A stretch of DNA of 64,000 bases from a virus (Duplodnaviria; Caudoviricetes). Numbering within the stretch: position 1 is the stretch's first letter; each line of letters starts with the position of its first letter. Where the stretch lies: IMG/VR virus record IMGVR_UViG_2508501001_000004, positions 1 to 64,000 of that record, one strand, 5' to 3'. The notes under the pieces are model-generated. The model was not told where the DNA came from, searched no databases, and saw only the letters and a list, made by a program, of their open reading frames with translations. This document shows, piece after piece, positions 1 to 64,000 of this stretch. A program made the position numbers and the translations under genes.

Positions 1-378
1 TTACCCATGATCAATTCCCTTTACTTCCTGAACAGCTTCTTGCTTTGGTTTTTGATGAACGTCGGTAGAGTTTAATTCTGTTAGATAATTCTTCGCGCTG
101 GCATAAAGTGTTCTGGCCATATTTTCAAACATCGAATAAGTCATAACCATTCGTACCGCTCTCGGCAGTAACTCATATCCCTTACTAACCACAAAACTAA
201 ATTTCTGATCACCAACCTCCAATACAAGGGCCTCTGCTTGCTTTTCTACCTGCAGCATCAGAGAAAGGATTATTTTTGTTGCTTTTGCCTTTCCTTGAGA
301 CACCAAGAAAACAACAAAGCCGCTAACCAATAAAATTAACCCCCAGTAAGCTTGGAGGCCCGATAATACAATATCCAC
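1..378 (-). CDS. Putative holin (one N-terminal TM)
   Basis: Hydrophobic N-terminal helix, directly downstream of endolysin. Confidence 0.6.
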   Translation of the reverse strand: MDIVLSGLQAYWGLILLVSGFVVFLVSQGKAKATKIILSLMLQVEKQAEALVLEVGDQKFSFVVSKGYELLPRAVRMVMTYSMFENMARTLYASAKNYLTELNSTDVHQKPKQEAVQEVKGIDHG

Positions 379-418
379 TTTTATTTCTCCTTTTCAAATT
401 GGCAAGCACTTGCGAATA

Positions 419-1273
419 TTAAGCGCCTGTTGCACTTACAACAGCTGCAGTATCTCCCCAAGTCTTCCCGGAAAGGATTGTTTCGTTCGGATGTCCCACG
501 GGTCCACCCCCGACTATGACAAGATGCTCGGCTTTAAAAACGTCTGGCGGTGGGGTCTTATCATCAAATCTCAAAAAAACTGCACAGTTGCCAAGTTTGA
601 TTGACTCTCTTCGCGCCGGTACCAAGTAATCCTCAATGCCATGAGCTAAAACCGCTTCTTTCATCTCATAGCCCCTTTTCTTTTGTGTATTTCCACTGAC
701 ACTAACCTCGAAATGATCCCCAATCCCCTGGGCGATCGCTAAAGCAGCCTGATCCATCTTTTCCAAGATCGTGGCTTCCTCTGAATTAATGAAACCGTGC
801 TCAATGAGCACGGCCGGCATCTCTGTCCACTTTAATACATACCAATTTGCGTATTTGACACCACGGTCTGTCATTCCCAGCAGAGCCATTCTTGCCCGGA
901 TCGCCTTGGCAATCTTCTCCCCTTCGCCCCCGGCCGCAAGAGCATAGACCTCGTTCCCGTATGCTTTCGCAGCCGCTGAATTATTGTGGAAGGAGTAGAA
1001 TGCGTCACCGCCCAAAGAGTTGGCCGCTTTTACCCTATTTTTCAGGTCCAAATCAACGTTGAATGCTATCGGCGCGCAGAAGTCCTTGTCTGTAGTCCTA
1101 GTGAACTTCACTCTGAAGCGGCCTGTTGCTTCGAGAATCACTGCAATTTTCTTGGCCAACGCTAAAACATTATCCTTTTCCTTAGTTGTCGAGCCTACAG
1201 CTCCCGGATCTGCGCCGCCATGGCCTGGGTCGAAGATCATATCATATATCTTTAATTCACCCGAATGACTCAC
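419..1273 (-). CDS. Endolysin, Amidase_3 N-acetylmuramoyl-L-alanine amidase with C-terminal CWB2-like binding domain
   Basis: DPGHGG, KEKD, SFHNN, PAVLIEHGFI motifs; C-terminal LVIVGG..LSG..WGDTAAVV. Confidence 0.9.
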   Translation of the reverse strand: MSHSGELKIYDMIFDPGHGGADPGAVGSTTKEKDNVLALAKKIAVILEATGRFRVKFTRTTDKDFCAPIAFNVDLDLKNRVKAANSLGGDAFYSFHNNSAAAKAYGNEVYALAAGGEGEKIAKAIRARMALLGMTDRGVKYANWYVLKWTEMPAVLIEHGFINSEEATILEKMDQAALAIAQGIGDHFEVSVSGNTQKKRGYEMKEAVLAHGIEDYLVPARRESIKLGNCAVFLRFDDKTPPPDVFKAEHLVIVGGGPVGHPNETILSGKTWGDTAAVVSATGA

Positions 1274-1274
1274 C

Positions 1275-1640
1275 TCACTTTACAAAAATACTGGACAGAA
1301 ACTCAGGGTTAACATTCTGACCAATGGCCGCAAGCGTTATGATGAGCGCTAGAGTCACCGAACCCTTAATAATCCATTGTCCACCAGATGAACTCCAAAA
1401 CCCACTAGCCTCTTCGGCATATTCGCGAGCCGTTTCGAGAGCAGACACTCGCTTCTCCATTGTTTCTAACGTCTTAGAGGTTGTCTCCAACAGCTGAGTG
1501 AGCTGGGTGATAATAATCTTTAAATCTGTTATGGTCTCACTATGTGCGTTTAATCTGCGCTCAGCCACCTCCATCTGCTTATCTAGTCCTTTATGTGTTC
1601 TCTCACAGGATTGTTCTGTGACTAAGTTTTCCCCCGCCAT
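1275..1640 (-). CDS. XhlA-like lysis-associated protein (coiled coil plus C-terminal TM)
   Basis: Coiled-coil N-terminus, hydrophobic C-terminus, position before endolysin. Confidence 0.6.
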   Translation of the reverse strand: MAGENLVTEQSCERTHKGLDKQMEVAERRLNAHSETITDLKIIITQLTQLLETTSKTLETMEKRVSALETAREYAEEASGFWSSSGGQWIIKGSVTLALIITLAAIGQNVNPEFLSSIFVK

Positions 1641-1721
1641 AGCCCCACCTCACTCCTATTAGGCAATAAAAATAACGCCCTTTTTTAAAGCGTTTGCTGC
1701 ACATAATGAGTCTATTGTGCA

Positions 1722-1856
1722 TTAGTCAACATAGTCTATACCGGTAATCGTCTTATACTGTTCTTCAGTGATCTTGCTCTTAACCACAAATACTTTAACG
1801 TCATCAATAGAATAGTTTACTGGATAGTTACTTGACACAAATTTAAACCAATCCAT
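1722..1856 (-). CDS. xkdX: XkdX-family small protein (44 aa, not in ORF track)
   Basis: [44 protein letters not shown]; TAATG overlap with upstream gene. Confidence 0.75.
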
Positions 1857-2170
1857 TACATTAATCCCTCCATAACTAAAGTAAGAATGACCTGGGCGTT
1901 TTGACTCTTAAGATCATCAATCTTTTGCTCAATAGTTTGCTGTTCTGCGCTATTTTCATTGGCTATAGCTGTTTTTTCTGCCTGCCATTGTGCCTGTGTT
2001 AGTTCAGATATATCCTCATGCTGTGGCAGGTCGCAATCACACGCAAATACAAAACATGACCTATCCATTTTGTAACCCTGTGAACCCGGAACAATTGAAT
2101 CAATGTTGAGGGTTTTGTAATCACATTGTCCGAACATATTCGTGAAATTAACTATCTTACCGAATTTCAT
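1856..2170 (-). CDS. Tail fibre-associated protein (XkdW-like position)
   Basis: GGAGG RBS before MKFGKIV; C-terminal coiled coil [18 protein letters not shown]. Confidence 0.5.
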
Positions 2171-2189
2171 CTGTATTACCTCCTTAATA

Positions 2190-3862
2190 TTAATTGAAGA
2201 CATGGTGGAATATGGACGGTGATATACCGACACTAGTACCGGATTTACTTATAAAACTCACATATTGAGAGGAGGCGGCGGTCTCGGTTATTGCACCCTC
2301 CGGCATTACTGCCAACCATCTACCTGAACTACCATAATTAGCAGAATAAATCTCCGTACCAGATAGGGTGATTATCCACATCATCGAGCTAGAGCCATTG
2401 GTGGTGTACATATAAAGTCGATCCGTTGCCGTGTGCATTACACACACAGGTTCCCTACGACTAGAATTGAAAAATGATGTTATGGATGAGATGACTGTTC
2501 CATTTTTATCTGTTACATATGCGGCACGTGATGATGTATTATACCAGAACATCCTATCGACATTTACTGCCCTGAGTTCGATATATGAACTTGGTGTAAA
2601 TAGAACCGTCTTAATTACTGTCCCAGATGGGTTATATAAGTTGGCTTCACCTTGGGAACCCCTCACCCAGATCCCATCACCATCGACGAACGAAATCACC
2701 TTATTAATATCCACGAATACTATGGGATTCAGATATGCACTCACGGAGCCTTTCTTCTGAAGCGTACCAGAGACACCGAATATGTCCTTTCCACTCAATA
2801 TATTTGCCGGTATCAAGTCAGGGTCCCCGGATATAGTAATATTACTCGAATAGTACCCAGCATATTTAGTCTGTGCTGAAGTTCCCGGAGTTACTGTTCC
2901 TCCAGCCCCCCTACTGACCATGGTCCCGACTAATCCAGTATCTGCATCGTTGCTGAATGTCTTTCCTGCTAGTACATTATCAGCAACGGCATCACCCTCT
3001 GCACTAGCTTTTATAAAAAAACAATTATCAGATGTACTGTACCAAACTGTATAGGCTTTATCAGCGATTAAAGTTGGTGCTGTAGTTGTGCCTGGCTTAT
3101 ATAGTGATTTGGTATTTATAGTTGTTGGTGCCCCACTATTATTAGCAGACGCAATGAATGTTTTAGAATAGCCATTAGTTAATGTAGCAGTCGTAAGGTT
3201 AATGCGGTTGCCGTTCCTCCTGCGACTTGGTACACTACATCCGCCAAATGCGCATCAACAACAGTCTGATCAGCCTTAGTTTCAATAAGATTGGTCACTG
3301 TTGTAGCGAAATTGGGATCATCACCTAACGCCGCAGCTATCTCATTAAGCGTGTCAAGGGCTGCCGGCGCAGAATCCACCAAAGCGGCTACTGCCGCCTT
3401 TACAAAAGCTGTAGTAGCAATTTGCGTGTTATTAGTTGCCGTCACAGCTGTCGGTGCAGTTGGTGTTCCGGTAAAGACAGGCGAAGCCAAAGGAGCCCGA
3501 GTGACATCCGTTGGGTGAACATGGTCTCTCCTTGCCGCGGTAGCCGCAAAGCCTGCAGAAGCTGTGCCATTGGCGGCAGGATTAGTGCTGTCAAAAGCTA
3601 AGTGTGTGTGATCGGCCCTTGCAAGACTTGTGCTTGATCCAGCAGCATTAGCTGTTCCCAGGCCCCCCGAAGGAGCCGCAGTAGAAACAGGATCACTACC
3701 GCCAGGTCGGTGGGCATCAGCATGGGAACCTATCGCTCCTGCCGCATCCATCACCTCTTTTATTTTTTGGTCAATCACGTCAGCATTGTCATTAAAGTCT
3801 TGAATGTTGACAGTATCTGTTCCAGCGGGTTTCTTTAGTCCGTAGTTTGCTGTCGTTTGCAT
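2190..3862 (-). pseudogene. Tail fibre / receptor-binding protein split by a 1-nt frameshift near 3203
   Basis: ORF 3179-3862 continues in the -1 frame as INLTTATLTNGYSKTF...CFFIKASAEGDAVADNVLAGKTFSND into ORF 2190-2921. Confidence 0.75.
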
Positions 3863-3873
3863 AGTCTACCTCC

Positions 3874-4485
3874 TTACTCATAAACTCTGAGCTCATTCCA
3901 GCTCATAACATTCACGCTATTCCAAGTGAGATGTTTCAAAGAATCCCACCATGTATAGGAATACTTAAAACTGTACCCTAAATGGGCAGGCTTAATTTGT
4001 TCCAGCATCTGAATAAACCCTGGCATATTAGCAGGAATACCTTTTATTCCAATAAACCGAACCTCAAAGCGACACTCCGCCGGATATTCCATGACATCCA
4101 CCTCACCCCCAGAAAAGGCAGCTGCGGTGTCCATGATCATTTGTTGGGTTGTTGTACCGGAGCCACGCAGTTTAACCTTGATCTGCTCCCGCCTTCGCTC
4201 TATAGGCTTTGCCGGTTCTGTCTCTAAACCTAACTCACTTTCCCAATAATTTAAGCCCCATGTAGCCGTATCCACAAAGTATTGACTTAACACATTATCA
4301 ATAGCATACAAAAAAAGACCCATCTCATCCGATGCCGTCTCCTGGAGCTTTTCCATTTCTCGAATGCCCCGATAATACTCAGGCAAGTATCTCATGAGGT
4401 TAGGTGTCGAGTAATCAGGCTGATCCCCGTCGCCGCCATCCGTGCCTAAAAAAGTGGTGCCATAGAGTTGACTTCCGTATCCCAC
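3874..4485 (-). CDS. xkdU: Baseplate wedge protein, YmfQ/DUF2313 (XkdU-like)
   Basis: ATWGL..WE, IKPAHL motifs; paralog of 37282-37893. Confidence 0.85.
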   Translation of the reverse strand: MGYGSQLYGTTFLGTDGGDGDQPDYSTPNLMRYLPEYYRGIREMEKLQETASDEMGLFLYAIDNVLSQYFVDTATWGLNYWESELGLETEPAKPIERRREQIKVKLRGSGTTTQQMIMDTAAAFSGGEVDVMEYPAECRFEVRFIGIKGIPANMPGFIQMLEQIKPAHLGYSFKYSYTWWDSLKHLTWNSVNVMSWNELRVYE

Positions 4486-4489
4486 TGGC

Positions 4490-5041
4490 TTACACCCCCT
4501 TTAATTGATTCCAGGTTACCGGGCCTTTGGGCATGGCCTGAGCAGCTATAGCTTGAGCCACTCTTTGGGCAGTCCATAATCGTTGTGAGGTGACTGTTCC
4601 TGCTTCGGCCTCGGCTTGGGACACCGTACTCCAGGTGCTTGTGTGGGCCATTGTTCTTGTTGTTCCGTTTAACCTGAGATAGAGTCCTGAGGTTGTCGTC
4701 CATAGATCACCGTTAACTGGAGAAACTGGCGCAACCCCATGAGGTATGGTCATTGGAGCTTCATCGGTACTGGACTCAGAGAGGACTTTTTTTCCCGTCA
4801 CACCGCTCCAGGGGACGCTCTCGGCTGCCGCAGCCATATCAACCTTACCGTCATTATTCGTGTCATAAATGCTTTTCAGCATATCCCCAACTGTTTGGGC
4901 GGCGACGAGGACCTCATTTCCGTTATCTGTTCCAATATAAAGCTTTTTGGTATCTGTACAATAACCTAGCTCACCTATTTCCAGAGTCCCAATGCTTACC
5001 TCAAGCCCACGTCTAATCTGGATCAATACTTTTCTTGCCAT
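4490..5041 (-). CDS. Tail fibre-associated protein with Mtd_N/hyaluronidase-like N-terminus
   Basis: IQIRRG...GELGYCTDTKKLYIG motif; N- and C-termini shared with 37898-38392. Confidence 0.6.
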   Translation of the reverse strand: MARKVLIQIRRGLEVSIGTLEIGELGYCTDTKKLYIGTDNGNEVLVAAQTVGDMLKSIYDTNNDGKVDMAAAAESVPWSGVTGKKVLSESSTDEAPMTIPHGVAPVSPVNGDLWTTTSGLYLRLNGTTRTMAHTSTWSTVSQAEAEAGTVTSQRLWTAQRVAQAIAAQAMPKGPVTWNQLKGV

Positions 5042-5053
5042 CAGCCTCCCTCC

Positions 5054-6079
5054 TTAGAATGTTCCTCCATCCACAATGGATACCATCAACCTATTTCCGT
5101 TGGCCGTATCATAGATAATACTACTGGTATCAATATGGGCTTCTATGCCTGTGCTATTGACGAGGACTCCTTTCCCCGCCTTAGCACTCACCGTCGTTGT
5201 GCCAATAGTAATTCCGTTTCCTCCTCCTACCGTTAAGGTGACCGTATCGGCCTGACCGCCCCCAGTTAAACCATTGCCGGCAGTGATGGTCTGCAGGGCT
5301 CCCCCAGTTCTTACCCAAGCTGTTCCGTTCCAAGAGTAGACCTTCTGTTCATCATCAACGTAGCATGTCCAGCCTGTCTGAGGAGTATAAAACACCCACG
5401 CTCCGGATATCCATTCTGCTATTTGGTTCTGTTTACCCGCCCAGGCCCCGGTAGCCCCAGACGGTATAATATATCTATCACCCGTTGCCGGAGAACCTGG
5501 AGGGGCTGTAAGATTCTGATCCTTCACGCTAGCTTGAGGTTCGATGTTATGTTTAGCAAGCTCTATTTCGTTGCCAATTTTCTGAGCACTCCACAAATCG
5601 GTAATCGCCGTTCCGGAGTCATTAATGACGCGATGTTTTGGGGCATCATCAATGTGAGTTTTTATTTCAGCAGCAGTCTTTGTGTTGGTACCATCCGATA
5701 CTTTATTAACCTGACCGTTGCTGAGCTCTGATTTCTTAACCCTTGCATAAGTCGTTCCGTCAGCAATGTCATCTAAGGCACCTGTAAGATCTGTCAGTTT
5801 TTGAGCATTGACTTGATTCCAGTCCGTACCGTTATCAAAGTAGAGATAGCCACTATTAGCTCCGCCGGTAATATAATAAAGCCTTCCTAAGGCCCCAGCA
5901 TTAGGCCGAGCCGCTTCTGTTCCCGATAAGGCACGACCAACGAACGTATTTGAGACCCCGTCCCCAATATAAACTTCTTTTGTATCTGTGCAAAACCCCA
6001 TTTCTCCCGCTGGCAATGCCCCCAAGGCTGCCAATTCTGCCTTAGTTCCTCTCTTTATGCGTATTGTCTGTCCCGCCAC
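5054..6079 (-). CDS. DUF2793-containing tail protein
   Basis: Mtd_N-like start; APPGSPATGDRYII..ATGAWAGK..QIA..W.F..P..GW motif. Confidence 0.75.
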   Translation of the reverse strand: MAGQTIRIKRGTKAELAALGALPAGEMGFCTDTKEVYIGDGVSNTFVGRALSGTEAARPNAGALGRLYYITGGANSGYLYFDNGTDWNQVNAQKLTDLTGALDDIADGTTYARVKKSELSNGQVNKVSDGTNTKTAAEIKTHIDDAPKHRVINDSGTAITDLWSAQKIGNEIELAKHNIEPQASVKDQNLTAPPGSPATGDRYIIPSGATGAWAGKQNQIAEWISGAWVFYTPQTGWTCYVDDEQKVYSWNGTAWVRTGGALQTITAGNGLTGGGQADTVTLTVGGGNGITIGTTTVSAKAGKGVLVNSTGIEAHIDTSSIIYDTANGNRLMVSIVDGGTF

Positions 6080-6082
6080 TGC

Positions 6083-6499
6083 TTATGCCTCCTCTCTAAT
6101 AAATCCACCGCCATCAATAATTCCATTGGCTTTATATCTTTCAATTTCTGTCTGGGTACGAATTACGCTTTCCTGCAGGCTGTTGATATCTTTGGCCTCT
6201 GCCATATCTCCAGGCGTCTCATAGGTTACATAGACTTTTTCTGTTTCGGCAAAGATTTTAATCGAACGTTTCCAAGGTGTTTCAGAGGGAATTGATACGA
6301 TAAAATTAGCCACCGGATCGCCTGAGAATTGAGGCCCTGTATAAACCCTGATTGTGCTGTTCGTAATGTTGTCGTGACCTAAAAAGCCGTTGTACACCCC
6401 ATCGTTAATGAATAATTCTTCTTCGACAGTATAACTGCTGCCATCGGGCTTTTTATTCAGCTTTTCTAAAAACTGATCAAGTTCCTCAGGATAGGGCAC
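6083..6499 (-). CDS. Conserved tail/baseplate-associated protein
   Basis: Paralog of 39434-39850 in the same position. Confidence 0.6.
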   Translation of the reverse strand: MPYPEELDQFLEKLNKKPDGSSYTVEEELFINDGVYNGFLGHDNITNSTIRVYTGPQFSGDPVANFIVSIPSETPWKRSIKIFAETEKVYVTYETPGDMAEAKDINSLQESVIRTQTEIERYKANGIIDGGGFIREEA

Positions 6500-6503
6500 T
6501 TAT

Positions 6504-7541
6504 TCATACCCCCAGTCCTACGGTTTCAAGTACCGGTATTTCTTCATCCGCCAAAGCTACATTTACACTGCCGCCATTGACTGTCAAGTTTGTATAATCA
6601 AGGACACCCGGTGTACTCAGCAATATGGTTCCAACTTTAGCATAACTGATATAGGTGCTGGCAAAAGCTGTATCCTGCAGATAACTTCCCAGGGCTGCCC
6701 TAAAAGCATCTGTCACTCCTTGGATAGCATAACCTGCCGCCAAAGTGACCACCGCTGAAACACCAATCTCTTTAGCTGCTGCCGAAACAACGGTCACGGC
6801 AGCGCCGATAGGGCGCACAGTCTCAATATAGTCTGAGACATCGTCCACCAAGATTGATGTGGCCGGCTGTTTTCCAGCATCCACGATAACAAGCTTCACG
6901 CTTCCTGACCCTGCCCACAAGGGGAAAACTTTCGCATCTCCCACGCCAGCTACTTCAAGGGCCCATTGTCGATATTGAGCCGCATTCCCTGAGGTCGCCG
7001 GCTGACGAACCCGCTGCAGATACCGCTGCCTGAGATTGTCATCCGTCTCTGTATCCGCTCCAGGAACCAAAATATCGATCAGCTCTGCTCTCACAAGGCC
7101 ATTAATGTAGTTGATGGGCAGCAAAGTCCCCGCCTTCTGGTTTCCTATGCTTCCGGCAATCTCACACTCCAAAACATACTGACCGATTGAAATTCTTTGG
7201 ATAGTCTGATAGTTTACCTGCTCAATGGAAAAGCGGCTGCCCAAAGCCACATCCAGGGGTGAATCATTCTGTCCAAAAAACTGACCCATCCGCTGTGCCT
7301 TGGTCGCCGGTTTACGAGTTACCCCATAATCCGCCGTCCTTAATTCCAGATAGGCTCCACTTGAGGTTTGAGCTGAGAATAGTCTCAGATTAACCTCCAG
7401 GTCTGCATAAGCCTGAGCTAGTTCCGCCGCAGCCGGAGATAGGGCATCATAAATTATGCTTCCCTCTCGTTTGTCCAGATCACCTGGAACCCGATCCAGC
7501 ATTCTCGATAAAATAGCTTCATAGGTTTGATCTTCATACAC
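6504..7541 (-). CDS. xkdT: Baseplate J-like protein
   Basis: DKREGSIIYDALSP, ETDDNLRQR, SGNAAQYRQWA motifs. Confidence 0.9.
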   Translation of the reverse strand: MYEDQTYEAILSRMLDRVPGDLDKREGSIIYDALSPAAAELAQAYADLEVNLRLFSAQTSSGAYLELRTADYGVTRKPATKAQRMGQFFGQNDSPLDVALGSRFSIEQVNYQTIQRISIGQYVLECEIAGSIGNQKAGTLLPINYINGLVRAELIDILVPGADTETDDNLRQRYLQRVRQPATSGNAAQYRQWALEVAGVGDAKVFPLWAGSGSVKLVIVDAGKQPATSILVDDVSDYIETVRPIGAAVTVVSAAAKEIGVSAVVTLAAGYAIQGVTDAFRAALGSYLQDTAFASTYISYAKVGTILLSTPGVLDYTNLTVNGGSVNVALADEEIPVLETVGLGV

Positions 7542-7943
7542 TTATGGGTTCACCTCCTGAGTCATCTCAAAGCTTCCGTAATTGCTGATGACTGTAAACG
7601 CAATGAGTAAACTATCCCCTATGATCGTTATCTGGATATTCTCAATACCGGTAATTCGATCATCCTGAGTTAAAGCTTCCCGGATCATTCGCGCAACCTC
7701 TGGTTTCAAAAAGAGCGGATTGCTGCCAATCAGATTCTCCAGCTCAGAACCATAATTTGCTGTGTAAATCAGGTGCTGAAAGCGTGGGGTTTGCAGAATC
7801 TTAAAGGCCGCCTGCTGAACTGCCTCAAGGCCGTCCAGTCTGCCCACAATTCGTTGTTTGGCTGCATCCAGTTTCCAAGTGAGTGACGGCTGCTCTATTT
7901 CTTCGATCCTATCCTTGCTTATACTTCCTCCCACTGGGATCAC
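7542..7943 (-). CDS. xkdS: DUF2634 baseplate protein
   Basis: T.RF.HLIYT.NYGSELE.LIG, EALTQDDRI motifs. Confidence 0.85.
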   Translation of the reverse strand: MIPVGGSISKDRIEEIEQPSLTWKLDAAKQRIVGRLDGLEAVQQAAFKILQTPRFQHLIYTANYGSELENLIGSNPLFLKPEVARMIREALTQDDRITGIENIQITIIGDSLLIAFTVISNYGSFEMTQEVNP

Positions 7944-8296
7944 ATCATCACCACCTTATCTAGAATTACAAATTTTTGGCCACCCTGGACTCGAAGTAAC
8001 AGGACCTTATCTCCCACTTTAAGACCAGGACGAATAATGACCTTAGAATTTAGGGCCTCGCTTGTTTCTCTTGAGGACCCGCTGTCTGTGTATTGATGAG
8101 TATGCATGAGATCCAGCTCGTACTTAATTAGACTTTCAGGCACAATCAAAAAATCCGCAGGCAGTGTAAAGCGTTGGTCGACTCTTACACTGAGCGGATC
8201 TACTGCGGCGACTTCTCCAAACATAATAGTTACAGGGTTGGAAGCTCCCATTGCATCCATCCCAGCCGCTTTTATAACATCCAGTAAACTTGGCAT
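7940..8296 (-). CDS. xkdR: DUF2577 baseplate protein
   Basis: GLKVGDKVLLLRVQGGQKFVILDKV motif. Confidence 0.85.
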   Translation of the reverse strand: MPSLLDVIKAAGMDAMGASNPVTIMFGEVAAVDPLSVRVDQRFTLPADFLIVPESLIKYELDLMHTHQYTDSGSSRETSEALNSKVIIRPGLKVGDKVLLLRVQGGQKFVILDKVVMM

Positions 8297-9282
8297 TATA
8301 TCACCTTCATAATTGCTTTAAGTTCCAGGCTCATGGTATGGTCTGCACTATCAAAACGATGTGTGCATTCATCAACTAAAAACGGTTGATTAATACTGTA
8401 TTCTTCAATCTGCAGACTGACATAACTCCCGGCCCTTACTCGAAAATCACCGATAGCTTCAATCTTTAGAATCTTTGATTCCCGGTTCTTTAGCGTTGAC
8501 AAGGTTGTCAGCCGCTCATCAATCTGAGCCGGGTTCAGGTTTTCATCCACATTTTGATAGAGCTGCAGCACGCCCCACTTGGCCATGTTGACACTATCCT
8601 GAGCGATATAGATTTCACGTTTGCCCGTATTTTTATTGTCCTTATATAGTTTGATCTTGTTATAGGTGTCCGAGTCAATGGAGGTATTATAGGTATAGTC
8701 CGTCATAAGGCTGCCATCACCAATGATGAAATCCAACCAAAGATCCTCCACATTGCGCACAGACAAAGAACCAAAATCATCAAAGAAGATATAATTTTTG
8801 CCGGAGTTAATGAGCGTTAAATCTAAGGCTTTGCAAATGATATCCAGCAGCTTTTGATTGTCCTCAACCATAGTGGGAATCCGATAGCCCGTATCATCAA
8901 TTTGACCGAGCAGGAGATTGAAGTCGGCAGCGATGGTTCGAACCACCTCAGAGGCTGTTATATTCGTAAACACATAGGTATCATTGGCCATGAGGTAGCG
9001 TAATTGATCATAACACGAGATCTTGACTGCCTCGTCCTTTCCTTCATTAACGGAAAAGATATAACCGTAGAAGATATTAACATTATGCTCGGCCTCTTGA
9101 ACCCGGACGATATCCCCATTGCTGTACTTAAACGTTTTATCCTGGCCAAGGGCATTTTTGATCAGTGTGAAATCCAGGCTGCCGGCTTTGCCGATCCTGC
9201 TGGTTTTCCAGGTTACGTCCGCAACAATCTGAGATAGATCCCACACGTTGCCGTCTTTGTTATCAATCAGTACTTTTAGCAC
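8296..9282 (-). CDS. xkdQ: XkdQ/YqbQ baseplate hub protein
   Basis: CYDQLRYL.ANDT, WGVLQ, GDFRVRAG motifs; synteny. Confidence 0.85.
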   Translation of the reverse strand: MLKVLIDNKDGNVWDLSQIVADVTWKTSRIGKAGSLDFTLIKNALGQDKTFKYSNGDIVRVQEAEHNVNIFYGYIFSVNEGKDEAVKISCYDQLRYLMANDTYVFTNITASEVVRTIAADFNLLLGQIDDTGYRIPTMVEDNQKLLDIICKALDLTLINSGKNYIFFDDFGSLSVRNVEDLWLDFIIGDGSLMTDYTYNTSIDSDTYNKIKLYKDNKNTGKREIYIAQDSVNMAKWGVLQLYQNVDENLNPAQIDERLTTLSTLKNRESKILKIEAIGDFRVRAGSYVSLQIEEYSINQPFLVDECTHRFDSADHTMSLELKAIMKVI

Positions 9283-9293
9283 AATACACCTCC

Positions 9294-9959
9294 TTACGGC
9301 AGCTTTAGGACCCGGCCGATCTGAAGCCGCTTAATCTCGGCATCCGAAATGCCGTTTAAGGATTGCAGCTCCGGCCAGCGAGCTCCGCCTCCCAGTAATT
9401 TCTGAGCCACAGACCAAAGAGTATCACCGGCTGCAAGGGTATAGGTTTTGGGAGTCTGCTGCTCGTTTGGCCTTTCAGGGGCTTGAATTGTTTGTGTTGA
9501 GGCTGTGGCAGTTTCCAAAGTTGAAATGCTGACAGCTCGTCGTGCTGAATAAGGCACATATTTCTTCAACTTTAAGGAATAGTCGATATCACCTGATCTG
9601 CCGGCCTCTTCTTTCCAGTCAAAACCCTCAATACTGGCCAAGGTGTCGATATCAAAGGCATCGGAAATAACAATAAAGCGAATGGGCTGCTTAGCTTCCA
9701 TCCACTTTAGAATAAGTTTTACGTATTCATAGGGCTTCAGCAGGGGTTGAACTGTGACGAAAGGGTAAGGCTGGGCAGGAAAGAAGCTGCTGAAAGCATA
9801 CTCTGAGAGCTTGAGATTTTTTATAACATTGATTTCACCTAATTCCAGTACATCATAGGTTTTGTTTTTTCCGCCTTCTCCTATTTCGAAAGAACCAGGC
9901 ATGACCGGAAGTTGGATTGATTCGGTATTATTGAAGCTTAGATTGATGCCATAGGACAT
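9294..9959 (-). CDS. xkdP: XkdP-like tail tube initiator with LysM domain
   Basis: QLPVMP N-terminus; C-terminal YTLAAGDTLWSVAQK LysM. Confidence 0.85.
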   Translation of the reverse strand: MSYGINLSFNNTESIQLPVMPGSFEIGEGGKNKTYDVLELGEINVIKNLKLSEYAFSSFFPAQPYPFVTVQPLLKPYEYVKLILKWMEAKQPIRFIVISDAFDIDTLASIEGFDWKEEAGRSGDIDYSLKLKKYVPYSARRAVSISTLETATASTQTIQAPERPNEQQTPKTYTLAAGDTLWSVAQKLLGGGARWPELQSLNGISDAEIKRLQIGRVLKLP

Positions 9960-10028
9960 TTTATCACCTGCCTTATCTAGCATACTTCTGGGAAATTTCA
10001 TAAATTTAGAATTTCAGGCCTCTAACCC

Positions 10029-12044
10029 TTATATCGGAAACATTCCATTCGTGGAAGAAACTATCTCCGTCTCCAGCATCGTCTTAATCTTAGTTACAAT
10101 GGTATCTACGTTCTGTCCGTTGTTGACATCTCCGTTGTGCATATAATTGGCTGTTGGCGTAAGGGTCACAAAATTCTGGATGTTCTTCATTTCAGCCAAC
10201 TCGCGCATGGTTTTTATGTCTTCACTGGAAATATCGACGGTGTTCTCGATTCTACCAACTTCATTGACACGATTGATGTTTGAGTTTTGGTTCCAGCTAT
10301 CGGGGTTGAAGGGGCTATCAGCTGGCGGTTCTTGAGGACGAAATGCATTGTTTAAGGCTCCGAAAGCATCTTGAACATGGCTTACAGCAAAATTGCCTGC
10401 TTTTTTCCCGATAGTCTGTCCTGTGGTAAAGGCGTCACCATAATCCACTTGATTAAATCTCATGAGCTTCACAACATCTGCCTCACTCTTAAGGCTGTCT
10501 CTCTTCCCTTCAAGCTTGGTCAGTAAATTATCCATGCCCGAGGTAATATTTACTTTTAATCCTGGTATATAGTTAAGAAGATTCTCAATGCCTTTGGCAA
10601 GGTTAGCCATGTATTGAAGAGAGTTTATTGATAAGTCGTAAAACAGCTTTTGTACCGCATATATGGGATCCTTCAATACATTGGCGAAGAACTCTGCAAA
10701 CCCCAGAACTATATTTGCCAAAAAAGCAAACCTGTTAAATAAGAATCCAAAAAAAATCCCAAAAAGCCCTCCAATGAAACCGATGACTTCTACGGTAGCA
10801 TCGCCCCATCTCACCATAGCGTAAAGCACCAAGCCGATGACAGCGCCAACCAGCAGGATCTGCCAATTCAATACAACCCAACCCGCCACAGCTTGCCATA
10901 CAGGATTTGCCAACAGACAAAGACTTCGGTATAGTTCCGGTATTTTGCTCACGGCCCATAACGTCAGCGCCGAACCAACCATTGCAAGAATAGGAGCTAT
11001 GAAATCCCAATTCTGCTGTACCACTCCACCTAGCCAGATGAGGCCATTGACAATCCCGGCAACTCCCCCAACAATAATAGTTAATCCGGCACTCAGTCCG
11101 TCAAAAAACGGCTGAAACTTTCCTTCCTGAAAAGCATCATTCAACATGATAATAAGCGGCGCAAGAGCGTCCAAAGCCTGTACTCCCGCATTGGCAAAAC
11201 TAGATTCCATATTATTCGTGAAAACTTCCATCTGCTTTACCGGAGACTTCATCATTTCATCAAAGGCTACCTGTCCCATTTTCTGTTTCTCCAGGAGATG
11301 CTCAAAGGCCTCAATAAAGCCTTCTATATCTCCGGACTTGCCCAGTTCATTAATTTTAAAGGCCTGGATATCGGACTTTGACATATTAAAGCGTTCGCCC
11401 AATGAGGTAATATCACCCGACATCGCTTCGTTTAAGACAGAGGCGGCTCCCTCGATTCCATTTCCTGAAGTGTCAAAGGCATTTAAACGCTGAGTTAAGT
11501 TATTCAGCTTGGTTAATTGATCTACGTTTTGAGTGGATGAGAAAAAAGAGAGGCTGCTCTGCAGGGATTTATTAATATCTTGCCCTGCAGCAAGGGCCTC
11601 CTTTTTAAACTTATTGAACATGGCAGTTCCTATTTCACTATCTCCAGTTCGTGCGATAAACATATCTTGCGTTTTCCGCTGTTCCATCGCACCGCCGATA
11701 GTCGCTTCACCTAAGTCCTTAAGTCTCTGAAAGGTTAGATACTCGCCGAGCAAAGATCTTATTGATGAAATGAAGCCTTTTGCTCCCTCTTGACCTGCAG
11801 TGAAATGATTGTTTAACTCAGCTTGTGCATTTGCAGCGCCGCTGGTCGCGTCTTGCAACCCGGTCTCAACAAAAGCAAGCCGAAGCTGCGCTGATGCCAC
11901 GAGATTTGTGATTTGCGCATTTTGGGCAGAGGCATTGGTTAACTCGTTCATGGCGGAGATGCTTATATTTAGTGACTGGGTAATATTTTGAAGTGGCTGT
12001 GAAAAGACATCAAACATTCTGAGAGTAGCGCTCACGGTTGCCAA
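10029..12044 (-). CDS. Tail tape measure protein (671 aa)
   Basis: Long helical protein with hydrophobic mid-region, between chaperone and xkdP. Confidence 0.85.
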   Translation of the reverse strand: MATVSATLRMFDVFSQPLQNITQSLNISISAMNELTNASAQNAQITNLVASAQLRLAFVETGLQDATSGAANAQAELNNHFTAGQEGAKGFISSIRSLLGEYLTFQRLKDLGEATIGGAMEQRKTQDMFIARTGDSEIGTAMFNKFKKEALAAGQDINKSLQSSLSFFSSTQNVDQLTKLNNLTQRLNAFDTSGNGIEGAASVLNEAMSGDITSLGERFNMSKSDIQAFKINELGKSGDIEGFIEAFEHLLEKQKMGQVAFDEMMKSPVKQMEVFTNNMESSFANAGVQALDALAPLIIMLNDAFQEGKFQPFFDGLSAGLTIIVGGVAGIVNGLIWLGGVVQQNWDFIAPILAMVGSALTLWAVSKIPELYRSLCLLANPVWQAVAGWVVLNWQILLVGAVIGLVLYAMVRWGDATVEVIGFIGGLFGIFFGFLFNRFAFLANIVLGFAEFFANVLKDPIYAVQKLFYDLSINSLQYMANLAKGIENLLNYIPGLKVNITSGMDNLLTKLEGKRDSLKSEADVVKLMRFNQVDYGDAFTTGQTIGKKAGNFAVSHVQDAFGALNNAFRPQEPPADSPFNPDSWNQNSNINRVNEVGRIENTVDISSEDIKTMRELAEMKNIQNFVTLTPTANYMHNGDVNNGQNVDTIVTKIKTMLETEIVSSTNGMFPI

Positions 12045-12144
12045 ATATATGACCTCCTTTCAGGCATAATAAAAAGCGCCCTGCCTTTCTTCGTTTTAGT
12101 AGATGATAATTTCATTTTCAATTGCATAATTTCCCTAGCATTTT

Positions 12145-12327
12145 CTATTTTTTCTTAAGCTTTGCCCTATCCTGCCTTTCCTTTTTAACTCGAATATCAA
12201 TCATGGCATAGATAGCGGCTTTAGCTTCTCTCGATTTCTTCACGAGCTCATCCGGGGGGATCCGCAGTTCGTGGAGAGCATAGTAAGCGTAATTCCACTC
12301 ACCATCGCCCTCCTCAATTAGTTTTTT
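12145..12327 (-). other. -1 frameshift extension of tail chaperone (G/GT type); slippery A AAA AAC at 12321-12327
   Basis: GTA AAA AAC TAA; -1 frame open as KLIEEGDGEWNYAYYALHELRI...KKK*. Confidence 0.75.
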
Positions 12328-12740
12328 ACCTCATCCATTAAGTCTCCCAGGCTTTGGTCAAAACCGTTCAGTTCTTGCACCTTCTGAACAAGGGTTGCAT
12401 ATTCTCCCGGAAACAACATCTTCCTCAAAAGATCCTCCGCCCCCATGACACCGTAGGATTTTTGCAGCTCCGCGTTTTTTAAATCCGGAAAAACAACACT
12501 GGCCACTAAGATTTTTATCAGATAGGCATTCTGGTCAGTTTCAACCTGCTGTGATCCATTTTTTCCTTTAACTCGTTTTGTGGCCGCTTTGCGATACTCT
12601 TCATTCTCCGTTTCGGTTATATTGTGAATCTTCCAGGGTATTGGCTTGCCATCCGGCCCTTTGAAGCGCTCAGAGACAATTACCTCTTCGGTAACATCGG
12701 ACTGGACATTCTGCGCAAAAAATGCCTGTAAATCACTCAT
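12318..12740 (-). CDS. xkdN: Tail assembly chaperone XkdN-like
   Basis: VFPDLKNAELQKSYGV..AEDLL..ML.PGEY motif. Confidence 0.85.
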   Translation of the reverse strand: MSDLQAFFAQNVQSDVTEEVIVSERFKGPDGKPIPWKIHNITETENEEYRKAATKRVKGKNGSQQVETDQNAYLIKILVASVVFPDLKNAELQKSYGVMGAEDLLRKMLFPGEYATLVQKVQELNGFDQSLGDLMDEVKN

Positions 12741-12850
12741 ACTTTATTCCTCCCATTCCTCACTAATCATTTCGCCCGCGACATGACAGAGCCTCAAAAT
12801 CCGCCTAAGAAAAAGCACTCTTTGCAAGTGCTTTTTCTCGGCAGTCTGAA

Positions 12851-13318
12851 TTATCTGCTTGCCGGTTTATTAAATTGATCCAGCAAATCTGCATCTTCAA
12901 AGGTAAAGGGCATCTCTTCTTCTATGGCATCATCGCTGCTTGCATCAAAGGACGCAATAATAACACTATCCAAGTTGCATCTCTTTAAAACCGTGGTCTG
13001 TTTTCCTACACTTGATGTCGGATCTTCATTAGTAATCTGCAAATCAAAATAGAAATCCCTGCCGGTCTTGATATAGTCCAGCATCAAAGCTCTGAATAAA
13101 CTTGTAACGTAATAAATAGTTAAGGTTCCACTGCCGGACCAGCCCGTTGATTTTTTGGCGACATTCATTCTCCCCAGTATGGGAATATCGGTTTTAGTTT
13201 TTTCAATCGTGGCTTCTATGGATTTAGCATAAAACAATTCTTCCACTCGCCCATTTATTGTGGCAAAGGCACGGGCCTGTTTGCCGATAATGGCATCTTC
13301 AGACTTCATAAATGGCAT
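12851..13318 (-). CDS. xkdM: Tail tube protein
   Basis: GWSGSGTLTIYYVTS, EEEMPFTFED motifs. Confidence 0.9.
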   Translation of the reverse strand: MPFMKSEDAIIGKQARAFATINGRVEELFYAKSIEATIEKTKTDIPILGRMNVAKKSTGWSGSGTLTIYYVTSLFRALMLDYIKTGRDFYFDLQITNEDPTSSVGKQTTVLKRCNLDSVIIASFDASSDDAIEEEMPFTFEDADLLDQFNKPASR

Positions 13319-13319
13319 T

Positions 13320-14636
13320 TTAGTTCACCTGCGCTTTCACATAGATTTTTTCCACACTATCAATCGGCTGGGTGTAGGCCTCTATAAAGACCGCATCCCC
13401 TTCGTTGCCGGCTATGACTGTAATGTCAGACTGGGAATCAAAGTTTTGAATCGCGTTGATTTCCTGCAGGGTCTCCATATAGCGGATACACTCGCCCTTA
13501 AGCAGATTTCTGCCATCATCATTGTTGTTTACTTTCCCAATGTAAAACTCAGAAAAGGTGCTTTCCAGGTAGTTATTAATGCCATCCAGCACCCTGATCA
13601 CTCGATTCTTGCTGAAGGCTTTGCCTTTGTCCGAGGTGAAGCTTGTCAGGGTATTAATATCTTGCTCTACCAGCGCCCGGTTATCATTAGCGGTAAACAA
13701 GAACTCCCCTGCCTTCAGTGCTGTAATAATCTGGGTGTTGGTATATCTGGGCGCCACATCCACTGCTCCATCATAAGCCTGATAAGTAAGTGATTCATTC
13801 ACTTGCGCACCTGACGTTGCACCGGCTACCCAGACAGTGGCTTGAGCTGCCGTAAGGGTTGTTCCGTCAATTAAGATGACACCATTCTTGACACTGATTA
13901 CGCCTTCATAATCGGCCAAAGGATAATTCTCTAAAACCACCTGTATTTTCTTGCCTTCATCATCCCGCAGACGTTTGCAAAAGGCTTGGAACATGGCTTT
14001 AAGGGTATCATCTGTCGAAGGCAGGGCCATGGTGTTGAAGTCGTAAATCTCCACTGCGGCCAAATAGTCAACATAAGCTTGATTAGTGATCGTGCCGTCT
14101 GCGCCATTGACAAGGGGCACACCGGCGGTCTCTGTCAAACTCCCGCTGCCAGAGAATATAACCCAATCATTTGCGGCAAGTCCTGCAATATTCGTTACAA
14201 TTTGCTTATCCATCTCAGTCCCATCGACTAAGGTGGATACATCAAACTTTGTATCATCATCAATATTTTCCTGAATGACCAGGGAAATGTCGTTGCCGCG
14301 AATCCCGCCCCACTTCGCCGTAGCTGTCAGGTTTTCTATGGTTACTGCGGCCTTTGTGCCGGCATTAAGCCGATAAAGAAGCAAGGTTTTGGCTCTCTTC
14401 AAGGCTTCTTTAATCAAGAGCAATCTAGGATCTGTAATGCTGTAACCCAGCATGGAGAAGGTATCCTCTCCGGCTTCAATAGAAATGATTTTATTAGGCT
14501 CTCCCCAGGAGAGCATTAAGGGCAGAGTAGCTATGCCGCGCTCCCCAAGAGTTCCCAGCGCTTGGGGATTAGACTCAAAGTTTATATAAACCCCTGGTCG
14601 CACTTTGTTTTGTATAGTGAATGTACCTGCTGCCAT
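13320..14636 (-). CDS. xkdK: Contractile tail sheath
   Basis: NKVRPGVYINF, QDINTLTSF..K.K.FSKNRVIRVLD motifs. Confidence 0.95.
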   Translation of the reverse strand: MAAGTFTIQNKVRPGVYINFESNPQALGTLGERGIATLPLMLSWGEPNKIISIEAGEDTFSMLGYSITDPRLLLIKEALKRAKTLLLYRLNAGTKAAVTIENLTATAKWGGIRGNDISLVIQENIDDDTKFDVSTLVDGTEMDKQIVTNIAGLAANDWVIFSGSGSLTETAGVPLVNGADGTITNQAYVDYLAAVEIYDFNTMALPSTDDTLKAMFQAFCKRLRDDEGKKIQVVLENYPLADYEGVISVKNGVILIDGTTLTAAQATVWVAGATSGAQVNESLTYQAYDGAVDVAPRYTNTQIITALKAGEFLFTANDNRALVEQDINTLTSFTSDKGKAFSKNRVIRVLDGINNYLESTFSEFYIGKVNNNDDGRNLLKGECIRYMETLQEINAIQNFDSQSDITVIAGNEGDAVFIEAYTQPIDSVEKIYVKAQVN

Positions 14637-14637
14637 T

Positions 14638-14820
14638 TCACCCAACCTCCTTAGTTAAAAAATCGTCAAGTATTGCTTTGATTTGATGACAAGTGTATTT
14701 CTGTCTTTCATCTAAAAGCGCTTGCAAAGCATCCTTTGGGGTATACTGTTTAGACTGTATTATTTGCTGTTTCGTGTAGGCCTTTGCGGTCTGCACTTTC
14801 TTTCCTTCAACCACGTACAT
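14638..14820 (-). CDS. Small conserved protein upstream of sheath
   Basis: YTKQQI..SK.Y...DAL.ALL motif; paralog of 50769-50954. Confidence 0.6.
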   Translation of the reverse strand: MYVVEGKKVQTAKAYTKQQIIQSKQYTPKDALQALLDERQKYTCHQIKAILDDFLTKEVG

Positions 14821-15226
14821 ACCCCTCCTGTTTCATAGACTGCATTAGCCGATCTGATTCAGCCCTGCGCAGTACATAAAAATTATAGGCTACAAAAAAA
14901 TGAAGTACCCCGTCAACAATTTCATGACGCATTCCGGTACCCCTGACAAGCCTGCCGTCCACGCTGATCAGCTCCATCTTGTCATAGAGCTGCTCTGCCA
15001 TGTCATGCAGGTTTCCATTACTTCCTCCATAATAATGAAGATCAAAGAAATGAAACCGTTGATACCGCTGGCCAAGCAGTTGCTCCTGGGACGCAGAAAG
15101 GAGCTTTACAAAAAAACAAGGTTCTTCAAAATCCTCCGCAAGTTCTTCTTCATAAATGCTTATATCGGGAAAATTCTGATCCAATACCGATATAATGCTG
15201 TCGCGAATGAGGTTGACAGTTATCAA
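14807..15226 (-). CDS. Tail terminator/completion protein (XkdJ-like position)
   Basis: PCFFVKL, DGVLHFFV.YNF; paralog of 50941-51366. Confidence 0.7.
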   Translation of the reverse strand: MITVNLIRDSIISVLDQNFPDISIYEEELAEDFEEPCFFVKLLSASQEQLLGQRYQRFHFFDLHYYGGSNGNLHDMAEQLYDKMELISVDGRLVRGTGMRHEIVDGVLHFFVAYNFYVLRRAESDRLMQSMKQEGYVRG

Positions 15227-15756
15227 TAAAATCCCTCCTTTGGTGCAGACCCTTCAACCGGCCTAACCCCTTTGAACTGGAATCCCTGGTTTTCCTTTTT
15301 CTCCTCACTAAATAAAAAAGCCTTGGATTCTTTTAACGATTTGAGCTGATCGTCTAAGCCGACTTTAATTGACCCGTTCTCATTTAGTTCAATCTTTGTT
15401 TTGTCCAGCAGACTAGCAACAATATCTGGATCGTGGGCCTTGCCAGTTAGAGCCAACTTAAGGGCATTAGTTAGCGTAATGGCCTTCACGTCAGCCTCAT
15501 AGTTCTCCTTAGCCTTTTTATTTTCACTTCGGAGGTTAATAATCTCAACCTGAAGGCCGGCAGTATCCACTTTCTTTAGGTCTTCAATCTGCTTATCCCG
15601 GGTAGCAATGTCCTTTTCCAGCTGCTTTTTAGCGCCGTTCACTTCATCGAAACGTAATTTTGGAATATAGCTCCTCAGCTCAACTTGAGACGCTGCCGCG
15701 GCCTTCACTGCTAATTCCTCTCTCAACCCGAGGGCAAGAAACTGCTCTTTATTCAT
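15223..15756 (-). pseudogene. C-terminally truncated capsid scaffold (phage GP20 family)
   Basis: MNKEQFLALGL..YIPK.RFDEVN; ends at the RBS of the next gene; paralog 54025-54666 is longer. Confidence 0.75.
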
Positions 15757-15775
15757 GATTATCGTCCTTTCATCG

Positions 15776-15857
15776 TCACTTTTTGCCCGGTCGTGTCCGG
15801 TGATGTCCTGTTCTTTTACGCCGGCAGTACCGAAACGGCGGCACAATAAAAGCACTC
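15776..15857 (-). ncRNA. Conserved structured leader upstream of scaffold gene (GP20-type cis-regulatory RNA candidate), copy 1
   Basis: Two hairpins; 20-nt core at 15786-15805 identical to 54698-54717. Confidence 0.6.
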
Positions 15858-15879
15858 TTACCTTTTGGCTCGAGTGCTT

Positions 15880-15975
15880 TTCCATTTCTGGAGCTTCTGT
15901 ACACTTTAAAATTTGGAAGTCATCCAAGGTTTTCAGAACATCCTAGCCTGGAATTTCTTTATACCGCCTCCCCGC
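15880..15975 (-). pseudogene. Remnant of MuF minor head protein linker
   Basis: RYKEIPG*DVLKTLDDFQILKCTEA aligns with RYKKILGKDAPKTFDDFRDLKYTEA of 55516-57312. Confidence 0.6.
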
Positions 15976-16100
15976 TCTCCTCCATTTTGGCCTAAACCGA
16001 ATAGTCATTGAAGCAGCTCATTTCTTCTTCTCTTTCTCCAGCCTTCCCAACTCTTCTTAACATCTGTCATCCAAGGATAGTTGCTGACTACAGCTTCATT

Positions 16101-17300
16101 CTATATAATTCCACGGTTGTTTTTGGCATCTTCAATTACTGCACTTTCCTTAATAAGGATATCCCGGTTAAAACGAAAATCAACCGCCTCATTCGAGTAA
16201 TCCCGGCCGGTGGTATTGGCAATATGAGCATCAATAAACCAGCGCAGCTGTTCTAAACTCGCTTGAAATTCAGATTCGATAATATTGGCATCCATGTCCA
16301 GACCAGCATAAAGAACTTTAAGATCGATTCCCGACGGGCTGTTTCCAATCTTGTCAGGCTCGAATAAAACGCCTCTGCCAAATTCATAGATATCTTTGCG
16401 GTTCATCTCCATATGAACTTTATATGCCACATAACTAGAATTTGTCAGATCCTCTAACTTGTTGACATTGTCACTCTTTCGGGCGTCATAGTCATCAATC
16501 AGCTCTTTGATCAGATCCAAAAGAGATTGCTCTTCTTCGTTATATTTAAAGGCAATGAAGGGTACACGCTCCCAATTGACTGGTTTTACGCTATCTCCCT
16601 GAACAACTGTAAAGTGCGCCCCTTCTTCTCCTTCCTCTATATCGGGAACTAGTCCGTACTGTCCCCCGCTTTGTAGAATATATCGTTTTACGCCGTTTAT
16701 ATCCCACCATTCAATCTTCGTTACGACAGTTCGCCGTGTTTCTTCGTAGGTCTCCACCTCATAAACTCTGATCACAGCCTGCAAATCTCTATGTGCTGCA
16801 TTATACCAAAGGGGAATGATTTCTTCCGATGGGATCCTCATAAAGGACAATTGGCCAGTTTCGTCATAGTAGACGTGCAGCCAGGCAATACCTTTCTTGA
16901 TTGCCTCTTTTCCAATATTCTGCAGCATTCGAAGCATCGACTTTCCCCAAAAAGTGGCAAGCTGCTTTTGATAGTCTTGGATGTCTGTCTGTACGCTCAG
17001 CGGTTTGGAAAACAAATATCCAACTTTCTGATCTACCAGCTTGCGAAAAAAGCCATTGACCAATTTATTATTTGATAAATTCCCAACAATTTCTTTTTCC
17101 CCACTGGCCCCGATCTCCCTTCGTTCACGGTTCAGGATGTCTGTTTTATTTCGGTAATAATTCTCCCCTTTGATCATCTCTTTTCGCTTATGAGACGACT
17201 TCCACTCGCTAACCTTTATAGAGATAATCTGCTCCAAGTTCGTCAAATTTTTTACGCCGGCCACGCTCATTGTGGCGATGCGCTCATTTTCTATAATCAC
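16101..17300 (-). pseudogene. SPP1-gp6-like portal with internal 40-aa in-frame deletion and premature stop
   Basis: Colinear with portal 57490-58974; homology continues past TAG (NEAVVSNYPWMTD). Confidence 0.8.
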
Positions 17301-17477
17301 GTCAGTCTCACCTCTTTTCCGGATAGTTTCTGATTTATCAGGCTGCGTGTCCAATGGGATAATTAATGGAAAACAGCTCTGAAGAATCCCTTGCCAGCCA
17401 ATAAAAAACGGCTAACAGAGGAATAGTCAATAAATATACAATAATCTTTGATCAAGTATAGTTTTGTTATGCAATAT

Positions 17478-17590
17478 AAAAAGCGCTCCTTTCGGAACGC
17501 TCTTAAATCATATTTTTGCATTATAGAAATTTTAACATAGCTAAAAGGGATTGTACAGGGCAGGACTTTGGGCATCAATCGGGCAGGACC
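17478..17590 (-). promoter_or_regulatory. Putative late promoter with GTCCTGCCC direct repeats and downstream hairpin
   Basis: Repeats at 17558-17566 and 17581-17589; TATAAT-like -10; hairpin GAGCG-TTCCGAAAGGAG-CGC followed by a T-run. Confidence 0.55.
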
Positions 17591-18129
17591 CGGACATTTT
17601 CATTCAAAGCATCTGCTCCGAAAAGCATAATCTTTAGTTTATTCACCAGGCGATTTTTATTTCTTCTTACAGTTTTTTCATCACATTCAAGATCCGAGGC
17701 AATGCTTTCAATAGTCATTCCATCCCAGTATTTCATGGGAACTATTTCATAATATTTATCATCTTTAATCACTTCAAGGGCCCTGTCAATCCTCATTACC
17801 TCCTGCCTCGTCCGCATCATGCTTGACTTTATACCTTGCGTATATCTGTCAATATCCAATCCATGACTTCCGGTATTACTCGTTGAAAACCTTATAATGT
17901 CTTTTGAGCGATTATTCGTAGGAGTTGTATAGGCTTCAGGATCAAATAAGAATTCTTCATCTTGAGCAACCTTTAGCTTCAAAGCTTGGTAATTATACAG
18001 CAGGGTTTCTGTTTCTTGAAAGAAATTACGTTCAACAAGTGTATCTTGCGTCGCAGCTTTTGCGCTTTCTTGAGCCACCTTATTTACAACCGTTTCAATT
18101 AGTTTAAGAACTTCATTATTGAGTTTCAA
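17575..18129 (-). CDS. RinA/ArpU-like late transcriptional activator
   Basis: C-terminal sigma70-r4-like HTH (KYWDGMTIESIASDLECDEKTVRRNKNRLV); TTG start after GGAG. Confidence 0.75.
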   Translation of the reverse strand: MKLNNEVLKLIETVVNKVAQESAKAATQDTLVERNFFQETETLLYNYQALKLKVAQDEEFLFDPEAYTTPTNNRSKDIIRFSTSNTGSHGLDIDRYTQGIKSSMMRTRQEVMRIDRALEVIKDDKYYEIVPMKYWDGMTIESIASDLECDEKTVRRNKNRLVNKLKIMLFGADALNENVRVLPD

Positions 18130-18400
18130 TTTTCTCCACTCCTCTCCTTTATTTAACTTACGGCTTACATACAATCTCCCTTGATTCCAGTTGCTTACAT
18201 CCTCCCCTCTCTGCCACTTCATTTTTAACCAGCCCAGTCTCCATTTATCCTAGTACCGAATATTCCCGGTGACAGTCGCTCTTCTGTAACCTTTCCAACT
18301 CAAGTAAGCCTCTAACTGTAAGATTGACTGTGACTGCCTGTTGCTTACGTGACATTTTCTTCTCCCTGTCTCACTTTCAAATTATCATTACTTATTCTTA

Positions 18401-18802
18401 GATAATTTAATTATCAAAAACGCCAAAAAAATAAACATCCTACAAAACATTGACGATAAAATAATTATCACATATAATGTTAATTAGATAAAAAAATTAT
18501 CATTTCAATGCTTTTCGCGGCTCCCGTAAAGATCAGGAAACAATATTTCAATTGGTTCATCAAAATACCTAGACATTTTGAACATTAAATCTCTGCCAGG
18601 ATTAAATGTTCCATTCTCAATCATCCGCACATAAACCTCAGAGATCCCCAAGTCTTTGGCAACCTCTTTTTGTTTGCCCTTTTTCTTCCTACACGCGGAG
18701 AAGAAGTTGCGCCTTTTTTGCATTTCCTAAGTTCACCTCCTTGTGTTTTGATTATATTTGATAATTATATTATCGTCAAGATATTTTGTTAATATAATTA
18801 TC
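18401..18802. promoter_or_regulatory. Repressor operator array GATAA-N5-TTATC and twin sigmaA promoters
   Basis: Palindromes at 18401, 18455, 18487, 18760, near-match at 18788; TTGACG-N17-TATAAT at 18450-18478 (+) and 18779-18751 (-). Confidence 0.8.
18505..18723 (-). CDS. Cro-like XRE HTH regulator
   Basis: KQKEVAKDLGISEVYVRMIENGTFNPG HTH; divergent from CI. Confidence 0.85.
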   Translation of the reverse strand: MQKRRNFFSACRKKKGKQKEVAKDLGISEVYVRMIENGTFNPGRDLMFKMSRYFDEPIEILFPDLYGSREKH

Positions 18803-18823
18803 AAAAAGAAGGGACGTTGCTCC

Positions 18824-19231
18824 ATGATTGGTGAAATCCTTGCCGAATTAAGAAATAGAAGAGGGCTTACTCAAGACCAGATGGCTGAGGCCCTAAATGT
18901 AAAAAGACCTCGCTACAATTCTTGGGAAAACAATATAGCTAAGCCAGACATAGAAATGCTCCAAAAGATAGCTAAATTTCATAATGTTACACCCGACTAT
19001 ATTCTTAATTTTGAATCTGACAGCCCAGTCCCCTCCTGGGCCACTGCAAAAGATAAGCGCGATTTCAAGAAAATGCTCGAAGAAGACGATGACTTAATGT
19101 TTGATGGCATCCCTATCGAAAGCGATGACCGCCAGAGAATCAAAGACGTTCTCACCGGCCTTTTCTGGGAAGCCAAACAGATGAACAAACGCAAAAAGAA
19201 ACCTGACAGCACAAACGACACCAAGAAATAA
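18824..19231 (+). CDS. CI/ImmR-like XRE repressor
   Basis: LTQDQMAEALNVKRPRYNSWENNIAKPD HTH; followed by ImmA. Confidence 0.9.
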   Translation: MIGEILAELRNRRGLTQDQMAEALNVKRPRYNSWENNIAKPDIEMLQKIAKFHNVTPDYILNFESDSPVPSWATAKDKRDFKKMLEEDDDLMFDGIPIESDDRQRIKDVLTGLFWEAKQMNKRKKKPDSTNDTKK

Positions 19232-19270
19232 ATCCTGGTGCCGTTTTTTATAAAGAGGTGCAACTAAAAA

Positions 19271-19690
19271 ATGGACAAACTTATACATACTTTAACCCGT
19301 AAGTATAAAACCAATAACCCCTTCACTATCGCTGAACATCTTGGAATTCATATTCGTTTTGCTGATCTGGGGGAGCACACTCGAGGTATTTATTATAGTA
19401 AGCTCAGACGTAGATTTATCGTAATTAATTCTAGGCTGAATTCTCATTGGCAGCGATTCATATGCGCCCACGAGCTGGCACACGACAGACTTCACAGGGG
19501 TCTAAACCGCTTTTTCTTAGATAAATACTCCTTTTCAAACGCCAATAAGTACGAAAGACAGGCAAATCGATTCGCCGTTCAACTAATTTTAATTAATACA
19601 AATATACATTCAGGTGAGACCATTGAAGACTTTTTTCTTAAAAATGGCGTTCCGACCGAGATGATTAAATACTATACAAGAAACTCTTAA
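19271..19690 (+). CDS. immA: ImmA/IrrE metallopeptidase anti-repressor
   Basis: RFICAHELAH HExxH; E.QAN.FA motif. Confidence 0.9.
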   Translation: MDKLIHTLTRKYKTNNPFTIAEHLGIHIRFADLGEHTRGIYYSKLRRRFIVINSRLNSHWQRFICAHELAHDRLHRGLNRFFLDKYSFSNANKYERQANRFAVQLILINTNIHSGETIEDFFLKNGVPTEMIKYYTRNS

Positions 19691-19702
19691 GCAGATAAAT
19701 TT

Positions 19703-19981
19703 TCAGAAACCACTTGGCCATATATTTTTTACCATCTTTGAGGAACATACGTTCCATCCATTGGGGAAGGAGGATAGGAAGCGCACATCTGTTTCGTTGC
19801 TCACTAACTCATAGCCATTCAATAAGAGTTCTTCTATTAGCCTATTAATAGATTTTAAAGAAAAGTGCTTTTCGTTTACAATGTTCATTATCATGCTTTT
19901 GCTGGCCCACAATGCCAAAGAAAGGGTGATTAGAATACCAGCGAGCCCACTGAATAAAGCAATAGCTTCTTCACGAGCCAA
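19703..19981 (-). CDS. Hypothetical membrane protein (moron-like)
   Basis: N-terminal TM; no family recognised. Confidence 0.35.
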   Translation of the reverse strand: MAREEAIALFSGLAGILITLSLALWASKSMIMNIVNEKHFSLKSINRLIEELLLNGYELVSNETDVRFLSSFPNGWNVCSSKMVKNIWPSGF

Positions 19982-20096
19982 GTCATTTTTCTATTGCAGT
20001 TTTACCCCACGATTCTCCCGTATTACCCAATCCCGACTAACATACAGTGGACATACCGAATAAGCTATCATAACTTAGCATAAAGAGGTGAATTAT

Positions 20097-20186
20097 ATGC
20101 TTTTAGGCTTTTTAGGTTTACTTTTCCTGATACCGCAGATCATCGTATCTTTACTGGTAATACTAATCGCCTCCATTGGCCTATAA
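20097..20186 (+). CDS. 29-aa hydrophobic peptide
   Basis: AAAGAGGTG RBS; MLLGFLGLLFLIPQIIVSLLVILIASIGL; positional analogue of 61744-61857. Confidence 0.45.
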   Translation: MLLGFLGLLFLIPQIIVSLLVILIASIGL

Positions 20187-20217
20187 CTGTTTCAGCCTAG
20201 GTATTATACCTGGGCTA

Positions 20218-20346
20218 TTACATTGTACCCGATATTCCTTTGTTCTCCCGCATCATCCGATCAAGCACTTAAAACCCCATTGTGTCCTCATACTTAACCT
20301 TTGGATGAGGTTTAACTGGTTCTTTCTTTAGAGTCTCATTAGCCAT
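20218..20346 (-). pseudogene. Decayed paralog of 61888-62094
   Basis: KYEDTMGF*VLDRMMRENKGISGTM vs LYEESPRFKALDRLMRTNKGISGTMF. Confidence 0.65.
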
Positions 20347-20418
20347 GTTGCCTTCCTTTTTGCTACCATCCTTCCTTCACCCCTTTATTCACATTTAACT
20401 AACAGCTTATCCACCGTG

Positions 20419-20550
20419 TTATCCACATTGCCCCCAACCACAGGACGGGTTAATGCAGTGAATGCAGCCACCTTCACGAACTATTTTATTGCCGCATTCT
20501 GGGCAAGCTTCGCTCATGCTTTGGAAGATGGTCGGATTTTGCTTAGGCAT
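20419..20550 (-). CDS. Small zinc-ribbon protein (43 aa)
   Basis: CPECG..EGGCIHC...CGWGQCG; paralog of 63205-63309. Confidence 0.65.
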   Translation of the reverse strand: MPKQNPTIFQSMSEACPECGNKIVREGGCIHCINPSCGWGQCG

Positions 20551-20920
20551 CTTTTTCCCCTCCGATTACATCGAGTTCCATTTCTGCACGCGAATCCTCT
20601 TTGATGTAATAATTCCAGCTGCGTTCTTTGCAGATACGCTCTGCTACAACGCCAAATGATTTCGAATCAATTTCGCTTTTGTAGTGGTTAATATTTCTTA
20701 TTTTTAGGAATACTTCCTTTTCTACGGAATTTGGAAGATGGCTTATGTGGTACGTTACTTTTTCTTCAGCTATAACCGATTCAAAGCTAACCTAAGCTTA
20801 AATTCCCATCAATGCCGCATCCCTAAGTGTGTCTATCCTTTCTCCTAGAGAGCTGCTACTCCCCTTTGTAACACTTGTCCCCTGTCGCTCATAGACTACC
20901 CTAAGGAAGGTGAAGCGACA

Positions 20921-21094
20921 TTGTTATTACGTTGCCCTAACTGTCAGAAGATGGATCATTTAAGCAAGTGGGTCACCTGTACGTCCAAAACATTAAAAAT
21001 GAACATCCTTTCGGCTGCTAAGAATACTGAATATGTCTGTCCAAAATGTAAAAGTGTATCTCCTAGGGTAAGTATTCCACGCATTCCCCATTAA
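20921..21094 (+). CDS. Small CxxC/CxxC zinc-finger protein (57 aa)
   Basis: AAGGAAGGTG RBS, TTG start, CPNC...CPKC; sigmaK-like promoter upstream. Confidence 0.55.
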   Translation: MLLRCPNCQKMDHLSKWVTCTSKTLKMNILSAAKNTEYVCPKCKSVSPRVSIPRIPH

Positions 21095-21120
21095 GGTGAG
21101 TTCAGTTGGATCCGTGGCCT

Positions 21121-21571
21121 TCACAGATAAAATCCGTCGTACTTTCCTGGTTTTGGCGGCTCAGGAGGCTCGTCTCCTGAGCCCTTATTTTTTTGTTTGA
21201 GCTCTTTGTTGGCGTTCCACTCTTCATCACGAGCTGCAATATGCTCCAAGGTTGTAACCCCATGATTAAGCCAGCCTGTCATAATTCCCTCAAGGTAACT
21301 AAACTTGAAACCTTGCTTGATACCCGCTGAAAACCAGCAATTATACGACATTCGGATCCACGCTACCTCGTTCGATAAGCCGGTTTGTCCAATCTGTAAG
21401 TTGCTCACACTCAAACTGCTTCAGACAGCGTCTGAAGTTTTCTTCAGCGAATGAAATAGCATTAAGCTTAATGGCGTTCACACTTGCCGTTGGATCGTTC
21501 ACGCTTTCACCTGAATTGGACACAGAATCTACTGAAGAGGATGCGGAAGGTAGATTTTTATAAAAGGGCAA
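21121..21571 (-). pseudogene. DnaD-domain replication initiator remnant (frameshifted, N-terminus missing)
   Basis: KFSYLEGIMTGWLNHGVTTLEHI DnaD motif; two overlapping ORFs joined by 1-nt deletions near 21330-21345. Confidence 0.65.
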
Positions 21572-21708
21572 TTTTGATTCGTTTCACCCTTGTGTTGTCC
21601 TTAGATAGTATCCTCTAATGGTCTTAGAGCATTGTCGTTCAATTTAATCGACCTTAATTTTTTTGTGTGATATTCTTGGGTGGCCCACGCGATTAGCGGA
21701 GAGCGGGG

Positions 21709-21737
21709 AAGCCGGAGTCGGAAGCTCCGGCTTTTTT
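21709..21737 (+). terminator. Intrinsic terminator
   Basis: AAGCCGGAG-loop-CTCCGGCTT plus T-run. Confidence 0.75.
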
Positions 21738-22732
21738 CATTCAGTAAGAGTAACTTGAATAGGTTCACTTTTAAGCTTAATACTTTGAGTTCTATTTTCA
21801 TAAACTATAACTGCTTTATACTCGCCACTAGGAACACCGTCAAACCAAAAAGATGGCAGTTGTTCGGGAATCTCTGGATGATCAGTATTGACCTTTAAAG
21901 TCGTACTATAAGAGCTGGTAGCTGATGTCAAGATCAAAGTTCGATCAATGTTCCCTTCTATGTCTGGTTGGACATATTGTAGTACAAAATTAGTTTTGGA
22001 TACTATCGTGTTGTCTTGTGGAATCAATATTTCAGGAGACTTTACTGGGCTTTCGTCAATAGTCACATTGACCTTTGGCATATATTTTGGAACATTATAA
22101 CCCGTTGATGGATCAAGTATATATACTGTAATTTCATAACGATGACCTATTATTAAATGACCCTTGGGTAATATGAAACTGTTTTTATCGGCAGGCACAT
22201 TAGCTGTATAATTGCGAAGATATGGCAGCGCTGTATCCCTGTCTGTAACATCTACAGTGTAACTCGTAGCACCCAGAACCGGAGTCCAGATTATTTCAAT
22301 ATCGCCATAAGGCAGTATAGCTCCATCTTTAGGATAAATGATACGTATAGATGGATCCGTTAAATAAATAGGATAGAGCTGAATTGCTTGACCAATCCTC
22401 AACCTTTGGGGATCAAGGCCTGGATTAGCAGCGATGAGCCCTGAAAGAGACGTGTTATTTGCGCGAGCTATTTTGTAAAATGTATCACCCGGTTTGATAA
22501 TGTAAATTTTATAGGCAGTACTCTGACGCTGTAGATACCCCCAGGTTATTGGCCCTACTATTCCATCGTGAACAAGTCCGTAGTCTTTTTGAAATTGGAT
22601 TACTGCAGACGCTGTTTTTACTCCAAAAATCCCATCAGTTATCCCTGGATTATAGTTCAAGATACTTAAAGTGGACTGTAATTGAATAACATCTTCTCCA
22701 GTCGATCCTATACGTAATATTCGCAACTCCAT
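21737..22732 (-). CDS. PG_binding_1 + LysM + Ig/FN3-like protein, no catalytic domain recognised
   Basis: DGIFG..T.SAV..FQ...GL..DGIVGP.TW; YIIKPGDTFYKIA..N. Confidence 0.8.
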   Translation of the reverse strand: MELRILRIGSTGEDVIQLQSTLSILNYNPGITDGIFGVKTASAVIQFQKDYGLVHDGIVGPITWGYLQRQSTAYKIYIIKPGDTFYKIARANNTSLSGLIAANPGLDPQRLRIGQAIQLYPIYLTDPSIRIIYPKDGAILPYGDIEIIWTPVLGATSYTVDVTDRDTALPYLRNYTANVPADKNSFILPKGHLIIGHRYEITVYILDPSTGYNVPKYMPKVNVTIDESPVKSPEILIPQDNTIVSKTNFVLQYVQPDIEGNIDRTLILTSATSSYSTTLKVNTDHPEIPEQLPSFWFDGVPSGEYKAVIVYENRTQSIKLKSEPIQVTLTE

Positions 22733-23196
22733 CACCCCTGCTGCATTATACCCTTATACAATATGTTATTTATAAAGGTATAGTGTTTCTCAGGGATATC
22801 GTAGGCTGCGATCTCCTTAGTCCCCCCAAAAATAGGCTCAGCATTCTCTACTGCTGAGCGTAGCTTTATCCTGTCCCAAACATCCCTCATATAGGTTTCT
22901 CTGGGGCGAATATGTCCTGATACTTTGAGTTTTCCAGAGTAGGGTGCATCCTTATCAAAGAAGAAGATGCAAGAAACATAAAAAGCACCGTCCTAAACGG
23001 TGCTCAACTTACCCAAGAAAGCCGAAAAGCCCAGCATTGCTGGGCTTCGTATGTTCATTCATTGTATCAAAGATTGAGTACTTATTGGTGGAGGCGACCT
23101 TACACTATATAAAACCCTGCAATATAAGGCGATATTCAAGTAGGAAAATAAAGGATTTTAGACCTTCCCCTAGAATAAAGTTTCTAGGTGATGCGT

Positions 23197-23454
23197 ATGG
23201 ATAGTAGTTTAAGAAAAAAGCCAAGAATTCAAAATAACCTTCGATATTACCGGGAAAAACTCGGAGTCACTCAAAAAGAGATGGAGTATCGAACTGGTGT
23301 CGGAAATCGTCACTGGCCCTCCTACGAAAATGGGACTCACGAGCCTAAGGTTTCATTGGCTCAGTGCATGGCGGCTGCATTTAATGATATAGCCGCCGAA
23401 AAAGAAATTGAATTAAAAAGGTTAACAGTCGATGATCTGTACCCCCCTCAATAG
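23197..23454 (+). CDS. XRE-family HTH regulator
   Basis: LGVTQKEMEYRTGVGNRHWPSYENG; CCTAGAA-N6-TTCTAGG palindrome over its RBS. Confidence 0.75.
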   Translation: MDSSLRKKPRIQNNLRYYREKLGVTQKEMEYRTGVGNRHWPSYENGTHEPKVSLAQCMAAAFNDIAAEKEIELKRLTVDDLYPPQ

Positions 23455-23481
23455 ACTTCCACAAAAAGGAAGTCTATTTTT
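23450..23481 (+). terminator. Intrinsic terminator
   Basis: AATAGACTTCC-loop-GGAAGTCTATT plus T-run. Confidence 0.75.
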
Positions 23482-23569
23482 TATGCCCTTATGGAATACA
23501 TCGCGGTTTTTTGAGTATCAATTACTAACTATTTAGTATTACTAAACATTTAGTAAAGGAGCTGATCCC

Positions 23570-23782
23570 ATGGAGCAACTTAAAGTCACCAGTGTCTCCT
23601 TGACCCCCGACCAAATCACCTATACCAAGGGCAAAGGCAACACCAGCCGCTACATCCGCAGCCTCATTGACCGCGAGATGGGCAACGAGCAAGCCGCAGA
23701 GCGGTGTCAGGCGCTGGTAAGGGCGTACCAGAGCATTATTGACCGACAAAAACAAAAAGAGTCCGGGGACCCGGACCGATGA
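23570..23782 (+). CDS. Small ribbon-helix-helix-like protein
   Basis: AAAGGAG RBS; VTSVSL..DQ..Y...N.SRYIRSLID pattern. Confidence 0.5.
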   Translation: MEQLKVTSVSLTPDQITYTKGKGNTSRYIRSLIDREMGNEQAAERCQALVRAYQSIIDRQKQKESGDPDR

Positions 23783-23879
23783 GCGCAGACTTTGCCTATG
23801 TAAGTTTATCGTCTATAAACTTTATGCGACAGCTACCCCGAAATATGTCTACGAGCAAGCATAAAGGGAGGAAAATCAA

Positions 23880-24200
23880 ATGTTAAGATTAACCAGCCAT
23901 TTTCGAAGGCATAAAACGCTCTGTATTCAGGTGGGAATTACGGCGGTCGTTATGTTCCTCTCCCCTACCGTTGCCCTCGCTTCAAGTGTTGATGACGGGG
24001 GAATGAAAATATACTGGAAGATCGTTAATGTAGGTAAATATGTGATTTTGGTTAAAGGTGCGGTTAACTCTATTCAGTCCGTTTTGGATGGGGATTACGA
24101 AAAAGCAAAGCACCAGTTTATAGGGTATCTTATATGTTTCGGAGCAATGCTTGCTCTCCCTGGAGCTTTAAATCAGATAGAGGAGTTGTTTAAGTCATGA
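23880..24200 (+). CDS. VirB2/TrbC pilin-like membrane protein
   Basis: Signal peptide ending VALA, two hydrophobic helices around GDYEKAK. Confidence 0.55.
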   Translation: MLRLTSHFRRHKTLCIQVGITAVVMFLSPTVALASSVDDGGMKIYWKIVNVGKYVILVKGAVNSIQSVLDGDYEKAKHQFIGYLICFGAMLALPGALNQIEELFKS

Positions 24201-24826
24201 TTATTGCGGCTTTAAAGACCGGAGTTATTTTAGCAATTGTAACAATGGTTATGACGAAGCCGGTTTTATTCATGAGCTACATGCATGTTATTGTTCTACT
24301 TGGCTGTACGTCGTTAATCGTTCTATACGTAGGAGGATTCAGGCCGGGTATCAGATGGGTCGGTATAACTTTAGTGGGATACATTCTGCTTCACATTTTC
24401 ATTGATGTAAACGGCAACGGAGAGACTTTCGTCAAAGGGGAATATATTGCTCCTGTAATTGGTCCTGTATCCAGCCCTTACGGACCGCGTGCCTCTTCCC
24501 CTGACGGTTTTCATTACGGTATCGACTTCGCCGTTCCCGAAGGAACCAGAGTGCTTGCGAGTAAGCCTGGTACAATATGCTTTGCCGGGTATAAGGGAAA
24601 TATCGTTGGGAACGTTGTAGAAATCAACCATCAAGACGGGGCGCAGACTATGTACGCGCATAACAGCCAGGTTTTAGTTTACGTAGGCCAATCCGTGCAA
24701 CAAGGTGACGTAATAGCTTTAAGCGGTAACACAGGCCGTAGCACTGGACCACATGTGCATTTTGAAATAAGGCTGGATAACGGGAAAACCTCAGTAGATC
24801 CTGCACCTCACTTAAATTTACAGTAA
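24197..24826 (+). CDS. Multi-TM protein fused to M23 peptidase
   Basis: HYGID, YAHN, STGPHVHFE M23 motifs; hydrophobic N-terminal ~70 aa. Confidence 0.85.
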   Translation: MIIAALKTGVILAIVTMVMTKPVLFMSYMHVIVLLGCTSLIVLYVGGFRPGIRWVGITLVGYILLHIFIDVNGNGETFVKGEYIAPVIGPVSSPYGPRASSPDGFHYGIDFAVPEGTRVLASKPGTICFAGYKGNIVGNVVEINHQDGAQTMYAHNSQVLVYVGQSVQQGDVIALSGNTGRSTGPHVHFEIRLDNGKTSVDPAPHLNLQ

Positions 24827-24838
24827 GGAGGCGACACA

Positions 24839-27196
24839 ATGAAGTCAATTAAACTTTGCGACTATATAGCAATCGTAAAGCCTTCCTACGTTTATTTAAA
24901 GCTTACACCTAATAACTCGATACGAAATAACACTTCCAATAATTTGGCAAAAACTATAGGCTCTCTTTACAAAACCTTTCATCAAAGCATAAAAATTGAA
25001 CACAAAAAATTAATTAAATTATTCGGGAAGAAATTCGTCTTGGGTTCCAAGTATTCTTTAATACTAAACCCCAAAGTTAGCTATTACATTTATATAGAAA
25101 AGAAACGGATCGAGTTTTACTTTATTGTTCCAGAGCAGTCTCAAAGCATTATTAAAGAAAAAATGACAGATTCCTGGAATAACGTAACAGTCCAAGCTGT
25201 GAATGAACTTCCAGGCTTCAACGAAGACGTCACTACCTACCAATTAGACTACTCAAAAGAAGATGGTCTCAGTCTTGCCGTTGACAAACGCAGTAACAGT
25301 CTCTTAGAAAGTAACCTTAATATAGTAGACATCATGCATGAAGGCGATAAAGTGGGGATCTTTTATAACTTTATTCCTACATCCCAACGAAGCTGGTTAA
25401 GTGAATATAAGGCTACCATCACTAAAGTACGCAAAGAGCAACCTGTAGATAAAAATAAGACTGGTATTATTTACTTATTTAAGCTGGCATTCTCCCTTTT
25501 ATCGGGGCTTGTAGACGATGTCGGCGGGTTCCTTGGTGATGACAGCCGTCAAAAATACTTAGTTAGGTATGAAAAGAACAATGCCTCTATTCTAGAGCAA
25601 ACATTACGTAGCGCAATTAATCATAAAGTAGTGTCTAATGCAACCGTAACTAAAGGCAAGCACATGGTACTAAATATTCAAGCTATCGTACTGAGTGAAA
25701 GTAAGGACGACCTACACCAGCGAAATAACGCAATAGCTCTAGCCCAAAGCTACGACTGCATAGGTGAAGATAATAGCTTACGACACCGAAAGTACAAAGG
25801 TAAATTCCATCACTTAGATACTAAGATTAAAGGGGCTGCTACGATGAAAGTAAGCGTTTACGAATGCGGCAACTTCTTGGCGCTCCCTGGACGTGAATTA
25901 CTTGAAAAACACAAGTTTATTGAAAAGGTAGAGACATTAGAGACTGAGGTGCCGGACGAACTCCTAAAGGGAGTAATGTGCTTAGGCGAAAACACGTACA
26001 AAGGCTATACACAAAAGGTCTACATGAGTACAGATTTTGATTATCAAATGCTTTCGCTGGTACTCATCGGGCCTAACCGGGCAGGCAAATCGAAGTTCCT
26101 TGCAAACATAGCCCGGGATGCTATTGAGGCAGGAGAGTGCGTAATCATCCCCGACTACATCGGGAGCTGCCAGCTAAGTGAAGAAATCGCAACAACCTTC
26201 CCAAGAGATAAAGTTCTGGAGATTAGGTGTGATCACTGGGATACGTTGCAAGGGCTTGGCTATAATGAGGTTCCACGAAGCACAACCCATTTTATCCAGT
26301 ACAAAAATGCTAAGGAGCAATCGGCTCTACTGATGACGCTCGTTGATAGCATTAATGCTGACGATGCAAACTTCACGGCTAAAATGGGGAGATATTTTGA
26401 AAGCGCGGCATTAGCGGTATTCCTGTCTAATGGTAATATAAAAGACGTATTCGCCACTCTAATTAATTACAAAGTCAGGAAGTCATTTATAGACCGAATA
26501 CCTGCAGAGCAAATGGAAAACATGGAAGAGTATATCGATTACCTACATGAGCTGGATAACGTTGAAAAAGGCAAGGTAGTTGGCACCAAGATGCACTTAA
26601 TTACCGGTGCTGTAGATAGGCTACAAAAGCTTAAGGTTAATGCTTATATCGAGACCATGCTTAAAAAAGGAACTGAGAATAATATTGATCTGGTTAAGGA
26701 AATGCAGAAAAACCAGCTTATAGTTATTAAGATGCCTCAGCGTATGTTTCTGACCGACAATGAGAAAGACGTTTATGTAACTTATTGGCTCACTAAGATA
26801 TGGCTTGCCCTGCAGATCCGGGAAGAGCAGATTCAAGATAGACGCAAAATGACTAAGGTAAACTTAATTATCGATGAGCTCTACCAAGTGAACAATGCGG
26901 AGAAATTCCTCAAGCTGAAACTTAGCCAGCTCCCGAAGTTTAATCTTAAACCTATCATCAGCTGCCATTACCTCAACCAAGTTAAGACTATCCGCGAAGA
27001 ATTCAGGAGCGCCAATGCGTCATATATGCTCATCAGCGGATGTGATAAAAAGAATTATGATGAGTTGAAAAGCGAACTATACCCCTATACGGAAGAAGAC
27101 TTGTTAAGCCTTAAGCGCTTTCACAGCTTGAACCTGATGAAGTGCAATGAAGGATACGCGAAGTTCATAACTAGCTTACCGGCACCTATTTCTTAA
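24839..27196 (+). CDS. Large HerA/VirD4/VirB4-superfamily P-loop ATPase
   Basis: Walker A GPNRAGKS, CVIIPD strand, Walker B LIIDE, ISCHYLNQ. Confidence 0.75.
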   Translation: MKSIKLCDYIAIVKPSYVYLKLTPNNSIRNNTSNNLAKTIGSLYKTFHQSIKIEHKKLIKLFGKKFVLGSKYSLILNPKVSYYIYIEKKRIEFYFIVPEQSQSIIKEKMTDSWNNVTVQAVNELPGFNEDVTTYQLDYSKEDGLSLAVDKRSNSLLESNLNIVDIMHEGDKVGIFYNFIPTSQRSWLSEYKATITKVRKEQPVDKNKTGIIYLFKLAFSLLSGLVDDVGGFLGDDSRQKYLVRYEKNNASILEQTLRSAINHKVVSNATVTKGKHMVLNIQAIVLSESKDDLHQRNNAIALAQSYDCIGEDNSLRHRKYKGKFHHLDTKIKGAATMKVSVYECGNFLALPGRELLEKHKFIEKVETLETEVPDELLKGVMCLGENTYKGYTQKVYMSTDFDYQMLSLVLIGPNRAGKSKFLANIARDAIEAGECVIIPDYIGSCQLSEEIATTFPRDKVLEIRCDHWDTLQGLGYNEVPRSTTHFIQYKNAKEQSALLMTLVDSINADDANFTAKMGRYFESAALAVFLSNGNIKDVFATLINYKVRKSFIDRIPAEQMENMEEYIDYLHELDNVEKGKVVGTKMHLITGAVDRLQKLKVNAYIETMLKKGTENNIDLVKEMQKNQLIVIKMPQRMFLTDNEKDVYVTYWLTKIWLALQIREEQIQDRRKMTKVNLIIDELYQVNNAEKFLKLKLSQLPKFNLKPIISCHYLNQVKTIREEFRSANASYMLISGCDKKNYDELKSELYPYTEEDLLSLKRFHSLNLMKCNEGYAKFITSLPAPIS

Positions 27197-27262
27197 ATAA
27201 AAAAGCAGAACCCCAGTGCTGCCCTAAACACCAGGTTTCTGCTCCAGCGATATATTCTTAAC
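27197..27262 (-). ncRNA. Putative sigmaK-driven small RNA convergent with ATPase gene
   Basis: GTCAC-N17-CATATAGT at 27297-27268 followed by an AGCAGAA/TTCTGCT hairpin and T6. Confidence 0.45.
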
Positions 27263-27301
27263 ACTACACTATATGTCCATGCCCCAGGATGTGTGACAAA
27301 G

Positions 27302-27329
27302 CGCCGGCTAATTGCCGGCGTCTTTTTTG
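27302..27329. terminator. Bidirectional terminator
   Basis: GCGCCGGC-loop-GCCGGCGT with T-runs. Confidence 0.7.
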
Positions 27330-27335
27330 CCGAGA

Positions 27336-27923
27336 TTAAAATTTCGGGAATTTCCCCTCATCAATAAGCCTTTGTCTTTGCTTAGCCATTTTGGCTGCTT
27401 CTCGCTTTTGCTTTTCCAAAAGCCCTTCTCTTTCCGCCTCGGCTTCCCTCCATGATATTAACTTAGGAATTGCCGCATAAATAAGGTTCTCTATAGATCC
27501 AAACTTTTTACCCGTAAATGGGCAAATATATTGCGTCTTTATGCCTATCTCGGCCAACTCTGCGCCCTTGGGGAAAAGATTACGTATAAGATCATCCTTT
27601 ACGTCAGCGATAACTCCCTGGGAAGGATCTAGACTGTGCACATAGATATAGTGGTCCCAGTCTCTCATTAGGTCTTGCATCGTGTAAACAATCCCGCTCC
27701 TCTCAACGGCTTTAGGAGATGGGTCTTTCTTCTTTTGAGCCTTAACCGGGGCCGGGTTCATTTTTTCCTGTATGGCCGCATTAACGAAGGCGTTAACGCT
27801 CAAGCCTTTCTTCTCGGCAAAAGCTTGGATTACTTCCTTTTCCCCTTTTTTCACAGTAAGGGGTATCCGATCATATGCCTTTTCGTTATACTTTCGATTT
27901 GCTTTAGTTCGCGCCGTGGGCAT
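27336..27923 (-). CDS. Arc/RHH DNA-binding protein with C-terminal extension
   Basis: ANRKYNEKAYDRIPLTVKKGEKEVIQAFAEKKGLSVNAFV. Confidence 0.75.
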   Translation of the reverse strand: MPTARTKANRKYNEKAYDRIPLTVKKGEKEVIQAFAEKKGLSVNAFVNAAIQEKMNPAPVKAQKKKDPSPKAVERSGIVYTMQDLMRDWDHYIYVHSLDPSQGVIADVKDDLIRNLFPKGAELAEIGIKTQYICPFTGKKFGSIENLIYAAIPKLISWREAEAEREGLLEKQKREAAKMAKQRQRLIDEGKFPKF

Positions 27924-27956
27924 AGCATCACCTCAACCTAAGCATAACACAAAAAA

Positions 27957-28031
27957 TGTACTAACGCTAGTATAATTATAATTGACTATGTACTAGCGCT
28001 ATGGTATATTATATGTAATAACACTAGTACA
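27957..28031 (+). promoter_or_regulatory. sigmaA promoter with TGTACTA(A/G)CGCTA repeats
   Basis: TTGACT-N17-TATATT; two direct repeats and an inverted CTAGTACA copy. Confidence 0.7.
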
Positions 28032-28050
28032 TACAAAGGAGGCCGCCACA

Positions 28051-28248
28051 ATGACGAACTTTACCACCATCACCGAACTTGAAATACTCCGCTTAGCATC
28101 CTTTGAATTGCTAGCAATGGCAAGCAAAGAAGCTGATAGGCTGAGGGCCAACCCCGAAAGCCAAATCGCACAGCACCGCCACAACAAGTTTTACAAGCAA
28201 TACGATGAGATAAAAAAGAGAATAATCACATTGGAAAACGCAATATAA
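28051..28248 (+). CDS. Small helical hypothetical protein
   Basis: AAAGGAGG RBS directly after promoter. Confidence 0.7.
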   Translation: MTNFTTITELEILRLASFELLAMASKEADRLRANPESQIAQHRHNKFYKQYDEIKKRIITLENAI

Positions 28249-28305
28249 AAACCAAAGCCGAAAGCCGGGCGGCTAAGCCCGGCGTGATGAGAAAGGATGA
28301 TATGT

Positions 28306-28455
28306 GTGAATTCTAAGGTATATGAAGACAATTATGGAATATGTCGTTGTGAAAAGTGCAGCACTGAATTACTATGCGATGAAAATGGGGATATGCCTGA
28401 TGTTTGCCCATCGTGTAAAACTACTCTTGACTGGTCCATTTACGAACCCGCCTGA
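28306..28455 (+). CDS. Small zinc-ribbon protein (49 aa); stop codon lies in the ribozyme core
   Basis: AAAGGA RBS, GTG start, CEKC...CPSC. Confidence 0.65.
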   Translation: MNSKVYEDNYGICRCEKCSTELLCDENGDMPDVCPSCKTTLDWSIYEPA

Positions 28456-28519
28456 CGATGGCCTGAGGGACCAGGCCGAAACCTAACCCGGACAAGCCCC
28501 GGGGAGGTCGCGGGATCCC
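28447..28519 (+). ncRNA. Type I hammerhead ribozyme
   Basis: Stem I CCCGC/GCGGG, CUGACGA, stem II GGCCUG/CAGGCC, GAAA, stem III CCU/AGG + CCCGG/CCGGG, GUC cleavage triplet at 28507-28509. Confidence 0.9.
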
Positions 28520-28656
28520 GCTTCGAGCTGGCTTTGCAAAGTCAGCCTTGATATAGATTTTGATCTTTGTGGCCTAAATATTTATACTTTCGGCAGGAAT
28601 CTCCATAATTTAAGAGAAACTATACTAAAAATACAATATTTTGGGGGTTGTTCATA

Positions 28657-29574
28657 ATGGGGGAACAATTGCGGAAAGCGGCATATAAGGGCGACGTTGT
28701 CATTGGTAATATTAGAATACCTTGCGCTGTGTTAGACAATGGGAAAAGAGTATTAAGCGAAACTGGTATAACCCATGCTATACTAGGAACGGCAAGCGGT
28801 GCATCAAGGCGACTAAAAAAAGAACACCAAGAAGCCGGGGCCCCTTTGCCCGTTTTTATAGCCCCTAAAAACCTGAAACCCTTTGTTGATAAGGCTTTAG
28901 ATGTCGGGTCCCTTGATCCAATTTTATATTTAGACGGGAAAAGAACCGTCAGTGGTTACGATGCATCAATTCTTCCTACTGTATGTGATATTTGGCTTAA
29001 TGCAAGAGAGGCAAATATATTACAGAAACAACAATTAGATAAGGCATTGAAAGCAGAAATTCTTATGAGGGGCCTTGCTCATACAGGTATAATAGCTTTG
29101 ATTGACGAGGCTACTGGATATCAAGAAGTAAGAGAAAAAGATGCCCTTCAAAAATTGCTAGCCATTTACTTGACAGATGAAAGACTAAAATGGGCAAAAA
29201 TGTTCCCAGATGAATATTATCGACAACTATTTAGATTGAGAAAATGGAATTATGATCCCCTTGATACACACAGACCGAGATTGGTTGGAAAATTGACTAA
29301 TCAATTGGTATATGAAAAGCTGCCCCCCGGTGTTCTTGATGAGCTAAAGAAATTGAACCCCGTCAAAAATAAACAGTCAGGTAGAAGAGAAGCTACCCAC
29401 CACCAACATCTTTCAACAGACATTGGACAAAAGGACTTACGTGACCATCTTATGCAGTTGATAGCTATCATGAGGATATCATCTTCGTGGGAAATATTTA
29501 AAAAGAATTTTCAAAAGGCTTTTCCTCCTTCAAGCGGAATACAGGAAGAATTATTTGAAGAAGAAGATCTATAA
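28657..29574 (+). CDS. P63C-domain protein
   Basis: GIIALIDEATGYQ..R...ALQ..L..YL...W.K.FPDEYY; HHQHL. Confidence 0.85.
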   Translation: MGEQLRKAAYKGDVVIGNIRIPCAVLDNGKRVLSETGITHAILGTASGASRRLKKEHQEAGAPLPVFIAPKNLKPFVDKALDVGSLDPILYLDGKRTVSGYDASILPTVCDIWLNAREANILQKQQLDKALKAEILMRGLAHTGIIALIDEATGYQEVREKDALQKLLAIYLTDERLKWAKMFPDEYYRQLFRLRKWNYDPLDTHRPRLVGKLTNQLVYEKLPPGVLDELKKLNPVKNKQSGRREATHHQHLSTDIGQKDLRDHLMQLIAIMRISSSWEIFKKNFQKAFPPSSGIQEELFEEEDL

Positions 29575-29717
29575 CACAAAAAAAGCCCCCATCGTTTTCA
29601 ATGGGAGCCTAAGCTTGTAACCTTATGGGACAATCTGGCATAGTATGTATTGCGGTGTAGACATGGCATCGCTTCCTTTCTGATAAAGGGGGAGAGTTTA
29701 GGCGAGGCTCTCCCCTG

Positions 29718-29966
29718 TTACATTTTCCAGAGCATCCACTTGCAGGCCTGCACCTCATAGTTAAGTTCAAATACCTTTAGTATTCCATCAATTTCACTCT
29801 GGCAGCGGAAAATGATCATGCGCTTGCCAGCGATTTTTTCTTCCACCGTATGTACCACGCGCTGGACTTGGACCACAGATCCCTCGTGTCTGAATCGTAC
29901 CGGATGAGGTTTACCGGCTTGATCGAACCATGCTACCATTTCCACCGGCTTAGCGATTATTTTCAT
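29718..29966 (-). CDS. Conserved small protein under a LexA box
   Basis: KPVEMVAWF..G.P.PVRF; FEL.YE....KW.L motif; AAGGAG RBS. Confidence 0.7.
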   Translation of the reverse strand: MKIIAKPVEMVAWFDQAGKPHPVRFRHEGSVVQVQRVVHTVEEKIAGKRMIIFRCQSEIDGILKVFELNYEVQACKWMLWKM

Positions 29967-29986
29967 ACATATATTCGCTCCTTAAA

Positions 29987-29998
29987 GAACGTTTGTTC
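29987..29998. promoter_or_regulatory. LexA (Cheo) box
   Basis: GAAC-GTTT-GTTC between TATAAT and the RBS of 29718-29966. Confidence 0.8.
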
Positions 29999-30176
29999 TA
30001 TTATAAGGCGAATGAAGCGAAATTGGTAGAGGAAAGTTTTGGGTGTCGTGATCATCCAATAACAAAAAGACTCCTCATCATTCGATGAGAGTTAATTTGC
30101 GCTATTAAAACTCAAGCCTTACTTAGGAAGTCCAAATTTAAATACTAAGAATGTACAAAACCATCCCCTTTTATAG

Positions 30177-31181
30177 CTATTTATTGATTATCTTACCTAT
30201 ATTCTTCATCTCTATAGATAAAGTTCCATCAGGATTATTAATGAACTCAATATAGTCCTTATTATGGAAGTAATCCGCTGGAAATGTTATTTCGATTCCC
30301 GTGTCAGTTTTAATCCTATGATTTTTTCCCTTTTTGATTGCAAAGGATCTATCTACCTTTACTGTCTCGGGAATGCCAGTATTTTTTACTTCTTTAATAT
30401 ATTCTTCTTGCATTATAGGAGAAGAGTTAAATACTTCTTTGCCTAATTCTGTCGTATCTAAGTATTCTGATACTTCCGCGTTTTCTACTAAATAATTTTT
30501 AACCTTAGAGATAGCCGCAACACTGCTTTGTCCATGATTCTCTGATACCATGCGTGTAATGGAATGAAGCAAATCAATTGCGTTTTTAGGAGAAATAGTA
30601 GAGTTACATCCTAAAACTATATCGGATAGGATATAAGTATCCTTACCATCAATAAATCTTTTCTTGTCACAGAATCTAATATCTAGAGAGCTTACCTCAA
30701 TAATGGCATATTCATCGATTTTTTGTGAAATATTTGGTAATATAGCATAATGATTGATGATTCCATTTTGTATTTTTCCCTCATTTTTAATTACTTGATG
30801 AGTAAACCCCACTTTATTATTACATTTTAATATTGCAATAAACCTTTTATCATCAATGTTCACGTCACAAACGATTAAATCTGCAGGTTCTAAAATATCT
30901 GATAGAGATATAGCGGAGTATACTAATTCTGCGGTATGAACAGAAAAACTAGTAAAGTCTATATTATCGGTAACGTATTCCGTAAGTTTTTTCTTGTAAC
31001 TACTATCTGCATTAAAATTACCAGATTTTGAACCAGAATCGTTCATTATCTTTTCAATATGTTTCGTTAAGAAAGTAAGAACACTTTTACTCCCTATATC
31101 TAATTCCTGATCTGAAAATACCATTATACCGGACTTGAAATCCAGAATATGCAGAATAGCCTTATTTATTATCGTTATCAA
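30177..31181 (-). CDS. YejK/NdpA (37-kDa nucleoid-associated)-like protein
   Basis: INKAILHILD start, IAILKCNNK, KIDEYAII, IKTDTGIEI.FP motifs. Confidence 0.7.
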   Translation of the reverse strand: MITIINKAILHILDFKSGIMVFSDQELDIGSKSVLTFLTKHIEKIMNDSGSKSGNFNADSSYKKKLTEYVTDNIDFTSFSVHTAELVYSAISLSDILEPADLIVCDVNIDDKRFIAILKCNNKVGFTHQVIKNEGKIQNGIINHYAILPNISQKIDEYAIIEVSSLDIRFCDKKRFIDGKDTYILSDIVLGCNSTISPKNAIDLLHSITRMVSENHGQSSVAAISKVKNYLVENAEVSEYLDTTELGKEVFNSSPIMQEEYIKEVKNTGIPETVKVDRSFAIKKGKNHRIKTDTGIEITFPADYFHNKDYIEFINNPDGTLSIEMKNIGKIINK

Positions 31182-31809
31182 TATGTTCGCCTTCTCTTTC
31201 TTTTTTAAAGATAATCAAAAGCTTATAGGCAATACTCTCTCTAAACAATACTATTGTATTATATATAGCACTCTTTAGTTCGTAAATAATTCGAAATATA
31301 TACGTGAAGTAGATAATAAGTACCAGTACCGCCAAGCTATTATTAATTATATAATTACTAGTCAATACCCATTCATTGACTATACAATTTAAGAACAGCA
31401 ATATCACACCAGTTATACATAATCCTATAAAATACAGAAACAATACAGATTCATAATATTTAGTACTGATCATCAAAGATGATACACCATCAGTTTTGAG
31501 TTTTGCTAGTTCCTTTATATATTTATCGCTCAAAAATGCCAATAAAATAGCATAGATAGTAAATAGGTATCCAAATATATAAAGCAACACATTAAGAAGA
31601 ACCCCTACTATAGCTAATAATATTTTTACCGTATTTTCATTAATCCCTATTATGGCAGCAAAAAAGACACCTAGAACAAAGCTAATAACGAAAGCAATCC
31701 AATTATTTTTATCTGGAGTAATTTCTTTGAAGGCGTCTATTATCATCTTTTTTGCAGGTGTTTTTTCTGTAAATTCATTAATTGTCGCAAAATATTTTTC
31801 TTCGTTCAT
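31162..31809 (-). CDS. Four-TM membrane protein
   Basis: Four hydrophobic segments; overlaps next gene by 20 nt. Confidence 0.8.
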   Translation of the reverse strand: MNEEKYFATINEFTEKTPAKKMIIDAFKEITPDKNNWIAFVISFVLGVFFAAIIGINENTVKILLAIVGVLLNVLLYIFGYLFTIYAILLAFLSDKYIKELAKLKTDGVSSLMISTKYYESVLFLYFIGLCITGVILLFLNCIVNEWVLTSNYIINNSLAVLVLIIYFTYIFRIIYELKSAIYNTIVLFRESIAYKLLIIFKKEREGEHIDNDNK

Positions 31810-31846
31810 TAATTTACACCTGCTTTCTGTCGAAGAAATCACAATA

Positions 31847-32791
31847 TCACAATAATGAACGTAAGGCAGCTACATATCTTTTATACCAAGCCTCGTTTTC
31901 CTTACTAACATTTTTTATTATTGATTCTTTTTGTGCAATTAAAACGAAATATTCATCATCATCGCTAGTTACATCTTTAGCGAAAGCAATTTTCTTGTTA
32001 GACGAAAAAGAATCTTCTCTAATTTTTTCATCCTCGCCGTCTTTATTCTTAACAAATAGTGTTGTTCTAGCTTGCCCAGAAGTCTCTTCTAATAATTTTT
32101 GAATTCCCTCTTTAGAGTCCGGGGAGTTAAATGTTAAATTAGTGGTATTTGAACCGAGACTTTTCATTTCTGCTCTAATTGAGTTTGCAATTGGTCGCTT
32201 ACCAAAATCATTATTAAGTGGAAAAAAATTAAGTTTTACCCACTTAATTTTTTGAACACTTTTGAGTACAGCGTTAATGTCTTCTTTAAGTGGCATATCT
32301 ACAATATTGACTAAGGCGTTCGGCAAAGTTGTAGTAGGCTTACGTTTATTTTCTCGTTGTTCCTTATTAGCTTCACGGGTATATTTATTCAGAATATATC
32401 TTACTGTAGCTTGGAAGCTTCTAATATCGGGACTTACAGATTCATTTCGCACCAGAATCATGCGATGATTTTTTAAAAAAATAATAAATCTTGAGTAAGG
32501 AGCCGTTGGGTGCTTTGCCGGGGAAGCGGTTAACGCTCCATTCGTAACAGTTGTATGAATCGTATATTCAGTTTCTTTTATATAATTTCCAACGAGTATA
32601 TATTCCCCGCCTTTGATTTGCTTGATCTCAACATCAGTAAATAGAAAATGAGGGATTTCATCAACCTTTCCCCTCATGATACCAGATGTAAAAGCAGGAA
32701 AAATGATGTCCTTGAAATGTGATAGCATTGGCTCTGCTTTTTCCCCAAAGGTAATATTGAAATTAGCCAAGTGCATTATCTTTTCGTTCAC
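31847..32791 (-). CDS. Hypothetical soluble protein, DUF4747-like
   Basis: FIIFLKNHRM..SP....F...L and VNIV..P...I...L..I..V.L..PLN.D pattern reminiscent of DUF4747. Confidence 0.5.
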   Translation of the reverse strand: MNEKIMHLANFNITFGEKAEPMLSHFKDIIFPAFTSGIMRGKVDEIPHFLFTDVEIKQIKGGEYILVGNYIKETEYTIHTTVTNGALTASPAKHPTAPYSRFIIFLKNHRMILVRNESVSPDIRSFQATVRYILNKYTREANKEQRENKRKPTTTLPNALVNIVDMPLKEDINAVLKSVQKIKWVKLNFFPLNNDFGKRPIANSIRAEMKSLGSNTTNLTFNSPDSKEGIQKLLEETSGQARTTLFVKNKDGEDEKIREDSFSSNKKIAFAKDVTSDDDEYFVLIAQKESIIKNVSKENEAWYKRYVAALRSLL

Positions 32792-32843
32792 TCTGATCTC
32801 CTCCTGATAATTAATCTAGTTATTACGCAATATTTTAACTAGA

Positions 32844-32871
32844 TTCGTCATCACTTGGCTAAATTCCTTTT
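32844..32871 (-). promoter_or_regulatory. sigmaH-like promoter of the three-gene operon
   Basis: AAAGGAATTT-N11-GACGAAT. Confidence 0.65.
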
Positions 32872-32904
32872 CTTTACATCAAAAGTCAACAAAACTGTTT
32901 AGCG

Positions 32905-32936
32905 AAAGCCCCCTTCAGCTAAGGAGAGGGCTTTCA
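32905..32936. terminator. Terminator of element 2 lysis operon
   Basis: GAAAGCCC...GGGCTTTC hairpin after holin stop. Confidence 0.65.
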
Positions 32937-32962
32937 TCATGCCTATATTAACCTCGCGCCAC

Positions 32963-33361
32963 CTACATTACCGGATCGCTCTCTACCTCCGCGCTGGGCT
33001 GCGGCGTAATAATCGGCGGGCTGACGTCCGGGACCTGGGCCTTATAAACAACTGGCTCAAGGGCACTAACCACCGACTGCTGCGTACTCGGCTGGCTAAT
33101 GTTATGGGCACCGGCCGCCGTGATCGCCACCAAAAACGAGTTAAGCACGGATAACCCAATAGCCTCAACCGTAAAATTACCGCTGACAAACAGGGTAAAA
33201 AGCTGGATCACCAGCGCAAAGCCCACGGCCATAAGCCGTATCCACCAGTCGCTTAATCGTGCCTTGACAGGCTCCTTAAAGAATTGGACGAGCAAATACG
33301 TCACAGCAACCAGACCGGCATAACTCCCCAGGTAGGACGTGGTAAATAAATCGGTGGGCAT
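32963..33361 (-). CDS. Holin (3 TM)
   Basis: LGSYAGLVAVT.LLVQFFK; position after endolysin. Confidence 0.7.
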   Translation of the reverse strand: MPTDLFTTSYLGSYAGLVAVTYLLVQFFKEPVKARLSDWWIRLMAVGFALVIQLFTLFVSGNFTVEAIGLSVLNSFLVAITAAGAHNISQPSTQQSVVSALEPVVYKAQVPDVSPPIITPQPSAEVESDPVM

Positions 33362-33401
33362 GTTGATTCCTCCTTTGTAATTTGCAAATTATGCAATTTG
33401 C

Positions 33402-34142
33402 TTACCCCAAATACTTCGCCACAGCAGCCGCTGTCTGATATTTATCGTTCCCACTCAACAGGACTTCGTTTGGATGATTGGTCGTTGCCCCGCCCACCAC
33501 GATCAGCTTTTCAGCCGCCCTAGCCTCCGCCGGCACAGAGAGATCCGGAGGCCGCACAAAGATGGCACAATTACCATGCTTTACGGCAACATCATACCCC
33601 GCCCAGAAGTCTTCCTTCGTATATAGTAGGACAGCTGTTTTTAGCACATCTCTCCCTCCCTTCAAATCCTTGAATAACCTATCCCACGGGAATCCAACCC
33701 CCGGGCAATTAGGCCTATTAACACTGTCGATACGGTAATGCCCTATGATGTGATCAGCATCAATCGGTATACCGTATTTTTGCGTTAGATCCTTGTGCAG
33801 CCAAAGCGTGGCTTGGTATTGGGCCTCCGGCATCACATCTCCTGGCTGGCCCTCATGCTCGATCCCGAGTGTGTAAGTGTTTGGGTTCGTGCCATCATAC
33901 AAAGCCCAGCTTGGCTTGTTGCGAATGCCCGCGTGCCAAGCCGTGTCTCCTTCTTTGACCAGCTGCAGGATGCGGCCTGTCTTTGTTACGAGATAGTGAG
34001 CACTCGATTGCGAAGCCGGATTGCAAAGCCAATTGAGACAGCCAGGGTAACTGCCGGCGGTGACGTGGTCCACTATGGCAATGATTTTGCGTCCTCCCCT
34101 GCTACTGTAATTCGGGGATGGATGCCATTCGATTACTGGCAT
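33402..34142 (-). CDS. Endolysin, Amidase_2 with CWB2-like C-terminus
   Basis: DHVT, SAHY, AWHAG, GIEHEG, IIGH..CPG motifs. Confidence 0.9.
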   Translation of the reverse strand: MPVIEWHPSPNYSSRGGRKIIAIVDHVTAGSYPGCLNWLCNPASQSSAHYLVTKTGRILQLVKEGDTAWHAGIRNKPSWALYDGTNPNTYTLGIEHEGQPGDVMPEAQYQATLWLHKDLTQKYGIPIDADHIIGHYRIDSVNRPNCPGVGFPWDRLFKDLKGGRDVLKTAVLLYTKEDFWAGYDVAVKHGNCAIFVRPPDLSVPAEARAAEKLIVVGGATTNHPNEVLLSGNDKYQTAAAVAKYLG

Positions 34143-34158
34143 AATTTACTCTCTCCCT

Positions 34159-34419
34159 TCATTTTAATAACGCTAACGTCCCCACTCCCGCACTAATGAT
34201 GGCCCCAGCGACAGTGCGCCAGAGCCATGTATTGTTTGCTTCAAGTTTGTCAATGCGATGAGTATTCGATTTTGACCGTTGCTCGGTTTCGGTTGCCTTT
34301 TCTTCGACAGAGCACACCCTCTCCCTGAGGTCGTTTTGAGCGTCCAATTTTGTTTCGACTCTCACTACGCGCTCCCGGATCTCCATAAGTACTTCTTGCT
34401 GATCTCCCACCCACATCAA
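34159..34419 (-). CDS. xhlA: XhlA hemolysin-family lysis protein
   Basis: RIDKLEANNTWLWRTVAGAII motif. Confidence 0.8.
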   Translation of the reverse strand: MMWVGDQQEVLMEIRERVVRVETKLDAQNDLRERVCSVEEKATETEQRSKSNTHRIDKLEANNTWLWRTVAGAIISAGVGTLALLK

Positions 34420-34490
34420 CTCCTTCGTTTTAGAAATAAAAATAACCGCCAGAATGACGGTTTAGGTACTTGTGACTACACATAATGGAT

Positions 34491-35225
34491 CTACTGCTTA
34501 ACATCTCTCTTATGCTTAATATAGATCCAACTTATAGGTTCTGTATCAGCATGAGCAATTAGCTTAAAGTTACAAAATCTTGACTTATAAAAATATTTCT
34601 CTTTACATGTAGTATTCCCCTCGTTTTCAGATACCTCATAAGTATACTTCATTTTTTCCCCGGCAATTGTAGTGTAGGTTATTGTTGATTTTCTTAAGAG
34701 TTGCGGTTCAAATTGAAACGCCATATCTTGAGCAAAAATAAAAACCTTTTGCTTAATAGAAATAATTGGAATCCTCTTTTGCAGAGTTACCCTTTTCTTC
34801 GAAATCTGCCCTTCGATATCTATAGAAATATTTACATTGGTTACTAAAGAAGGGCCCAGATTTTCAATTTTCAAGAAGTTTGTTCCTGAACAAAGCGCCC
34901 CTGTTTTAACACGATCATGTAATTTCACAAGGGATTCGGTTTCTACTAATCTAATGTCTTCTGTTGGTTCATAATTATAACCTTCTAGCCTAGTTCCAAG
35001 ATTATCAATTTCTTCAGCAACAATAAACGATCTATGTTGGAATCTTTTGTCTCCGATATCACGAAAGTAATTATAGACGACAGTGAGCAAGAATACTGTT
35101 AGAGCTCCAACTACCCCCGATAACAACGGAGAATTCCACATCGTACGTGAATTAAGAGCCGCTTTTAAATGTTCTAATTCAAGTGATAATTGTTGAACCT
35201 GAAGGATTAAATCATTAAATTCCAT
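34491..35225 (-). CDS. AT-rich moron, single-TM hypothetical protein
   Basis: One TM near the N-terminus; own upstream promoter-like region. Confidence 0.6.
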   Translation of the reverse strand: MEFNDLILQVQQLSLELEHLKAALNSRTMWNSPLLSGVVGALTVFLLTVVYNYFRDIGDKRFQHRSFIVAEEIDNLGTRLEGYNYEPTEDIRLVETESLVKLHDRVKTGALCSGTNFLKIENLGPSLVTNVNISIDIEGQISKKRVTLQKRIPIISIKQKVFIFAQDMAFQFEPQLLRKSTITYTTIAGEKMKYTYEVSENEGNTTCKEKYFYKSRFCNFKLIAHADTEPISWIYIKHKRDVKQ

Positions 35226-35388
35226 ACACTAAATTAGTCCTTTCTAAAATAAAAATAAAGTTACTAATTTAGTGTTCTACATGATAGATCATTATCCTTG
35301 TTTCTACACAAATCAATTATTAACATGTGCAGGGCAAAGAAAAAAGACCTCTCGGTCCCTGCTTTGCCCCAATTCTTTACTGCGGACA

Positions 35389-35535
35389 TTACCGCTTAAT
35401 TAAATCTTGCCTACCTTCGCCGATCAGGATCGCGTCAACATCATCCTGATAGCGCTGATAGAGTGTAATACTAAATACATACTCGTAGTCTTGCTTGCCA
35501 TCTAGGATCTTGCCTGCGATATACATAGCCATCAT
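35389..35535 (-). CDS. Small fibre-associated protein (48 aa, XkdX-equivalent position)
   Basis: MMAMYIAGKILDGKQDY...DAILIGEGRQDL; TAATG overlap. Confidence 0.65.
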   Translation of the reverse strand: MMAMYIAGKILDGKQDYEYVFSITLYQRYQDDVDAILIGEGRQDLIKR

Positions 35536-35861
35536 TAAATTCCTCCTCCTGTTAATTGTGGAATAATGCTAAACATTAATTCCTCGATTACCGTGTCTTG
35601 CATGGCGACTTTCTTTTGCAGTATTTCAAGTTCGGTTGGTTCTGGAGGTGGTTGTGGCGGTCGTTCCGTTGGAATAATGTCAATTAGTTCTCTATTTTCG
35701 TTTAGCACAAACTCAAAATAAGGAGCGTGTTTTTTGATTTTCTCAGCTAACAATTGTCCAAGTTCTGTCGTTTCGTCCACCACGTAATTCTCGTCGTTAT
35801 ACCAATCGGTGTCAGGGTAAAAACTATTGGTTTCAAAACCTTTATCCTGCTTTACAATCAT
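35535..35861 (-). CDS. Tail fibre-associated protein
   Basis: P.PPEPTELE.LQ.. coiled-coil C-terminus; position. Confidence 0.55.
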   Translation of the reverse strand: MIVKQDKGFETNSFYPDTDWYNDENYVVDETTELGQLLAEKIKKHAPYFEFVLNENRELIDIIPTERPPQPPPEPTELEILQKKVAMQDTVIEELMFSIIPQLTGGGI

Positions 35862-37270
35862 TGGCTTTTAACCTCCCACGACATACTTGCTACATTGATT
35901 GTAGTGGTAGTACTCAGGTGAGTATTCACAAATTTGATGATTATAGAATTATTACTATTAATGTAACATTCGAGAATTTTTACTGTCGATGATCCATTAA
36001 ACCCATACCCGTAATAGGAAACATATCCGCTGTCCATTTTTGATGATGCGCAACTGTTTGCGCCAGCCCCAGTAATGGAATAGCCATCAAGGCTAGATCT
36101 ATTAAAGGCAATCTCCATCCCTATATAGTTAGATCCTGATAGATAAACCCGCCCCGATTGCGCTTCCGGCATAACAGGGATTGTTACAGTATACTCTTCT
36201 AAGGGTGCCATGGATTTGCTAAAACCCGAAAGACTACCCCTTTGAAATTTCGCAGCATTGCCTAACCTATTAGCGGGGACATTGCCGCTACTATCAAGGT
36301 CCGCAATACCATTTGCAACACCTTTTTGCGAGGATGGGATTGCAGCATTAGCCTTGTCCATGGCGACTTTTACTGCACTTGGAGTAGCTGCAAGAGTCGT
36401 GCTTGTGCTTGTTGTGCTACTCGATAATTGCACATGCCCTTTAGTGGTTAATGTCGCATCTTCCGCCAAATGCGCAACAAGGTCTGTCTGCGCGGCCCGG
36501 CTCGTATCGACTGGATGAACATGATCTGCCCTGGCATATCTCTTCGATGTCCCTGCAGTTGCCGTCCCGTCCATAACGGGGCTTGTCGAGGCTGCTTGAT
36601 TTACAACAAAAGCCGTTGTGGCAACTTGAGTAGTTGATGTGTCAACTGCCGCCGTAGGAGCTGTGGGGGTGCCCGTTAATGCTGGGGAGGCCAATGGTGC
36701 CCTGGTTGTATCTGCAGGATGCCTGTGATCCTCTCTGGCATACTTTTTTGATGTCCCAACGGCAGCAGACCCATCCATGTTAGGCGTAACAGTCCCCGCT
36801 TGCCCGGTAACAAACGCTGTTGTAGCAATCTGGGTCGTGCTCGTATCCGCTGCCGCAGTGGGTGCAGTCGGAGTCCCAGTGAGCGCTGGCGATGCCAACG
36901 GGGCTCGGGTGGTATCGGTCGGGTGCACATGGTCTCTCCTGGCTGCAGTGGCCGCTGATCCTGCCGACGCCGTGCCGTTGGCCACTGGATTTGTGCTATC
37001 AAAGGCTAAATGGGCATGGTCGGCACGGGCAAGGCTTGTGCTGGATCCGGCGGCATTAGCCGTCCCCAATCCCCCCGAGGGTGCCGCCGTGGGAATAGGA
37101 TCACTACCTCCGGGCCGGTGAGTATCAGCATGGGAACCTATTTCTCCCGCCGCATCCATCGCCTGTTTCAGCTTTTGATCAATCACATCGACATTGTCGT
37201 TAAAATCTTGAATGTTAACAATATCTGTACCGTCCGGTTTCTTAAGTCCATAATTTGCTGTTGTCTGCAT
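35858..37270 (-). CDS. Tail fibre with 68-aa tandem repeats and four DHxH motifs
   Basis: QTTANYGLKKP start; APLASP.LTGTPTAPT repeats; KGHVQLSS..AATPSAVK fibre repeat. Confidence 0.85.
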   Translation of the reverse strand: MQTTANYGLKKPDGTDIVNIQDFNDNVDVIDQKLKQAMDAAGEIGSHADTHRPGGSDPIPTAAPSGGLGTANAAGSSTSLARADHAHLAFDSTNPVANGTASAGSAATAARRDHVHPTDTTRAPLASPALTGTPTAPTAAADTSTTQIATTAFVTGQAGTVTPNMDGSAAVGTSKKYAREDHRHPADTTRAPLASPALTGTPTAPTAAVDTSTTQVATTAFVVNQAASTSPVMDGTATAGTSKRYARADHVHPVDTSRAAQTDLVAHLAEDATLTTKGHVQLSSSTTSTSTTLAATPSAVKVAMDKANAAIPSSQKGVANGIADLDSSGNVPANRLGNAAKFQRGSLSGFSKSMAPLEEYTVTIPVMPEAQSGRVYLSGSNYIGMEIAFNRSSLDGYSITGAGANSCASSKMDSGYVSYYGYGFNGSSTVKILECYINSNNSIIIKFVNTHLSTTTTINVASMSWEVKSQ

Positions 37271-37281
37271 GACCATCCTCC

Positions 37282-37893
37282 TTACTCATAAACTTTCAAC
37301 TCATTCCAGTTCATAACATTCACGCCATTCCAAGCGAGATGCTTCAGGGAGTCCCACCACGTATAGGAATATTTAAAGCTGTAAGCCAAGTGAGCCGGTT
37401 TAATCTGCTCGATCATCGCCATAAACCCGGGCATATTCGTCGGGATACCCTTGGTCCCAATAAAGCGGACCTCAAAGCGGTACTCTGACGGGTACTCAAT
37501 CACATCCACCTCGCCCCCGGAAAAAGCAATGGCCGTATCCTTAATCATTTGCTTCGTGGTTGTCCCCGACCCGCGCAGTTTGGCCTTGATCTGTTCCCGC
37601 CTTCGCTCTATAGATTTCGTCGGTTCTGTCTCTAGACCCAGCTCACTTTCCCAGTAAGCTAAGCCCCATGTGGCGGTATCTACAAAGCATTGGTCCAGCA
37701 GGTCATTCATGGAAAATAAAAAAAGACCCAGCTCATTGGACGCAGTCTCCTGTAACTTTTTCATTTCCCGTACGCTCTGATAATACTCGGGTAGATATCT
37801 CATGAGGTCGGGCTTTGCATACTCAGGCTGGTCCCCGTCGTTGCCGTCAGTCCCAAAAAGGGTGGTGCCATAGATTTGGTTTCCGTATCCCAT
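37282..37893 (-). CDS. xkdU: YmfQ/DUF2313 baseplate protein
   Basis: ATWGL, IKPAHL motifs. Confidence 0.85.
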   Translation of the reverse strand: MGYGNQIYGTTLFGTDGNDGDQPEYAKPDLMRYLPEYYQSVREMKKLQETASNELGLFLFSMNDLLDQCFVDTATWGLAYWESELGLETEPTKSIERRREQIKAKLRGSGTTTKQMIKDTAIAFSGGEVDVIEYPSEYRFEVRFIGTKGIPTNMPGFMAMIEQIKPAHLAYSFKYSYTWWDSLKHLAWNGVNVMNWNELKVYE

Positions 37894-37897
37894 CGGC

Positions 37898-38392
37898 TCA
37901 CACCCCCTTTAGCTGGTTCCAGGTTACCCCGGGACTCAGTTTCCCCGCGGCCAGGTCATAAGCTGTTTTTACGGCATTGGCCGTGGCTGCCTGAGTGGTT
38001 GAGGTGCTTGTCATTGTATTATTTAGTTGAGATATTCCCGCAGCACTTGTAGATGCCGCTGGCAGTCTCGCTATGGCCACCGTTCCGGCATTGATATCGC
38101 TGGCATTATGTGTGTGTCCCACCGGAGTAAAGGTGCTTGGCTTTCCCGAGACCCCAGTCCAGGGGACACTCTCCGCCACCTCCGCTACATCCACTTTGCC
38201 GTCATTATCCGTGTCATAAATGCTTTTCAGCATATCCCCGACGGTTTGGGCAGCCACCAATAGTTCATTGCCGCTTTCTGTTCCTATATAAAGCTTCTTG
38301 GTATCCGTGCAGAAGCCTAACTCCCCTACTGCCAAGGTTCCAATGCTACCCTCAAGGCCACGCCTAATCTGGATCAATACTTTTCTTGCCAT
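37898..38392 (-). CDS. Mtd_N-like tail fibre-associated protein
   Basis: Paralog of 4490-5041 with a different middle. Confidence 0.6.
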   Translation of the reverse strand: MARKVLIQIRRGLEGSIGTLAVGELGFCTDTKKLYIGTESGNELLVAAQTVGDMLKSIYDTDNDGKVDVAEVAESVPWTGVSGKPSTFTPVGHTHNASDINAGTVAIARLPAASTSAAGISQLNNTMTSTSTTQAATANAVKTAYDLAAGKLSPGVTWNQLKGV

Positions 38393-38404
38393 CAGCCTCC
38401 CTCC

Positions 38405-39430
38405 TTAGAATGTTCCTCCATCCACAATGGATACCATCAACCTATTTCCATTGGCCGAGTCATAGACAAGACTGCTGGCATCAATATTGGCCTCAATGCC
38501 CGTGCTGTTGACGAGGATTCCTTTCCCAGCTTTAGCGCTAACCGAAGTCGAAGCAACGGAGATCCCGTTCCCCGCCCCTACCGTCAATGTCACTGTGTCG
38601 GCCTGCCCGCCCCCCGTTAAACCATTGCCGGCAGTAATCGTCTGCAGGGCTCCACCGGTTCTTACCCAAGCTGTCCCGTTCCAGCTGTAGATTTTTTGTT
38701 CCTCATCAACGTAGCAGGTCCACCCAATCTGAGGCGGGTAATAGGACCAGGCTCCTGATGCATATTCGGCAATTTGATCCTGTTTCCCGGACCACACACC
38801 CGTTGCGCCGCTGGGGATGATATAGCGATCTCCGGTCACTGGACTGCCCGGTGGGGCTGTAGTGGTACGATTCTTCACACTGGCTTGAGGTTCGATGTTG
38901 TGCTTAGCTAATTCAATTTCATTACCAATTTTTTGAGCACTCCATAAGTCGGTTATGGCTGTCCCCGAGTCATTGATAAGGCGGTGTTTAGCCGCATCGT
39001 CAATATGAGATTTTATTTCAGCCGCAGTTTTCGTGTTAGTACCATCTGATACTTTGTTAACCTGGCCGTTGGTTATGTCTGATTTTTTAACCTTTGCATA
39101 GGTTGTTCCATCAGACACATCATCCAAGGTTCCGGTTAAATCTGTTATCTTTTGGGCGTTAACACGCTGCCAGGCCGAAACCGTATCAAAATACAGATAG
39201 CCTGCATTGGTGCCACTGGTGACATAGTAAAGCCGCCCTAATGTCCCAGCATTGGGCCGGGCCGCTTCTGTCCCAGATAGTGCTCTGCCGACAAAAACAT
39301 TGGCAGTGCCGTCCCCGATGTAAACTTCCTTAGTATCTGTGCAAAACCCCATCTCTCCTGATGACAAAGCACCTAGGGCCACTAGCTCGGGCTTGGTACC
39401 TCGGCGAATTTTAATTGTTTGTGCCGCCAA
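38405..39430 (-). CDS. DUF2793-containing tail protein
   Basis: Paralog of 5054-6079. Confidence 0.75.
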   Translation of the reverse strand: MAAQTIKIRRGTKPELVALGALSSGEMGFCTDTKEVYIGDGTANVFVGRALSGTEAARPNAGTLGRLYYVTSGTNAGYLYFDTVSAWQRVNAQKITDLTGTLDDVSDGTTYAKVKKSDITNGQVNKVSDGTNTKTAAEIKSHIDDAAKHRLINDSGTAITDLWSAQKIGNEIELAKHNIEPQASVKNRTTTAPPGSPVTGDRYIIPSGATGVWSGKQDQIAEYASGAWSYYPPQIGWTCYVDEEQKIYSWNGTAWVRTGGALQTITAGNGLTGGGQADTVTLTVGAGNGISVASTSVSAKAGKGILVNSTGIEANIDASSLVYDSANGNRLMVSIVDGGTF

Positions 39431-39433
39431 TGG

Positions 39434-39850
39434 TTATACCTCCTCTCTAATAAATCCACCGCCGTCGATGATTCCTGTTGCTTTATATCTCTCTATCTCT
39501 GCTTGGGTTCGAATCAGACTGTCTTGTAAATTGTTAACATCCTCCGCCTCTACCATATCCCCGGGGGTCTCATAGGTAACATAGACCGTCTCTGTTTGGG
39601 CGAAGATTTTAATCGAACGTTTCCAAGGCGTCTCAGAAGGAATGGATACAATGAAGTTTGTCACTGGGATACCTGTAAACTGTGGTCCTGTGTAAACTCT
39701 GATTGTGCTGTTCGTAATGTTGTCGTGACCTAAGAAACCCTGGTACACCCCGCCATTAATAGGCAGCTCTTCTTCAACCGTGTAAACGCTGCCGTCCGAC
39801 TTCTTGTTAAGTTTTTCGGTAAATTGGTCAATCTGATCCGGATAAGGCAT
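39434..39850 (-). CDS. Conserved tail/baseplate-associated protein
   Basis: Paralog of 6083-6499. Confidence 0.6.
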   Translation of the reverse strand: MPYPDQIDQFTEKLNKKSDGSVYTVEEELPINGGVYQGFLGHDNITNSTIRVYTGPQFTGIPVTNFIVSIPSETPWKRSIKIFAQTETVYVTYETPGDMVEAEDVNNLQDSLIRTQAEIERYKATGIIDGGGFIREEV

Positions 39851-39854
39851 AGTT

Positions 39855-40892
39855 TTACACCCCCAGTTCCACGGTCCCAAATACCGGGATTTCTTCGTCC
39901 GCCAGAGCGATATTGGCACTGCCGCCGTTGACTAGCAACGTAGTATAGTCGATGACACCTGGTGTGCTAAGGAGCAGGTTCCCAATCTTGGCATAACTGA
40001 CATAGGTGTTGATAAAAGCTGTATCCTGCAGATAGCTTTCCACCTCTACCTTAAAAGCGTCCGTTACACCTTGGATAGCATAGCCGGATGCTAAAACGGC
40101 AGTCGCCGTAACACTGATCTCTTTAGCTGCTGCCGAAACGACGGTCACAGCGGCTCCAATAGGGCGTACGGTCTCAACATAGTCTGATACAGCGTCCACC
40201 AAAGTGGAGGTAGCTGGCTGCTTTTCAGCATCAACAATGACAACCTTTACCGTCCCTGACCCCTCCCAAAGTGGAAAGACCTTAGCGCCTCCCACTCCAG
40301 CCACTTCAGACGCCCACTGCCGATATTGAGCAGCATTCCCAGACGTTGCCGGCTGACGAACCCGCTGTAGATAGCGCTGCCTGAGGCTGTCGTCGGTTTC
40401 TGCATTCGTTCCCGGAATGAGAATGTCGGACAGCTCGGCCTGCACCAACCCGGGGATATAGTCAATCGGCATCAGCGTACCAAAGTATTGATTGCCGACA
40501 GTACCGGCAGTTTCGCACTCCAGAATATACTGACCCGACGCGATTTTTTCTTTGGCAGCATACCTTACCTGCTCAATGGAAAAGCGGCTGCCGATGGCCA
40601 CATCCAGCGGGGTATCATTTTGCCCGTAAAACATTGCCTTCCGCTGGGCCTTCGTGGCGACTCTACGAGTAACCCCATAATCCATCGTCCTTAATTCCAG
40701 GTAATCTCCGCTTGATGTTTGAGCCGAGAATAGCCTTAGGTTGACTTCCAATTCTGCATAAGCCTGGGCCAGTTCTGCTGCAGCCGGGGATAAGGCGTCA
40801 TAAATAATGCTGCCCTCACGTTTGTCCAGATCCCCAGGCACCCGGTCTAACATTCTGTCCAAGATGGACTCATACGTTTGGCCCTCATACAC
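39855..40892 (-). CDS. xkdT: Baseplate J-like protein
   Basis: DKREGSIIYDA, SGNAAQY motifs. Confidence 0.9.
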   Translation of the reverse strand: MYEGQTYESILDRMLDRVPGDLDKREGSIIYDALSPAAAELAQAYAELEVNLRLFSAQTSSGDYLELRTMDYGVTRRVATKAQRKAMFYGQNDTPLDVAIGSRFSIEQVRYAAKEKIASGQYILECETAGTVGNQYFGTLMPIDYIPGLVQAELSDILIPGTNAETDDSLRQRYLQRVRQPATSGNAAQYRQWASEVAGVGGAKVFPLWEGSGTVKVVIVDAEKQPATSTLVDAVSDYVETVRPIGAAVTVVSAAAKEISVTATAVLASGYAIQGVTDAFKVEVESYLQDTAFINTYVSYAKIGNLLLSTPGVIDYTTLLVNGGSANIALADEEIPVFGTVELGV

Positions 40893-41294
40893 TTACACCC
40901 TCACCTCCTGAGTTATCTCAAAACTCCCGTATTTGCTGATAACTGTGCACTCAATGAGCAGACCATCTCCCGTGACTGTAGTCCGTATATTCTCAACGCC
41001 GGTGATTCGGTCATCCTGGGTTAACGCTTCTCTGACCATGCGGGCAGCCTCTGATTTTACAAAGACCGGATTCATTCCGACTAACTTCTCTATCTCAGAG
41101 CCGTAGTTTGTTGTGTAGATTAAGTGATGATAACGAGGCGTCCCCAGGATCTTAAAGACAGCCTGTTTGACCGCCTCAAGGCCGTCCAGTCTGCCGGCAA
41201 TTCGTTCTTTAGCTGCATCCAGCTTCCATGTGAGGGATGGCTGCTCCGTTTCTTCAATCACACCGTTGTTGATGCTTCCGCCGGTCGGTATCAT
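40893..41294 (-). CDS. xkdS: DUF2634 baseplate protein
   Basis: HLIYTTNYGSE, EALTQDDRI. Confidence 0.85.
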   Translation of the reverse strand: MIPTGGSINNGVIEETEQPSLTWKLDAAKERIAGRLDGLEAVKQAVFKILGTPRYHHLIYTTNYGSEIEKLVGMNPVFVKSEAARMVREALTQDDRITGVENIRTTVTGDGLLIECTVISKYGSFEITQEVRV

Positions 41295-41647
41295 GTTGTC
41301 ACCACCTTGTCTAAGATTACAAATTTCTGCCCGCCTTGGACCCTGAGCAGCAGGACTTTGTCCCCCACCTTAAGCCCAGGGCGGATGATCAGTTTAGTTG
41401 TCAGGGCCGTAGCTGTGGTTCTTGATGATCCATCATCAGTGTACTGATGAGAGTGTGTCAGGTCGACTTCATACCGGGTTAAACTTTCCGGCACAATTAA
41501 AAAATCCGCCGGCAGTGTAAAGCGTTGGTCGACTTTCACACTCAGCGGACTTATGGTTAGTATCTCTCCAAACATAACATTCACAGGGTTTGATGCCCCT
41601 ACAGCATCTATCCCCGCAGCTTTTATTACATCCAATAAGCTTGCCAT
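41291..41647 (-). CDS. xkdR: DUF2577 baseplate protein
   Basis: GLKVGDKVLLLRVQGGQKF. Confidence 0.85.
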   Translation of the reverse strand: MASLLDVIKAAGIDAVGASNPVNVMFGEILTISPLSVKVDQRFTLPADFLIVPESLTRYEVDLTHSHQYTDDGSSRTTATALTTKLIIRPGLKVGDKVLLLRVQGGQKFVILDKVVTT

Positions 41648-42633
41648 TATACCACCTTCATAATTGCTTTAAGTTCCAGGCTCATCGTATGGTCTGCACC
41701 TTCGAAATAATGCTTACATTCATCCACTAAAAAGGGCTGATTGATTTCGTACTCTTGAATCTGTATCCTTAGATAACTCCCGGCCCTTACTCGGAGATCA
41801 CCGATAGCTTCGATTTTCAGCGTCCTTGATTCCCGGTTTTTCAATGTGACCAGACTATCGAGCAGCTCATTAATCTGAGCATCGTTCATGTTTTCATCCA
41901 CACTTTGATAGAGCTGCAACACGCCCCACTTAGCCATATTGGCGCTGTCTTGGGCCTGATAGATTTCGCGCTTGCCGCTTTCCTTGTTGTCTTTGTAAAG
42001 CTTAATTTTATTGTAGGTGTCATCATCAATGGATATCTTGTGACTATAATCGGTCATGAGGCTGGCATCGCCAATGATGAAATCCAGCAGTAAGTCCTCA
42101 ATATTCCGCACCGACAAAGCTCCAAAGTCATCGAAGAACACATAATTTTTGCCAGCATTCATCAGAGTTAAATCTAAGGCTTTGCAGATCGTATCGAAAA
42201 GCTTTTGGTCATTTTGGGACATCGTCGGAATTATATACCCCGTATCATCGATCCGCCCAAGTTTGAGCTTGAAGTCGGCGGCAATGGTTTTAATGACCTC
42301 AGAGGCTGTGACGTTTGCAAAGACATAGGTTTCATTCGCCATGAGGTACCGTAGTTGATCATAGCAAGTAATCTTAACTGCCTCGTCCCTTCCCCCTTCA
42401 ATGGAAAAGACATAGCCGTAGAAGACATTGACACCATCCTCAACTTCCTGGACCCGGACAATATCTCCATTGCTGTACTTGAAGGCTGCATCTTGCCCTA
42501 AAGCGTTTTTGATTAGCGTAAACTCCAGGCTGCCGGCTTTGCCGATCCTGCTCGTTTTCCAGGTGACGTCCGAGACAATCTGAGAGATATCCCACACGTT
42601 TCCATCTTTGTTATCGATCAGTATTTTTAGCAC
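41647..42633 (-). CDS. xkdQ: XkdQ/YqbQ hub protein
   Basis: Paralog of 8296-9282. Confidence 0.85.
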   Translation of the reverse strand: MLKILIDNKDGNVWDISQIVSDVTWKTSRIGKAGSLEFTLIKNALGQDAAFKYSNGDIVRVQEVEDGVNVFYGYVFSIEGGRDEAVKITCYDQLRYLMANETYVFANVTASEVIKTIAADFKLKLGRIDDTGYIIPTMSQNDQKLFDTICKALDLTLMNAGKNYVFFDDFGALSVRNIEDLLLDFIIGDASLMTDYSHKISIDDDTYNKIKLYKDNKESGKREIYQAQDSANMAKWGVLQLYQSVDENMNDAQINELLDSLVTLKNRESRTLKIEAIGDLRVRAGSYLRIQIQEYEINQPFLVDECKHYFEGADHTMSLELKAIMKVV

Positions 42634-42643
42634 AGTGCACCTC

Positions 42644-43309
42644 CTATGCCAACTTTATTACTCGGCCAACCTGCAGCCGTTTGATCTCAGCATCAGATAT
42701 GCCGTTCAATGATTGTAACTCTGGCCAGCGACCTCCATTGCCTAATTGCTTCTGTGCTACAGCCCATAGAGTATCCCCGGCTGCGAGAGTATAGGTTTTA
42801 GGTGGCGGCTGCTCATTAGGCCTCGCTGGGGGCTGGGATTGGATGGCTTGAGTGGACACTGAAGCGATTGTCATTGTTTGGGCAACGACAGCCCGGCGTG
42901 CGGAGTAAGGCGTGTATCGTTTCAATTTTAAGGTATAGTCAATATCCCCGGAGCCGGCAGATTCCTTCCAGTCAAAACCTTCAATGCTGGCCAGTGTGTT
43001 AATGTCAAACGTTTCGGAGATAAAAACAAAACGGATGGGCTCTTTAGATTCCATCCACTTTAGAATGCGTTTTACATATTCGTAAGGTAGCAACAAGGGG
43101 GAAACCGTGACAAATGGGTAGCGTTGTGCCGGGAAGAAACTGCTAAACGCATACTCTGAGAGTTTGGGGTTTTTTATGACGTTGATTTCCCCTAGGGCTA
43201 CAACATCATAGGTCTTGTTATTCCCGCCCTCTCCAATTTCCAGGGCGCTGGGCATGACGGGAAGCTCAATGGTTTCTGAGTATAAGCTCAGTTTGATGCC
43301 GTAGGGCAT
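42644..43309 (-). CDS. xkdP: XkdP-like LysM protein
   Basis: ELPVMP; C-terminal LysM. Confidence 0.85.
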   Translation of the reverse strand: MPYGIKLSLYSETIELPVMPSALEIGEGGNNKTYDVVALGEINVIKNPKLSEYAFSSFFPAQRYPFVTVSPLLLPYEYVKRILKWMESKEPIRFVFISETFDINTLASIEGFDWKESAGSGDIDYTLKLKRYTPYSARRAVVAQTMTIASVSTQAIQSQPPARPNEQPPPKTYTLAAGDTLWAVAQKQLGNGGRWPELQSLNGISDAEIKRLQVGRVIKLA

Positions 43310-43315
43310 AGGTGA

Positions 43316-43480
43316 TCACCTGCCTTTATTAATATGGCTATTCAGTATGCCTATCGCCTTACAAAAAGTGCTGCGTGACCAACCCTCTGCTGAGGCCTTT
43401 TCCAAGATGGAGGTTGCTATTTCAAGACTGTCCTGAATCTCTTGAATCGGTTTGCTTAAATCTACCGTTACGCTTACCAA
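43316..43480 (-). CDS. Small hypothetical inserted between TMP and xkdP
   Basis: AAGGGGAG RBS then TTG; absent from element 1. Confidence 0.4.
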   Translation of the reverse strand: MVSVTVDLSKPIQEIQDSLEIATSILEKASAEGWSRSTFCKAIGILNSHINKGR

Positions 43481-43497
43481 GCATATTCTCCCCCTTC

Positions 43498-45633
43498 TTA
43501 CGCCCATGCTCCTGCCGCAGATGAAGCAATATCAGTCTCCAGCATGGTTTTAATCTTTCCTACTATAGTGTCCACGCTCTGTCCGTTGTGAATATCCCCG
43601 GTTGTGACTGCTACTGTCGGCGTCAGCGTTACAAAGTTCTGGATGTTCTTCATTTCGGCTAATTCGCGCATGATCTTTAGGTCTTCGTTGGAGATATCGA
43701 CTTTATCCTTGATTTTGCCGACTTCATCCACTTTGCCTATATTGGGGATGTTGCCCAAGTCGAAATCCGTCAGCGTATTTGTTCCAAGGTTTGACAGGCT
43801 GAATTTGTCCGAAACCTTGTTGCCCCAGTCATACCCGGTGTTGAAAGCGTTAGTGTAATCGAATCGACCAGGAAGGTAATTGTGGGGATCTAATCGCGGA
43901 ATCTTTATTTCTACTTCACCCACTAAGTCATCAGCCATCCCCTGAAGATCGCCCCTCCATCCATTGATTGCATCCGACAGATGCTTTCCAGTCAACGTGT
44001 CAATTGCCGAAGCTATAGTCTCTAATATTCCTAAAACTGTATCCCCCAAGCCAACGAACAATCGGACAATGGAACCTACCGGGTCATTAAACACATTTCT
44101 AATAGATTCGGCGACCGTTGCGATTACATTCCAGATTGTCGCGACGACATTAATAACAATTTTAAGGATCGCTAAGACGATGTTCATAATAACCGCTCCG
44201 GCGAACATGAATGCCCCTGCAATAAGCCCTGTGGCAGAATAGCTCGTGCCGGCAAATTTATTGATGGCGGCTATTACAACATAGAAGATAGCTATTAATG
44301 CGATGATGCCAACAATTATCCATGTTATAGGACATGCAAGCAAAGCCGCATTAAGTCCGTCTTGGGCTATTATTAATGCAATTATTGCCGCAGTTTCCGC
44401 CCAAGAAGCAATGGCATGCGCTCCTTTTACTGCCAAATCTTTTAAGGTCGTAAGCCACGCAATCCCCATTACCGCATTATAGGCTATTAAAGCACCCACA
44501 ACTCCCCAAATAATAGGTTCAATAATGCCCCAATTGTTTTGCACCGCATTTCCAACTAAAATCAAGCCCGAAATTAAACCGTTTATTGCACGAGCTAATA
44601 TATTGATTCCAATTGTTAGATTATCTATGAACGCGGCCCCACCAGGCGAGTTGATCAAGCTATTTATCTTCTCAATGACAGGACCAAAGGCTTTGAGTGC
44701 GTTATTTCTTAACTTATTGAACATATCTGCAAACGTCATAGGCATTGTCGCAAACTTTGAATTTATATCATCCGCCGCATTGAACAAGGCACCTTTAATA
44801 ATGTCTGAAGTAATCGTCCCCTCTGCAGACATCTTTTTAAGCTCACCTTTGGATTTTCCCGTGAAATCAGCGATAGCGCTTGCCAGCATGGGGGCGTTTT
44901 CCATGATGCTGCGAAACTCATCACCTTGAAGCTTTCCCGCAGCCATCGCTTGAGTGAGTTGGTACATACCGGACTGCTGTTCCATGGTGGATGAGCCACC
45001 AACCTTGAAGGATTTCTGCATAAGTTCTGTGAATCTAATAATTTCATTATTGTTGGAAAAAGCATCTCCAGCCAGGAGGCCAAGTTTTCCCACACTACTT
45101 GCCATGACGCCATAAATTCCATACGCCCTATCTGCTGTAGCAAATATCTTGTCTTGAAGCTGCACGTCCGTTTGAGAACTATCGTTAATCAGTTTAAGTC
45201 GGGCCTGCGCTGATATATAGCTATCACTAGTATTCATAGCTGCCCTTAGACCCATTAAACTAATATAAGTTGCTACAATCCCCTTAATATTAGAAAGCAT
45301 CATGCTTGTATGGTGTGCACCATTTTGAGCCGACGCGTTGAATCTATCCTGTGCACTTGACGCTTGGTTGATAAGGCTTGCACTGCTCTGACTTGATTGG
45401 TTAAATCGTTGTTGTGCCCGAGTGGACTGGTCAATAGCCTGCCTTATGCCCGCTTCGGCTGCGGCTATTCTCTCTTGGGCTGCTACAAGCGTCCTGCCAA
45501 CATTGGTATTTCGTTCGGTAGCACTTTGCATTTGCCGCATACTTGACACCATGAGATTCATTCCCTGCGTTATGTTTTGTAGCGGCCTAGACATTGCGTC
45601 GAACATCCTCAGTGTAGCACTGATGGTTGGCAC
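43498..45633 (-). CDS. Tail tape measure protein
   Basis: Tape_meas motif AMYQLTQAMAAGKLQGDEFRSIMENAP. Confidence 0.92.
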   Translation of the reverse strand: MPTISATLRMFDAMSRPLQNITQGMNLMVSSMRQMQSATERNTNVGRTLVAAQERIAAAEAGIRQAIDQSTRAQQRFNQSSQSSASLINQASSAQDRFNASAQNGAHHTSMMLSNIKGIVATYISLMGLRAAMNTSDSYISAQARLKLINDSSQTDVQLQDKIFATADRAYGIYGVMASSVGKLGLLAGDAFSNNNEIIRFTELMQKSFKVGGSSTMEQQSGMYQLTQAMAAGKLQGDEFRSIMENAPMLASAIADFTGKSKGELKKMSAEGTITSDIIKGALFNAADDINSKFATMPMTFADMFNKLRNNALKAFGPVIEKINSLINSPGGAAFIDNLTIGINILARAINGLISGLILVGNAVQNNWGIIEPIIWGVVGALIAYNAVMGIAWLTTLKDLAVKGAHAIASWAETAAIIALIIAQDGLNAALLACPITWIIVGIIALIAIFYVVIAAINKFAGTSYSATGLIAGAFMFAGAVIMNIVLAILKIVINVVATIWNVIATVAESIRNVFNDPVGSIVRLFVGLGDTVLGILETIASAIDTLTGKHLSDAINGWRGDLQGMADDLVGEVEIKIPRLDPHNYLPGRFDYTNAFNTGYDWGNKVSDKFSLSNLGTNTLTDFDLGNIPNIGKVDEVGKIKDKVDISNEDLKIMRELAEMKNIQNFVTLTPTVAVTTGDIHNGQSVDTIVGKIKTMLETDIASSAAGAWA

Positions 45634-45675
45634 AATTAATCCCCCCTTGCGTAGCATAAGAAAAAGCACCCCCCA

Positions 45676-46233
45676 TTAGGAATGCTCAGTATCGTTTTCT
45701 ACAAGAAATAGTTGATAAGAATTCCCCTTTTTTATTTTTGTTAACAAGCCTTTTATTTCCAGATAATTAACAAGTCTTTGTAAACGTTCACGTTCAAAAT
45801 CAGGAAATTCCCTATACAAATCTTTTTGAATATATGTACCAGTAACCCTAATGATATTCAAGATTTTTTCTTTTAGTATTTCATCTTCTCGTATTTTTTC
45901 GATTCGATTAATTATGACTTCTTCTTGACTAAAACATAGACTCTGGCTATTGTGCATTTGTTCCCACATATCAATGAAATAGACTTTCCCTCCTTTGCTT
46001 GTTTTATAACAGAACTCTTTCAAGCGATTCAATTGCGCCAAGGCAAGATATAACTTTTCTATTTCTTCTGTTGGCGTTAGGTCGAAGGCGTAATTGTATG
46101 CATCGTAAAAATCAGATTCAAGTTTTTCAATTTTAGCGTGATGCTTTAGCCAAAAACCGTCAGACAACTCTTCGTCACGCTCACTAAAGTATAACCTCTT
46201 TTTTTCAGGTTTTTTTGTATCTTCATTATTCAT
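45676..46233 (-). CDS. Moron with C-terminal winged-helix-like domain
   Basis: IQKDLY..F......LQRLV..LE..G.L.K.K.G.SY pattern. Confidence 0.6.
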   Translation of the reverse strand: MNNEDTKKPEKKRLYFSERDEELSDGFWLKHHAKIEKLESDFYDAYNYAFDLTPTEEIEKLYLALAQLNRLKEFCYKTSKGGKVYFIDMWEQMHNSQSLCFSQEEVIINRIEKIREDEILKEKILNIIRVTGTYIQKDLYREFPDFERERLQRLVNYLEIKGLLTKIKKGNSYQLFLVENDTEHS

Positions 46234-46368
46234 TTCTCTTCCTGAACATTATTTCTCCTCCAATCAATGAATATTGTATCATCGAAAGGAACTTTATGCA
46301 GGATAATCGGCCCCATCACGGAGAACTATTTAGTAAGATTATTACTCATCTATTTAGGAGGGATTTTA

Positions 46369-46773
46369 GTGAAAATCTGCCTTAATTGTGGAGATAAATT
46401 ATTGGATGCAGCCAAAAAATGTCCTACGTGCAAAACAAAAGATAAAGGATTTCCAATTGTTGACTCAAACGATAAGGATACTATTAACCGCATTATTGCC
46501 GGTGTTCCTAATCCCAAAGACCTAACAATGATCAAGCGAGATTTAGAACAAAGAAGGCAAATTGCGGCAATGGACAAAGAAGGAGTTGCCTATTGCCCCA
46601 AATGCCACTCCACATCTTTGAGCGCCAACAAAAAAGGATTTGGTATAGGAAAAGCCATCATTGGAGCTTTGGCGGCCGGTCCGATAGGTCTCGCCGCAGG
46701 GAATATCGGTGCGAAAAGAATTGAAATAACCTGCCTTAAGTGTGGCCATCAATTTATGGCTGGAGGTAAATGA
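46369..46773 (+). CDS. Antisense-oriented zinc-ribbon membrane moron
   Basis: CLNCG..CPTC; CPKCHS.SLSA.KKGFG.GKA..G...GP.GL.AG.IG...ITCLKCGH. Confidence 0.75.
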   Translation: MKICLNCGDKLLDAAKKCPTCKTKDKGFPIVDSNDKDTINRIIAGVPNPKDLTMIKRDLEQRRQIAAMDKEGVAYCPKCHSTSLSANKKGFGIGKAIIGALAAGPIGLAAGNIGAKRIEITCLKCGHQFMAGGK

Positions 46774-46789
46774 GCCTAATTTTCTCTTC

Positions 46790-46972
46790 CTATTTCTTCT
46801 TCAACTTCGCGGCTTCTCTCTTCTCCTTTTTAACCCGGATATCGATCATGGCATAAATCATTGCTTTCTCATTTCTCGGTAGCTCCGCAAACACCCCAGG
46901 CAAAATATGAAACTCGTGGAGGGCGTAGTAAGCATAATTAGCCTCACCATCGCCCCCCTCAATCAGTTTTTT
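46790..46972 (-). other. -1 frameshift extension of tail chaperone; slippery A AAA AAC at 46966-46972
   Basis: GCA AAA AAC TGA; -1 frame KLIEGGDGEANYAYYALHEF...KKK*. Confidence 0.75.
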
Positions 46973-47376
46973 GCTTCTTCAACCAAGTCTTCCATAGTCT
47001 TGTCGTAGCCGTTGATTTCAGAAACAATACTTGAAAGCGTGGCATATTCGCCGTCTCTCATTTTGGTTTTCATTGCATTAAGCAAGTCTTCGGCACCCAG
47101 GACTCCCCAGCTTTTCTGCAATGCTTCGCTTTTAAAATTAGGGTGCACTGTAGTCTCAATAATAATCTTTGTCATAAATGCATCATGATTTGCCTCAACA
47201 ACTTTTTGCCCTTTGTGAAATGTAATCTTGCGGCAACTTTTCCTGATTTCATCACCGGTTGTGGCCGAGATTGGCCTAAACTTCATTTTCTTTTCCTTTC
47301 CGCCAAGACTTACCGGCTTTTCAATAATCTCGGCATCCTCAAAATCTTCCATTAAAAAATCTTGTAAATCATTCAT
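46963..47376 (-). CDS. xkdN: XkdN-like tail assembly chaperone
   Basis: VHPNFKSEALQKSWGV.GAEDLL..GEY. Confidence 0.8.
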   Translation of the reverse strand: MNDLQDFLMEDFEDAEIIEKPVSLGGKEKKMKFRPISATTGDEIRKSCRKITFHKGQKVVEANHDAFMTKIIIETTVHPNFKSEALQKSWGVLGAEDLLNAMKTKMRDGEYATLSSIVSEINGYDKTMEDLVEEAKN

Positions 47377-47455
47377 GCTTTATTCCTCCAATTTTTAACT
47401 AATCATTTTCAACGAAGGCAGGAACGCCAGGTCTTTAATGATCTGACACTTTGCC

Positions 47456-48175
47456 TTACTGCCGATACTTTTCATTTACCAACCTCTCGTTTTCGTTTAT
47501 ATAAGTTATCCCTAGGATTTTCTCAACAAGGTCAGCATACTCTCCCGAGACATACTTCCTTATTTCACCAACAGGATAACTATAAAATATGTCCTTATAG
47601 ATATTTTGGACCCCCGTAATGTTATCAAGGGTCATTCCTGACTTTTTAATCGAATTTATTACCGCGTCTACCTCTTCCCCTAGTTTGTACTCGTCGCAGT
47701 CATCAACGTAACAATTCTTCGCTTCCTCAAGATCGCACACTATGAAATCGACATCACTTTTAATAGGTTTCCATTTTGCTAAGTTGAGCTCCGCTGTCCA
47801 GTCTTCCCCGCAGAAATTATTTAAATCATTTAATACAATACATGCACACATCTGCTTTACGGCACTTGAAGCCTTTTCGTCAGACACAGAAACCTCTTTA
47901 GGCGAATCAAATTTCATTATACTCAGATCCGAAACCACCTCATTAAAATTAACGTCAAACCATTCCCCTATCACTCTCTTGTTCTTATATTTTGCATGCA
48001 AATCGACTTCTGCCTTTTCATAATTACCTATCAAGGGAGAGATAAATGACTTTGTTATTTTTAGTCCGGATTGAGTCTCAAGCGTTCTGAGCCTTTGAGT
48101 GGGGTTTTTTGCTCTACCAATTTTAACTCTTCCCGTTTCATTTGTAATAACATACACGTGCCCATTCTCATTCAT
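47456..48175 (-). CDS. T5orf172/GIY-YIG-like endonuclease-domain protein
   Basis: VYVI..VKIG...NP.QRL.TL...E..LH..Y..RV.GEWF. Confidence 0.8.
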   Translation of the reverse strand: MNENGHVYVITNETGRVKIGRAKNPTQRLRTLETQSGLKITKSFISPLIGNYEKAEVDLHAKYKNKRVIGEWFDVNFNEVVSDLSIMKFDSPKEVSVSDEKASSAVKQMCACIVLNDLNNFCGEDWTAELNLAKWKPIKSDVDFIVCDLEEAKNCYVDDCDEYKLGEEVDAVINSIKKSGMTLDNITGVQNIYKDIFYSYPVGEIRKYVSGEYADLVEKILGITYINENERLVNEKYRQ

Positions 48176-48305
48176 GGAATCTCATCCCTCTCTTTTAGCA
48201 TTATTAAAGAGACCAGAATTATAATCTGATCTCTTTAAAAGAGAGGTTAGCGGTGTGTCTCACGACATGACATAGCCTCAAAAATGACATAATCTCGTTA
48301 CCGGC

Positions 48306-48758
48306 TTATTTAAACTTATCCAAGATATCGGCATCTTCAAAGGTAAATGGCAGCTCCTCTTCGATAGCATCATCGCTGCTTGCATCAAAGGATGCAATGA
48401 TGACACTGTCTAGGTTGCAGTTCTTTAAGACAGTCGTCTGTTTCCCTATGCTTGAGGTCGTATCCTCATTGGTAATCTGCAGGTCGAAATAAAAATCCTT
48501 GCCGGTCTTGATATACTTCAGCATTAAGGACCTGAACAAGCTTGTAACGTAATAAACCGTCAACGTCCCACTGCCTGACCAACCCGTAGATTTCTTGGCA
48601 ACATTCATTCTCCCCAGAATGGGGACATCGGTTTTGGTCTTTTCAATCGTAGCTTCAATGGACTTAGCGTAGAACAACTCTTCTACTTGACCATTGATCG
48701 TCGCAAAGGCCCGGGCTTGCTTCCCTGTGATGACATCTTCCGATTTCATAAAGGCCAT
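48306..48758 (-). CDS. xkdM: Tail tube protein
   Basis: Near-identical to 12851-13318. Confidence 0.9.
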   Translation of the reverse strand: MAFMKSEDVITGKQARAFATINGQVEELFYAKSIEATIEKTKTDVPILGRMNVAKKSTGWSGSGTLTVYYVTSLFRSLMLKYIKTGKDFYFDLQITNEDTTSSIGKQTTVLKNCNLDSVIIASFDASSDDAIEEELPFTFEDADILDKFK

Positions 48759-48759
48759 G

Positions 48760-49443
48760 TTAACTTACCCCCTGTTCATAATAAAGAGGCGGATTACGCA
48801 ACCCACCTCTTTCAAGTATCTCATTAATGTTAAGCCCCCTATGATATTGAGCTCGTACTTTTTGAGGAGAAAGTCCAAATTCATCGGTAAGCTCAATCAA
48901 TAAACGTTCCTCGTTCCTAAATTCAACCTTAATATTATTCCTTTTGTTCCTTGATTGTTGAAATCGAGTAGCAAAAAGGCAATTGTCAGGAAAGTATCCT
49001 TTGTTATTGTCTGCCCTTTCAATAGTAAGCCCATCATGATACCCATTTTGAAGAGCCCACATCTTGAAAGATTGATAACTGTCTCTCCACTCTTTACAAA
49101 TAGTAATTCCTCGCCCCCCGTAATATGGGTAATCAGGGCGATTTTTATTATAGCACCTAGATCTCATATTCCCCCACGTATTGTACAGCTTTGACCCTAC
49201 ATCTCCATGCTTTGTGCTCCTGTCAAGCAATATGTCCATCTTATAGCATCCACAGGACTTGGTGTGCCCACTCAATAAATGCCAATGTTCAACTTCAACT
49301 ATTGCTCCGCATTCACACTGACATTTCCAAAAATGAGAATACCTTTCTCCTTTGTTTTGTTTTTGCCTCTTTCCATAACCAATAACATAGAGTCTTTCGA
49401 AGAGCATATCGGTCAAATCTCGTTTCGGTTTTAAGCTTGGCAC
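48760..49443 (-). CDS. Free-standing HNH-type homing endonuclease
   Basis: WKCQCECG, SGHTKSCGC, YGGRGI.IC.EW, LTIER.DN.KGY.PDNC. Confidence 0.85.
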   Translation of the reverse strand: MPSLKPKRDLTDMLFERLYVIGYGKRQKQNKGERYSHFWKCQCECGAIVEVEHWHLLSGHTKSCGCYKMDILLDRSTKHGDVGSKLYNTWGNMRSRCYNKNRPDYPYYGGRGITICKEWRDSYQSFKMWALQNGYHDGLTIERADNNKGYFPDNCLFATRFQQSRNKRNNIKVEFRNEERLLIELTDEFGLSPQKVRAQYHRGLNINEILERGGLRNPPLYYEQGVS

Positions 49444-49449
49444 GAGTCA

Positions 49450-50766
49450 TCACCTCACTTTTACCAAGAGGTATATACGCTCTACGCTATCCACTGGTTG
49501 CGTGTAGGCCTCAATAAGAACAGCGTCCGCTTCGTTACCCGCAATGACAGTCAGGTCAGTCTGTGAGTCAAAGTTCTGGATGGCATTAATCCCCTGCAGA
49601 GTTTCCATATAGTTCACACATTCATTCTTGAGCAGGTTCCTGCCGTCATCATTGTTATTGACTTTCCCGACGTAAAACTCAGAAAAGATACTTACCAGAT
49701 CATTGTTGATACCGTCTAAAACCCTGATCACGCGGTTCTTGTGGAAAGCTTTACCCTTGTCCACTGTGAAGCTGGTCAGGGTATTAATATCCTGTTCGAC
49801 TAGCGCCCGGTTGTCGCTGGCCGTGAACAAAAACTCCCCGGCTTTTAACGCTGCAATGATCTGGGTATTCGTGTACCTGGGAGCCACATCTACGGCATCG
49901 TCATAGGCTTGGTAGGTTAACGACTCGTTGACCTCAGCTCCCGCTGTGGCACCGGCTACCCAGGCCGTTGCCTGTGCTGCCGTAAGGGTTGTCCCGTTGG
50001 AGAGGACCACGCCATTTTTGACGCTGATCACACCCTCATAGTCGGCTATTGGATAATTCTCCAGGACCACCTGAATTTTCTTGCCCTCATCATCTCGGAG
50101 CCGTTTGCAGAAAGCTGTGAAGGTTGCTTTCAGTGTGTTATCTGTCGAAGGCAAGGCCAGAGTATTAAAGTCAAAAATCTCGACTGCTGCCAGATAATCG
50201 ATATAAGCCTGATTGGTAACCGTACCGTCTGCTCCGCCGGTAAGAGGTGCGCCAGCTGTTTCAGCTAAAGCACCGGTGCCGCTGAATATTACCCAGTCAT
50301 TTGCAATAAGCCCAGCAATATTAGCTACAGTTTGCATATCCTGCTCAACCCCATCTACTAGGGTGGATACATCAAACTTGGTTTCATCGTCGATATTTTC
50401 CTGAATGATTACAGAGATGCTGTTCCCGCGAACCCCGCCCCATTTAGCGGTGACCGAGAGATTGCCAGCTGTAGCCGTTGCCTTCGTCCCGGCGTTAAGC
50501 CTATACAGGAGGAGTTTTTGAGCTCGTTTCAGGGCTTCGTTAACCAAGAGCAATCTAGGATCTGTAATGCTGTAACCCAGCTTAGTCAACGTGTCTTCGC
50601 CGGCTTCAATCGTAATAATCTTACTGGGTTCGCCCCAGCTCAGCGCTAATGGGATCGAGGCTATGCCACGCTCCCCCAGGCTTCCTAGTGCCTGGGGCTC
50701 TGACTTGAAATTGATGTAAACTCCCGGCCTCACTTTATTCTGCGTTGTGAACGTGCCTGCTGCCAT
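49450..50766 (-). CDS. xkdK: Contractile tail sheath
   Basis: NKVRPGVYINF; NRVIRVLD. Confidence 0.95.
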   Translation of the reverse strand: MAAGTFTTQNKVRPGVYINFKSEPQALGSLGERGIASIPLALSWGEPSKIITIEAGEDTLTKLGYSITDPRLLLVNEALKRAQKLLLYRLNAGTKATATAGNLSVTAKWGGVRGNSISVIIQENIDDETKFDVSTLVDGVEQDMQTVANIAGLIANDWVIFSGTGALAETAGAPLTGGADGTVTNQAYIDYLAAVEIFDFNTLALPSTDNTLKATFTAFCKRLRDDEGKKIQVVLENYPIADYEGVISVKNGVVLSNGTTLTAAQATAWVAGATAGAEVNESLTYQAYDDAVDVAPRYTNTQIIAALKAGEFLFTASDNRALVEQDINTLTSFTVDKGKAFHKNRVIRVLDGINNDLVSIFSEFYVGKVNNNDDGRNLLKNECVNYMETLQGINAIQNFDSQTDLTVIAGNEADAVLIEAYTQPVDSVERIYLLVKVR

Positions 50767-50768
50767 TT

Positions 50769-50954
50769 TTATCTAGCCTCCTTCTTCAGAAAATTGTCTA
50801 ATAACTCAAGGACTTCTTCCTGGGTGTATCGTTGCCCATCCTCCAAGAGTGCATTTAAAACATCCTTTTGAGGATACTTTTTAGACTTCAGTATCTGCTG
50901 TTTCGTGTAGGCCTTAGCAACCTGCACTTCTTTTTTGGTGTTAACCATGTACAT
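50769..50954 (-). CDS. Small conserved protein upstream of sheath
   Basis: Paralog of 14638-14820. Confidence 0.6.
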   Translation of the reverse strand: MYMVNTKKEVQVAKAYTKQQILKSKKYPQKDVLNALLEDGQRYTQEEVLELLDNFLKKEAR

Positions 50955-51366
50955 ATCCCTCCTGTTCCATGGTTTGCATGAGCGGGTCGGGCACCGCCTC
51001 TTTCGAAACATGGAAATTATAATTAACAAAAAAATGCAGCACCCCGTCAACAACCTCATGGCGCATTCCTGTGCCCCGGATAAGGCCGTCATCTAAACTG
51101 ATCAGCTCCATCTTGTCATAGAGCTGCTCTGCCATGTCATGCAGCTCCTCATTGCTCCCAGCAAAGTAATGAATATCAAACGAGTGACTGCGCTGATACC
51201 GCCGGCCAAGGAGCTGATCCTGTGATACCGGAAAAAGCTTCACAAAAAAACAAGGCTTTTTAAAACCCTGCTTAATCTCTTCGCCGTATGTTTTTGTGCC
51301 CGGAAAGTGCTGGTCCAACACTGAAATAATGCTGTTTCGAATCAGGTTCACTGTAATTATGCCCAC
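50941..51366 (-). CDS. Tail terminator/completion protein
   Basis: EEIKQGFKKPCFFV; DGVLHFFV. Confidence 0.75.
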   Translation of the reverse strand: MGIITVNLIRNSIISVLDQHFPGTKTYGEEIKQGFKKPCFFVKLFPVSQDQLLGRRYQRSHSFDIHYFAGSNEELHDMAEQLYDKMELISLDDGLIRGTGMRHEVVDGVLHFFVNYNFHVSKEAVPDPLMQTMEQEGYVHG

Positions 51367-51370
51367 GTCA

Positions 51371-51919
51371 TCATCTCCTTGGCGGACGCCCATTCATTAT
51401 TTGCTCTAGGAGCTGGATTTGCTTGCGTTCGAGGTATTTGGGCAGATCCCTTTCGATTTCTTGCATAGAGATCGTCATCATAAATTTACCGCTGACCCAG
51501 CCAATTTTCCTATTCCCTACATACATACCCAAAGAGCCATACCTCTCCTTATAAGCTACCTTTGCCTCTTTGGTCAAGTGTATCACTGATCGGTCATAGA
51601 TGAATTTATTGCCTTCCCAATGCCCCGGTACCCAATGGGAGCGGAAGCCGTATTCAACGAATGAAGCATACTCTAGATTATTAAAAATCTCTATGACATA
51701 AGCGTCACCTGTTCGAGTAACATTCCCAACCTGCCATTTTCGGCGGAGGTCACCGTGGTCTGCCAGCATCCGCATCTTAATCTTTCGTAGAGAGCGCATA
51801 GCCATTTCCGATAGGAACTCCCTGATAAACCGTTCCATTACGCGCTCGTCTAGGGCTTTTTGGAATGACTGAGCCAACCTTTCGAATTCCTCGAAGCGAA
51901 AACTTCCCCAGCGGGCCAT
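51371..51919 (-). CDS. HK97 gp10-family neck protein
   Basis: G.LRR.W, NNLEYASFVEYG, WV.GKFMM motifs. Confidence 0.85.
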   Translation of the reverse strand: MARWGSFRFEEFERLAQSFQKALDERVMERFIREFLSEMAMRSLRKIKMRMLADHGDLRRKWQVGNVTRTGDAYVIEIFNNLEYASFVEYGFRSHWVPGHWEGNKFIYDRSVIHLTKEAKVAYKERYGSLGMYVGNRKIGWVSGKFMMTISMQEIERDLPKYLERKQIQLLEQIMNGRPPRR

Positions 51920-52287
51920 TAGGCTTTATCCTCCCTTTGCAGGCTGATTTCCTGATGGGAGCCATAAACAAAGGGTTCTCCCGTCGTAAATTTCAGCGTC
52001 CTGCCACAATGAGTGACTACCAGCGTGTCCCCCTGTTTAATCTCTAACTCAGGTGCAATAAAAAGCTTCGTCTCGTAGAGGATATTGTTTGTAGATTCTG
52101 TTTGCTGATTACTGGCCAGCGACTTCTGAGATAGCTTACATTTTTGATCGATATGAACTGACTGCAGCTCCTGCCGGGTCTCCCCGGATGGCTTCTTTAC
52201 GTCGATCATGCGGCTAACTGTGCAGGTGTCTTCATACAGCTTTTCTATGGCTCTACGGTGGCGTTTGTAGTTAATCATGCCTACCAC
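51919..52287 (-). CDS. Head-closure/head-tail adaptor
   Basis: LYEDTCTV, KLFIAPELEIKQGD, Y.SHQEI.L. Confidence 0.75.
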   Translation of the reverse strand: MVGMINYKRHRRAIEKLYEDTCTVSRMIDVKKPSGETRQELQSVHIDQKCKLSQKSLASNQQTESTNNILYETKLFIAPELEIKQGDTLVVTHCGRTLKFTTGEPFVYGSHQEISLQREDKA

Positions 52288-52670
52288 CTAAGCTTTCGGT
52301 ATCGGTTCAAATCGATTTTGTAATTCAAAACGACTTGATCAATTGAGGACTTCGAAGTATTAGACACCCCGTCTCCTCTTCCGGGGCTTACCTGTGTATC
52401 TCCAATTTTCACGGCTTCAGAGCCGCCGACCGTATCGGAGATTTCATCCACATGGGGAAGGTCAATCCGGACAGCGTCAATAGTCATCGATACCCAGGTG
52501 AATTTTAAAGAGTTCGGGATATCTAAAAGGTTGCAATAATGCAAAATTCGCCATCCGAGTTCTTCAATGTAATCTTTTATTAAGCTATCCATATCCTCAG
52601 TTTTCAACTCCAGGCGATTTTTTACCTTTGTTAGGATAGTTTCTTGGTTGCTTGGATCGCTTGGGTGCAT
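52281..52670 (-). CDS. Head-tail connector (gp6/gp15-like)
   Basis: IL.YCN..DIP..L; VK.GDT.VS; LNRYRKL. Confidence 0.8.
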   Translation of the reverse strand: MHPSDPSNQETILTKVKNRLELKTEDMDSLIKDYIEELGWRILHYCNLLDIPNSLKFTWVSMTIDAVRIDLPHVDEISDTVGGSEAVKIGDTQVSPGRGDGVSNTSKSSIDQVVLNYKIDLNRYRKLRW

Positions 52671-52818
52671 TATCTTTCCTCATCTCCCCTTCTTGCCCGC
52701 TTGCTTTTTTATTTCCTGGGGAGCCCGGCTCGTTCTGATCTTTATGCCCTTCCAGATCGGCTTCTTTTTTCTTTTCTTCCGCCAACCTGCGGGCACGGAT
52801 AAATGCAGTGGCACTCAT
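52597..52818 (-). CDS. Small basic protein after capsid
   Basis: MSATAF..RR start typical of this position. Confidence 0.45.
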   Translation of the reverse strand: MSATAFIRARRLAEEKKKEADLEGHKDQNEPGSPGNKKASGQEGEMRKDNAPKRSKQPRNYPNKGKKSPGVEN

Positions 52819-52819
52819 T

Positions 52820-53029
52820 TTACTCCTCCAGCGTGGCGATCCTGGCTGCAAATTCAGCCAGGATCGATTGAACGTCTGTTCCTGTAACTCCGGGAATTTC
52901 AGATACAGTAACAGCAGAGGCGGAAATAGATCCGCCCTCGCCGCTTTCCAACTTTTCCAGGCATTTAATCACTCCATGGATTTTTCCCACTGGCGTTGTT
53001 CTGGATTTAACACTGCTTAAATCTGGCAT
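52820..53029 (-). CDS. Small head-associated protein
   Basis: Directly follows MCP; G.DVQS.L.E motif. Confidence 0.5.
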   Translation of the reverse strand: MPDLSSVKSRTTPVGKIHGVIKCLEKLESGEGGSISASAVTVSEIPGVTGTDVQSILAEFAARIATLEE

Positions 53030-53042
53030 TTTGCAGCCCCCC

Positions 53043-53999
53043 TTACGCTATCTTATGGACAAACTGAACTATACGGATATTCTTATTCTCATATACTCTC
53101 TCCCAATTATCCGGGGTTTCCAACTCTGCGTTAGTGGGGGATACCCCTGTCACTGAATCCTCCGTCCATTTTACGCCCCGTGGGTGCAGGATAAAATGCT
53201 GCCGGTTGACAAGAATATCGTCGCCCTGCAGGCTGTCGCGATCCGTTTCCGTGGGTACTGGTGCAGCCCCATTGCCAAAACCGATCGCCCCTGGTCCAAA
53301 CAGGTAAGTAGTGTAGACACCGGCTGCATTGGGGTGTCCATCGTCCACGAGAACCCGCTTGCCCAGGTAAGCGGCAAAAGCAGCGCCGGTCACAGGGTCT
53401 TTCTGCCATTCAATCAACTGGTCCTTCAGCAGTTTGCTGTAAACGGCGCTGTGCATAGAGAAGGCTGTAAGCTTGTCGGCGGCGTCTCCAAGCTTCTGTT
53501 GGGCGTCAACGGTCGTGGTTGCGCTAATGACGGCAGCAGAGCCGGCAGCTCCGGAAATGTCATGCTTGTTGCCGGCCATACTAGGCGTTGCAAATACACC
53601 TTTCAATGTACTGAACAGCATTTTCTGGCGATCCCTGTTCCACCATGCCGCCACAAGATCAGCAATAGCCCGAAGGGGATCGTCCCCAGACAGAGCTTTG
53701 GCAAGGTCGTTGGCCCCCCACGCTTTGCCCCTGGTATGCAATCGAGACATATCTTTGGCAGCGACAATGTGATTTACCGATAAAGGGGTTGTATCGCTAA
53801 GGATTTCAGAGTCACCTGTTAGGTCGTTCCAGAACGGCATATTAAGGATGGTTCCTCCGGTTGCCGCAAGTTCGTCCAATTGCGAATCCGGAACAACAAT
53901 CCCAGATTGCACCAAGGCCGAAAGTTCTGCTGTGCGTTGAATTAAATAAGGGTTAAATACTTCGGGGACGATCACGTCCGCTATACGTGTTGCTGGCAT
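53043..53999 (-). CDS. Major capsid protein
   Basis: T.IADVI.PEVFNPY, MPFWNDL.G, RGKAW, HPRGVKW. Confidence 0.92.
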   Translation of the reverse strand: MPATRIADVIVPEVFNPYLIQRTAELSALVQSGIVVPDSQLDELAATGGTILNMPFWNDLTGDSEILSDTTPLSVNHIVAAKDMSRLHTRGKAWGANDLAKALSGDDPLRAIADLVAAWWNRDRQKMLFSTLKGVFATPSMAGNKHDISGAAGSAAVISATTTVDAQQKLGDAADKLTAFSMHSAVYSKLLKDQLIEWQKDPVTGAAFAAYLGKRVLVDDGHPNAAGVYTTYLFGPGAIGFGNGAAPVPTETDRDSLQGDDILVNRQHFILHPRGVKWTEDSVTGVSPTNAELETPDNWERVYENKNIRIVQFVHKIA

Positions 54000-54024
54000 G
54001 TTAACATCACCTCATAAGTTATTT

Positions 54025-54666
54025 TTATTGTTTAGCTATAGCCTGGAGTTGCTTTGCTAGATCGGGATTATCCCGCAGGAGTCGGCCTTGCTCCGTCAAA
54101 TTAAAGGTTTCCTTCTTCCATGGATTGACCTGACCATCTCCGCTTTTATGCCTCTTACTTTCATGAGGTTGAGCCCCTTTGAATTGGGGGTCTGCCGGAT
54201 CCTTCTTCTCGACAAACAAAAAAGCCTTGCTTTCCCGCAGGGCTTTGAGTTGATCGTCTAATCCTGATTTAATAGTCCCATCCTCATTAACATCAATTTT
54301 GGTTTTATCAAGAAGTGTGGAAATCAAATCCGGGTCGTGAGCATCACCGGCCACAGAAAGCTTAATTGCCGTCGAGATGGACATATCCCGCAGCTTCGCC
54401 TGGTACTCTTCCTCCTTTTTCTTATTGTCTTTTTGAAGCTGCTCAATTTGACCTTTAAGGGTTTCGTTGTCTCCGGCAGACTTCTTTAGATCGGCCAGCT
54501 GCCCATCCCGTTCCTTCAACGCTTCTTCGGATTTCTTTTTTGCCTCGTTGACCTCGTCAAAACGAACCTTGGGAATATATCCTTTGAGCTCTTCCTGAGA
54601 TGCCTGAGCGGCTTTCTCTGCTTGCTCTTCGCTCAACCCTAAAGCGACAAATTGTTCTTTAGTCAT
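54025..54666 (-). CDS. Capsid scaffold (GP20 family)
   Basis: YIPK.RFDEVN; NPWKKETFNLTEQG. Confidence 0.9.
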   Translation of the reverse strand: MTKEQFVALGLSEEQAEKAAQASQEELKGYIPKVRFDEVNEAKKKSEEALKERDGQLADLKKSAGDNETLKGQIEQLQKDNKKKEEEYQAKLRDMSISTAIKLSVAGDAHDPDLISTLLDKTKIDVNEDGTIKSGLDDQLKALRESKAFLFVEKKDPADPQFKGAQPHESKRHKSGDGQVNPWKKETFNLTEQGRLLRDNPDLAKQLQAIAKQ

Positions 54667-54687
54667 TTTATATCCGTCCTCTCATCT

Positions 54688-54770
54688 TCACTTTTAACCC
54701 GGTCGTGTCCGGTGATGACTTTGTAGTTAACGCCCAAAATTCCAAAATGGCGGCATAATAAAAGACACCT
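54688..54770 (-). ncRNA. Conserved structured scaffold-leader RNA, copy 2
   Basis: CGCC..GGCG and ATCACCGG-ACACGA-CCGG..GTGA hairpins. Confidence 0.6.
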
Positions 54771-54847
54771 CGTCACAGGTGCCAAATCTGGTATAATTTT
54801 CTTATCAGCACTTACTCGCTGAATATCTAGGAAAGGAGAACTTTCAT

Positions 54848-55080
54848 ATGGGCAAAAATCAATGGGTGTCGCCCAGAGGTAATGGAAAATGGGGCGTTCA
54901 TGGCGAAGGTAACGAGCGCGATACTAAACAATTTGAAAACAAAAAGATGCCATTGACTATGGCAAAGCCATTGCCAAGAATCAGGGCTCAGAATTAATTA
55001 TTCAAGGCGGAAACGGTAGAATTCAGTCAAAAGACAGCTACGGCAAGGACCCCAATCCTCCCAAAGATACCGAGCACTAA
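54848..55080 (+). pseudogene. DUF2188-family protein, frameshifted in the A5 run at 54941-54945
   Basis: MGKNQWV..W.V.GEGN..; +1 A restores KDAI..A..Q.SELIIQ...G.IQ.KDSYG.DP.PP. Confidence 0.75.
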
Positions 55081-55226
55081 TCGTATGTTGGCGTCATTCT
55101 TACCCTAAAGCCATCGCTTACATCTACATCCTCATTTGTGATTGCGGCAATGGTTTTAGGGTTTTCTTCATCGGTTTCAATTACAATTTTTGTGAACTGA
55201 TTTGATAGAACTCTAAAATCCTCCAT
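55077..55226 (-). CDS. 49-aa acidic hypothetical protein
   Basis: GGAGGG RBS; MEDFRVLSNQFTKIVIETDEENPKTIA.IT. Confidence 0.5.
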   Translation of the reverse strand: MEDFRVLSNQFTKIVIETDEENPKTIAAITNEDVDVSDGFRVRMTPTYD

Positions 55227-55283
55227 ATTTGCTCCCTCCTCTCCTGAAATAAAAATACCACCTATCGAAACCGATAGATGGCT

Positions 55284-55511
55284 TTAACCGTTTTCAATTA
55301 ATCGCATGGCCTTAGCTCCAGAAATTTCATCCGCTCTAAATACCATGTCCGAGCTTCCAATGCCGTCTCCGTCATATCCCATGACCCTATCCATCAACAG
55401 ATTATCATTGTCCACGATCCAGCCTTTTTCTTTGTCATGTAGATACGGCACAAAGTCCTCTATCTTGCCAACCTGATTCAGGTCAGTCAAATAATAATAA
55501 GTTGTGTCCAT
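55284..55511 (-). CDS. Probable immunity protein of the MuF toxin (IapK-like)
   Basis: 75 aa, acidic, 4 nt downstream of toxin; GW..D...G...I....A..LI pattern. Confidence 0.6.
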   Translation of the reverse strand: MDTTYYYLTDLNQVGKIEDFVPYLHDKEKGWIVDNDNLLMDRVMGYDGDGIGSSDMVFRADEISGAKAMRLIENG

Positions 55512-55515
55512 TATC

Positions 55516-57312
55516 TCACCTCAGCGTTTCTATTCCATCCGGGACTTTAAGATTCTTGGATAGCTCATTCATCTGCCTTGAGAGCTTCACGGCTTCGGGA
55601 TCAGCCTTGTTCTTCATGAGCCTCCATTTTTCATACAGGCTGTGCATCTCTCCATTTTTGAGCTTAAAGCTTTCCGGTGTATGATACTGAACCTCAAACT
55701 TTTGCCCATTTGGAGATTGGTAAGTGCAGTTAATGCCCTTGTAGGGATTCGCCTTAACCGGCCAGGTGTTCTTGAGTTTTACGAGAGAATAACCTTTCTT
55801 AGCCAGCGCCTGATTCACCACGGCATATTGACCTACCAACTTACTATGGGGAGCCTGATAAGTATAGCGGATCACATCGTTAGTCCCTGAGATAGTATTG
55901 TCAATAACCTGAGGGCTCAAGCTCTCCTTACTATCCATGTTGACCTTGCGCAAGTAGGATTCTTTGCTTTTGATCCGATAATCAAGCCCAACCATTTCAG
56001 TTTTAGTAGCTTCAGAGACTTCTTTCAAGTCCTTGGTTATGCCCGGTTCCTTGGCAATAATCTTATCGTAAGCATTCAGCTTTCGGTAATCCGCCTTAAG
56101 GGTGCCCCACTTCTCAGCTTCAGTATACTTCAAATCCCTGAAGTCATCAAAGGTTTTCGGCGCATCTTTGCCGAGAATCTTTTTATAACGAGCGTACTGC
56201 TCTTGATCCGAGTAGACATTAGCAGCCTTTTTCTGCATAATCTCAGTTTGGCCTTGACCATACTTATCTACAACATGCTTCTTGTACCATTCAGGATAAG
56301 TCATATTTTCAGAAACGGTATAGGTTTCTCGTGTCTTCGGGTCCCGGGCTATTCTCTCGCCGATACCTTCATCATCGTCGAAATAGGGGACTGTTGTACA
56401 ACGACAATGGCAATGAATTGGCGGATTATTTATACCAATTTCCTGCTCAGATATCTTAAAGACTTTCCCGTCAAGTCCTTGACAGATTTCACATGTGCCT
56501 CCCTTTTTGGTTCCAAGTTCTAGCGTTGCTAGAAATTCATACCGATCAACAACACCGCTTTCACTATAGCTGTTCATTGTGGCCTGCTCAACAAAAAATG
56601 CTGTCTCTGTCTGCACCAGTCGGTAAGCCTTTGAGTAGGACACATTCATTCTCTTGGCCAGATCCTGAGTCGTTCGGTCAATGCTATCACCACGAATAAA
56701 TGATTGAGATAGCTTGGTGTACAACTCTTGCTTCAGCTTGTCTCGATCGTTCCATATCCGTTGTGACCAGTTCGCTCCATCAAGCTTGGCTTTAAGGACC
56801 GTTTCCAGACCTTTATGGTCTACACGAGCAAAAGAGACTCCTATGCCTGTGCCTGACTGAATCTCAAAAAGGGTTCGGTAATACGTGTCAGTATAGGCGC
56901 TACCCAAGAGATCCCCGGTACCCTGCTGCTTACTCCCGGCCAGCATCTCGACTTGTTGATTGATCTGCATTTGTAGGGCTTCAAAACGGCTGACCCGGGT
57001 ACGGTAGTATGCATTGTCTAGCTGTTGCGTCCAGCGACCGTCCGCATTATCTTTGGCCTTTTCCATGAATTCTTCAAGTGTCCATCGAAACTCCTTTAGC
57101 TCCTTAGCGTTGAGTTGCCGCTTTGCTTCGGCCAGATCGACAATGCCATTGTTATCGGCATAGCGCTGGTAGAAAACTTCTATGTCACGCTGGATAGATC
57201 GAATAGCCCGATCGTATTCTTTGCGAAGGGCTTTTGTATACTCATCCGCCTTGTCAAATTGACTTTGGGCCAGCTGCTCAAAACGCTTCTGCCAATACTC
57301 TGCCGGCTTCAT
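55516..57312 (-). CDS. MuF (gp7-like) minor head protein with C-terminal RelA/SpoT-like Apk2-type (p)ppApp synthetase toxin domain
   Basis: MuF C..C/PP.H..CRC; C-terminal RIKS..S..RK, NDVIRY, YKGIN, FEVQYHTPES. Confidence 0.85.
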   Translation of the reverse strand: MKPAEYWQKRFEQLAQSQFDKADEYTKALRKEYDRAIRSIQRDIEVFYQRYADNNGIVDLAEAKRQLNAKELKEFRWTLEEFMEKAKDNADGRWTQQLDNAYYRTRVSRFEALQMQINQQVEMLAGSKQQGTGDLLGSAYTDTYYRTLFEIQSGTGIGVSFARVDHKGLETVLKAKLDGANWSQRIWNDRDKLKQELYTKLSQSFIRGDSIDRTTQDLAKRMNVSYSKAYRLVQTETAFFVEQATMNSYSESGVVDRYEFLATLELGTKKGGTCEICQGLDGKVFKISEQEIGINNPPIHCHCRCTTVPYFDDDEGIGERIARDPKTRETYTVSENMTYPEWYKKHVVDKYGQGQTEIMQKKAANVYSDQEQYARYKKILGKDAPKTFDDFRDLKYTEAEKWGTLKADYRKLNAYDKIIAKEPGITKDLKEVSEATKTEMVGLDYRIKSKESYLRKVNMDSKESLSPQVIDNTISGTNDVIRYTYQAPHSKLVGQYAVVNQALAKKGYSLVKLKNTWPVKANPYKGINCTYQSPNGQKFEVQYHTPESFKLKNGEMHSLYEKWRLMKNKADPEAVKLSRQMNELSKNLKVPDGIETLR

Positions 57313-57530
57313 TCGGTCTCACTCGTTTCCGGACAAACACAGAAGCCCATTACATTGGTATCATTTTCAGGGCAGCTCCCATTATTAACGGCTTCGATCA
57401 AACCGGAAACTGCGTCAAATGATTCCTTGTCAATGAGCCCTTGTTCAACTTGGTTTATCAGGCCATCACAAGCCTTTTGGATCAGGCTATTAATCTTCGC
57501 TTCCGTCATCTTTTCCAACATTATTCTCAC
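57309..57530 (-). CDS. Small hypothetical between portal and MuF
   Basis: Overlaps both neighbours. Confidence 0.4.
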   Translation of the reverse strand: MRIMLEKMTEAKINSLIQKACDGLINQVEQGLIDKESFDAVSGLIEAVNNGSCPENDTNVMGFCVCPETSETE

Positions 57531-58974
57531 CCCCTAATCCCGGATAATCGCTAAGGCTTTCTTCTCTCTCTTCTTTAACCCGTTTTAATTCATCCTTGGC
57601 ATCCGTTACCCAGGGGTGATTTGATATGACCGTCTCATCGGAGATAATTCCCACGCTATTCTTAGCATTCGTGATTGTATCCGTTTCGTTCATCAAGATG
57701 TCGCGATTTAGGATAAAATCAACGGTTTCCTCCGAGAAATCCTGCCTTGCTGTATTAGCGATATGCTGATCAATAAACCATCTCAATTGCTCTAATCCGG
57801 CCTGGAATTCCGCCTCAAAATCGTTAGCATCCATGTCCAAGTCCGAATAAAGGAACTTTAAAGCAATGCCGGAAGGGCTATTCCCAAATTTGTCAGACTG
57901 GGTGTCCACACCGCGTCCGAATTCGTAAATATCCTTCCGGTCCATCTCCATGTGATTTTTGTAGGCTTCTGTATTGATTTCCAGGCTCTTGGTCTCTAAC
58001 CCGCCATCTTCCGTGACCTTAACAGCTCGATATACGGACAAGTTATGCCGGAATTCGCCCAGATCCGTGCCATCATAATCTTTGATCACATAAATACTAT
58101 TGGGTAAATCGTCAAGATCGTTGGAATTGCTTGATTTTCGCTTGTCATAATCATCAACGAGAGATTTAACATCTTTAATCAAAGGAACCTCATCATCGTT
58201 GTACTTAAAACAAATAAAGGGAATGCGCTCCCAGTTGTAAAGCTTTTCCCCGGGCTTCCCGCCCTCTGCCTTATTCACAAGGAGTCTAAAATGGCTATCC
58301 CATTCCCCCTGTTCAAAATCGGGTGTAAGCTGATCATCGGACAGAATATATCTCTTCACGCCACTGGTATCCCAAAACTCTACTTTAGTTACAATCGTTT
58401 TGGTAATCCCGAGGTACGTTTCTACTTCATAGATCCGTATCAGGGCATCAAGCATCGTATGTTCAGTATCACGCCAAAGGGGGATGATCTCCTCTGCAGG
58501 GATTCGCTTAAGCGAAAGAAGTCCCTGGTCATTGTAATAGATGTGGAGCCACGCTTTTCCCTTGATAATGGCCTCTTTACCCAAGTTCTTGAGTGCTTGT
58601 AGAAAGGCCTTGTTAAAATACTTCTGCAAAAGCTCTTGGTATGCCGTGTTATCTGTCTGAATAGATAGAGGCTTGGATAAAAGGTACCCGACTTTCTGCT
58701 TTACCAGCTTCTTTAGGAAGTTATGAACAAGCTTATTGTTTGCTAAATTCTTATCCTCAACCAATTGACCGCCTTCGCCGATCACCAAGCGCTTTCGTCG
58801 TAGGATATCCGGATTATTGGCATAATACCTCTGCCCGACGTACATCCAACCTAGTTCTTCTGATGCCTTCCATTCGCTGATCTCTAGTTTGATGATTTCC
58901 TCAAGGTTCATAGCCGTCCGGGATCCGGCTTTTATAATTGTGGCTATTCGCTCATTCTCTGTGATGATAGGCAA
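57490..58974 (-). CDS. Portal protein (SPP1 gp6-like)
   Basis: GN.PSGIALKF.Y..LD; IS.ET....HPWV.D. Confidence 0.92.
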   Translation of the reverse strand: MPIITENERIATIIKAGSRTAMNLEEIIKLEISEWKASEELGWMYVGQRYYANNPDILRRKRLVIGEGGQLVEDKNLANNKLVHNFLKKLVKQKVGYLLSKPLSIQTDNTAYQELLQKYFNKAFLQALKNLGKEAIIKGKAWLHIYYNDQGLLSLKRIPAEEIIPLWRDTEHTMLDALIRIYEVETYLGITKTIVTKVEFWDTSGVKRYILSDDQLTPDFEQGEWDSHFRLLVNKAEGGKPGEKLYNWERIPFICFKYNDDEVPLIKDVKSLVDDYDKRKSSNSNDLDDLPNSIYVIKDYDGTDLGEFRHNLSVYRAVKVTEDGGLETKSLEINTEAYKNHMEMDRKDIYEFGRGVDTQSDKFGNSPSGIALKFLYSDLDMDANDFEAEFQAGLEQLRWFIDQHIANTARQDFSEETVDFILNRDILMNETDTITNAKNSVGIISDETVISNHPWVTDAKDELKRVKEEREESLSDYPGLGGENNVGKDDGSED

Positions 58975-58993
58975 TTCTTTTCACCTCTTTTCC

Positions 58994-60286
58994 TCAATCG
59001 AAATAGACCCCGGGTTTATGGAACAATATGGTATTGACAAAATACCGATCTGCATCCATGCAGTGGTCATTCAGCTTAGCCGGCTTATCTTCTCCACGCT
59101 CTGCCGCCTTTTCGTCCCAGACGTAAGAGAAGAATTCCCGAAACGTATTAAGGCAGGAGTCATTATAAAGAATCAGCTCGTCGCTTAGCGCCGTAGCTAC
59201 ATTCCGGATACCCTCCAGTACATCGTTCTTGGCATTCTTGACCTTGAACTTACCGTGCTTCTTAATCGTGGCAATAAAAGAAGCAGCGCTCGGATCCACG
59301 ATCACTGCCTTAACCTTTATATCCCCTATGAATTTCTCAAGATCCTGATAGAACTCTTCATCTGTCTTCTGCTTTCCTTTGTCCCTTCCGGAATAATAGT
59401 ACTCTTTAACCTTATACCATTTCCCTGAGTATTTTCCCCAAAGGCTGAAGGTTGTCGGGTTCTGGGTACCATAGTCACCGCTAACATAGAACATCGTGTA
59501 CTTTCGATCAACTGCTGGGACCTTATGCCGCACCTCATCGAACATGTCATATATGACGCCTTCAGCCATAACCCAAAGGCCAAGAATGTAACGCTTGAAA
59601 AATACCCCAGAGAACATCCGGCGGAACCGATCTTTGACCTTCTGAGATAACGAATAGTTATCATCCATGGTGAAGTGCAGATAATAAATAAGTTTTTCAA
59701 AACGCTTATCAATAAATTCCGTCTTGATATAATGATACGGCCCTTTAGGGTTACAGTTAAGGAATATTTTTGCCCCATCCACAGAGCAGCGGCCAATCAT
59801 CTGGTCTACAAACGATTTCGGGAACAGGGCGACTTCATCAGCCAGCGCTCCCGCTGCGGTTAAGCCCTGAAGGACATCCTGAGACGCTTCATTATTGGCG
59901 CCAAAGCAGTAATAAGTGTTAGTGCCAATGACAATAAAGTGCTCTGATCGGTTGTACTCGTATTTGATTCCCCAAGCCTCAAGTATCTGAAACATGGGCT
60001 TGAGAACGTTCCGTTTAAGTGCCCCAATACTTTTCCCGGCAAGAACAAAGCCTTCTCCTTCAAAGGTCTTCATGGACCAGCGGAGGAAGCTGCAGATCAT
60101 GGCTATGGTTTTTCCAGAACGTATGGCACCATCAGCAATAACAATGTCTTTATCTTTGTGAGGGGATCCATCCTCCCACCAATAAAGCAACTTTTTCTGT
60201 TTGGGTGAGAAGGGTTTGAAGTCGAAAGCTTTAGTCTTCTTTTTGAATATCTTCCATGCCATCGCTATCGCCCTCTTCATTTTCAA
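58994..60286 (-). CDS. Terminase large subunit, PBSX family
   Basis: GAIRSGKT, DEVAL, DYGT.NPT, DPSAASF, DH.MDA.RY. Confidence 0.95.
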   Translation of the reverse strand: MKMKRAIAMAWKIFKKKTKAFDFKPFSPKQKKLLYWWEDGSPHKDKDIVIADGAIRSGKTIAMICSFLRWSMKTFEGEGFVLAGKSIGALKRNVLKPMFQILEAWGIKYEYNRSEHFIVIGTNTYYCFGANNEASQDVLQGLTAAGALADEVALFPKSFVDQMIGRCSVDGAKIFLNCNPKGPYHYIKTEFIDKRFEKLIYYLHFTMDDNYSLSQKVKDRFRRMFSGVFFKRYILGLWVMAEGVIYDMFDEVRHKVPAVDRKYTMFYVSGDYGTQNPTTFSLWGKYSGKWYKVKEYYYSGRDKGKQKTDEEFYQDLEKFIGDIKVKAVIVDPSAASFIATIKKHGKFKVKNAKNDVLEGIRNVATALSDELILYNDSCLNTFREFFSYVWDEKAAERGEDKPAKLNDHCMDADRYFVNTILFHKPGVYFD

Positions 60287-61067
60287 ACAATGCAGCTATC
60301 TCTGCTTCGCTCATCTTGGTTGCTTTAATAAAGCTATTGATTCCCTCCTGATCATTGCCCTGGCCGCCACCCTTCATGATGTCAATCTCGGTTTTAAGCT
60401 TCGAAATGCGTAGTTCCTGCTCTTCCGTCGCCAGGCCAGATTTAAGTAGCTCATCATATTGCTTGATCATGCTGCGAAGCTCTCCCATAGCCCGTGATTG
60501 AGCTTTAAGGAACGTGGCTTGACGATCCCAGGCAAACTGGAATTCATATTCGTACTCAGTTTCTTGGGAGGTGGAATTCGTCTTTGCAGTACTTCTGTCG
60601 GTTGTTTTTTCATAAGAACGCTTAAGCTCTTTAATCATTTCATCCTTGCCGGTTACATCCATGATCAACTGTGACCGGATAATGGCGGCATATTGAATCG
60701 TGATCTGATCCCATAGGATATCTAAAGAACTTCTGGATTTGAGGCTTTCCATCAGCTCCAACGTTTCCGCCGGCAGGTATTTAGTAAATAAGCCATGGGT
60801 CTCAGCGTTCTTGTTCCTCGCTGGAGCCCCATGGCCTTTGGCGTTTTTATTATTAGGCTGACCGCCTTGTTTGCGTTTGGAACGTTCCGTATTCTTTTGG
60901 AGCGTTCCGTTTAATTGCTCTTCCCATTTGTCTTTATTCTTCCAGCCCCGAATGGTTCCAGCAGGAAGATTTAATTGACCGGCGATATCGACCAGGTCTA
61001 TTTTCCCCTGGTGTTCTCGGTATAGTTCGAATGCCTTCGCCCGGTCTGGGCTGCGCTCCTTTGGCAC
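60231..61067 (-). CDS. Terminase small subunit
   Basis: HTH (IA.QL....GTIR.WK..D.W); GG.P.N.NA..HG. Confidence 0.9.
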   Translation of the reverse strand: MPKERSPDRAKAFELYREHQGKIDLVDIAGQLNLPAGTIRGWKNKDKWEEQLNGTLQKNTERSKRKQGGQPNNKNAKGHGAPARNKNAETHGLFTKYLPAETLELMESLKSRSSLDILWDQITIQYAAIIRSQLIMDVTGKDEMIKELKRSYEKTTDRSTAKTNSTSQETEYEYEFQFAWDRQATFLKAQSRAMGELRSMIKQYDELLKSGLATEEQELRISKLKTEIDIMKGGGQGNDQEGINSFIKATKMSEAEIAALFENEEGDSDGMEDIQKED

Positions 61068-61131
61068 ATCACCTCACCTGCCGTCTGTCTCTTTGTTTGT
61101 TTTGGGTATAAGAAAAAGAGCCCGAAGGCTC

Positions 61132-61563
61132 TTAGTTAAATAATTCTGGTTTCATCTTTTTAATTACATCCAGGGCCAAAGCACAGTACGCTATTTCCTT
61201 TGCTCTTTTGGTAGTTCTAAGATGACTTATAAACAAAAATATTGTGGCTGCTATTGCTAAATAGCTCAATAAAAAAATAGATTGAAGCGGCAAAACATCA
61301 AAAAATATTGTTGTAGCAGTAGCGAATACAGCCAAACAAGCAATACAGCTATTTGTAAAGTTTCCCGAATCGTCATTTTCCAATGCTTCTTTTCGTAAAG
61401 ATAAACGATCCTTTTCTTCTTGCAAACCCTCAGGTGACAGGTTTGTATAATTACGGTTAAGAATACTTCTAATATCCGAAAACTTTAATCCCTTTTCCTT
61501 CTTTAGCTGTTTGCACATGTAATTGATTAATGTTTTGTCATTAATCGGAAACAAATTAAACAA
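61132..61563 (-). CDS. Two-TM moron before terS
   Basis: GGGAGG RBS then TTG; own sigmaH-like promoter (61617-61590) and terminator (~61110). Confidence 0.6.
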   Translation of the reverse strand: MFNLFPINDKTLINYMCKQLKKEKGLKFSDIRSILNRNYTNLSPEGLQEEKDRLSLRKEALENDDSGNFTNSCIACLAVFATATTIFFDVLPLQSIFLLSYLAIAATIFLFISHLRTTKRAKEIAYCALALDVIKKMKPELFN

Positions 61564-61743
61564 GTAAACATCCTCCCTTTTAAGAAAACATTCGGCAAAA
61601 AGGAGAAATATTCCTGCTAATTTTAACGTTACCCCTTCATTCTCTCGCATCACCCAATCCCGAACATCTCATGGACATGCTGAATAGTATAAATCAAGAA
61701 ACCTCTCAATCTTATAGGAATCTAAGATAAAGAGGTGAAGTAT

Positions 61744-61857
61744 ATGATCTTAGCATTGTCTATAATTATTTTTTTACTGCTAGTAATTATTGGGGTACTA
61801 TTCTGGCTTTGGATACCGACCGCGCCTCCGCCATGTCGCAGAAGATTGTTATTTTAA
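61744..61857 (+). CDS. 37-aa single-TM peptide
   Basis: AAGAGGTG RBS; MILALSIIIFLLLVIIGVLFWLWIPTAPPPCRRRLLF. Confidence 0.5.
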   Translation: MILALSIIIFLLLVIIGVLFWLWIPTAPPPCRRRLLF

Positions 61858-61887
61858 CAAGTTTTAGCCTAGGTGTTATTGCCTAGG

Positions 61888-62094
61888 CTAAAACATTGTG
61901 CCCGATATACCCTTATTCGTCCGCATCAGCCGGTCAAGTGCTTTAAACCTCGGACTCTCCTCATACAGCTCATTAAGCTCATCCTTGACCCGGCAAGTCA
62001 CGCCATCGTAGTTGCCACAGGTGCCGCAATTGGCTGCGGACCGTTTATCTTTCGGAGTAAATCCAACACATTCAAATGCTGGCAATTGCATCAC
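61888..62094 (-). CDS. Small Cys-containing hypothetical protein
   Basis: CxxC...C; first gene after late promoter. Confidence 0.6.
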   Translation of the reverse strand: MMQLPAFECVGFTPKDKRSAANCGTCGNYDGVTCRVKDELNELYEESPRFKALDRLMRTNKGISGTMF

Positions 62095-62099
62095 CGCCT

Positions 62100-62225
62100 A
62101 ACACAAATAAATAAAGCGAGCCGGATGCGCTCTCATTGTCGAGAACGTCCTGCTCGCTTTTTTCACTGATACTATTTTATCACAGGTGAATCCAAAAAAG
62201 TGTGCAAAGTTTTTGCAAAGATTTA
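62100..62225 (-). promoter_or_regulatory. Putative late promoter and leader hairpin
   Basis: TTTGCA direct repeats, TG-ATAAAAT -10, AAAGCGAGC/GCTCGCTTT hairpin. Confidence 0.5.
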
Positions 62226-62558
62226 ATTCATATTGTTTCTGTCCTCCATAAACTTATCGAGTATCTTTCTGCTAAGCTTTCGAGAGCTTTGATAATCTTG
62301 GCTGTCTGGGTCATAGTTTGGGCCAAGCCATTCTTTTGGCGACTTGATAAGAGCATTCTTGAGCATATTAAAGGAATTATCAGCTCTCATCTTTTTGAGA
62401 AATTGAGGAGTTTCCTTTCCGCTAGTTAATTCTTGAAGTAAATTGTTGTGATCCATAATAAACATAGCCCGATAAGCAAGAAGGGCATATCTCAATTCCT
62501 CATAGTCCGGCCTGCCTCCATCTTCTACCTCTTCGATTATCTCAAGTAGAGTTCTCAT
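62223..62558 (-). CDS. Hypothetical phage protein
   Basis: Long clean ORF with RBS. Confidence 0.55.
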   Translation of the reverse strand: MRTLLEIIEEVEDGGRPDYEELRYALLAYRAMFIMDHNNLLQELTSGKETPQFLKKMRADNSFNMLKNALIKSPKEWLGPNYDPDSQDYQSSRKLSRKILDKFMEDRNNMN

Positions 62559-62573
62559 ATTACCTCTTCCTTT

Positions 62574-63032
62574 CTATATCGCCTTCACCGCATCCAACCC
62601 GAAATGTCTGACCGCGAACTTCTTGATTGCCTTGTCTTTGATGTAATACACATTCCGTCTTCCATAACCGATCTTAGGTCCAATCTCATCCTTGGGAGTA
62701 CGCTCGATATACCACTCTCTCAGAACTTCCCCATACAACTCGCACCCCGACTCCTGGCTAATATCCTCCAGTATCCGGTCCACCTTACTAAGCTCTGCCA
62801 TCGTAGCATTCAGATTATCTGTCAACGTCTTCAGCCGGAACATGAGATTATACGTATTATCGTCAGCATCCCCACTGCCACGAACCCCTGTAGGCTCCAG
62901 GCTGATAGCATTAAGCTCGCTCGGACTCTGCCGGCTGACAATCTTAGCGATCTCACGGTTCATATTCTCTACACTGCGGTAGAGGTCATTGTAGTACCAA
63001 AGGATGTTTTCGGCCTCCTTGATGTAGTTCAC
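62574..63032 (-). CDS. ArpU/RinA-family late transcription activator
   Basis: VL..WYIE....EI...IGY..R.VY.IK.KAI..FA. Confidence 0.8.
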   Translation of the reverse strand: MNYIKEAENILWYYNDLYRSVENMNREIAKIVSRQSPSELNAISLEPTGVRGSGDADDNTYNLMFRLKTLTDNLNATMAELSKVDRILEDISQESGCELYGEVLREWYIERTPKDEIGPKIGYGRRNVYYIKDKAIKKFAVRHFGLDAVKAI

Positions 63033-63034
63033 GA

Positions 63035-63208
63035 TTAAACAACTCCTTTCCTCCCTCGTATTAGCATCTCCCCCAGCGCACTCAAAACCCTGGAATCCTT
63101 AACCACCTTACCTGTCCTGCACTTCCAGGCATCACAGGTATATTTTCCGTTGACTCTCCTCGGTGCACAGGCGTTATAGAGTTCGCCGTTAAATTTTAGC
63201 TGTTTCAT
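63035..63208 (-). CDS. Small hypothetical protein
   Basis: ATGA overlap with upstream gene. Confidence 0.45.
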   Translation of the reverse strand: MKQLKFNGELYNACAPRRVNGKYTCDAWKCRTGKVVKDSRVLSALGEMLIRGRKGVV

Positions 63209-63309
63209 CCGCATTGACTCCGAACACAGGCCGGGTCCGGGCATTGTACGCATCCCCCGGTATGGATGACCGTTGCCCCGCACCAGGGGCAGGCGTTTGG
63301 ATCGATCAT
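63205..63309 (-). CDS. Small zinc-ribbon protein (34 aa)
   Basis: CPWCG..GGC.QC...C..SQCG. Confidence 0.6.
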   Translation of the reverse strand: MIDPNACPWCGATVIHTGGCVQCPDPACVRSQCG

Positions 63310-63725
63310 GATTGTATCGCCTCCCCGCCAGACATCTTCCTCCCACAGCTCGGACAATACGGGAATGCTGCTTGTCCAAAATAGCCGCACTCACAACTAA
63401 ACCCCTCTAACTCTTCCCAGGCGTTCTCCATGCGCTCCCACGTACCAGATTTTTCGTTGATCACCTCGTCATATTCCATTGCGTTTTTGAGGGCAAGTTT
63501 TTCGTATTTATGGTGCAGTGCCTTTTCGCTTTCAAGCTCGGCTTTGAGTTTCGCGAACTCTGCAGGTCCCCCGATATCCTCATACTGGGCAAGGCGATTG
63601 AGTGCATTCGTCACCTTGTTAAACTCGTCGTACTCAAGATTAAGCTGCAAATCTTCACTGTCCACGCCAATTATATCCGCATTGCCAAATTCATCACGAT
63701 CCGTTAACCGTTTGTACTCGCTCAT
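63306..63725 (-). CDS. Hypothetical phage protein with C-terminal zinc ribbon
   Basis: RLAQYED.G; CECG...YCPSCG.KM. Confidence 0.7.
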   Translation of the reverse strand: MSEYKRLTDRDEFGNADIIGVDSEDLQLNLEYDEFNKVTNALNRLAQYEDIGGPAEFAKLKAELESEKALHHKYEKLALKNAMEYDEVINEKSGTWERMENAWEELEGFSCECGYFGQAAFPYCPSCGRKMSGGEAIQS

Positions 63726-63934
63726 GACTCACTCTCCTGTGCCTTTAATATCTCAAGTCTTTGCAGGGCAATATCTCGATCCATAAACCACCTGAGGATA
63801 CTTTGGACGATAAACCTTAGTCTTCGCTCATCAACGACCACTGCCTCCGAGCGATTCGGCCTGAAAATGAGCTTGTTTTCCTGAGTATTCTCGCCCGCAT
63901 AATACAGTCCATTAAGTACCACTAGTGCTTTCAT
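63722..63934 (-). CDS. Small hypothetical phage protein
   Basis: AGGAGG RBS before MKALVV. Confidence 0.55.
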   Translation of the reverse strand: MKALVVLNGLYYAGENTQENKLIFRPNRSEAVVVDERRLRFIVQSILRWFMDRDIALQRLEILKAQESES

Positions 63935-64000
63935 CGGTTTTCCTCCTTGCCAGATACTTCTGGATAACCTCACTTGCCTCGATCCATCCAAAACAAACGG
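63912..64000 (-). CDS. C-terminal end of a probable VRR-NUC nuclease (partial)
   Basis: VCFGWIEASEVIQKYL resembles the VRR-NUC C-terminus. Confidence 0.5.
   Translation of the reverse strand, partial: VCFGWIEASEVIQKYLARRKTDESTSGT

Follow-up and report, generated by a model that had tools for sequence, protein, structure and literature searches.

The first 19,690 positions of IMGVR_UViG_2508501001_000004:1-64000 (64,000 nucleotides, hereafter the window) raise the question of whether a contractile-tail cluster that has lost its head genes is a phage-derived weapon in the making or a prophage falling apart. The tailocins of Gram-negative bacteria are well studied, and their loci are old and without trace of their origin; few are recognised in Gram-positive bacteria. 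We propose that the cluster, termed element 1 and carried by a Desulfosporosinus-type bacterium, probably descends from a temperate PBSX-type (XkdK-sheath) myovirus that lost its head and was domesticated, and is as such an early-stage R-type tailocin locus. An earlier note had read it as an R-type tailocin, and its complete tail and lysis set, its head deletions and the constraint on its tail genes lend support to that reading at the sequence level.

PHROG and Pfam scans gave an order of lysis, fibre, baseplate and tail genes, head remnants and regulators on the minus strand, with the Xre and ImmA switch genes on the plus strand (Table 1). Element 1 retains its regulatory genes (the repressor and protease of the switch, the small HTH gene and the sigma-like one), all contractile-tail genes and the lysis cassette. 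Nothing is left of the integrase or the replication module; on the head side, capsid, head-tail adaptors, neck protein and the two terminases have been lost along with most of MuF, and portal, MuF and scaffold persist as remnants, so that no functional capsid, packaging, replication or integration gene is left. The absence of any integrase or replication gene, already reported in the earlier note, was borne out by the scans of positions 1 to 19690. We found no integrase remnant to the right of ImmA and, around element 1, no extended att repeat matching the tmRNA end; a single 11-nt core match to the tmRNA end (23079-23095) fits the left end of a neighboring prophage, element 2.

Table 1. Features of element 1, with positions counted from the first letter of the window.
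Feature	Positions	Strand	Evidence or remark
125-aa protein, N-terminal membrane segment, downstream of endolysin	1..378	-	phrog_15303; hydrophobic segment at residues 1-31
Endolysin, N-acetylmuramoyl-L-alanine amidase	419..1273	-	Amidase_3 E = 4e-39; PHROG endolysin families
XhlA-like lysis protein, coiled coil and one C-terminal membrane segment	1275..1640	-	Segment at residues 88-108; gene 97% nt identical to metagenome relatives
Fibre region as a whole	1856-6499	-
125-aa ORF after fibre	1856..2233	-	No family match (PHROG, Pfam)
Distal tail fibre, C-terminal (receptor-binding) part, second frame	2190..3254	-	354-aa stop-to-stop frame
Distal tail fibre, N-terminal part	3179..3862	-	98% identity to P0130 residues 1-223
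Baseplate/fibre-attachment protein (Mu Gp48-like)	3874..4485	-	phrog_521 E = 6e-56; a 96% relative matches Pfam Phage_Mu_Gp48
Short fibre-like protein	4490..5041	-	Pfam Mtd_N
Fibre protein, Mtd_N and DUF2793	5054..6079	-	Pfam; 82% aa identity to element 2
XkdU-position baseplate/fibre adaptor	6083..6499	-	phrog_18608 E = 1.5e-50
Baseplate J-like wedge protein	6504..7541	-	phrog_6 E = 4e-72; Baseplate_J on relative
Sheath initiator (gp25-like wedge)	7542..7943	-	phrog_120; PF10934 on relative
DUF2577 baseplate protein (XkdR position)	7940..8296	-	phrog_579; PF10844 on relative
YqbQ/XkdQ-like baseplate hub protein	8296..9282	-	Pfam YQBQ E = 5e-126
LysM tail protein (XkdP position)	9294..10001	-	phrog_380, Pfam LysM
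Tape measure protein	10029..12044	-	phrog_1068 E = 9e-116
Tail assembly chaperone, XkdN-like	12318-12740 (12145..12740 with extension)	-	phrog_389
Tail tube protein	12851..13318	-	phrog_365 E = 1e-55
Tail sheath protein	13320..14645	-	phrog_279 E = 5e-146
Small conserved tail protein	14638..14820	-	phrog_966
Tail terminator, first intact gene after head deletions	14807..15226	-	Phage_tail_terminator_8 E = 8e-38
Scaffold remnant, C-terminus deleted	15223..15756	-	Pfam Phage_scaffold; alignments
MuF minor head protein remnant, 75 bp	15892..15966	-	tblastn to element 2 MuF residues 375-399, E = 7e-4
Portal pseudogene	16014..17354	-	40-codon internal deletion; stop 16101-16103; homology on to 16014
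Putative sigma-70 region-4-like late regulator	17575..18222	-	phrog_36
72-aa HTH protein, Cro position	18505..18723	-	Pfam HTH_3
Xre-type repressor	18758..19231	+	Pfam HTH_3 E = 3e-17
ImmA/IrrE-type metalloprotease (anti-repressor protease)	19271..19690	+	Pfam Peptidase_M78 E = 5e-19

The tail set is complete, and all tail ORFs have the lengths of their counterparts in elements 2 and 3, the two complete relatives in the same genome; they are also full length against the related phage contig L059 and against L060. The distal fibre is the exception, which agrees with the earlier observation that every tail, baseplate and lysis gene but one fibre is open. The chaperone gene is overlapped by a start-less extension frame (12145-12330, 61 aa stop to stop), as in programmed-frameshift chaperones. 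Element 1 also carries what appear, from the families, to be its own lysis cassette and its own regulatory switch. The architecture of the protein next to the endolysin points to XhlA likeness, and the 125-aa protein on the other side is a possible lysis accessory. Two near-consensus promoter-like sites (18792-18751, 11/12 matches) precede the 72-aa HTH gene. The sigma-like role of the next gene, for which gene callers place the start at 18129 (184 aa), is putative, since its Sigma70_r4_2 and TIGR02937 matches are weak and both under their cut-offs. A 71-aa ORF at 17363-17578 was treated as non-coding; it has no family match, its composition is odd, and relatives show a 96-bp indel there.

We then mapped the missing head genes against element 2 and against L059, a metagenome phage contig (Logan SRR22334942_34953). 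The separate head deletions announced in the earlier note were confirmed, and its count of at least three rises to at least five: terS and terL; 40 codons within the portal; the portal 3' end through the 5' part of MuF; the MuF 3' end with a 58-aa ORF; and the scaffold 3' end through the gp10-like gene. All five left about 15 kb of tail and lysis genes untouched. The portal remnant stops at codon 418 and has a decayed 3' end, the MuF scrap is also matched by blastn to the L059 MuF gene, and the scaffold remnant retains 176 of ~213-242 residues. The scaffold ORF does run into a ribosome-binding site (~15235), as had been described: its TGA stop (15223-15225) overlaps the TTG start (15226) of the terminator gene, which is preceded by AAGGAGG, so the last deletion spared both ribosome site and start. 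Missing head genes just left of the window would, by the earlier note, have refuted its reading, and we found none there; that flank consists of host genes (lysine riboswitch, DHDPS, LysR, BCCT). Elsewhere in the genome there were no head genes besides those of the two complete relatives, and no L059-type capsid.

Element 2, 3.4 kb from element 1, is a complete 59-kb prophage with integrase (in ssrA), replication, head, tail and lysis genes. The earlier note had called it intact and an ancestor-like template; the first part stands, but dS between elements 1 and 2 is saturated and portal identity is ~52-59%, by which measure element 2 is a distant cousin and not the parent. As dS is saturated against elements 2 and 3, dN/dS against them is silent on the time since the deletions. 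L059, with a portal 70% identical in amino acids to the remnant and a sheath 82% identical, is the better template for the head part. L059 and elements 2 and 3 share one gene order: sigma-like gene, terS, terL, portal, MuF, scaffold, capsid, adaptors, followed by gp10-like gene, terminator, sheath, tube and chaperone. Within the region compared, each of them is complete; element 1 follows the same order without the deleted parts.

To compare selection on tail genes and remnants, we calculated dN/dS for this genome paired with a metagenome lineage that is 96% identical and has the same deletion junctions. The pooled tail and lysis genes gave 0.185 (bootstrap 0.14-0.24; 3231 codons; 195 substitutions), with 0.07-0.09 for the sheath against relatives and 0 for the tube, a protein identical in two metagenome assemblies. 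The portal remnant gave 0.33, and its dN was threefold that of the tail and lysis genes (0.031 versus 0.011; Fisher p = 0.027); the tail genes are thus not decaying like the portal. The scaffold remnant gave 0.15 and had no indel in the carriers compared. Remnant values below 1 are unexpected for long-dead DNA, and the small divergence (dS ~0.06-0.1) means that the period of observed selection is short. On the deep branch, amino-acid change in the portal was twofold faster; a three-taxon rate test is valid for portal and scaffold only, as element 1 is the outgroup to L059 plus element 2 for the tail genes. The portal stop is common to the lineages, and the further frameshifts in relatives' portal remnants (16810 and 17333) are lineage specific. 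Across several populations, frameshifts and indels fell in remnants and intergenic DNA, and none in ~13 kb of tail ORFs; a 2-nt indel in the L065 chaperone gene abuts a run of N and was set aside as an artefact. The headless form has been kept in its host lineage, with purifying selection on the tail genes, though this lineage is shallow, and retention of the tail while the head decays supports an R-type tailocin.

Copies 96-99% identical to element 1 occur in metagenomes, mainly from wastewater, solid waste and groundwater, and share the deletion junctions wherever their contigs span them. The 96%-identical contigs of two assemblies carry the same junctions; one contig (L063) spans that at 15226, two (L067 and L068) span the sigma-portal and portal-MuF-scaffold junctions, and that at MuF lies within Logan contigs from runs on wastewater and solid waste. 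Carriers diverge by 1-4%. The earlier note had proposed a check for fixed synteny across the genus, and we did not find it: the junction DNA was found in 0 of 41 other species, and these, like 16 genomes of the order, gave only partial matches to complete phages. Such absence argues for a young, lineage-restricted domestication and against an old, fixed weapon. One of the partial matches, in genome G021, covers the sigma-like gene only and has a full head behind it. An ImmA relative in Desulfosporosinus paludis SB140 was discarded as well; it belongs to an unrelated remnant without a tail cluster.

The fibre frameshift that the earlier note had singled out is real in the assembly and amounts to 1 nt at ~3193, where relatives have one extra base (the stretch is 135 nt in run X2 versus 134 here). 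The relative P0130 is intact (479 aa) and follows frame -1 as far as 3194 with 98% identity, after which it continues in frame -3; the C-terminal part has 65% amino acid identity to its residues 221-400. The distal fibre is intact in relatives and frameshifted in this strain's assembly. A sequencing error is possible; the only other data set of the source strain (X1, 5.84 million letters) resembles the assembly itself, so it is no independent check. The frameshift may disable this strain's copy, and its own particles may then be blind unless other fibres suffice. Lineages have swapped the C-terminal part of this fibre and the following ORF: the segment 2818-1731, which includes this ORF, is replaced together with the fibre C-terminus, and the ORF probably encodes an allele-specific fibre chaperone. 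Such fibre-tip swapping is a typical trait of receptor-binding genes in tailocins and phages.

A reading of element 1 as an ordinary, decaying cryptic prophage whose head was hit first by chance seems unlikely to us, although several observations agree with it: the fibre frameshift could be a first sign of tail loss, the element is limited to one shallow lineage of closely similar carriers, remnant dN/dS is still below 1, and constraint on the tail might be apparent through shortness of time. Against this, at least five independent deletions, together with loss of the early region and integrase, all spared the tail, lysis and switch genes and left the operon joined; the pooled tail dN/dS is far under neutral over its many substitutions; the indels of several populations avoid the tail ORFs; and the relatives' fibre is intact. 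Nor does element 1 qualify as a PBSX-like defective prophage that packages host DNA (phibacin). Such elements are marked by functional head and terminase genes that give small DNA-filled heads, and here no terminase or capsid gene is present and the portal is a pseudogene.

The two complete relatives in the same genome also allow for a tail donor, in which terminator-capped tails would join heads of element 2 or 3 and these would bring the adaptor and neck proteins, giving virions with a different host range. The terminator is indeed kept (70% amino acid identity to that of element 2) and only head-side joining proteins are missing, but the elements are unlike in their switches and late regulators (the sigma-like proteins of elements 1 and 2 are 21% identical), and element 1 carries a lysis cassette and a switch of its own, in the manner of free-standing tailocins; we regard this as very improbable. 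A dual role, as a weapon and as an exchangeable tail cassette docking on the heads of elements 2 and 3, would give these phages a second host range and is in our view very improbable too. Extracellular contractile injection systems (Afp/PVC) are marked by an AAA+ assembly ATPase, a cap protein and toxin cargo, and have no phage lysis or switch genes. Element 1 has no ATPase or cargo-like ORF among its annotated genes and possesses a phage-type tape measure, LysM protein, switch and lysis genes, so we rejected this type.

If element 1 is a tailocin locus, DNA damage would activate ImmA and the Xre repressor would be removed. The HTH and sigma-like genes would then be expressed, and the sigma-like factor would drive the long late operon, which in its present form opens with the defunct genes for portal and scaffold and leads directly into that for the tail terminator. 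Tails would assemble without heads, the producer cell would be burst by the XhlA-like protein and the amidase, and the free tails would bind related cells via the variable distal fibre, contract, puncture the membrane and kill.

According to a review, the only widely recognised Gram-positive R-type tailocin is diffocin of Clostridioides difficile (PMC10538166). Like element 1, it is a headless contractile-tail cluster of a member of the Bacillota that encodes regulators, a receptor-binding protein of the fibre type and lysis functions, and SOS induction is expected for both. The likeness noted here is one of gene content, and diffocin particles and killing have been demonstrated, whereas element 1 is known from its DNA. 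Unlike diffocin, element 1 has portal, MuF and scaffold pseudogenes, a complete related prophage close by and a single shallow lineage. Element 1 has its tail families and their order in common with Bacillus subtilis PBSX and with the R-type "tailocin prophages" that solvent-producing clostridia carry (PMC10538166); the order runs from XkdJ-like terminator, sheath, tube (DUF2001), XkdN-like chaperone, tape measure and LysM to YqbQ/XkdQ, DUF2577, sheath initiator and baseplate J. These elements also share the Xre-type repressor, sigma-like late regulator and XhlA-like/amidase lysis genes, but keep the full head and packaging module that element 1 has lost; according to the same review, Gram-positive tailocin prophages retain capsid genes (PMC10538166).

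R-type pyocins and other Gram-negative tailocins (carotovoricin, PMC13195805) resemble element 1 in having no capsid, packaging, replication or integration genes, in fibres that diversify by recombination and in regulation and lysis within the locus. Their origin lies in unrelated phages (P2- or Mu-like), and they occupy conserved chromosomal sites as old, fixed loci, whereas element 1 is young and the scar of each deletion is visible. We know of no head-gene remnants in Gram-negative tailocins.

Element 1 would thus be a Gram-positive PBSX-type tail cluster made headless by at least five separate steps with the scars kept, and natural populations show the next steps, independent portal decay and fibre-tip swapping. 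With scars, phage templates and several populations at hand, the order of events in the birth of a tailocin can be reconstructed from sequence. Our search found no literature on tailocins in Desulfosporosinus, and element 1 is a candidate bacteriocin in this sulfate-reducing group, which attracts interest in groundwater, mine drainage and wastewater. The low dN/dS of the scaffold remnant, its freedom from indels in the carriers compared and its stop overlapping the terminator start would also fit a further, improbable reading, in which the truncated gene survives as a translated leader to which the first tail gene is coupled.

The window corresponds to G000:C1:5376193-5440192 in the host genome, a single contig of 5.66 Mb with 44% G+C. 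Element 1 (window 1-19690) is a headless PBSX-type cluster of contractile-tail genes whose tail sheath has Desulfosporosinus species as its nearest named relatives. Scans with PHROG, Pfam and NCBIfam gave the following order: a lysis cassette and the fibres, then a full baseplate with a LysM protein next to it, then tape measure, chaperone, tube and sheath, and lastly a small conserved protein followed by the tail terminator. The chaperone has its customary start-less extension frame. Beyond the terminator lie ORFs of the scaffold and portal families, genes for a sigma-like regulator and a 72-aa HTH protein, then a divergent Xre repressor and an ImmA-type protease; these last two, at the right end, are the only genes off the minus strand. 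PBSX-type tails have the same gene families in the same order. Each tail ORF is as long as its counterparts in element 2 (the complete prophage from window ~23090 onwards) and element 3 (a third related prophage at 1.09-1.14 Mb of the genome), in agreement with an earlier note that had described the tail, baseplate and lysis genes as open except for one fibre frameshift. As that note also stated, element 1 has no integrase and no replication gene: both the integrase and the ~14-kb replication module of element 2 are absent without remnants.

The missing head genes, which might have lain just left of the window, are not there; a few small membrane-protein ORFs are followed by host genes, namely, a DHDPS-family gene with a lysine riboswitch, a LysR regulator and a BCCT transporter. 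The riboswitch (L001:17694-17869, in a flanking locus) is upstream of the DHDPS-family gene and marks where the host genes begin to the left of element 1. On the other side, the 3.4 kb that separate the element 1 ImmA gene from the left end of element 2 (window 19700-23090) hold three ORFs that may or may not belong to element 1.

Coordinates of the sheath and tube genes of element 1 and of the ORFs between elements 1 and 2
Feature	Window position
Tail sheath	13320-14645
Tail tube	12851-13318
332-aa PG_binding_1 + LysM protein	21737-22735
Weak DnaB_2-like fragment	21121-21414
Small membrane ORF	within 19700-23090

Elements 1 and 2 are collinear at ~75% nucleotide identity, and the metagenome phage contig L059, the nearer template for the head genes, carries a complete head module in the same order, with a portal 70% identical to the element 1 remnant. 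Against these two templates, we found five deletions. In the first, terS and terL are gone, leaving only 220 bp from the sigma-like gene to the portal. The second is a clean in-frame loss of 40 internal codons of the portal. The portal remnant stops at 16101-16103, with recognizable homology continuing to 16014, past which the third deletion has removed the 3' end of the portal gene together with the initial 1.1 kb of MuF. What is left of MuF is a 75-bp scrap (15966-15892) directly abutting the leader of the scaffold gene, which means that the 3' end of MuF is missing as well, along with a small ORF (the fourth deletion). The fifth has taken the scaffold gene from codon 177 onward and, with it, the capsid, both adaptors and a gp10-like neck gene. 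The TGA that closes the scaffold frame now shares bases with the terminator gene's TTG start codon, which an AAGGAGG site closely precedes. The head genes were thus removed by separate deletions, as had been claimed, but the count of at least three was too low. Between the sigma-like gene and the portal remnant, we also noted a 96-bp segment (17372-17467), missing in the 96%-identical relatives, that falls where the late promoter should be.

Relatives with the same headless element were located by exact-protein look-ups and cluster listings, which yielded short contigs from two metagenome assemblies, 96 to 98% identical to element 1. One of them (L063) runs gapless across the scaffold-terminator junction, and in two (L067 and L068), which include the HTH and sigma-like genes, the sigma-like gene leads directly to the portal remnant, followed by what remains of MuF and of the scaffold gene. 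Others cover sheath to tape measure (L065 and L066) and the baseplate, fibres and lysis genes (L060). We further aligned Logan contigs of public runs to window 1-20000, divided into 30 bins, and found element 1 in three more metagenomes, from wastewater (mostly >99% identical), solid waste and groundwater (both less close). These contigs cover 29 to 30 of the 30 bins and bridge the MuF junction. Since the relatives' contigs share the junctions, the deletions are older than the split of these lineages. The fixed synteny across the genus that the earlier note had proposed to look for was not found, as none of the 41 other species searched has the headless junction. The domestication is young and lineage-restricted.

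To assess selection since the deletions, we compared this genome with the 96%-identical metagenome lineage. The tail and lysis genes (3231 codons) differ by 118 synonymous and 77 nonsynonymous changes, giving a dN/dS of 0.185 (bootstrap 0.14-0.24), with 0.07-0.09 for the sheath and 0 for the tube. The portal remnant, with 22 synonymous and 30 nonsynonymous differences, has a dN/dS of 0.33, which is less than fully neutral, and a dN of 0.031 versus 0.011 in the tail (Fisher p = 0.027 against the tail). At 16810 the relatives lack 1 nt, which splits their portal frame; an insertion is present at 17333 in the groundwater population; and more 1-nt indels fall in the MuF scrap and in the decayed end of the portal. 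Tail ORFs have just two indels, an in-frame one of 9 nt and this genome's fibre shift. Along the deep branch, the rate of change in the element 1 portal was also about double that in the portal of the closest phage relative. By dN/dS, indel placement and deep-branch rate, therefore, the tail is not decaying neutrally at the pace of the portal.

The scaffold remnant (15223-15756) looks as constrained as the tail genes, with a dN/dS of 0.15 that comes from only 18 differences, and no indel was seen in it in the aligned contigs or among the indels listed from the Logan runs. At such low divergence this constraint may be due to chance; alternatively, the tail operon may by now use the start region and frame of the scaffold gene as its translated leader.

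The distal fibre gene is in two halves, a 227-aa ORF (3179-3862) and the frame 2190-3254. With an intact 479-aa metagenome relative (P0130), the match is 98% over the first half and goes on in the other frame at 65%. The frameshift amounts to one base at ~3193, exactly at the boundary between conserved shaft and variable tip, where the wastewater population has 135 nt versus 134 nt in this genome. The fibre of this strain may thus be broken, or the shift may be a sequencing error, the only other data set of the strain appearing to be the assembly itself. From lineage to lineage, the tip and the ORF behind it (1731-3194) are exchanged as one unit, the breakpoints lying at ~3194, 2818 and 1731. 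In one wastewater run, the sequence continues in two different ways at 3972-3976, suggesting that a single population has several fibre alleles. Such block exchange is a pattern known for tailocin receptor-binding genes (e.g., PMC13195805).

The earlier note had taken element 2 for an intact, ancestor-like sibling. It is indeed a complete prophage of ~59 kb, with terminases, portal, MuF, scaffold, capsid, adaptors, tail and lysis genes, a replication initiator, a helicase, methyltransferases, an Xre/ImmA pair and a large serine integrase. However, synonymous sites between elements 1 and 2 are saturated, and identity falls from 82% in the sheath to ~52-59% in the portal and 29% in the tape measure; element 2 is therefore a cousin and no parent of element 1. 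The 3' end of its integrase gene overlaps the tmRNA gene (L002:18093-18444, in the other flanking locus; Rfam, 147 bits), and an 11-nt core match at window 23079-23095 fits its left end and is likely the left att site, from which the ~59-kb span follows. Element 1 may have come to the same ssrA site earlier, an origin that no att copy or integrase scrap backs.

Taken with the shared deletions and the selection on the tail, the sequences support the view that element 1 is a domesticated R-type tailocin locus, with three corrections: the domestication is recent and restricted to its lineage, element 2 is no ancestor but a cousin, and the fibre may be broken in this strain. By the same comparisons, selection conserves the headless form in several populations, with operon joints and switch kept. 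ImmR/ImmA switches are established, as is PBSX control by an Xre repressor and a sigma-like late factor. By analogy with these systems, we propose that DNA damage would lead to loss of the repressor, whereupon the HTH and sigma-like genes would be transcribed from the near-consensus promoter-like sites found at 18792-18751. Transcription of the late operon would then pass the dead head genes and reach those of the tail, tails would assemble without heads, the XhlA-like protein and amidase would lyse the producer cell, and the variable distal fibre would direct killing of related cells.

Diffocin is the only widely recognized Gram-positive R-type tailocin, and head genes are retained in Gram-positive tailocin prophages (clostridial tailocin review, PMC10538166). 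Diffocin and the Gram-negative tailocins have lost their head genes, as has the Gram-positive element 1, but in element 1 the loss is so recent that scars remain. Our literature search returned no paper linking tailocins with Desulfosporosinus. Element 1 is an unusually legible intermediate, one that has both templates and natural replicates.

Element 3 lies at G000:C1 ~1,086,800-1,138,300 (loci L054 to L056), and its terL is 96% identical to that of L059. Elements 2 and 3 share a 10.7-kb portal-to-sheath block, including an HNH gene, at 96% identity versus 67-89% in the rest, which suggests a recent exchange between the two coresident prophages. Element 2 also has two homing-endonuclease-type genes (window 48760-49443, HNH phrog_374, and 47456-48175, phrog_18411), inserted on the sheath side and on the chaperone side of the tube gene, respectively; both are missing from element 1.

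Follow-up and report, generated by a model that had tools for sequence, protein, structure and literature searches.

A prophage operon encoding an M23-fused variant of a phage membrane module related to the type IV secretion core

The closest described systems are two phage gene strings. For gp31.1, gp31.2 and gp32 of SPP1, Godinho et al. (2018, PMC6316719) suggested that they may form a translocon carrying macromolecules across the membrane; the three proteins are expressed early, in ordinary lytic infection, and are non-essential on disruption (PMC6316719). The second is the "DNA translocation operon" described for orf200-207 of 0305phi8-36 and gp27.3-27.9 of SPO1 (Pathria et al. 2012, PMC3357382). 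A VirB6-like protein was reported for 0305phi8-36, and deletion of the operon from that phage gave no laboratory phenotype (PMC3357382). As judged from the SPP1 disruption and the 0305phi8-36 deletion, the module family is dispensable for laboratory growth.

The window analysed here (the whole stretch of 64,000 nucleotides, positions 1 to 64,000 of IMG/VR record IMGVR_UViG_2508501001_000004) contains a related operon in a prophage region of a Desulfitobacterium-like spore-former. Its four co-directional genes span 23570-27196 (+), each with a ribosome-binding site in our reading of the ORFs, and are flanked by a tandem operator candidate on the 5' side and a terminator-like hairpin on the 3' side. 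The site is a post-lysis accessory ("moron") region, and a candidate defence operon adjoins. The features are as follows.

23188..23454, +: Xre-type HTH regulator gene, 88 aa, candidate regulator of the module (Pfam and PHROG matches)
23450-23478: terminator-like hairpin of the HTH gene, parting it from the operon
23521..23556, no strand assigned: tandem 17-bp repeat, candidate operator or cis site 5' of the operon (repeat search)
23570..23782, +: 70-aa soluble basic protein in the position of a small adaptor or regulator, possibly RHH/ParR-like (ORF, ribosome-binding site AAAGGAG)
23880..24200, +: VirB2/TrbC-like "pilin-like" membrane protein, 106 aa (ORF, ribosome-binding site AAGGGAGG)
24197..24826, +: membrane protein with TM hairpin and C-terminal M23 (LytM-type) endopeptidase, 209 aa (Pfam, profile)
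24839..27196, +: VirB4-like ATPase, 785 aa (AF2 model, Foldseek, PHROG; ribosome-binding site AAGGAGG)
27301..27330, +: intrinsic-terminator-like hairpin with T-run, closing the operon (terminator scan)

These four ORFs are exactly those that a first-pass annotation had listed, with an intact M23 domain, a signal-peptide pilin-like protein and a 785-aa ATPase, and its prophage setting was borne out as well. It had also called the operon tightly coupled. Indeed, the start of the 209-aa ORF overlaps the stop of the pilin-like gene (ATGA) and the ATPase ORF begins 12 nt past the stop of the 209-aa ORF, but 97 nt separate the 70-aa and pilin-like genes, and therefore that junction is not tight.

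The 88-aa HTH protein matched phrog_8 (transcriptional regulator) with 1.7e-8 and Pfam HTH_19 and HTH_3 with 1.7e-6 and 1e-4, both slightly under the cut-offs; an Xre-type HTH gene adjoins the module in 22 of the 38 related loci described below. The two copies of the tandem repeat (23521-23537 and 23538-23554) are 88% identical, and each is an imperfect palindrome, TTACTAA-N3-TTAGTAA. A weak sigma-A-like site, TTGAGT-17-TAGTAT (23511-23539, 8/12 matches), was read by eye and overlaps the repeat; it was absent from the output of the promoter scan. In the closing hairpin at 27301-27330, 7 of the 8 stem pairs are GC, and the stem runs into CTTTTTTG. Neither a sporulation promoter nor a Spo0A box was associated with the operon, and there is no local evidence tying the module to sporulation.

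The 70-aa protein, for which no TM segment was predicted, had been annotated as an RHH-like regulator. It matched, with 1.2e-4, a profile of its positional equivalents from 12 loci, the 67-83-aa proteins encoded between the actin-like gene (if present) and the pilin-like gene, and it is 34% identical to its Cytobacillus counterpart. This weak match agrees with the regulator assignment, but a Pfam search gave zero matches, and an RHH-like fold is only weakly suggested.

The ATPase had been assigned to the VirD4-HerA type, and this assignment had to be rejected. The 785-aa protein, in which no TM segment was predicted, has a VirB4-type N-domain (about 10-368) and a RecA-like C-domain (about 369-785) with Walker A GPNRAGKS at 411-418 and Walker B LIIDE at 676-680. 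When its AF2 model (pLDDT 82.8) was submitted to Foldseek, a check that the first-pass annotation had suggested, full-length TrwK/VirB4 chains ranked first (2.5e-14). The C-domain aligned with VirB4 4ag5 with a Z score of 26.9 (rmsd 3.6, 336 aligned), with TrwB at Z 26.1 and with HerA at Z 23.6. The N-domain modelled alone gave a clearly separated best match: among 48,161 chains it aligned with TrwK 7o42_A at Z 14.8 (rmsd 3.3, 234 aligned) versus 8.4 for the runner-up, and in Foldseek it found TrwK/VirB4 with 2.7e-5. On these models, the ATPase is VirB4-like in both domains, and the resemblance to the T4SS core that had been claimed is real. By sequence, the protein matched phrog_5156 with 1.5e-82; its Pfam match was TrwB_AAD_bind alone (15.5 bits, under the 20.5-bit cut-off), a profile search of PDB sequences gave zero matches, and no canonical VirB4 N-domain Pfam match was found in the whole genome.

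The 106-aa protein begins with a basic N-terminus and a hydrophobic signal ending ALA|SS, followed by a helix, a short charged loop and a TM helix; its hydrophobic segments are 13-37 and 79-98. Homologues, recognised by phmmer down to 3e-4 and by profile at 1e-20 to 1e-35, are encoded directly 5' of the ATPase gene in 33/38 loci. In the Atlas comparisons it scored 0.90 by features to clusters where 17-31% of the members carry TrbC, and by structure its TM score was 0.84 against a TrbC/VirB2 cluster of Bacillota and 0.65 against one of TcpD. Pfam TrbC and T4SS_pilin matched none of 30 family members at E<=1. The predicted architecture is VirB2-type.

The 209-aa protein has about three TM segments in residues 1-73, an extra N-terminal one and a hairpin (about 24-69) with the loop GGFRPGIRW. 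A profile made from the C-termini of the hairpin proteins of other loci matched residues 24-69 with 4.7e-11. Pfam Peptidase_M23 matched residues 105-202 with 9.1e-34 (116 bits versus a 28.7-bit cut-off), and the motifs HYGID (106-110) and HVH (186-188) are present and invariant in two close homologues; by sequence, the M23 domain is intact. The order hairpin-M23 was found here and in two other Desulfitobacteriaceae loci, the order M23-hairpin in 21 loci and a hairpin alone in 7. Since lineages differ in the end of the hairpin that carries M23 (21 versus 3 loci), the wall hydrolase should be functionally tied to the hairpin. However, the M23 domain of the majority M23-hairpin variant has no signal peptide, which leaves its export unexplained and weighs against a conduit.

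Related loci were surveyed in 38 cases from Bacillaceae, Paenibacillaceae, Clostridiaceae and Desulfitobacteriaceae. The trio of pilin-like, hairpin and ATPase genes recurred across all of them, with the pilin-like gene found beside the ATPase gene in 33 and the hairpin recognised by profile in 31, and because of this the gene set is far from chance. All 38 lie in a phage, prophage or phage-plasmid, none in an ICE, and none has a relaxase. In the neighbourhood survey that had been proposed earlier, the genes do co-occur and homologues do not lie with a relaxase or T4SS; neither finding named in advance as refuting the first-pass reading was made. An actin-like or TubZ partition gene is directly 5' of the module in 16 of the loci; an ALP gene (Pfam ALP_N) is directly 5' and co-directional in 13 and runs in the opposite direction in phiCp-D, and TubZ with a TubR-like gene is 5' in three. 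Homologues are almost confined to phages and plasmids of endospore-forming Firmicutes, whereas the control, the SPO1 sheath gene, also matched about 490 Staphylococcus, Listeria, Enterococcus and Lactobacillus phage records. The window itself has no partition gene and no nickase, there is no VirB6-like channel protein or coupling protein at this locus, and none of the operon's proteins reached the thresholds of the Pfam/NCBIfam T4SS families. The earlier statement that no relaxase, VirB6/VirB8 or integrase is nearby agrees with the lack of a tyrosine integrase in the window and of a Replic_Relax relaxase in the whole genome.

SPP1 genes 31/31.1/31.2/32, and those of Geobacillus phage GBK2, form the same string: a small soluble protein, a ~120-aa TM protein, a ~105-aa protein ending in a two-TM hairpin and a ~800-aa soluble ATPase, in SPP1 gp32 with a TrwB/VirB4/FtsK-like C-terminus. 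In hhalign, 725 columns of gp32 and the ATPase family of the window could be aligned (probability 99.5%, E 5.6e-23), and the gp31.2 hairpin and the gp31.1 N-terminus are similar to their counterparts here, although identity between the SPP1 and window copies is only ~22%. SPP1 is virulent and its copy consists of early genes without M23, whereas the window copy is carried by a prophage, is fused to M23 and comes with an operator and a regulator of its own. SPO1 gp27.4 is homologous to the window ATPase (21% identity, 87% of the query, 6e-11), both lying in phrog_5156 territory. The SPO1 string comprises ParM-like gp27.9, three small TM proteins, the ATPase gp27.4 and the Replic_Relax protein gp27.3; small TM proteins are directly 5' of the ATPase, as in the window, and in SPO1 and 0305phi8-36 the string starts with an actin-like partition gene, an arrangement shared by 13/38 of the window-related loci. 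Both phages also have a Replic_Relax/MOBC-like nickase (gp27.3, Pfam 2.9e-12), which is absent from the window and the prophage-type loci; the VirB6-like protein of 0305phi8-36 likewise has no equivalent there, and a profile search detected no homology between their small TM proteins and the window's pilin-like protein. By these sequence comparisons, the operon and SPP1 gp31.1-31.2-32 are members of one module family, in which SPO1 gp27.4 and 0305phi8-36 orf201 are more distant relatives. The first-pass annotation knew of no characterised system of this composition; this holds for experimental work, but informatic descriptions of the family had been published (PMC6316719, PMC3357382), and the window copy is a genuine M23-fused variant of it.

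The module is a cut-down, phage-borne relative of the T4SS inner-membrane core, made up of a VirB2-type protein, a hairpin-M23 protein and a soluble two-domain VirB4-type ATPase, and it is very probably a T4SS-derived membrane module of this phage family. Its likeliest role is that of an envelope conduit. By analogy with VirB4/VirB3/VirB2 in R388, the ATPase ring would dock on the cytoplasmic face of the hairpin protein, probably at the conserved basic hairpin loop GG[FW]RxGxRW. ATP hydrolysis would then drive extraction of the pilin-like subunit from the membrane so that a short conduit is assembled, and the M23 domain would cut peptidoglycan cross-links locally to let the structure cross the wall. 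The cargo would most probably be phage DNA, because the relatives' trio sits directly 3' of actin-like/TubZ partition cassettes and because the module of SPO1 and 0305phi8-36 adjoins a Replic_Relax-type nickase; we make this assignment tentatively, at somewhat below even chances. For the conduit of T4SS-core type as a whole, with mechanism and cargo as proposed, we consider the case evenly balanced. To our knowledge, VirB4 ATPases are not established as DNA motors, which weighs against it, as do the lack of partition, nickase, VirB6-like and coupling-protein genes at this locus, the T4SS family thresholds that no protein reached, the dispensability of the 0305phi8-36 and SPP1 copies, the early lytic expression in SPP1 and the absence of local signs of sporulation control. 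A transfer of DNA or protein to another cell or to the forespore, as had been suggested, may be read from the relatives' linkage to partition genes and their host range, the only two observations behind it, and a route into the forespore or across a septum is improbable.

What is best established for VirB4 is that it extracts pilins and serves pilus biogenesis (R388, F systems). This favours a surface filament or protein export with no DNA cargo. The ATPase would polymerise the pilin-like protein to give a short pilus or an adhesin, or would export a protein of the phage, perhaps the M23 enzyme that lacks a signal, and so affect the cell surface, aggregation or remodelling of the wall. The pilin-like and hairpin proteins are the only universally conserved partners of the ATPase, the majority variant's M23 domain lacks a signal peptide, and the window's operon contains no DNA-handling gene, all in line with such a function. 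However, it leaves the recurrent co-directional partition cassettes, the nickase and the limitation to spore-forming hosts unaccounted for, no conserved candidate secreted substrate was seen, and we consider it unlikely.

Superinfection exclusion or abortive infection, by which the membrane proteins and ATPase would sense or block incoming phage DNA at the envelope or trigger M23 wall damage and so shield the lysogen or infected cell from rival phages, is suggested by the "moron" region, where defence genes are common, by the neighbouring candidate defence operon and by the dedicated repressor-type regulator gene. Moreover, the SPP1 copy is early (PMC6316719), as exclusion genes usually are, the ATPase C-domain is also similar to the defence ATPases HerA and DndH (Z 20-25), and there was a weak PADLOC match to mads8 (1.6e-5). 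But PADLOC gave no real match for any of the four proteins, the ATPase N-domain is VirB4-type and not HerA-type, and there is no conserved effector partner such as a nuclease or Sir2. Exclusion would predict neither the recurring actin/tubulin partition cassettes nor the nickase in lytic phages, and we regard it as quite unlikely.

In related loci the module is often found directly after the lysis cassette, and phage lysins contain M23 domains, so a membrane-tethered M23 enzyme under ATPase control might assist the neighbouring holin-endolysin cassette in lysis or wall remodelling; this is very improbable, since M23 is missing from at least 7 loci and from SPP1, SPO1, Wes44, phiCp-D and TPDSL_ph2, all of which retain genes for the ATPase, the pilin-like protein and the hairpin, and since the SPP1 and SPO1 modules lie outside the late lysis block. 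A decayed ICE or conjugative-plasmid fragment landed between two prophages, as the T4SS-like parts and the window's lack of an integrase might indicate, is hardly tenable: the same compact gene order recurs in phage contexts in 38/38 loci without relaxase, 33/34 plasmid matches were typed as non-mobilizable, 50 to 146 sequenced phages have homologues, the four genes are intact with good ribosome-binding sites, and relaxase and the canonical VirB4 Pfam domain are absent genome-wide.

The envelope conduit that we favour can be set against three known kinds of machine. With the canonical T4SS core of VirB2/VirB3/VirB4 and a VirB1-type hydrolase (R388 TrwL/TrwM/TrwK; in Gram-positives, Tcp of pCW3 and Con of ICEBs1) it shares the two-domain VirB4 fold, the order of pilin-like protein, small TM protein and ATPase, and a dedicated peptidoglycan hydrolase; the TrbC/VirB2 and TcpD clusters are also the nearest Atlas structures of the 106-aa protein. 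It differs in having no VirB6, VirB8, coupling protein or relaxase, in a hydrolase that is M23 and not a lytic transglycosylase or NlpC/P60, and in being carried by a phage and not by a plasmid or ICE. In the TraB/clt system of Streptomyces, which may be a functional analogue, a single ring ATPase carries dsDNA across septa without a relaxase and recognises a repeat-containing cis site. TraB, however, is a motor of the FtsK type that has TM segments and a domain for DNA recognition, whereas the window's soluble, VirB4-type ATPase shows no recognisable DNA-binding domain. The archaeal Ced/Ted DNA import systems (CedA, CedA1, CedA2, CedB; Beltran et al. 2023, PMC9905601) can be likened to the module by composition only, as a relaxase-free minimal set in which a VirB2-like pilin, a VirB4-like ATPase and small membrane proteins move DNA. 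Unlike the window module, Ced has a polytopic VirB6-like CedA, is chromosomal and is UV-induced, but since Ced/Ted moves DNA with a reduced set, such minimal sets can function.

The four-gene set was present exactly as the first-pass annotation had described it, and a strong Shine-Dalgarno sequence stands in front of each ORF. The operon, its boundaries and the neighbouring lysis genes are listed by position.

23188-23454, Xre-type HTH gene, upstream of the operon
23450-23478, terminator-like hairpin that closes the Xre-type HTH gene
23521-23556, tandem pair of 17-bp palindromic repeats just 5' of the 70-aa gene
23570-23782, plus strand, 70-aa ORF
23880-24200, plus strand, 106-aa ORF
24197-24826, plus strand, 209-aa ORF, ATGA overlap with the 106-aa ORF
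24839-27196, plus strand, 785-aa ORF, 12 nt after the 209-aa ORF
27301-27330, GC-rich hairpin and T-run at the operon end
32963-33361, minus strand, holin-like gene of the lysis cassette
33402-34142, minus strand, amidase gene of the lysis cassette

The window corresponds to 5.376-5.440 Mb of a 5.66-Mb single-contig genome, in which the operon is accessory DNA flanked by two phage-derived elements. On one flank, an intact PBSX-like prophage contributes its lysis cassette (minus strand); the second element, which is head-less, adjoins the other flank with its Xre/ImmA immunity genes (18758-19690). The 6.7-kb region gave no match to phages by megablast. An 86-aa ORF at 22944-23204 was rejected as non-coding: it would encode a low-complexity product rich in Arg and Lys, no homologue was found, and terminator-like hairpins overlap it.

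Two collinear PBSX-like tail and baseplate gene sets are found in the window, at 1-17354 and at 35535-64000 (minus strand), with matching ORF lengths of 341, 345, 133, 118 and 328 aa; the left set is without obvious head or terminase genes and begins beside a sigma-like regulator (17575-18222) and the Xre/ImmA pair. Between the module and a low-GC operon are two phage accessory genes, of which 27336-27923 (minus strand) encodes a 195-aa protein with a match to phrog_13890 in its first 66 residues (5.7e-25) and a weak Arc-like signal, and 28648-29574 (plus strand) a 308-aa P63C-domain protein (phrog_2384, 4.6e-96). The low-GC operon is a three-gene block (30177-32791, minus strand) just downstream of the prophage lysis genes that the first-pass annotation had flagged in its own right as a possible defence operon; the G+C content is only 30% in its first 2 kb (30001-32000), and its 314-aa product had no Pfam match. 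A 332-aa protein encoded at 21737-22735 (minus strand) has an N-terminal PG_binding_1 domain and a LysM domain, and its C-terminal 200 residues are without a recognisable catalytic domain.

The 785-aa ATPase has the two motifs claimed for it, GPNRAGKS (Walker A, 411-418) and IIDE (Walker B, LIIDE, 676-680), both in the C-terminal domain. G411, P412, G416, K417, D679 and L681 are invariant across 27 homologues, S418 and E680 nearly so, and the homologues most like the window ATPase come from Desulfitobacterium and Desulfitobacteriaceae MAGs. A full-length homologue in a sampled genome of the Bacillus phylum (G343:C42:4062-6419) is broken by one in-frame TAG. Pfam gave a sub-threshold match to TrwB_AAD_bind alone (15.5 bits, cut-off 20.5), the curated VirB4 models (Pfam CagE_TrbE_VirB, AAA_10 and DUF87; NCBIfam) did not match, nothing else was found in NCBIfam, and PADLOC returned only a weak mads8 match (1.6e-5). 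PF03135 was absent from the whole genome. In PHROGs, the protein falls firmly into phrog_5156 (1.5e-82), a family without assigned function. A profile of the 27 homologues did not find VirB4 among PDB sequences, the one match being a chance match to a designed protein, and therefore the family assignment rests on folds. When an AlphaFold model of the ATPase (pLDDT 82.8) was searched with Foldseek, full-length TrwK/VirB4 chains came first (2.5e-14). The C-terminal half (369-785) matched the VirB4 C-domain best (4ag5, Z 26.9), followed by TrwB, DndH-C and HerA. The N-terminal 375 residues were modelled alone and compared with 48,161 representative chains, and there was a single outstanding match, to TrwK/VirB4 (7o42_A; Z 14.8, rmsd 3.3, 234 aligned), with the runner-up at Z 8.4. 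Since both halves adopt VirB4 folds in the models, the 785-aa protein is a divergent, two-domain VirB4 and neither VirD4 nor HerA, the label under which it had first been filed. VirD4 carries an N-terminal membrane anchor, whereas no TM segment was predicted in the 785-aa protein, and its first ~370 residues are modelled as a soluble VirB4-type domain. The fold likeness to HerA and DndH is confined to the shared C-domain.

In the 106-aa protein, a signal peptide ending ALA|SS is followed by a helix, which a short charged loop joins to a TM helix. Its sequence and hydropathy fit the VirB2 plan (signal peptide, two hydrophobic helices, short charged loop, ~70-aa mature protein), a pattern that is kept in 30 homologues. 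None of the 30 family members matched Pfam TrbC (PF04956) or T4SS_pilin (PF18895) at E<=1, and thus "VirB2-like" is a statement on architecture, not on family membership. In the ESM Atlas, the protein was nearest to Bacillota TrbC/VirB2 clusters (features score 0.90) and also found a TcpD cluster; one such Bacillota cluster was reached at TM 0.84 by the structure in the Atlas, a low-confidence model (pLDDT 0.61) of a fold, the short helical hairpin, that matches easily.

The 209-aa protein indeed combines TM segments with an intact M23 endopeptidase domain (Pfam 9.1e-34, 116 bits, cut-off 28.7), in which the HxxxD/HxH zinc ligands are present (HYGID 106-110, HVH 186-188) and invariant in close homologues. 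Its residues 24-69 form a two-helix hairpin with the loop GGFRPGIRW, and a profile made from the C-terminal parts of the corresponding proteins at other loci matched this hairpin at 4.7e-11. A SpoIIQ-like reading of the protein was rejected, the NCBIfam score of 64 bits (cut-off 250 bits) reflecting the shared M23 domain only. The 70-aa protein, for which an RHH-like regulator had been proposed, is soluble, basic and weakly related (1.2e-4) to small proteins in the same position elsewhere. It had no match in Pfam, and the Atlas gave one RHH row (TM 0.53) amid unrelated rows; an RHH fold is possible.

Is the gene set conserved? We clustered the ORFs of 38 loci with ATPase homologues, 31 from named genomes and the rest from contig look-ups and phage records. 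A homologue of the 106-aa protein always precedes the ATPase (33 loci by clustering, more by profile), and so does the hairpin protein, which was recognised in 31 loci; the genes do co-occur. The M23 domain is optional and mobile across the related loci: it precedes the hairpin in 21, follows it in three, all Desulfitobacteriaceae and including the window, and is missing from the hairpin protein in seven. Its fusion to either end of the hairpin speaks for a joint function of wall hydrolase and hairpin protein. In the majority variant (L006:9066-9752 and 20 other loci), the M23 domain starts ~20 residues from the N-terminus without a signal peptide, and the sole TM segments are those of the C-terminal hairpin. 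Two ways for this peptidase to reach the wall are conceivable: translocation of a long N-terminal tail, or export of the enzyme by the module.

The module is accompanied by an Xre-type HTH gene in 22 loci and by an actin-like gene (Pfam ALP_N), directly upstream and co-directional, in 13; that of phiCp-D runs in the opposite direction. A small adaptor-sized gene comes after the actin-like gene in such loci, which include a Desulfitobacterium MAG with an ATPase 66% identical. Three Paenibacillus loci have TubZ and a TubR-like gene instead, so that 16 of the 38 loci have an ALP or TubZ gene. The Paenibacillus mangrovi locus has two actin-like genes flanking the module, one of 271 aa upstream and one of 384 aa directly downstream of the ATPase. 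A tblastn search of the window with the actin-like gene of the Desulfitobacterium MAG found no remnant, and the sole ALP gene of the genome is ~4 Mb away.

Otherwise the related loci are surrounded by phage genes, namely those for holins, amidases, tail endopeptidases, integrases and terminases. None of VirB6, VirB8, a coupling protein and a relaxase was a conserved neighbour in the 38 loci, in line with the first-pass annotation, which saw no relaxase, VirB6 or VirB8 nearby. Replic_Relax was absent from the genome of the window, and a jackhmmer search of every ORF in the window and the loci, with SPO1 gp27.3 as query, returned the self-match only. The homologues also occur on plasmids, in 34 records that are mostly from Clostridium and 40-60 kb in size; MOB typing classed 33 of the 34 as non-mobilizable, and one record inspected was a phage-plasmid with a terminase adjoining the module. 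A 69-kb contig of Paenibacillus planticolens, labelled "Circ", holds the module and an actin-like gene and may be a plasmid-prophage like the 57-kb phage-plasmids of Clostridium botulinum.

In a sample of 400 genomes of the Bacillus phylum, the ATPase family occurred in one besides the centre genome, which is too rare for statistics, and therefore the host-range comparison rests on named phage and plasmid records. The window ATPase found 50 phage records by tblastn (Bacillus 42, Lysinibacillus 2, "Deep-sea" 2, Clostridium 1, Terrisporobacter 1, Brevibacillus 1, Geobacillus 1). SPO1 gp27.4 found 146, all from phages named after Bacillus, Geobacillus, Lysinibacillus, Alicyclobacillus, Brevibacillus or Clostridium or from two "Deep-sea" phages, with one exception, a weak Microcystis match. 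As a control, the SPO1 tail sheath found 978 records, including phages of Staphylococcus (343), Enterococcus (69), Listeria (55) and Lactobacillus (26). Thus, SPO1 relatives on non-sporulating hosts are plentiful in the database, and the ATPase was found in none of them at this search sensitivity. The named bacterial loci are all from endospore-forming genera. The restriction to spore formers is striking among these records, which are not phylogenetically independent. Sporulation signals in the window were at chance level: the Spo0A box TGTCGAA occurred 5 times (6.3 expected), never near the operon, and the SigK-type pattern AC-N17-CATAnnnT 7 times (7.4 expected), never upstream of the operon on its strand. 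One SigK-type match (22758-22784) lies just upstream of the 21737-22735 gene, on its strand, at a frequency no better than chance.

In the T4SS of R388, hexamers of VirB4 are seated on VirB3 and supply the pilus with VirB2. By analogy, the soluble VirB4-like ATPase would dock on the hairpin protein, probably at the conserved basic loop, and pull pilin-like subunits out to build a short conduit, and the M23 domain would locally open the peptidoglycan. According to the positive-inside rule, the hairpin loop should face the cytoplasm, which would place the M23 domain outside in the topology of the window protein. What the data establish of this mechanism is the identity and conservation of the components. 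Gene linkage in the relatives suggests phage DNA as the cargo, which actin- or tubulin-like filaments may bring to the complex via the small adaptor protein; of these DNA-delivery parts, only the adaptor-sized gene and the tandem repeat would remain in the window. The occurrence in spore formers only makes a septal or forespore route for phage DNA attractive, and this route is weakened by the early expression of the SPP1 genes 31.1, 31.2 and 32 (PMC6316719) and by the lack of sporulation signals in the window. Phages of endospore-forming Firmicutes might share a relaxase- and particle-independent route for their genomes, a minimal VirB2/VirB3-like/VirB4 conduit, opened by M23 and in many lineages fed by filaments, that passes DNA across a septum, either into the forespore from the mother cell, which would make "virospores", or from one sister cell to another. 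Such a route would account for the restriction of the module to spore formers; we consider it unlikely. The earlier idea of a stand-alone translocation device is supported in part: the composition and the relaxase-free set stand, and the VirD4/HerA assignment of the ATPase does not.

A filament or protein-export device that works without DNA is unlikely too, if slightly less doubtful, and would agree with an M23 enzyme of the majority variant that is N-terminal, has no signal peptide and is perhaps exported by the module itself. An exclusion or defence module is equally to be doubted as the septal route; for a HerA-type defence, one would expect a conserved effector partner, but there was none, and the PADLOC search had nothing beyond mads8. 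Accessory lysis, for which the M23 domain could be enlisted, is very improbable. The least probable reading, debris of an ICE, was rejected with a chance close to nil, because the prophage-type module has no relaxase, its surroundings are phage genes and the plasmids are almost all non-mobilizable.

If the cargo of the module is phage DNA, viruses would have a novel means of moving or hiding their genomes, with a bearing on the entry of lytic phages into spores; an exclusion or surface device would be an unusual viral re-use of T4SS parts. Fourteen years after the module was first noticed, we add that the motor is, by its modelled folds, a true two-domain VirB4 relative and that the hairpin protein is its conserved partner, with M23 fused to either hairpin end, which together give a concrete, testable structural model. 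With SPP1 and SPO1, two classic model phages, among the carriers of the module, genetically tractable systems are at hand in which its biology is testable.

The first-pass annotation knew of no characterised system with this composition, but the family had already been described. Pathria et al. (2012) reported a "DNA translocation operon" in phage 0305phi8-36, with a MOBC-like relaxase (orf200), an ATPase (orf201), a VirB6-like protein (orf203) and an actin-like protein (orf207), found laboratory growth unaffected by its deletion and pointed out gp27.3, gp27.4 and gp27.9 as the SPO1 counterparts (PMC3357382). In SPP1, gp31.1 and gp31.2 are membrane proteins, gp32 is non-essential with a TrwB/VirB4/FtsK-like C-terminus, and the three together "could build a trans-membrane translocon" (Godinho et al., 2018; PMC6316719). 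A 2026 study found that SPO1 forms virospores and noted that its ParM gene may contribute (PMC12991052). SPP1 gp32 is a full-length homologue of the window ATPase (hhalign probability 99.5%, E 5.6e-23, 725 columns), SPO1 gp27.4 matches it by tblastn (6e-11, 87% of the query), and gp31.2 ends in the same kind of hairpin as the 209-aa protein carries. As in SPP1 and SPO1, small membrane proteins precede the ATPase, the last of which contains a two-TM hairpin or ends in one, and the carrier is a phage or prophage of a Bacillota host; Wes44 gp20, gp19 and gp18 have the same pattern. Unlike the 0305phi8-36 and SPO1 operons, that of the window has no adjacent Replic_Relax/MOBC-like nickase or actin-like partition gene; unlike canonical VirB4 loci, it has no VirB6, VirB8, coupling protein or relaxase; and unlike Sir2-HerA, DUF4297-HerA and DndFGH, no nuclease, Sir2 or other effector partner is conserved. 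Thus, the module family is not new to the literature, and the window operon is an M23-fused, domain-swapped prophage variant that is new within this already-noticed, never-characterised family.

Follow-up and report, generated by a model that had tools for sequence, protein, structure and literature searches.

The window, the whole 64,000-nt stretch of DNA that was analysed, is prophage-derived DNA of a Desulfosporosinus-type bacterium; the slot behind its prophage lysis genes is taken by an accessory operon punctuated by a ribozyme. On balance, we lean towards the view that a genuine, probably active type I hammerhead ribozyme acts as the 3'-end processing module of this small operon. This kind of layout has been known since Perreault et al. 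2011. The original prediction, of a micro-gene cassette controlled by a ribbon-helix-helix (RHH) protein and ending in a hammerhead, was borne out: L134 and L136, two contigs independent of each other, show the same design again. The locus consists of the following features.

27336..27923, minus strand: gene for a 195-aa regulator; the N-terminal ~55 aa are a probable RHH DNA-binding domain, followed by a further C-terminal domain
27957..28031, unstranded: control region with three operator-like palindromes of TGTACTA-N4-TAGTACA type (27957-74, 27989-28006, 28014-31) around and inside a sigma-A-type promoter
27982-28010: the promoter, TTGACT-17-TGgTATATT, with -35 TTGACT at 27982-87 and TG-extended -10 TATATT at 28005-10
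28051..28248, plus strand: ORF1, 65 aa, helical, without a known family; strong AAAGGAGG ribosome-binding site 8 nt upstream
28256..28283, plus strand: intercistronic GC block just upstream of the ORF2 ribosome-binding site, read as an H-type pseudoknot
28297..28455, plus strand: ORF2, 52 aa from ATG, zinc-ribbon-like, with two CxxC pairs
28447..28521, plus strand: type I hammerhead ribozyme including its 3' tail, from descriptor scan, covariation, own covariance model and fold energies
28527..28546, plus strand: GC-rich hairpin 3' of the ribozyme; probable stem of a weak intrinsic terminator
28547..28569, plus strand: conserved U/A-rich tail, with boxes YUUKAYAUAKA then UUGWUCUUUG at variable spacing
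28570..29578, plus strand: window-specific insertion with a P63C-domain gene (28648..29574), between the tail and a convergent terminator (29580-29610)

The hammerhead and its relatives

The ribozyme itself is made up of these parts.

28447-51 / 28510-14: stem I, CCCGC with GCGGG
28452-58: core CUGACGA, then the extra U at 28459
28460-65 / 28472-77: stem II, closed by the loop AGGGAC
28478-81: GAAA
28481-84 / 28505-08: stem III, with a further inner helix CCCGG/CCGGG
28507-09: cleavage site GUC, predicted cut between 28509 and 28510
28467-70 / 28516-19: pseudoknot, GGGA of loop II with UCCC of the 3' tail
28510-28521: alternative hairpin, competing with stem I

Each element of the complete hammerhead that had been predicted (core, extra U, GAAA and the cut after position 28509) was found where it had been placed. 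The core C3-U4-G5-A6-N7-G8-A9 directly follows the 5' strand of stem I, the A15.1-U16.1 pair is A28481-U28508 and the GUC is the NUH triplet; around this core stems II and III are closed and stem I is open. A9 does not stand directly before the G10.1-C11.1 pair, the extra U intervening, and this may make catalysis slower. The CChMVd (+) hammerhead likewise has one extra nucleotide between A9 and G10.1, which it tolerates (PMC1636495); there it is A10 rather than the U of the window family, and CChMVd is a viroid whereas the window family is carried by bacteria and phages. A strict type I descriptor matched a single site in 128 kb, both strands of the window, and none in 200 shuffled windows. 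The predicted active fold has an energy of -33.5 kcal/mol, to which the pseudoknot adds about -6.4; the alternative fold is close to it, at -31.9 kcal/mol. In the minimum-energy fold of the site a second CCCGC (28517-21) pairs as GCGG-GAUC-CCGC, in keeping with the proposal that a downstream CCCGC can compete for stem I.

Using the window site and its 43 relatives from Desulfosporosinus, Desulfitobacterium, Paenibacillus, Cohnella and Sporomusa, which together span three classes of Firmicutes, we assessed how far the fold is maintained. Hammerhead copies are present in 18 of the 69 genomes of the family, three of them in the window's own genome, and our covariance model R1 scores the window site at 82.4 bits (E 4e-18). 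Across 43 sequences, 90.3% of cells were paired compared to 79.0% after shuffling, with 0 of 500 shuffles as high, and a control with slid partners gave just 28-42%. In stem II, 5 of 6 pairs had changed on both sides; in stem III this applied to 2 of 4 pairs, in stem I to 1 of 5 and in the pseudoknot to 2 of 4. The A15.1-U16.1 pair is invariant in all 43 sequences and N7 is C or U across the family; for 32 of the sequences, the core and a portion of stem I were set by the search pattern, and invariance there is no evidence. The third copy in the same genome, L089, has stem I CCCAC/GUGGG and pseudoknot GGAA/UUCC, and the competing hairpin covaries there. The pseudoknot that had been suggested between loop II and UCCC can form at the site and covaries in relatives, where GGAU/AUCC, GGAA/UUCC and GCGGA/UCCGC also occur; in a permutation test, loop II paired better with its own tail than with permuted tails (39/5000). 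The alternative hairpin is missing from the AACCCAAUUAG tail subclass. Collectively, these comparisons show that the window hammerhead is a genuine RNA fold under selection; it is probably active. Decay is also seen in the family, with broken cores in 4 of 15 full-length copies.

The Rfam models (RF00163, RF00008, RF02275-RF02277 and the RAGATH hammerhead variant) share the core consensus and three-helix junction with the window site, but none of them reports it at E<=10 on 100 nt. Neither the gathering score nor a threshold of E<=10, applied to 500 nt and to 100 nt, brought up a hammerhead, twister, pistol, hatchet or RAGATH match in the window, and RF00163 run over the whole genome gave no match at the locus. 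Of 43 family members, 32 have the extra U after A9 and 10 lack it, and no Rfam hammerhead model reports the relatives without it at gathering score either. The subgroup, with its pseudoknot to the 3' tail and often a U after A9, thus escapes the Rfam models across three Firmicutes classes, and Rfam-based counts of bacterial hammerheads are therefore too low. A BLAST search of 27900-28700 against GenBank phages returned no match.

Regulator, cargo and sister cassettes

The divergent gene of the original prediction is present, and its RHH label comes from weak profile matches only: Arc-like phrog_582 (E 0.002), NikA-like (E 0.016) and, in profile comparison with PDB, AvtR (E 0.008) and Arc (E 0.12). 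The regulator also matches phrog_13890 (E 5.7e-25), its N-terminal domain is retained among homologues, and a PDB search with the protein gave nothing significant. The promoter agrees with the consensus at 10 of 12 positions, as expected from the strong sigmaA promoter that had been proposed. Operator repeats had been proposed as well; they exist, in three copies and not two.

L134 and L136 are metagenome contigs with homologues of the RHH protein (65% and 50% identity). Both have the divergent RHH gene, a consensus promoter with three operators, unrelated tiny ORFs and the same GC-rich block, as well as Twister-P5, a terminal hammerhead, the hairpin and the conserved tail. Their operators are another palindrome, of AATAACGTCATT type, set at the three corresponding places of the shared promoter frame; where the regulator differs, so does the operator sequence. 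Twister-P5 (47.5 and 45.4 bits) separates the cistrons in these two contigs, and twister and hammerhead also occur together in L014. The window has just the one hammerhead and no Twister-P5, which had no match elsewhere in the window's genome either. The earlier suggestion that cleavage releases defined RNA pieces would fit the sister loci, where Twister-P5 also separates cistrons. The cassettes lie beside lysis genes, with holin, amidase, GH25 and Rha genes as neighbours.

Between ORF1 and ORF2, two GC hairpins had been described as mutually exclusive. This did not hold, because they have no bases in common and fit one H-type pseudoknot (S1 28256-60/28270-74; S2 28264-69/28278-83; loops AAA and AAG), which appears to be the better reading of the block. 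In S1, GCCG/CGGC is replaced by GCUG/CAGC in L008, and L007 and L003 show intermediate states with wobble pairs. The surrounding DNA (28248-28310) is conserved at 82-93% and the ORF after it is not. The block had no match in Rfam, and twister models found nothing on 28200-28700 at E<=10; its resemblance to a twister stops at a P4-like hairpin whose loop end is AAG. With our own model and filters off, neither an additional hammerhead further upstream nor a remnant of one in the block scored above 4.4 bits.

The cargo is variable. ORF1 is unrelated in sequence to the first ORF of the sister cassettes, and 31 of 35 cargo ORFs are without a Pfam family. Nearly all cargo ORFs are orphans, and the earlier suggestion of a toxic or anti-host gene pair gained no support. 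ORF2 more likely starts at GTG 28306 (49 aa), judged by ribosome-binding-site spacing; its zinc-ribbon character is a lead, not a test result, and comes solely from language-model features (score 0.92). No homologues of ORF2 were found, no similarity to the zinc-ribbon ORF of L003 was detected and a PDB search with it gave nothing significant.

At the other end of the cassette, a conserved DNA block begins exactly at stem I (28447), after an ORF that is not conserved, and in all loci homology ends at 28569. Ribozyme, hairpin and tail are fused as one 123-nt module. The hairpin at 28527-46 has G-U pairs that exist only in plus-strand RNA, and other loci swap it for an unrelated one (GGGAG...CUCCC) between conserved flanks. 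The tail that follows has just 4 U in its first 8 bases, and a simple terminator rule does not flag the hairpin. Conservation of the tail extends from Desulfosporosinus to Paenibacillus and Sporomusa, and in most other loci the tail leads directly into a convergent terminator. Seven related loci have lost the 5' half of the ribozyme and retain hairpin and tail, which indicates that the hammerhead is dispensable for whatever role hairpin and tail have. In the window, the P63C gene (Pfam P63C, E 3.5e-31) follows; in L017, homologues of 28517-28569 and 29579-29843 are only 6 nt apart, which indicates that the gene is an insertion outside the cassette. A link between the hammerhead module and P63C was rejected, as other copies are without homologues of P63C, RHH, ORF1 or ORF2 within 1.5 kb. 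The tail was also considered as a promoter of the next gene; TTGATC-17-TATACT exists in the window only, and other loci are without a -10 and vary in box spacing. Pairing of the tail with the cargo ribosome-binding site or start region had duplex energies no better than shuffles (z +0.8 to -2.8; window +0.8). For a kissing contact between the mini-hairpin GAUC/GAAC and the tail GAUC/GUUC, the correlation tracks phylogeny and has at least 6 exceptions.

Possible roles of the predicted cleavage

In the 3'-end processing that we favour, stems I-III and the loop II-tail pseudoknot would fold once 28514 has been transcribed, and the RNA would then be cut after C28509. The cargo mRNA would be left with a compact, GC-rich ribozyme body as its 3' end, carrying a 2',3'-cyclic phosphate 54 nt past the stop codon, and would be uncoupled from terminator read-through into the next gene (in the window) or the convergent gene (in most relatives). 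The released 3' piece could refold into its own 5'-terminal hairpin GCGG-GAUC-CCGC; we propose that this removes stem I and so makes the cut irreversible. Stop codons in or just before the core would prevent ribosomes from reading through and unfolding the ribozyme. From this arrangement we can only infer that the cargo mRNA may be stabilised or insulated, and the terminator alone could end the transcript.

A chance resemblance to the hammerhead consensus, which the lack of an Rfam match might suggest, is for practical purposes refuted by the shuffled windows, the covariation and the conserved family. We also considered that the conserved blocks matter mainly as DNA, as recombination linkers with which phages swap small genes, and that the ribozyme is a decaying passenger without effect on the cargo. 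The unrelated ORFs between sharply bounded blocks of 75-93% identity, the common broken cores and deletion scars and the patchy distribution among the genomes would all agree with this. However, stems I, II and III and the pseudoknot all contain compensatory double changes, which show selection on the RNA fold, and the ribozyme stays intact across three Firmicutes classes despite rewritten stems II and III, making this improbable as the main explanation; a linker role and an RNA role do not exclude each other. That the downstream RNA is the useful product, with the hammerhead setting the 5' end of a hairpin-plus-tail RNA or, in the window, of a P63C leader, appears quite unlikely to us. The 3' product region (28510-28569) shows higher conservation than the stems of the ribozyme, has a sharp edge at 28569 and a tail shared across bacterial classes, and survives in the seven loci lacking the 5' half of the ribozyme, but this very persistence argues that a defined 5' end is not needed. 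Moreover, the tail meets the convergent terminator directly in most loci, the P63C insertion is peculiar to the window, structural replacement is seen in the hairpin only, and our tests for tail pairing, whether to the translation start region or to the 5' mini-hairpin, failed.

The stop codons bear on a further explanation, a ribosome-gated switch, in which a ribosome terminating on or near the core blocks the folding of stem I and the core, so that cleavage reports translation and sets the lifetime of the message. As had been predicted, the UGA of ORF2 (28453-55) is the core U4-G5-A6, and this arrangement recurs: in 14 of 40 family members the stop coincides with the core UGA, in another 16 it lies 4-9 nt before the core, hence at most 9 nt before CUGA, and none of the 40 cargo ORFs reads beyond the core. 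The upstream ORF's UGA lies inside the twister too in L134 and L136, the competing hairpin is present and covaries in L089, and a ribosome at such stops would, going by its established footprint, cover stem I. On the other hand, tight modular packing can equally explain where the stops lie, as the 5' edge of the module supplies UAA and UGA; stops are further away in 10 of 40, and no covariation was observed between ORF ends and ribozyme. The cut 54 nt after the stop would spare the ORF, and the message would therefore not be inactivated by cleavage alone. Transcription in Firmicutes is usually ahead of translation, so folding and cleavage would normally come before the first ribosome. We regard such a gate as rather unlikely. 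A bolder extension would have each tiny cistron excised as a mini-mRNA, its ends made by the pseudoknot block or twister (5'-OH) and the hammerhead (2',3'-cyclic phosphate), with the stop in the core gating the cut and the pieces protected from exonucleases and, where both ends are ribozyme-made, circularised by RtcB. The window's genome encodes an RtcB ligase. This is a long shot; if true, circular messages for phage accessory proteins would be a natural counterpart of engineered twister-flanked circular RNAs.

Relation to known systems

Passages of Perreault et al. 2011 (PMC3088659) and of the review by Weinberg et al. 2019 (PMC6765202) describe prophage ribozymes that flank single genes or short gene blocks; processing of polycistronic prophage RNA by such ribozymes is proposed in passages of the former, and shown in vitro for other loci. 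No mention of a dedicated regulator of the type seen here was found in these passages of PMC3088659 and PMC6765202. The window resembles such arrays in that its hammerhead immediately follows a small prophage gene whose identity varies, and the added twister of the sister loci gives the classic twister-plus-hammerhead gene context. In both cases processing of a polycistronic transcript is proposed and unproven. The window differs in that it has a single terminal hammerhead and not several, in that this ribozyme is part of a 123-nt module with a hairpin and conserved tail, and in that its operon comes with three operators and a divergent regulator of its own, probably of RHH type.

Small autorepressors govern a class of phage accessory operons, among them those with Arc/Mnt-type RHH control and anti-CRISPR operons with Aca repressors. 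The window shares with them palindromic operators over a strong promoter and a small gene for a DNA-binding regulator beside tiny, fast-changing cargo, and in the window family, where repression is putative, operator and regulator change together. In contrast, cargo of the window family has no match to a known anti-defence, toxin or antitoxin family apart from HicB-like and PC4-like genes in 3 of 35 relatives. To our knowledge, autorepressor and anti-CRISPR operons have not been described as ribozyme-terminated.

Type I hammerheads with a pseudoknot as the stem I/II contact appear in Figure 2 of Perreault et al. 2011. As in these, stem I of the window ribozyme is open and the contact is base pairing of loop II with a strand beside stem I; here, however, loop II pairs with the 3' tail, and that tail has the further option of folding back onto the 3' strand of stem I. 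In Gram-positive bacteria, the glmS ribozyme shows that self-cleavage in a Firmicute mRNA can give a 5'-OH product removable by host RNases (PMC6765202), and it is a precedent for cleavage altering the fate of one of two RNA pieces. It differs from the window ribozyme in lying in the 5' UTR, in needing a metabolite and in destabilising the coding part, whereas the coding part in the window is upstream of the cut. What hammerhead and twister ribozymes do for bacteria and phages is an open question (PMC6765202), and the locus itself does not settle it. The locus does provide an unusually complete test unit, with a promoter and its operators, a candidate repressor, two to three tiny cistrons, stop codons placed in ribozyme cores and natural deletion variants. 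Relatives in Paenibacillus are easier to cultivate than the anaerobic Desulfosporosinus.

The terminal hammerhead and its folding

The hammerhead ribozyme closes an operon of tiny genes that is conserved and regulated separately. Reading of the sequence at positions 27000-28900 bore out the original prediction of a complete type I hammerhead with one extra U, every element being found in the correct order at 28447-28514.

Elements of the hammerhead (window coordinates)
28447-28451 with 28510-28514, +: stem I, CCCGC with GCGGG
28452-28458, +: core, CUGACGA
28459, +: extra base, a single U
28460-28465 with 28472-28477, +: stem II, 6 bp, loop AGGGAC
28478-28481, +: GAAA
stem III, +: long, with outer pairs ACCU/AGGU
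last base at 28509, +: cleavage triplet, GUC

A strict descriptor was run. It specified the core with at most one inserted base, helices of 5 bp (stem I), 4 bp or more (stem II) and 4 bp (stem III, with A-U as its closing pair), GAAA right behind stem II, and any base but G at the cut position. It recovered this site alone on both strands of the window and nothing in 200 shuffles that kept local composition. No Rfam family matched the site at the gathering score, or at E<=10 with 500 nt or 100 nt around it, and a search of the whole genome with RF00163 left the locus unmatched. Rfam at the gathering score also missed L046, L069, L076, L080, L082-L084, L054, L037 and L074, comparison loci whose core is canonical and lacks the extra U, so that the blind spot covers the whole subgroup and not the inserted base alone. 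The U after the core is present in 32 of 43 aligned family sequences, missing in 10 and replaced by G in one. An extra base at the same spot in the CChMVd (+) hammerhead slows the rate only moderately (PMC1636495).

The predicted pseudoknot between loop II and the tail held up across the family. At least three Watson-Crick pairs are possible in 42 of the 43 sequences, and on average loop II pairs better with its own tail than with permuted tails (mean 3.84 versus 3.62 pairs; 39/5000 permutations). Competition for stem I by a downstream CCCGC had also been proposed, and this is real but not universal. In the minimum-energy fold a GCGG-GAUC-CCGC hairpin replaces stem I, and the two folds are near in energy (-33.5 versus -31.9 kcal/mol, the pseudoknot then adding about -6.4). 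The competing hairpin is backed by a coordinated change in L089, another copy in the same genome, where stem I becomes CCCAC/GUGGG, the pseudoknot GGAA/UUCC and the tail repeat CCAC; it is absent from the subclass with the tail AACCCAAUUAG. We infer that, instead of acting as a regulatory switch, this hairpin traps the 3' product once it has been cleaved off.

Conservation and covariation of the family

A DNA search of 69 same-family genomes gave matches in 20. These fell into two blocks, 28447-28569 and 28248-28310, separated by unconserved sequence of variable length, and the 5' edge of the former is the exact start of stem I. A gapped pattern, scanned against one genome per species, yielded 50 stretches, of which 37 were judged family members and 13 resembled chance matches. 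The members come from Desulfosporosinus, Desulfitobacterium, Paenibacillus, Cohnella, Sporomusa and several Clostridia-type metagenome bins, and the element is also found on five viral contigs.

Pair counting in the 43-sequence alignment gave 90.3% paired cells compared to 79.0% after shuffling (reached in 0/500 shuffles) and 28-42% when the partners were slid; stems and loops alone are informative in the 32 pattern-derived sequences, because the search pattern fixed the core, GAAA and part of the stem I 3' strand.

Pairs changed on both sides in the 43-sequence alignment
Stem I: 1/5
Stem II: 5/6
Stem III: 2/4
Loop II/tail pseudoknot: 2/4

The core is intact in 11 of the 15 full-length copies found by BLAST and broken in the other four (CUAUCGA, CCGACUA, GGAA and a deleted GAAA). 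The hammerhead is a conserved RNA and not an isolated motif, and its fold is under selection.

A covariance model built from the alignment scored the window at 82.4 bits and found three copies in the window's genome, with matches in 18/69 family genomes, a patchy spread such as mobile DNA typically shows. Besides the window's copy, the genome carries the module at G000:C1:3292621-3292704 (L089) and C1:1140688-1140770 (L022/L088), each time downstream of an unrelated small ORF.

Organisation of the cassette and its sister loci

The strong promoter of the original prediction was recovered at 27982-28010 (TTGACT-17-TGgTATATT; 10/12 positions match), and its repeated sites, of the TGTACTA-N4-TAGTACA type, number three: 5' of the -35, between the -35 and -10, and right after the -10. 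The divergent gene, encoding a 195-aa regulator, is likewise present; the matches that point to an RHH fold are weak, and its few homologues have the N-terminal ~55 residues in common. Nearly all cargo genes of the family are orphans (31/35 without a Pfam match, 28/35 without a PHROG match), the exceptions being two HicB-like genes, one PC4-like gene and one DUF. No homologue of ORF2, the second cargo ORF, was detectable.

Between the cistrons, right 5' of the ribosome-binding site of the second, lies a GC-rich block of ~30 nt (28256-28283). It had been interpreted as two mutually exclusive hairpins; its helices, S1 (AGCCG with CGGCU) and S2 (GCCGGG with CCCGGC), have no bases in common and fit an H-type pseudoknot with an A-rich 3-nt loop 1, no loop 2 and a 3-nt loop 3. 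In S1, one complete compensatory change (GCUG/CAGC, in L008) is accompanied by two wobble intermediates, suggestive but thin covariation backing for the putative pseudoknot. The block matches no Rfam family. It recurs in L003, L007, L008, L012, L014-L016, L020, L022, L034, L060, L134, L136, L140 and L141, in a slot occupied elsewhere by twister, and its role might lie in processing or in end protection.

Regulator homologues at 65% and 50% identity were found on the metagenome contigs L134 and L136, where the cassette has the window's layout.

Order of elements in L134 and L136
1: divergent regulator
2: the window's promoter frame with three copies of another palindrome, of AATAACGTCATT type
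3: first ORF, unrelated between the loci
4: window-type GC block, then ribosome-binding site
5: second ORF, its UGA within the 5' part of a Twister-P5 ribozyme
6: third ORF
7: hammerhead, 70-78 bits with the family covariance model
8: hairpin and tail, then convergent terminator

Twister-P5 (RF02684) lies between cargo ORFs at L134:3268-3336(-), L136:3247-3315(-) and L014:1862-1932(-), at 38-47.5 bits; where the gathering score is 37.6, L134 reaches 47.5 bits and L136 45.4 bits, and in L014 it separates two cargo genes. All three cassettes terminate in the family hammerhead. A Twister-P5 search of the window's genome gave no match.

Holin and amidase genes stand immediately upstream on the opposite strand in L134 and L136, and in L047, L052, L079 and L084 the module faces convergent endolysin genes. 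The operon upstream of the window's cassette (23880-27196) encodes a 106-aa membrane protein, an M23 peptidase and a 785-aa P-loop ATPase (phrog_5156, with a weak TrwB-like match), a homologue of which, also of 785 aa, precedes the cassette in L079. In L004, L006 and L019, the homologue of window 27199-27328 is preceded at 90-600 nt by a tRNA-Leu(CAG) gene. The ATPase module takes up that side in the window, which is free of tRNA genes, a hint of an integration hot spot. On the viral contig L034, an RT-14 RNA (RF02921, 63 bits) was found at 5224-5371(-), ~4 kb from the hammerhead cassette.

Proposed role of the module and the sequence downstream

Cleavage would most likely occur co-transcriptionally after 28509, leaving the cargo message with a 3' end formed by the ribozyme body with a cyclic phosphate and parting it from read-through RNA; the 3' piece would then refold. 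Processing of this kind has previously been proposed as the role of such ribozymes (PMC3088659, PMC6765202). A rival to it is ribosome-gated cleavage, which can be set beside the position of the upstream stop codons. As predicted, the UGA ending ORF2 (28297..28455, 52 codons) is U4-G5-A6 of the core, at 28453-28455, and upstream ORFs tend to stop within a ribozyme or right at its border.

Position of the upstream-ORF stop codon in 40 loci
Core UGA, proteins ending Pro-Ala: 14/40
4-9 nt before CUGA, mostly UAA immediately 5' of stem I: 16/40
10-19 nt before CUGA: 7/40
Further away: 3/40
Beyond the core: 0/40

Processing also competes with two other readings, in which the 3' product is functional or the module is purely a linker at the DNA level. 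Tail conservation extends from Desulfosporosinus to Paenibacillus and Sporomusa. The hairpin at 28527-28546 uses G-U pairs that are possible in + strand RNA only, and it is swapped for an unrelated hairpin in five loci with the flanks unchanged.

The cassette arrangement falls within a class described in 2011, prophage gene blocks flanked by ribozymes, and the novelty is limited in extent. What is new is a widespread type I hammerhead subgroup with a 3'-tail pseudoknot, missed by Rfam, as are its members without the extra U; the fusion of hammerhead, hairpin and tail as one portable 123-nt module; a dedicated RHH-type regulator, with candidate operators that change along with it; stop codons repeatedly supplied by the UGA of the catalytic core; and a putative pseudoknot block without a catalogue entry.

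The tail consists of two boxes at variable spacing and in most loci runs into the A-tract of the convergent terminator. Three explanations for the conservation of its sequence were tried and failed: pairing with the start region, a kissing contact, and promoter function. Compared to the window, L006, L017 and L019 are deletion scars, lacking the sequence from 27336 to about 28490-28516 and keeping the ribozyme 3' part, hairpin and tail. Against these loci, the P63C gene (28570-29578) is a ~1-kb window-specific insertion that separates the hammerhead tail from the convergent terminator and has GATCT at both junctions. Beyond it is an ORF of 82 aa (29718-29966, -) without a Pfam family, followed by a ~140-nt structured 3' region (29580-29717) and its own terminator. 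This DNA (29580-29966) is multi-copy, with matches in 31/69 family genomes and up to 8 per genome, and is commonly convergent to the hammerhead module.

Elsewhere in the window, 3179-12044 and 37282-45669 hold paralogous runs of minus-strand ORFs with a near-identical length series (341, 138/161, 345, 133, 118, 328, 235/221 and 671/723 aa), which look like duplicated phage-tail gene clusters.

Follow-up and report, generated by a model that had tools for sequence, protein, structure and literature searches.

A ribbon-helix-helix (RHH) regulator gene, a divergent promoter with three palindromic operators, two small open reading frames (ORF1 and ORF2) separated by an RNA pseudoknot, and a type I hammerhead ribozyme form a compact cassette (Table 1) in the window, the 64,000-nt stretch of DNA analysed here. 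The whole window corresponds to bases 5376193–5440192 of a genome that is complete at 5.66 Mb. The host belongs to the Firmicutes, with close homologues in Desulfosporosinus sp. OT. A 12-bp att core (window 23086–23097) recurs 59 kb away at the 3' end of a tmRNA gene (C1:5458285), which places the cassette 4–5.5 kb inside one end of a ~59-kb prophage. The tmRNA tag ends in NENNYALAA and the gene adjoins a 530-aa recombinase-like ORF; it has an unusual T-loop and was missed by ARAGORN. The cassette occupies the prophage cargo region, beyond the lysis genes (endolysin, 33402–34142), and it shares both its prophage location and its variable small genes with the ribozyme-punctuated small-gene operons of prophages.

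Table 1. Features of the cassette and its borders (window coordinates)
Feature	Position	Strand	Basis or remark
Conserved left boundary: promoter-like site flanked by two hairpins that resemble terminators in either direction	27200–27329		terminators called
195-aa regulator: N-terminal ribbon-helix-helix (~residues 18–55), C-terminal domain without assigned function	27336–27923	-	
Extended -10 (TGnTATGCT) of putative leftward RHH promoter	27941–27949	-	sequence; kept in L350–L353 and L362
Operator 1 (TGTACTA-N4-TAGTATA palindrome), covering the RHH promoter's -35 region	27957–27974		
SigmaA promoter TTGACT-17-TG-TATATT	27982–28010	+	10/12 match; position kept in relatives
Operator 2, in the spacer of the rightward promoter	27989–28006		
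Operator 3, over the predicted start site	28014–28031		
ORF1, 65-aa helical protein	28051–28248	+	single homologue found
27-nt H-type pseudoknot	28257–28283	+	S1 28257–60/28270–73, L1 AAA, S2 28264–69/28278–83, loop UAAG
ORF2, 49-aa C4 zinc-ribbon protein	28306–28455	+	52 aa if from ATG 28297
Type I hammerhead ribozyme with loop II/3'-tail pseudoknot	28447–28519	+	fold, descriptor, family comparison
Alternative GCGG/CCGC hairpin, competing for stem I and capping the 3' product at its 5' end	28510–28521	+	covariation, fold
Second hairpin, structure kept, sequence variable; possible weak intrinsic terminator	28523–28551	+	U-tract poor in this copy
BoxA-like motif, cut off by the P63C insertion	28560–28569	+	resembles host rrn boxA TGGTCTTTGAAAA
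P63C-domain gene	28657–29574	+	Pfam P63C, E 3e-31

The divergent regulator, preceded by its ribosome-binding site (RBS) at 27928–27934, matched PHROG 13890 (E 6e-25), the Arc-like PHROG 582 (E 0.002), the AvtR RHH domain (E 0.008) and Arc (E 0.12), and has five full-length homologues. These family matches to RHH proteins of the Arc/MetJ type, weak but consistent, agree with a strand-helix-helix arrangement in a low-confidence structural model (helices at residues 28–38 and 43–55) and bear out an RHH assignment made in a preliminary description of this DNA. The N-terminus and the palindromic operators over divergent promoters resemble those of Arc/MetJ/CopG repressors; unlike these, the protein carries an extra 120-aa C-terminal domain. 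Protein P0008 (L351) fuses an RHH domain to a zinc-ribbon domain resembling the type of ORF2.

Upstream of the small ORFs, the strong sigmaA promoter noted in that description was recovered; it has an extended -10 element. The repeated TGTACTA(A/G)CGCTA sites noted beside it are present too, although they are in fact three 18-bp palindromes. Matches to the repeat numbered eight in the window versus 1.6 expected, five of them in a 75-bp intergenic stretch. Across ~50 relatives, the upstream repeat changes together with the RHH recognition strand: x-L/V-T strands occur with TAACG(C/T)TA, E-L-K with TAACGTCA-type sites and N-Y-V with TTGCGCAA. Operator sequence thus tracks the RHH β-strand, and through this covariation RHH control of the rightward promoter is well supported. 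Other copies contain an Xre helix-turn-helix (HTH) protein in place of the RHH protein, which identifies the regulator as a swappable module.

The two small ORFs offered little annotation. ORF1 matched no protein family, and its homologue is the first ORF of another RHH cassette (L355; 34% identity, pairwise E 6e-9). ORF2, which probably starts at GTG 28306 as judged from RBS spacing and homologue starts, had 91 HMMER matches in a set of representatives at 50% identity, a few of these matches being to repeat proteins; none of its homologues carries an informative name, and atlas matches to the ORFs were nameless or generic zinc ribbons. Word-indexed protein searches returned no ORF2 homologue and, for ORF1, only itself. 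An ORF2 homologue follows a hammerhead in L120. In sister cassettes the same elements enclose unrelated ORFs, 359 flanking ORFs fell into 172 clusters, and most of the 141 representatives scanned were without a Pfam family; on these comparisons, cargo genes and regulator are exchangeable. The last small ORFs of L350–L353, unrelated to one another, share ESTRP as their final residues. This suggests that they run into a further conserved RNA element; these regions had no Rfam match.

Between ORF1 and ORF2, two GC hairpins had been described as mutually exclusive. Both helices exist, but they share no base and form a single covarying H-type pseudoknot. A G extending S2, which would make the helices exclusive, occurs in only 4 of 59 pseudoknot copies. 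A viral scan that placed no constraint on S2 gave 48 matches, 43 of them fully complementary (9 helix sequences); when S1 was unconstrained instead, 32/34 were paired (3 helix sequences). The element is common at phage gene junctions, typically just after a stop codon and before an RBS. In the intact sister cassettes examined it lies at or near the first gene junction, while twister-P5, twister-sister and type II hammerhead ribozymes occupy neighbouring junctions in the same loci. Rfam searches at gathering thresholds and at E ≤ 10 gave no relevant match. Three other readings of the element were rejected: it has no core that would make it the other half of a hammerhead, it has neither the P3 nor the P1.1 of an HDV-like ribozyme, and a signal for read-through or frameshifting is contradicted by the absence of a slippery site and by stop spacing that varies from 1 to >15 nt.

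The closest likeness is to the coremin xrRNA-C and xrRNA-WCC elements of eukaryotic RNA viruses (PMC10321173, PMC10520033), which share the compact H-type topology, the 4-bp S1 (hp1) and short L1, the A-rich loop and the position a few nucleotides after a stop codon. In contrast to these, the bacterial element has an S2 of 6–7 bp instead of 3 and A in L1 instead of G or a pyrimidine, and an RBS follows where the viral elements have a second hairpin (hp2); neither a YGAD loop nor G5 with a 3-bp S2 was found. By sequence, the phage pseudoknot is not a member of coremin/xrRNA-WCC, but it may, by analogy, work like an xrRNA.

The complete type I hammerhead reported at the end of the cassette agreed with our analysis at every position: the core lies at 28452–28458, an extra U (28459) between A9 and G10.1, GAAA at 28478–28481 and C17 at 28509, and stem I pairs 28447–28451 with 28510–28514. 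Core, GAAA and NUH junction are present, stem I is open and stems II and III are closed, and a tertiary contact is provided by loop II (GGGA, 28467–28470), complementary to UCCC at 28516–28519. Cleavage after C28509, between 28509 and 28510, is very likely on these features. The hammerhead fold is both the minimum free energy (MFE) and the centroid structure (the 68-nt motif has z -2.26). When both strands of the 5.66-Mb genome were scanned with a strict type I descriptor, this site alone was retrieved; three shuffles gave none. Two further copies were found elsewhere in the genome, 12 of 60 related genomes match the stretch, and pattern scans identified >109 viral loci and many Clostridia contigs.

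Together, these copies form a large hammerhead family in Firmicutes phages (262 distinct copies). The U between A9 and G10.1 is present in 224/262 copies. This naturally occurring insertion is tolerated, and an extra U at the same place raised cleavage 3–4-fold in a viroid hammerhead (PMC3705267). Several pair types occur across the 262 copies at position 2 of stem I, positions 2, 4 and 5 of stem II and position 3 of stem III; the family descriptor imposed pairing and fixed part of the sequence, while the variety of pair types was not imposed. Complementarity between loop II and the 3' tail (3.46 nt) was above every one of 1000 permutations (mean 2.94, maximum 3.16), which upholds the GGGA/UCCC pseudoknot proposed earlier. 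No Rfam hammerhead model scores this ribozyme at gathering thresholds or at E ≤ 10; as the descriptor is matched, this points to a gap in the Rfam library. Several genus copies have broken cores (L009, L010, L011, L016 and L021), so that selection may be relaxed in old prophages; the copy here has a complete core. Among viral loci (e.g. L039, L046, L073 and L086), the motif CTTCCAAATC / TTTCAAAT is enriched 10–50 nt after internal hammerheads (10–12% vs 1–2%).

A second CCCGC (28517–28521), earlier suggested to compete for stem I, proved to be a real competitor that covaries with its partner. CCGC follows in 105/160 products beginning with GCGG, whereas those beginning with GUGG are followed by CCGC in 6/85 and by CCAC in 65/85, counts that are inflated by kinship and include CCAC that can also come from the pseudoknot strand. 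Both double states were seen in seven spacer backgrounds, and rarer stems obey the same rule. By this covariation, the competitor is under selection. The resulting cap hairpin, 4 bp long, begins at the first base of the 3' cut product, where it would block re-ligation and shield the 5'-OH end against RNase J. Products that ribozymes such as glmS leave with a 5'-OH are degraded by RNase J1 (PMC3997798), and the host genome encodes two RNase J-like proteins. The cap could act before cleavage too, as an alternative fold. Whether it is present has only a weak relation to the position of the stop (p 0.054) or to an RBS downstream (p 0.013), so that roles before and after cleavage are not told apart by these data.

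Beyond the ribozyme, the order of elements is the second hairpin, the boxA-like motif and a terminator for convergent genes. Terminator calling found no canonical terminator after the hammerhead; in relatives, the second hairpin is a probable weak terminator. The boxA-like motif is fuller in relatives, and such a sequence after the terminal hairpin (here and in L003, L017 and L358) may recruit NusB/S10. The P63C gene sits between boxA and the downstream terminator and was set aside as an insertion, the flanks being contiguous in relatives (L012, L013 and L018). At the other end, the left boundary is 93% identical in the second genomic copy and 73–77% identical in relatives. A minus-strand promoter-like site is followed there by a strong hairpin and U-tract, from which a small RNA of 60 nt, convergent with the upstream gene, could arise; the Xre genes of sister cassettes end inside this boundary.

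We lean, if only slightly, towards reading the locus as an accessory cassette for gene expression, autoregulated and lying at the end of a temperate phage, in which constitutive cleavage is combined with structural protection of mRNA ends. Sequence and covariation suggest that the RHH protein would bind the three palindromes and repress the rightward promoter, and it probably regulates its own. Given the conserved fold, the hammerhead would form behind RNA polymerase and cut constitutively. The cut mRNA would then terminate in stem III, carrying a cyclic phosphate and an overhang of one base, which 3' exonucleases would attack poorly. The strand set free would refold as the GCGG/CCGC hairpin, making the cut irreversible and the new 5' end inaccessible to RNase J. 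The pseudoknot after ORF1 may be a roadblock to 5'-to-3' decay, and the ORF2 mRNA, protected on both sides, would outlive that of ORF1. The conserved elements may double as joints for swapping unrelated small genes, and an ORF losing its own stop would end on the in-frame core UGA. Recurrence of the same architecture with unrelated ORFs and with either Xre-HTH or RHH regulators counts in favour of end protection. Against it, the terminal subfamily has no small ORF after the hammerhead, leaving only the later-inserted P63C gene to protect; the cap is merely 4 bp; the roadblock role draws on topological likeness to a eukaryotic-virus element, the sequence rules of which the phage pseudoknot does not follow; and cores are broken in several genus copies.

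The position of stop codons bears on a different reading. The preliminary description centred on translation-coupled cleavage, and its observation that the UGA of the zinc-ribbon ORF is the core UGA is correct (U4-G5-A6, 28453–28455). Among 191 copies with an upstream ORF, the stop lies on the core UGA in 37 (19%), 5–16 nt upstream of the core in 101 and further away in 45, with read-through in 8; both arrangements, on the core and upstream, occur within the genus. The non-catalytic intergenic pseudoknot has the stop 5–15 nt before it in 49/54 cases. As this spacing is the same, a stop on the core is no evidence of translation coupling, which is not supported as the main point; tight packing and ORFs running into an in-frame core UGA can explain the stop pattern without coupling. 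If a ribosome terminates at the core or immediately ahead of it, it might still hold the 5' strand of stem I while the competitor hairpin takes the 3' strand, making cleavage hinge on translation of the upstream ORF. Such gating would fit the 138/191 stops within -16..+1 of the core, retention of the competitor even where no ORF follows, and its slightly higher frequency with near stops (76% vs 60%, p 0.054). Blocking the 5' strand of stem I in silico gave an alternative fold of -44.8 kcal/mol compared with -46.4 kcal/mol, but this ~1.6 kcal/mol gap leaves out the stabilising pseudoknot. Moreover, RNA polymerase outruns ribosomes in Bacillus subtilis (PMC13323073), and if it does so here the ribozyme folds first. 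With exact overlap in so few copies and the stop spacing shared by a non-catalytic element, we regard ribosome gating, the chief competing explanation, as unlikely.

Other readings concern the cargo and the released RNA. ORF1 and ORF2 had been thought a tightly repressed, possibly toxic or anti-host pair, and a strong promoter beneath three operators would suit a toxic or anti-defence function, as would Lar, YodL, DUF932 or anti-repressor proteins among some family-wide neighbours and ardA beside hammerheads elsewhere (PMC3088659). However, the two ORFs never occur together elsewhere in the loci examined, neither has a Pfam, PHROG or PADLOC function, and most flanking ORFs across the hammerhead family are unannotated. 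With no toxin or defence family match, no conserved gene pair, no antitoxin layout and unrelated ORFs in the same slots of sister cassettes, we consider this view quite improbable. Even harder to credit is that the purpose lies in the 3' piece (~45–60 nt, two hairpins and a boxA-like tail), whether released as a small RNA or, with as little probability, cut off so that an antitermination site is parted from the mRNA. The order of cap hairpin, second hairpin and boxA-like motif is indeed kept in the terminal subfamily despite sequence change, yet the loop sequences are not conserved, boxA is cut off in this copy, and the second hairpin with a U-rich tail is simply explained as a terminator. Equally doubtful is the idea that, in a cargo region that is being shuffled, the RNA motifs persist chiefly as inherited joints for recombination and have little effect on expression: ORFs, regulators and downstream genes do swap exactly at the RNA elements, and the decayed cores listed above would agree, but compensatory changes in all helices indicate selection on RNA structure, and the core is complete here. 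A bolder extension of the end-protection reading, which we hold as tentative and rather doubtful, is that Firmicutes phages possess a protein-free RNA kit of end protectors against RNase J, an xrRNA-like pseudoknot plus a hammerhead with cap hairpin, possibly ribosome-gated. It is likewise only tentatively that we picture this kit setting mRNA stability for each small gene in repressor-controlled, exchangeable cassettes.

Phages have been known to carry this overall layout since 2011; the cassette is an intact example of ribozyme-punctuated prophage operons. Perreault et al. (2011; PMC3088659; reviewed in PMC6765202) described hammerheads flanking variable small genes in prophages, including those of Clostridium scindens, Agrobacterium and Azorhizobium. 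Consensus core, pseudoknot tertiary contact, prophage location, non-constant neighbour genes and a proposed role in processing polycistronic mRNA are common to both, whereas the cassette here has a single terminal hammerhead from a subfamily matched by no Rfam model. Twister-P5 (RF02684), twister-sister (RF02681) and type II hammerhead (RF02276) ribozymes occupy the same phage small-gene operon niche and occur in sister cassettes with the same regulator or pseudoknot, although their folds differ. A covarying post-cleavage cap hairpin and a divergent RHH/Xre control module were not found described in PMC3088659 or PMC6765202; the subfamily itself may be in the 2011 list. In the literature searched, we found no description of the cap hairpin or the pseudoknot, the latter of which may figure among RAGATH motifs (Weinberg 2015, 2017).

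The role that self-cleaving ribozymes play in bacteria and phages is a standing question (PMC6765202), for which this 1.2-kb cassette is a compact test system: it has a single promoter, a single repressor whose operator code can be read and, at the RNA level, one pseudoknot and one ribozyme whose competitor covaries. With a handful of point mutants, constitutive end protection could be told apart from cleavage gated by ribosomes. Should the pseudoknot halt RNase J, it would count as a bacterial exonuclease-resistant RNA and could also serve to stabilise mRNA in Gram-positive hosts.

Several observations were made around the cassette. The prophage end (window 23569–27196) encodes a small RHH-like ORF, a membrane protein, an M23 peptidase and a 785-aa ATPase (PHROG 5156). 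On the other side, a three-gene moron (30177–32791; 314, 226 and 334 aa) has a defence-island-like placement and no PADLOC match; its 334-aa protein appears nucleoid-associated-like by eye. A phage tail module in which head and replication genes are not obvious, and which is possibly a PBSX-like tailocin or a remnant, shares 70–81% identity with its counterpart in the neighbouring prophage (window 1–18300 vs 32900–58000). Elsewhere, the genome carries two tRNA-Pyl genes and one tRNA-Sec gene (C1:667618 and 2896485).
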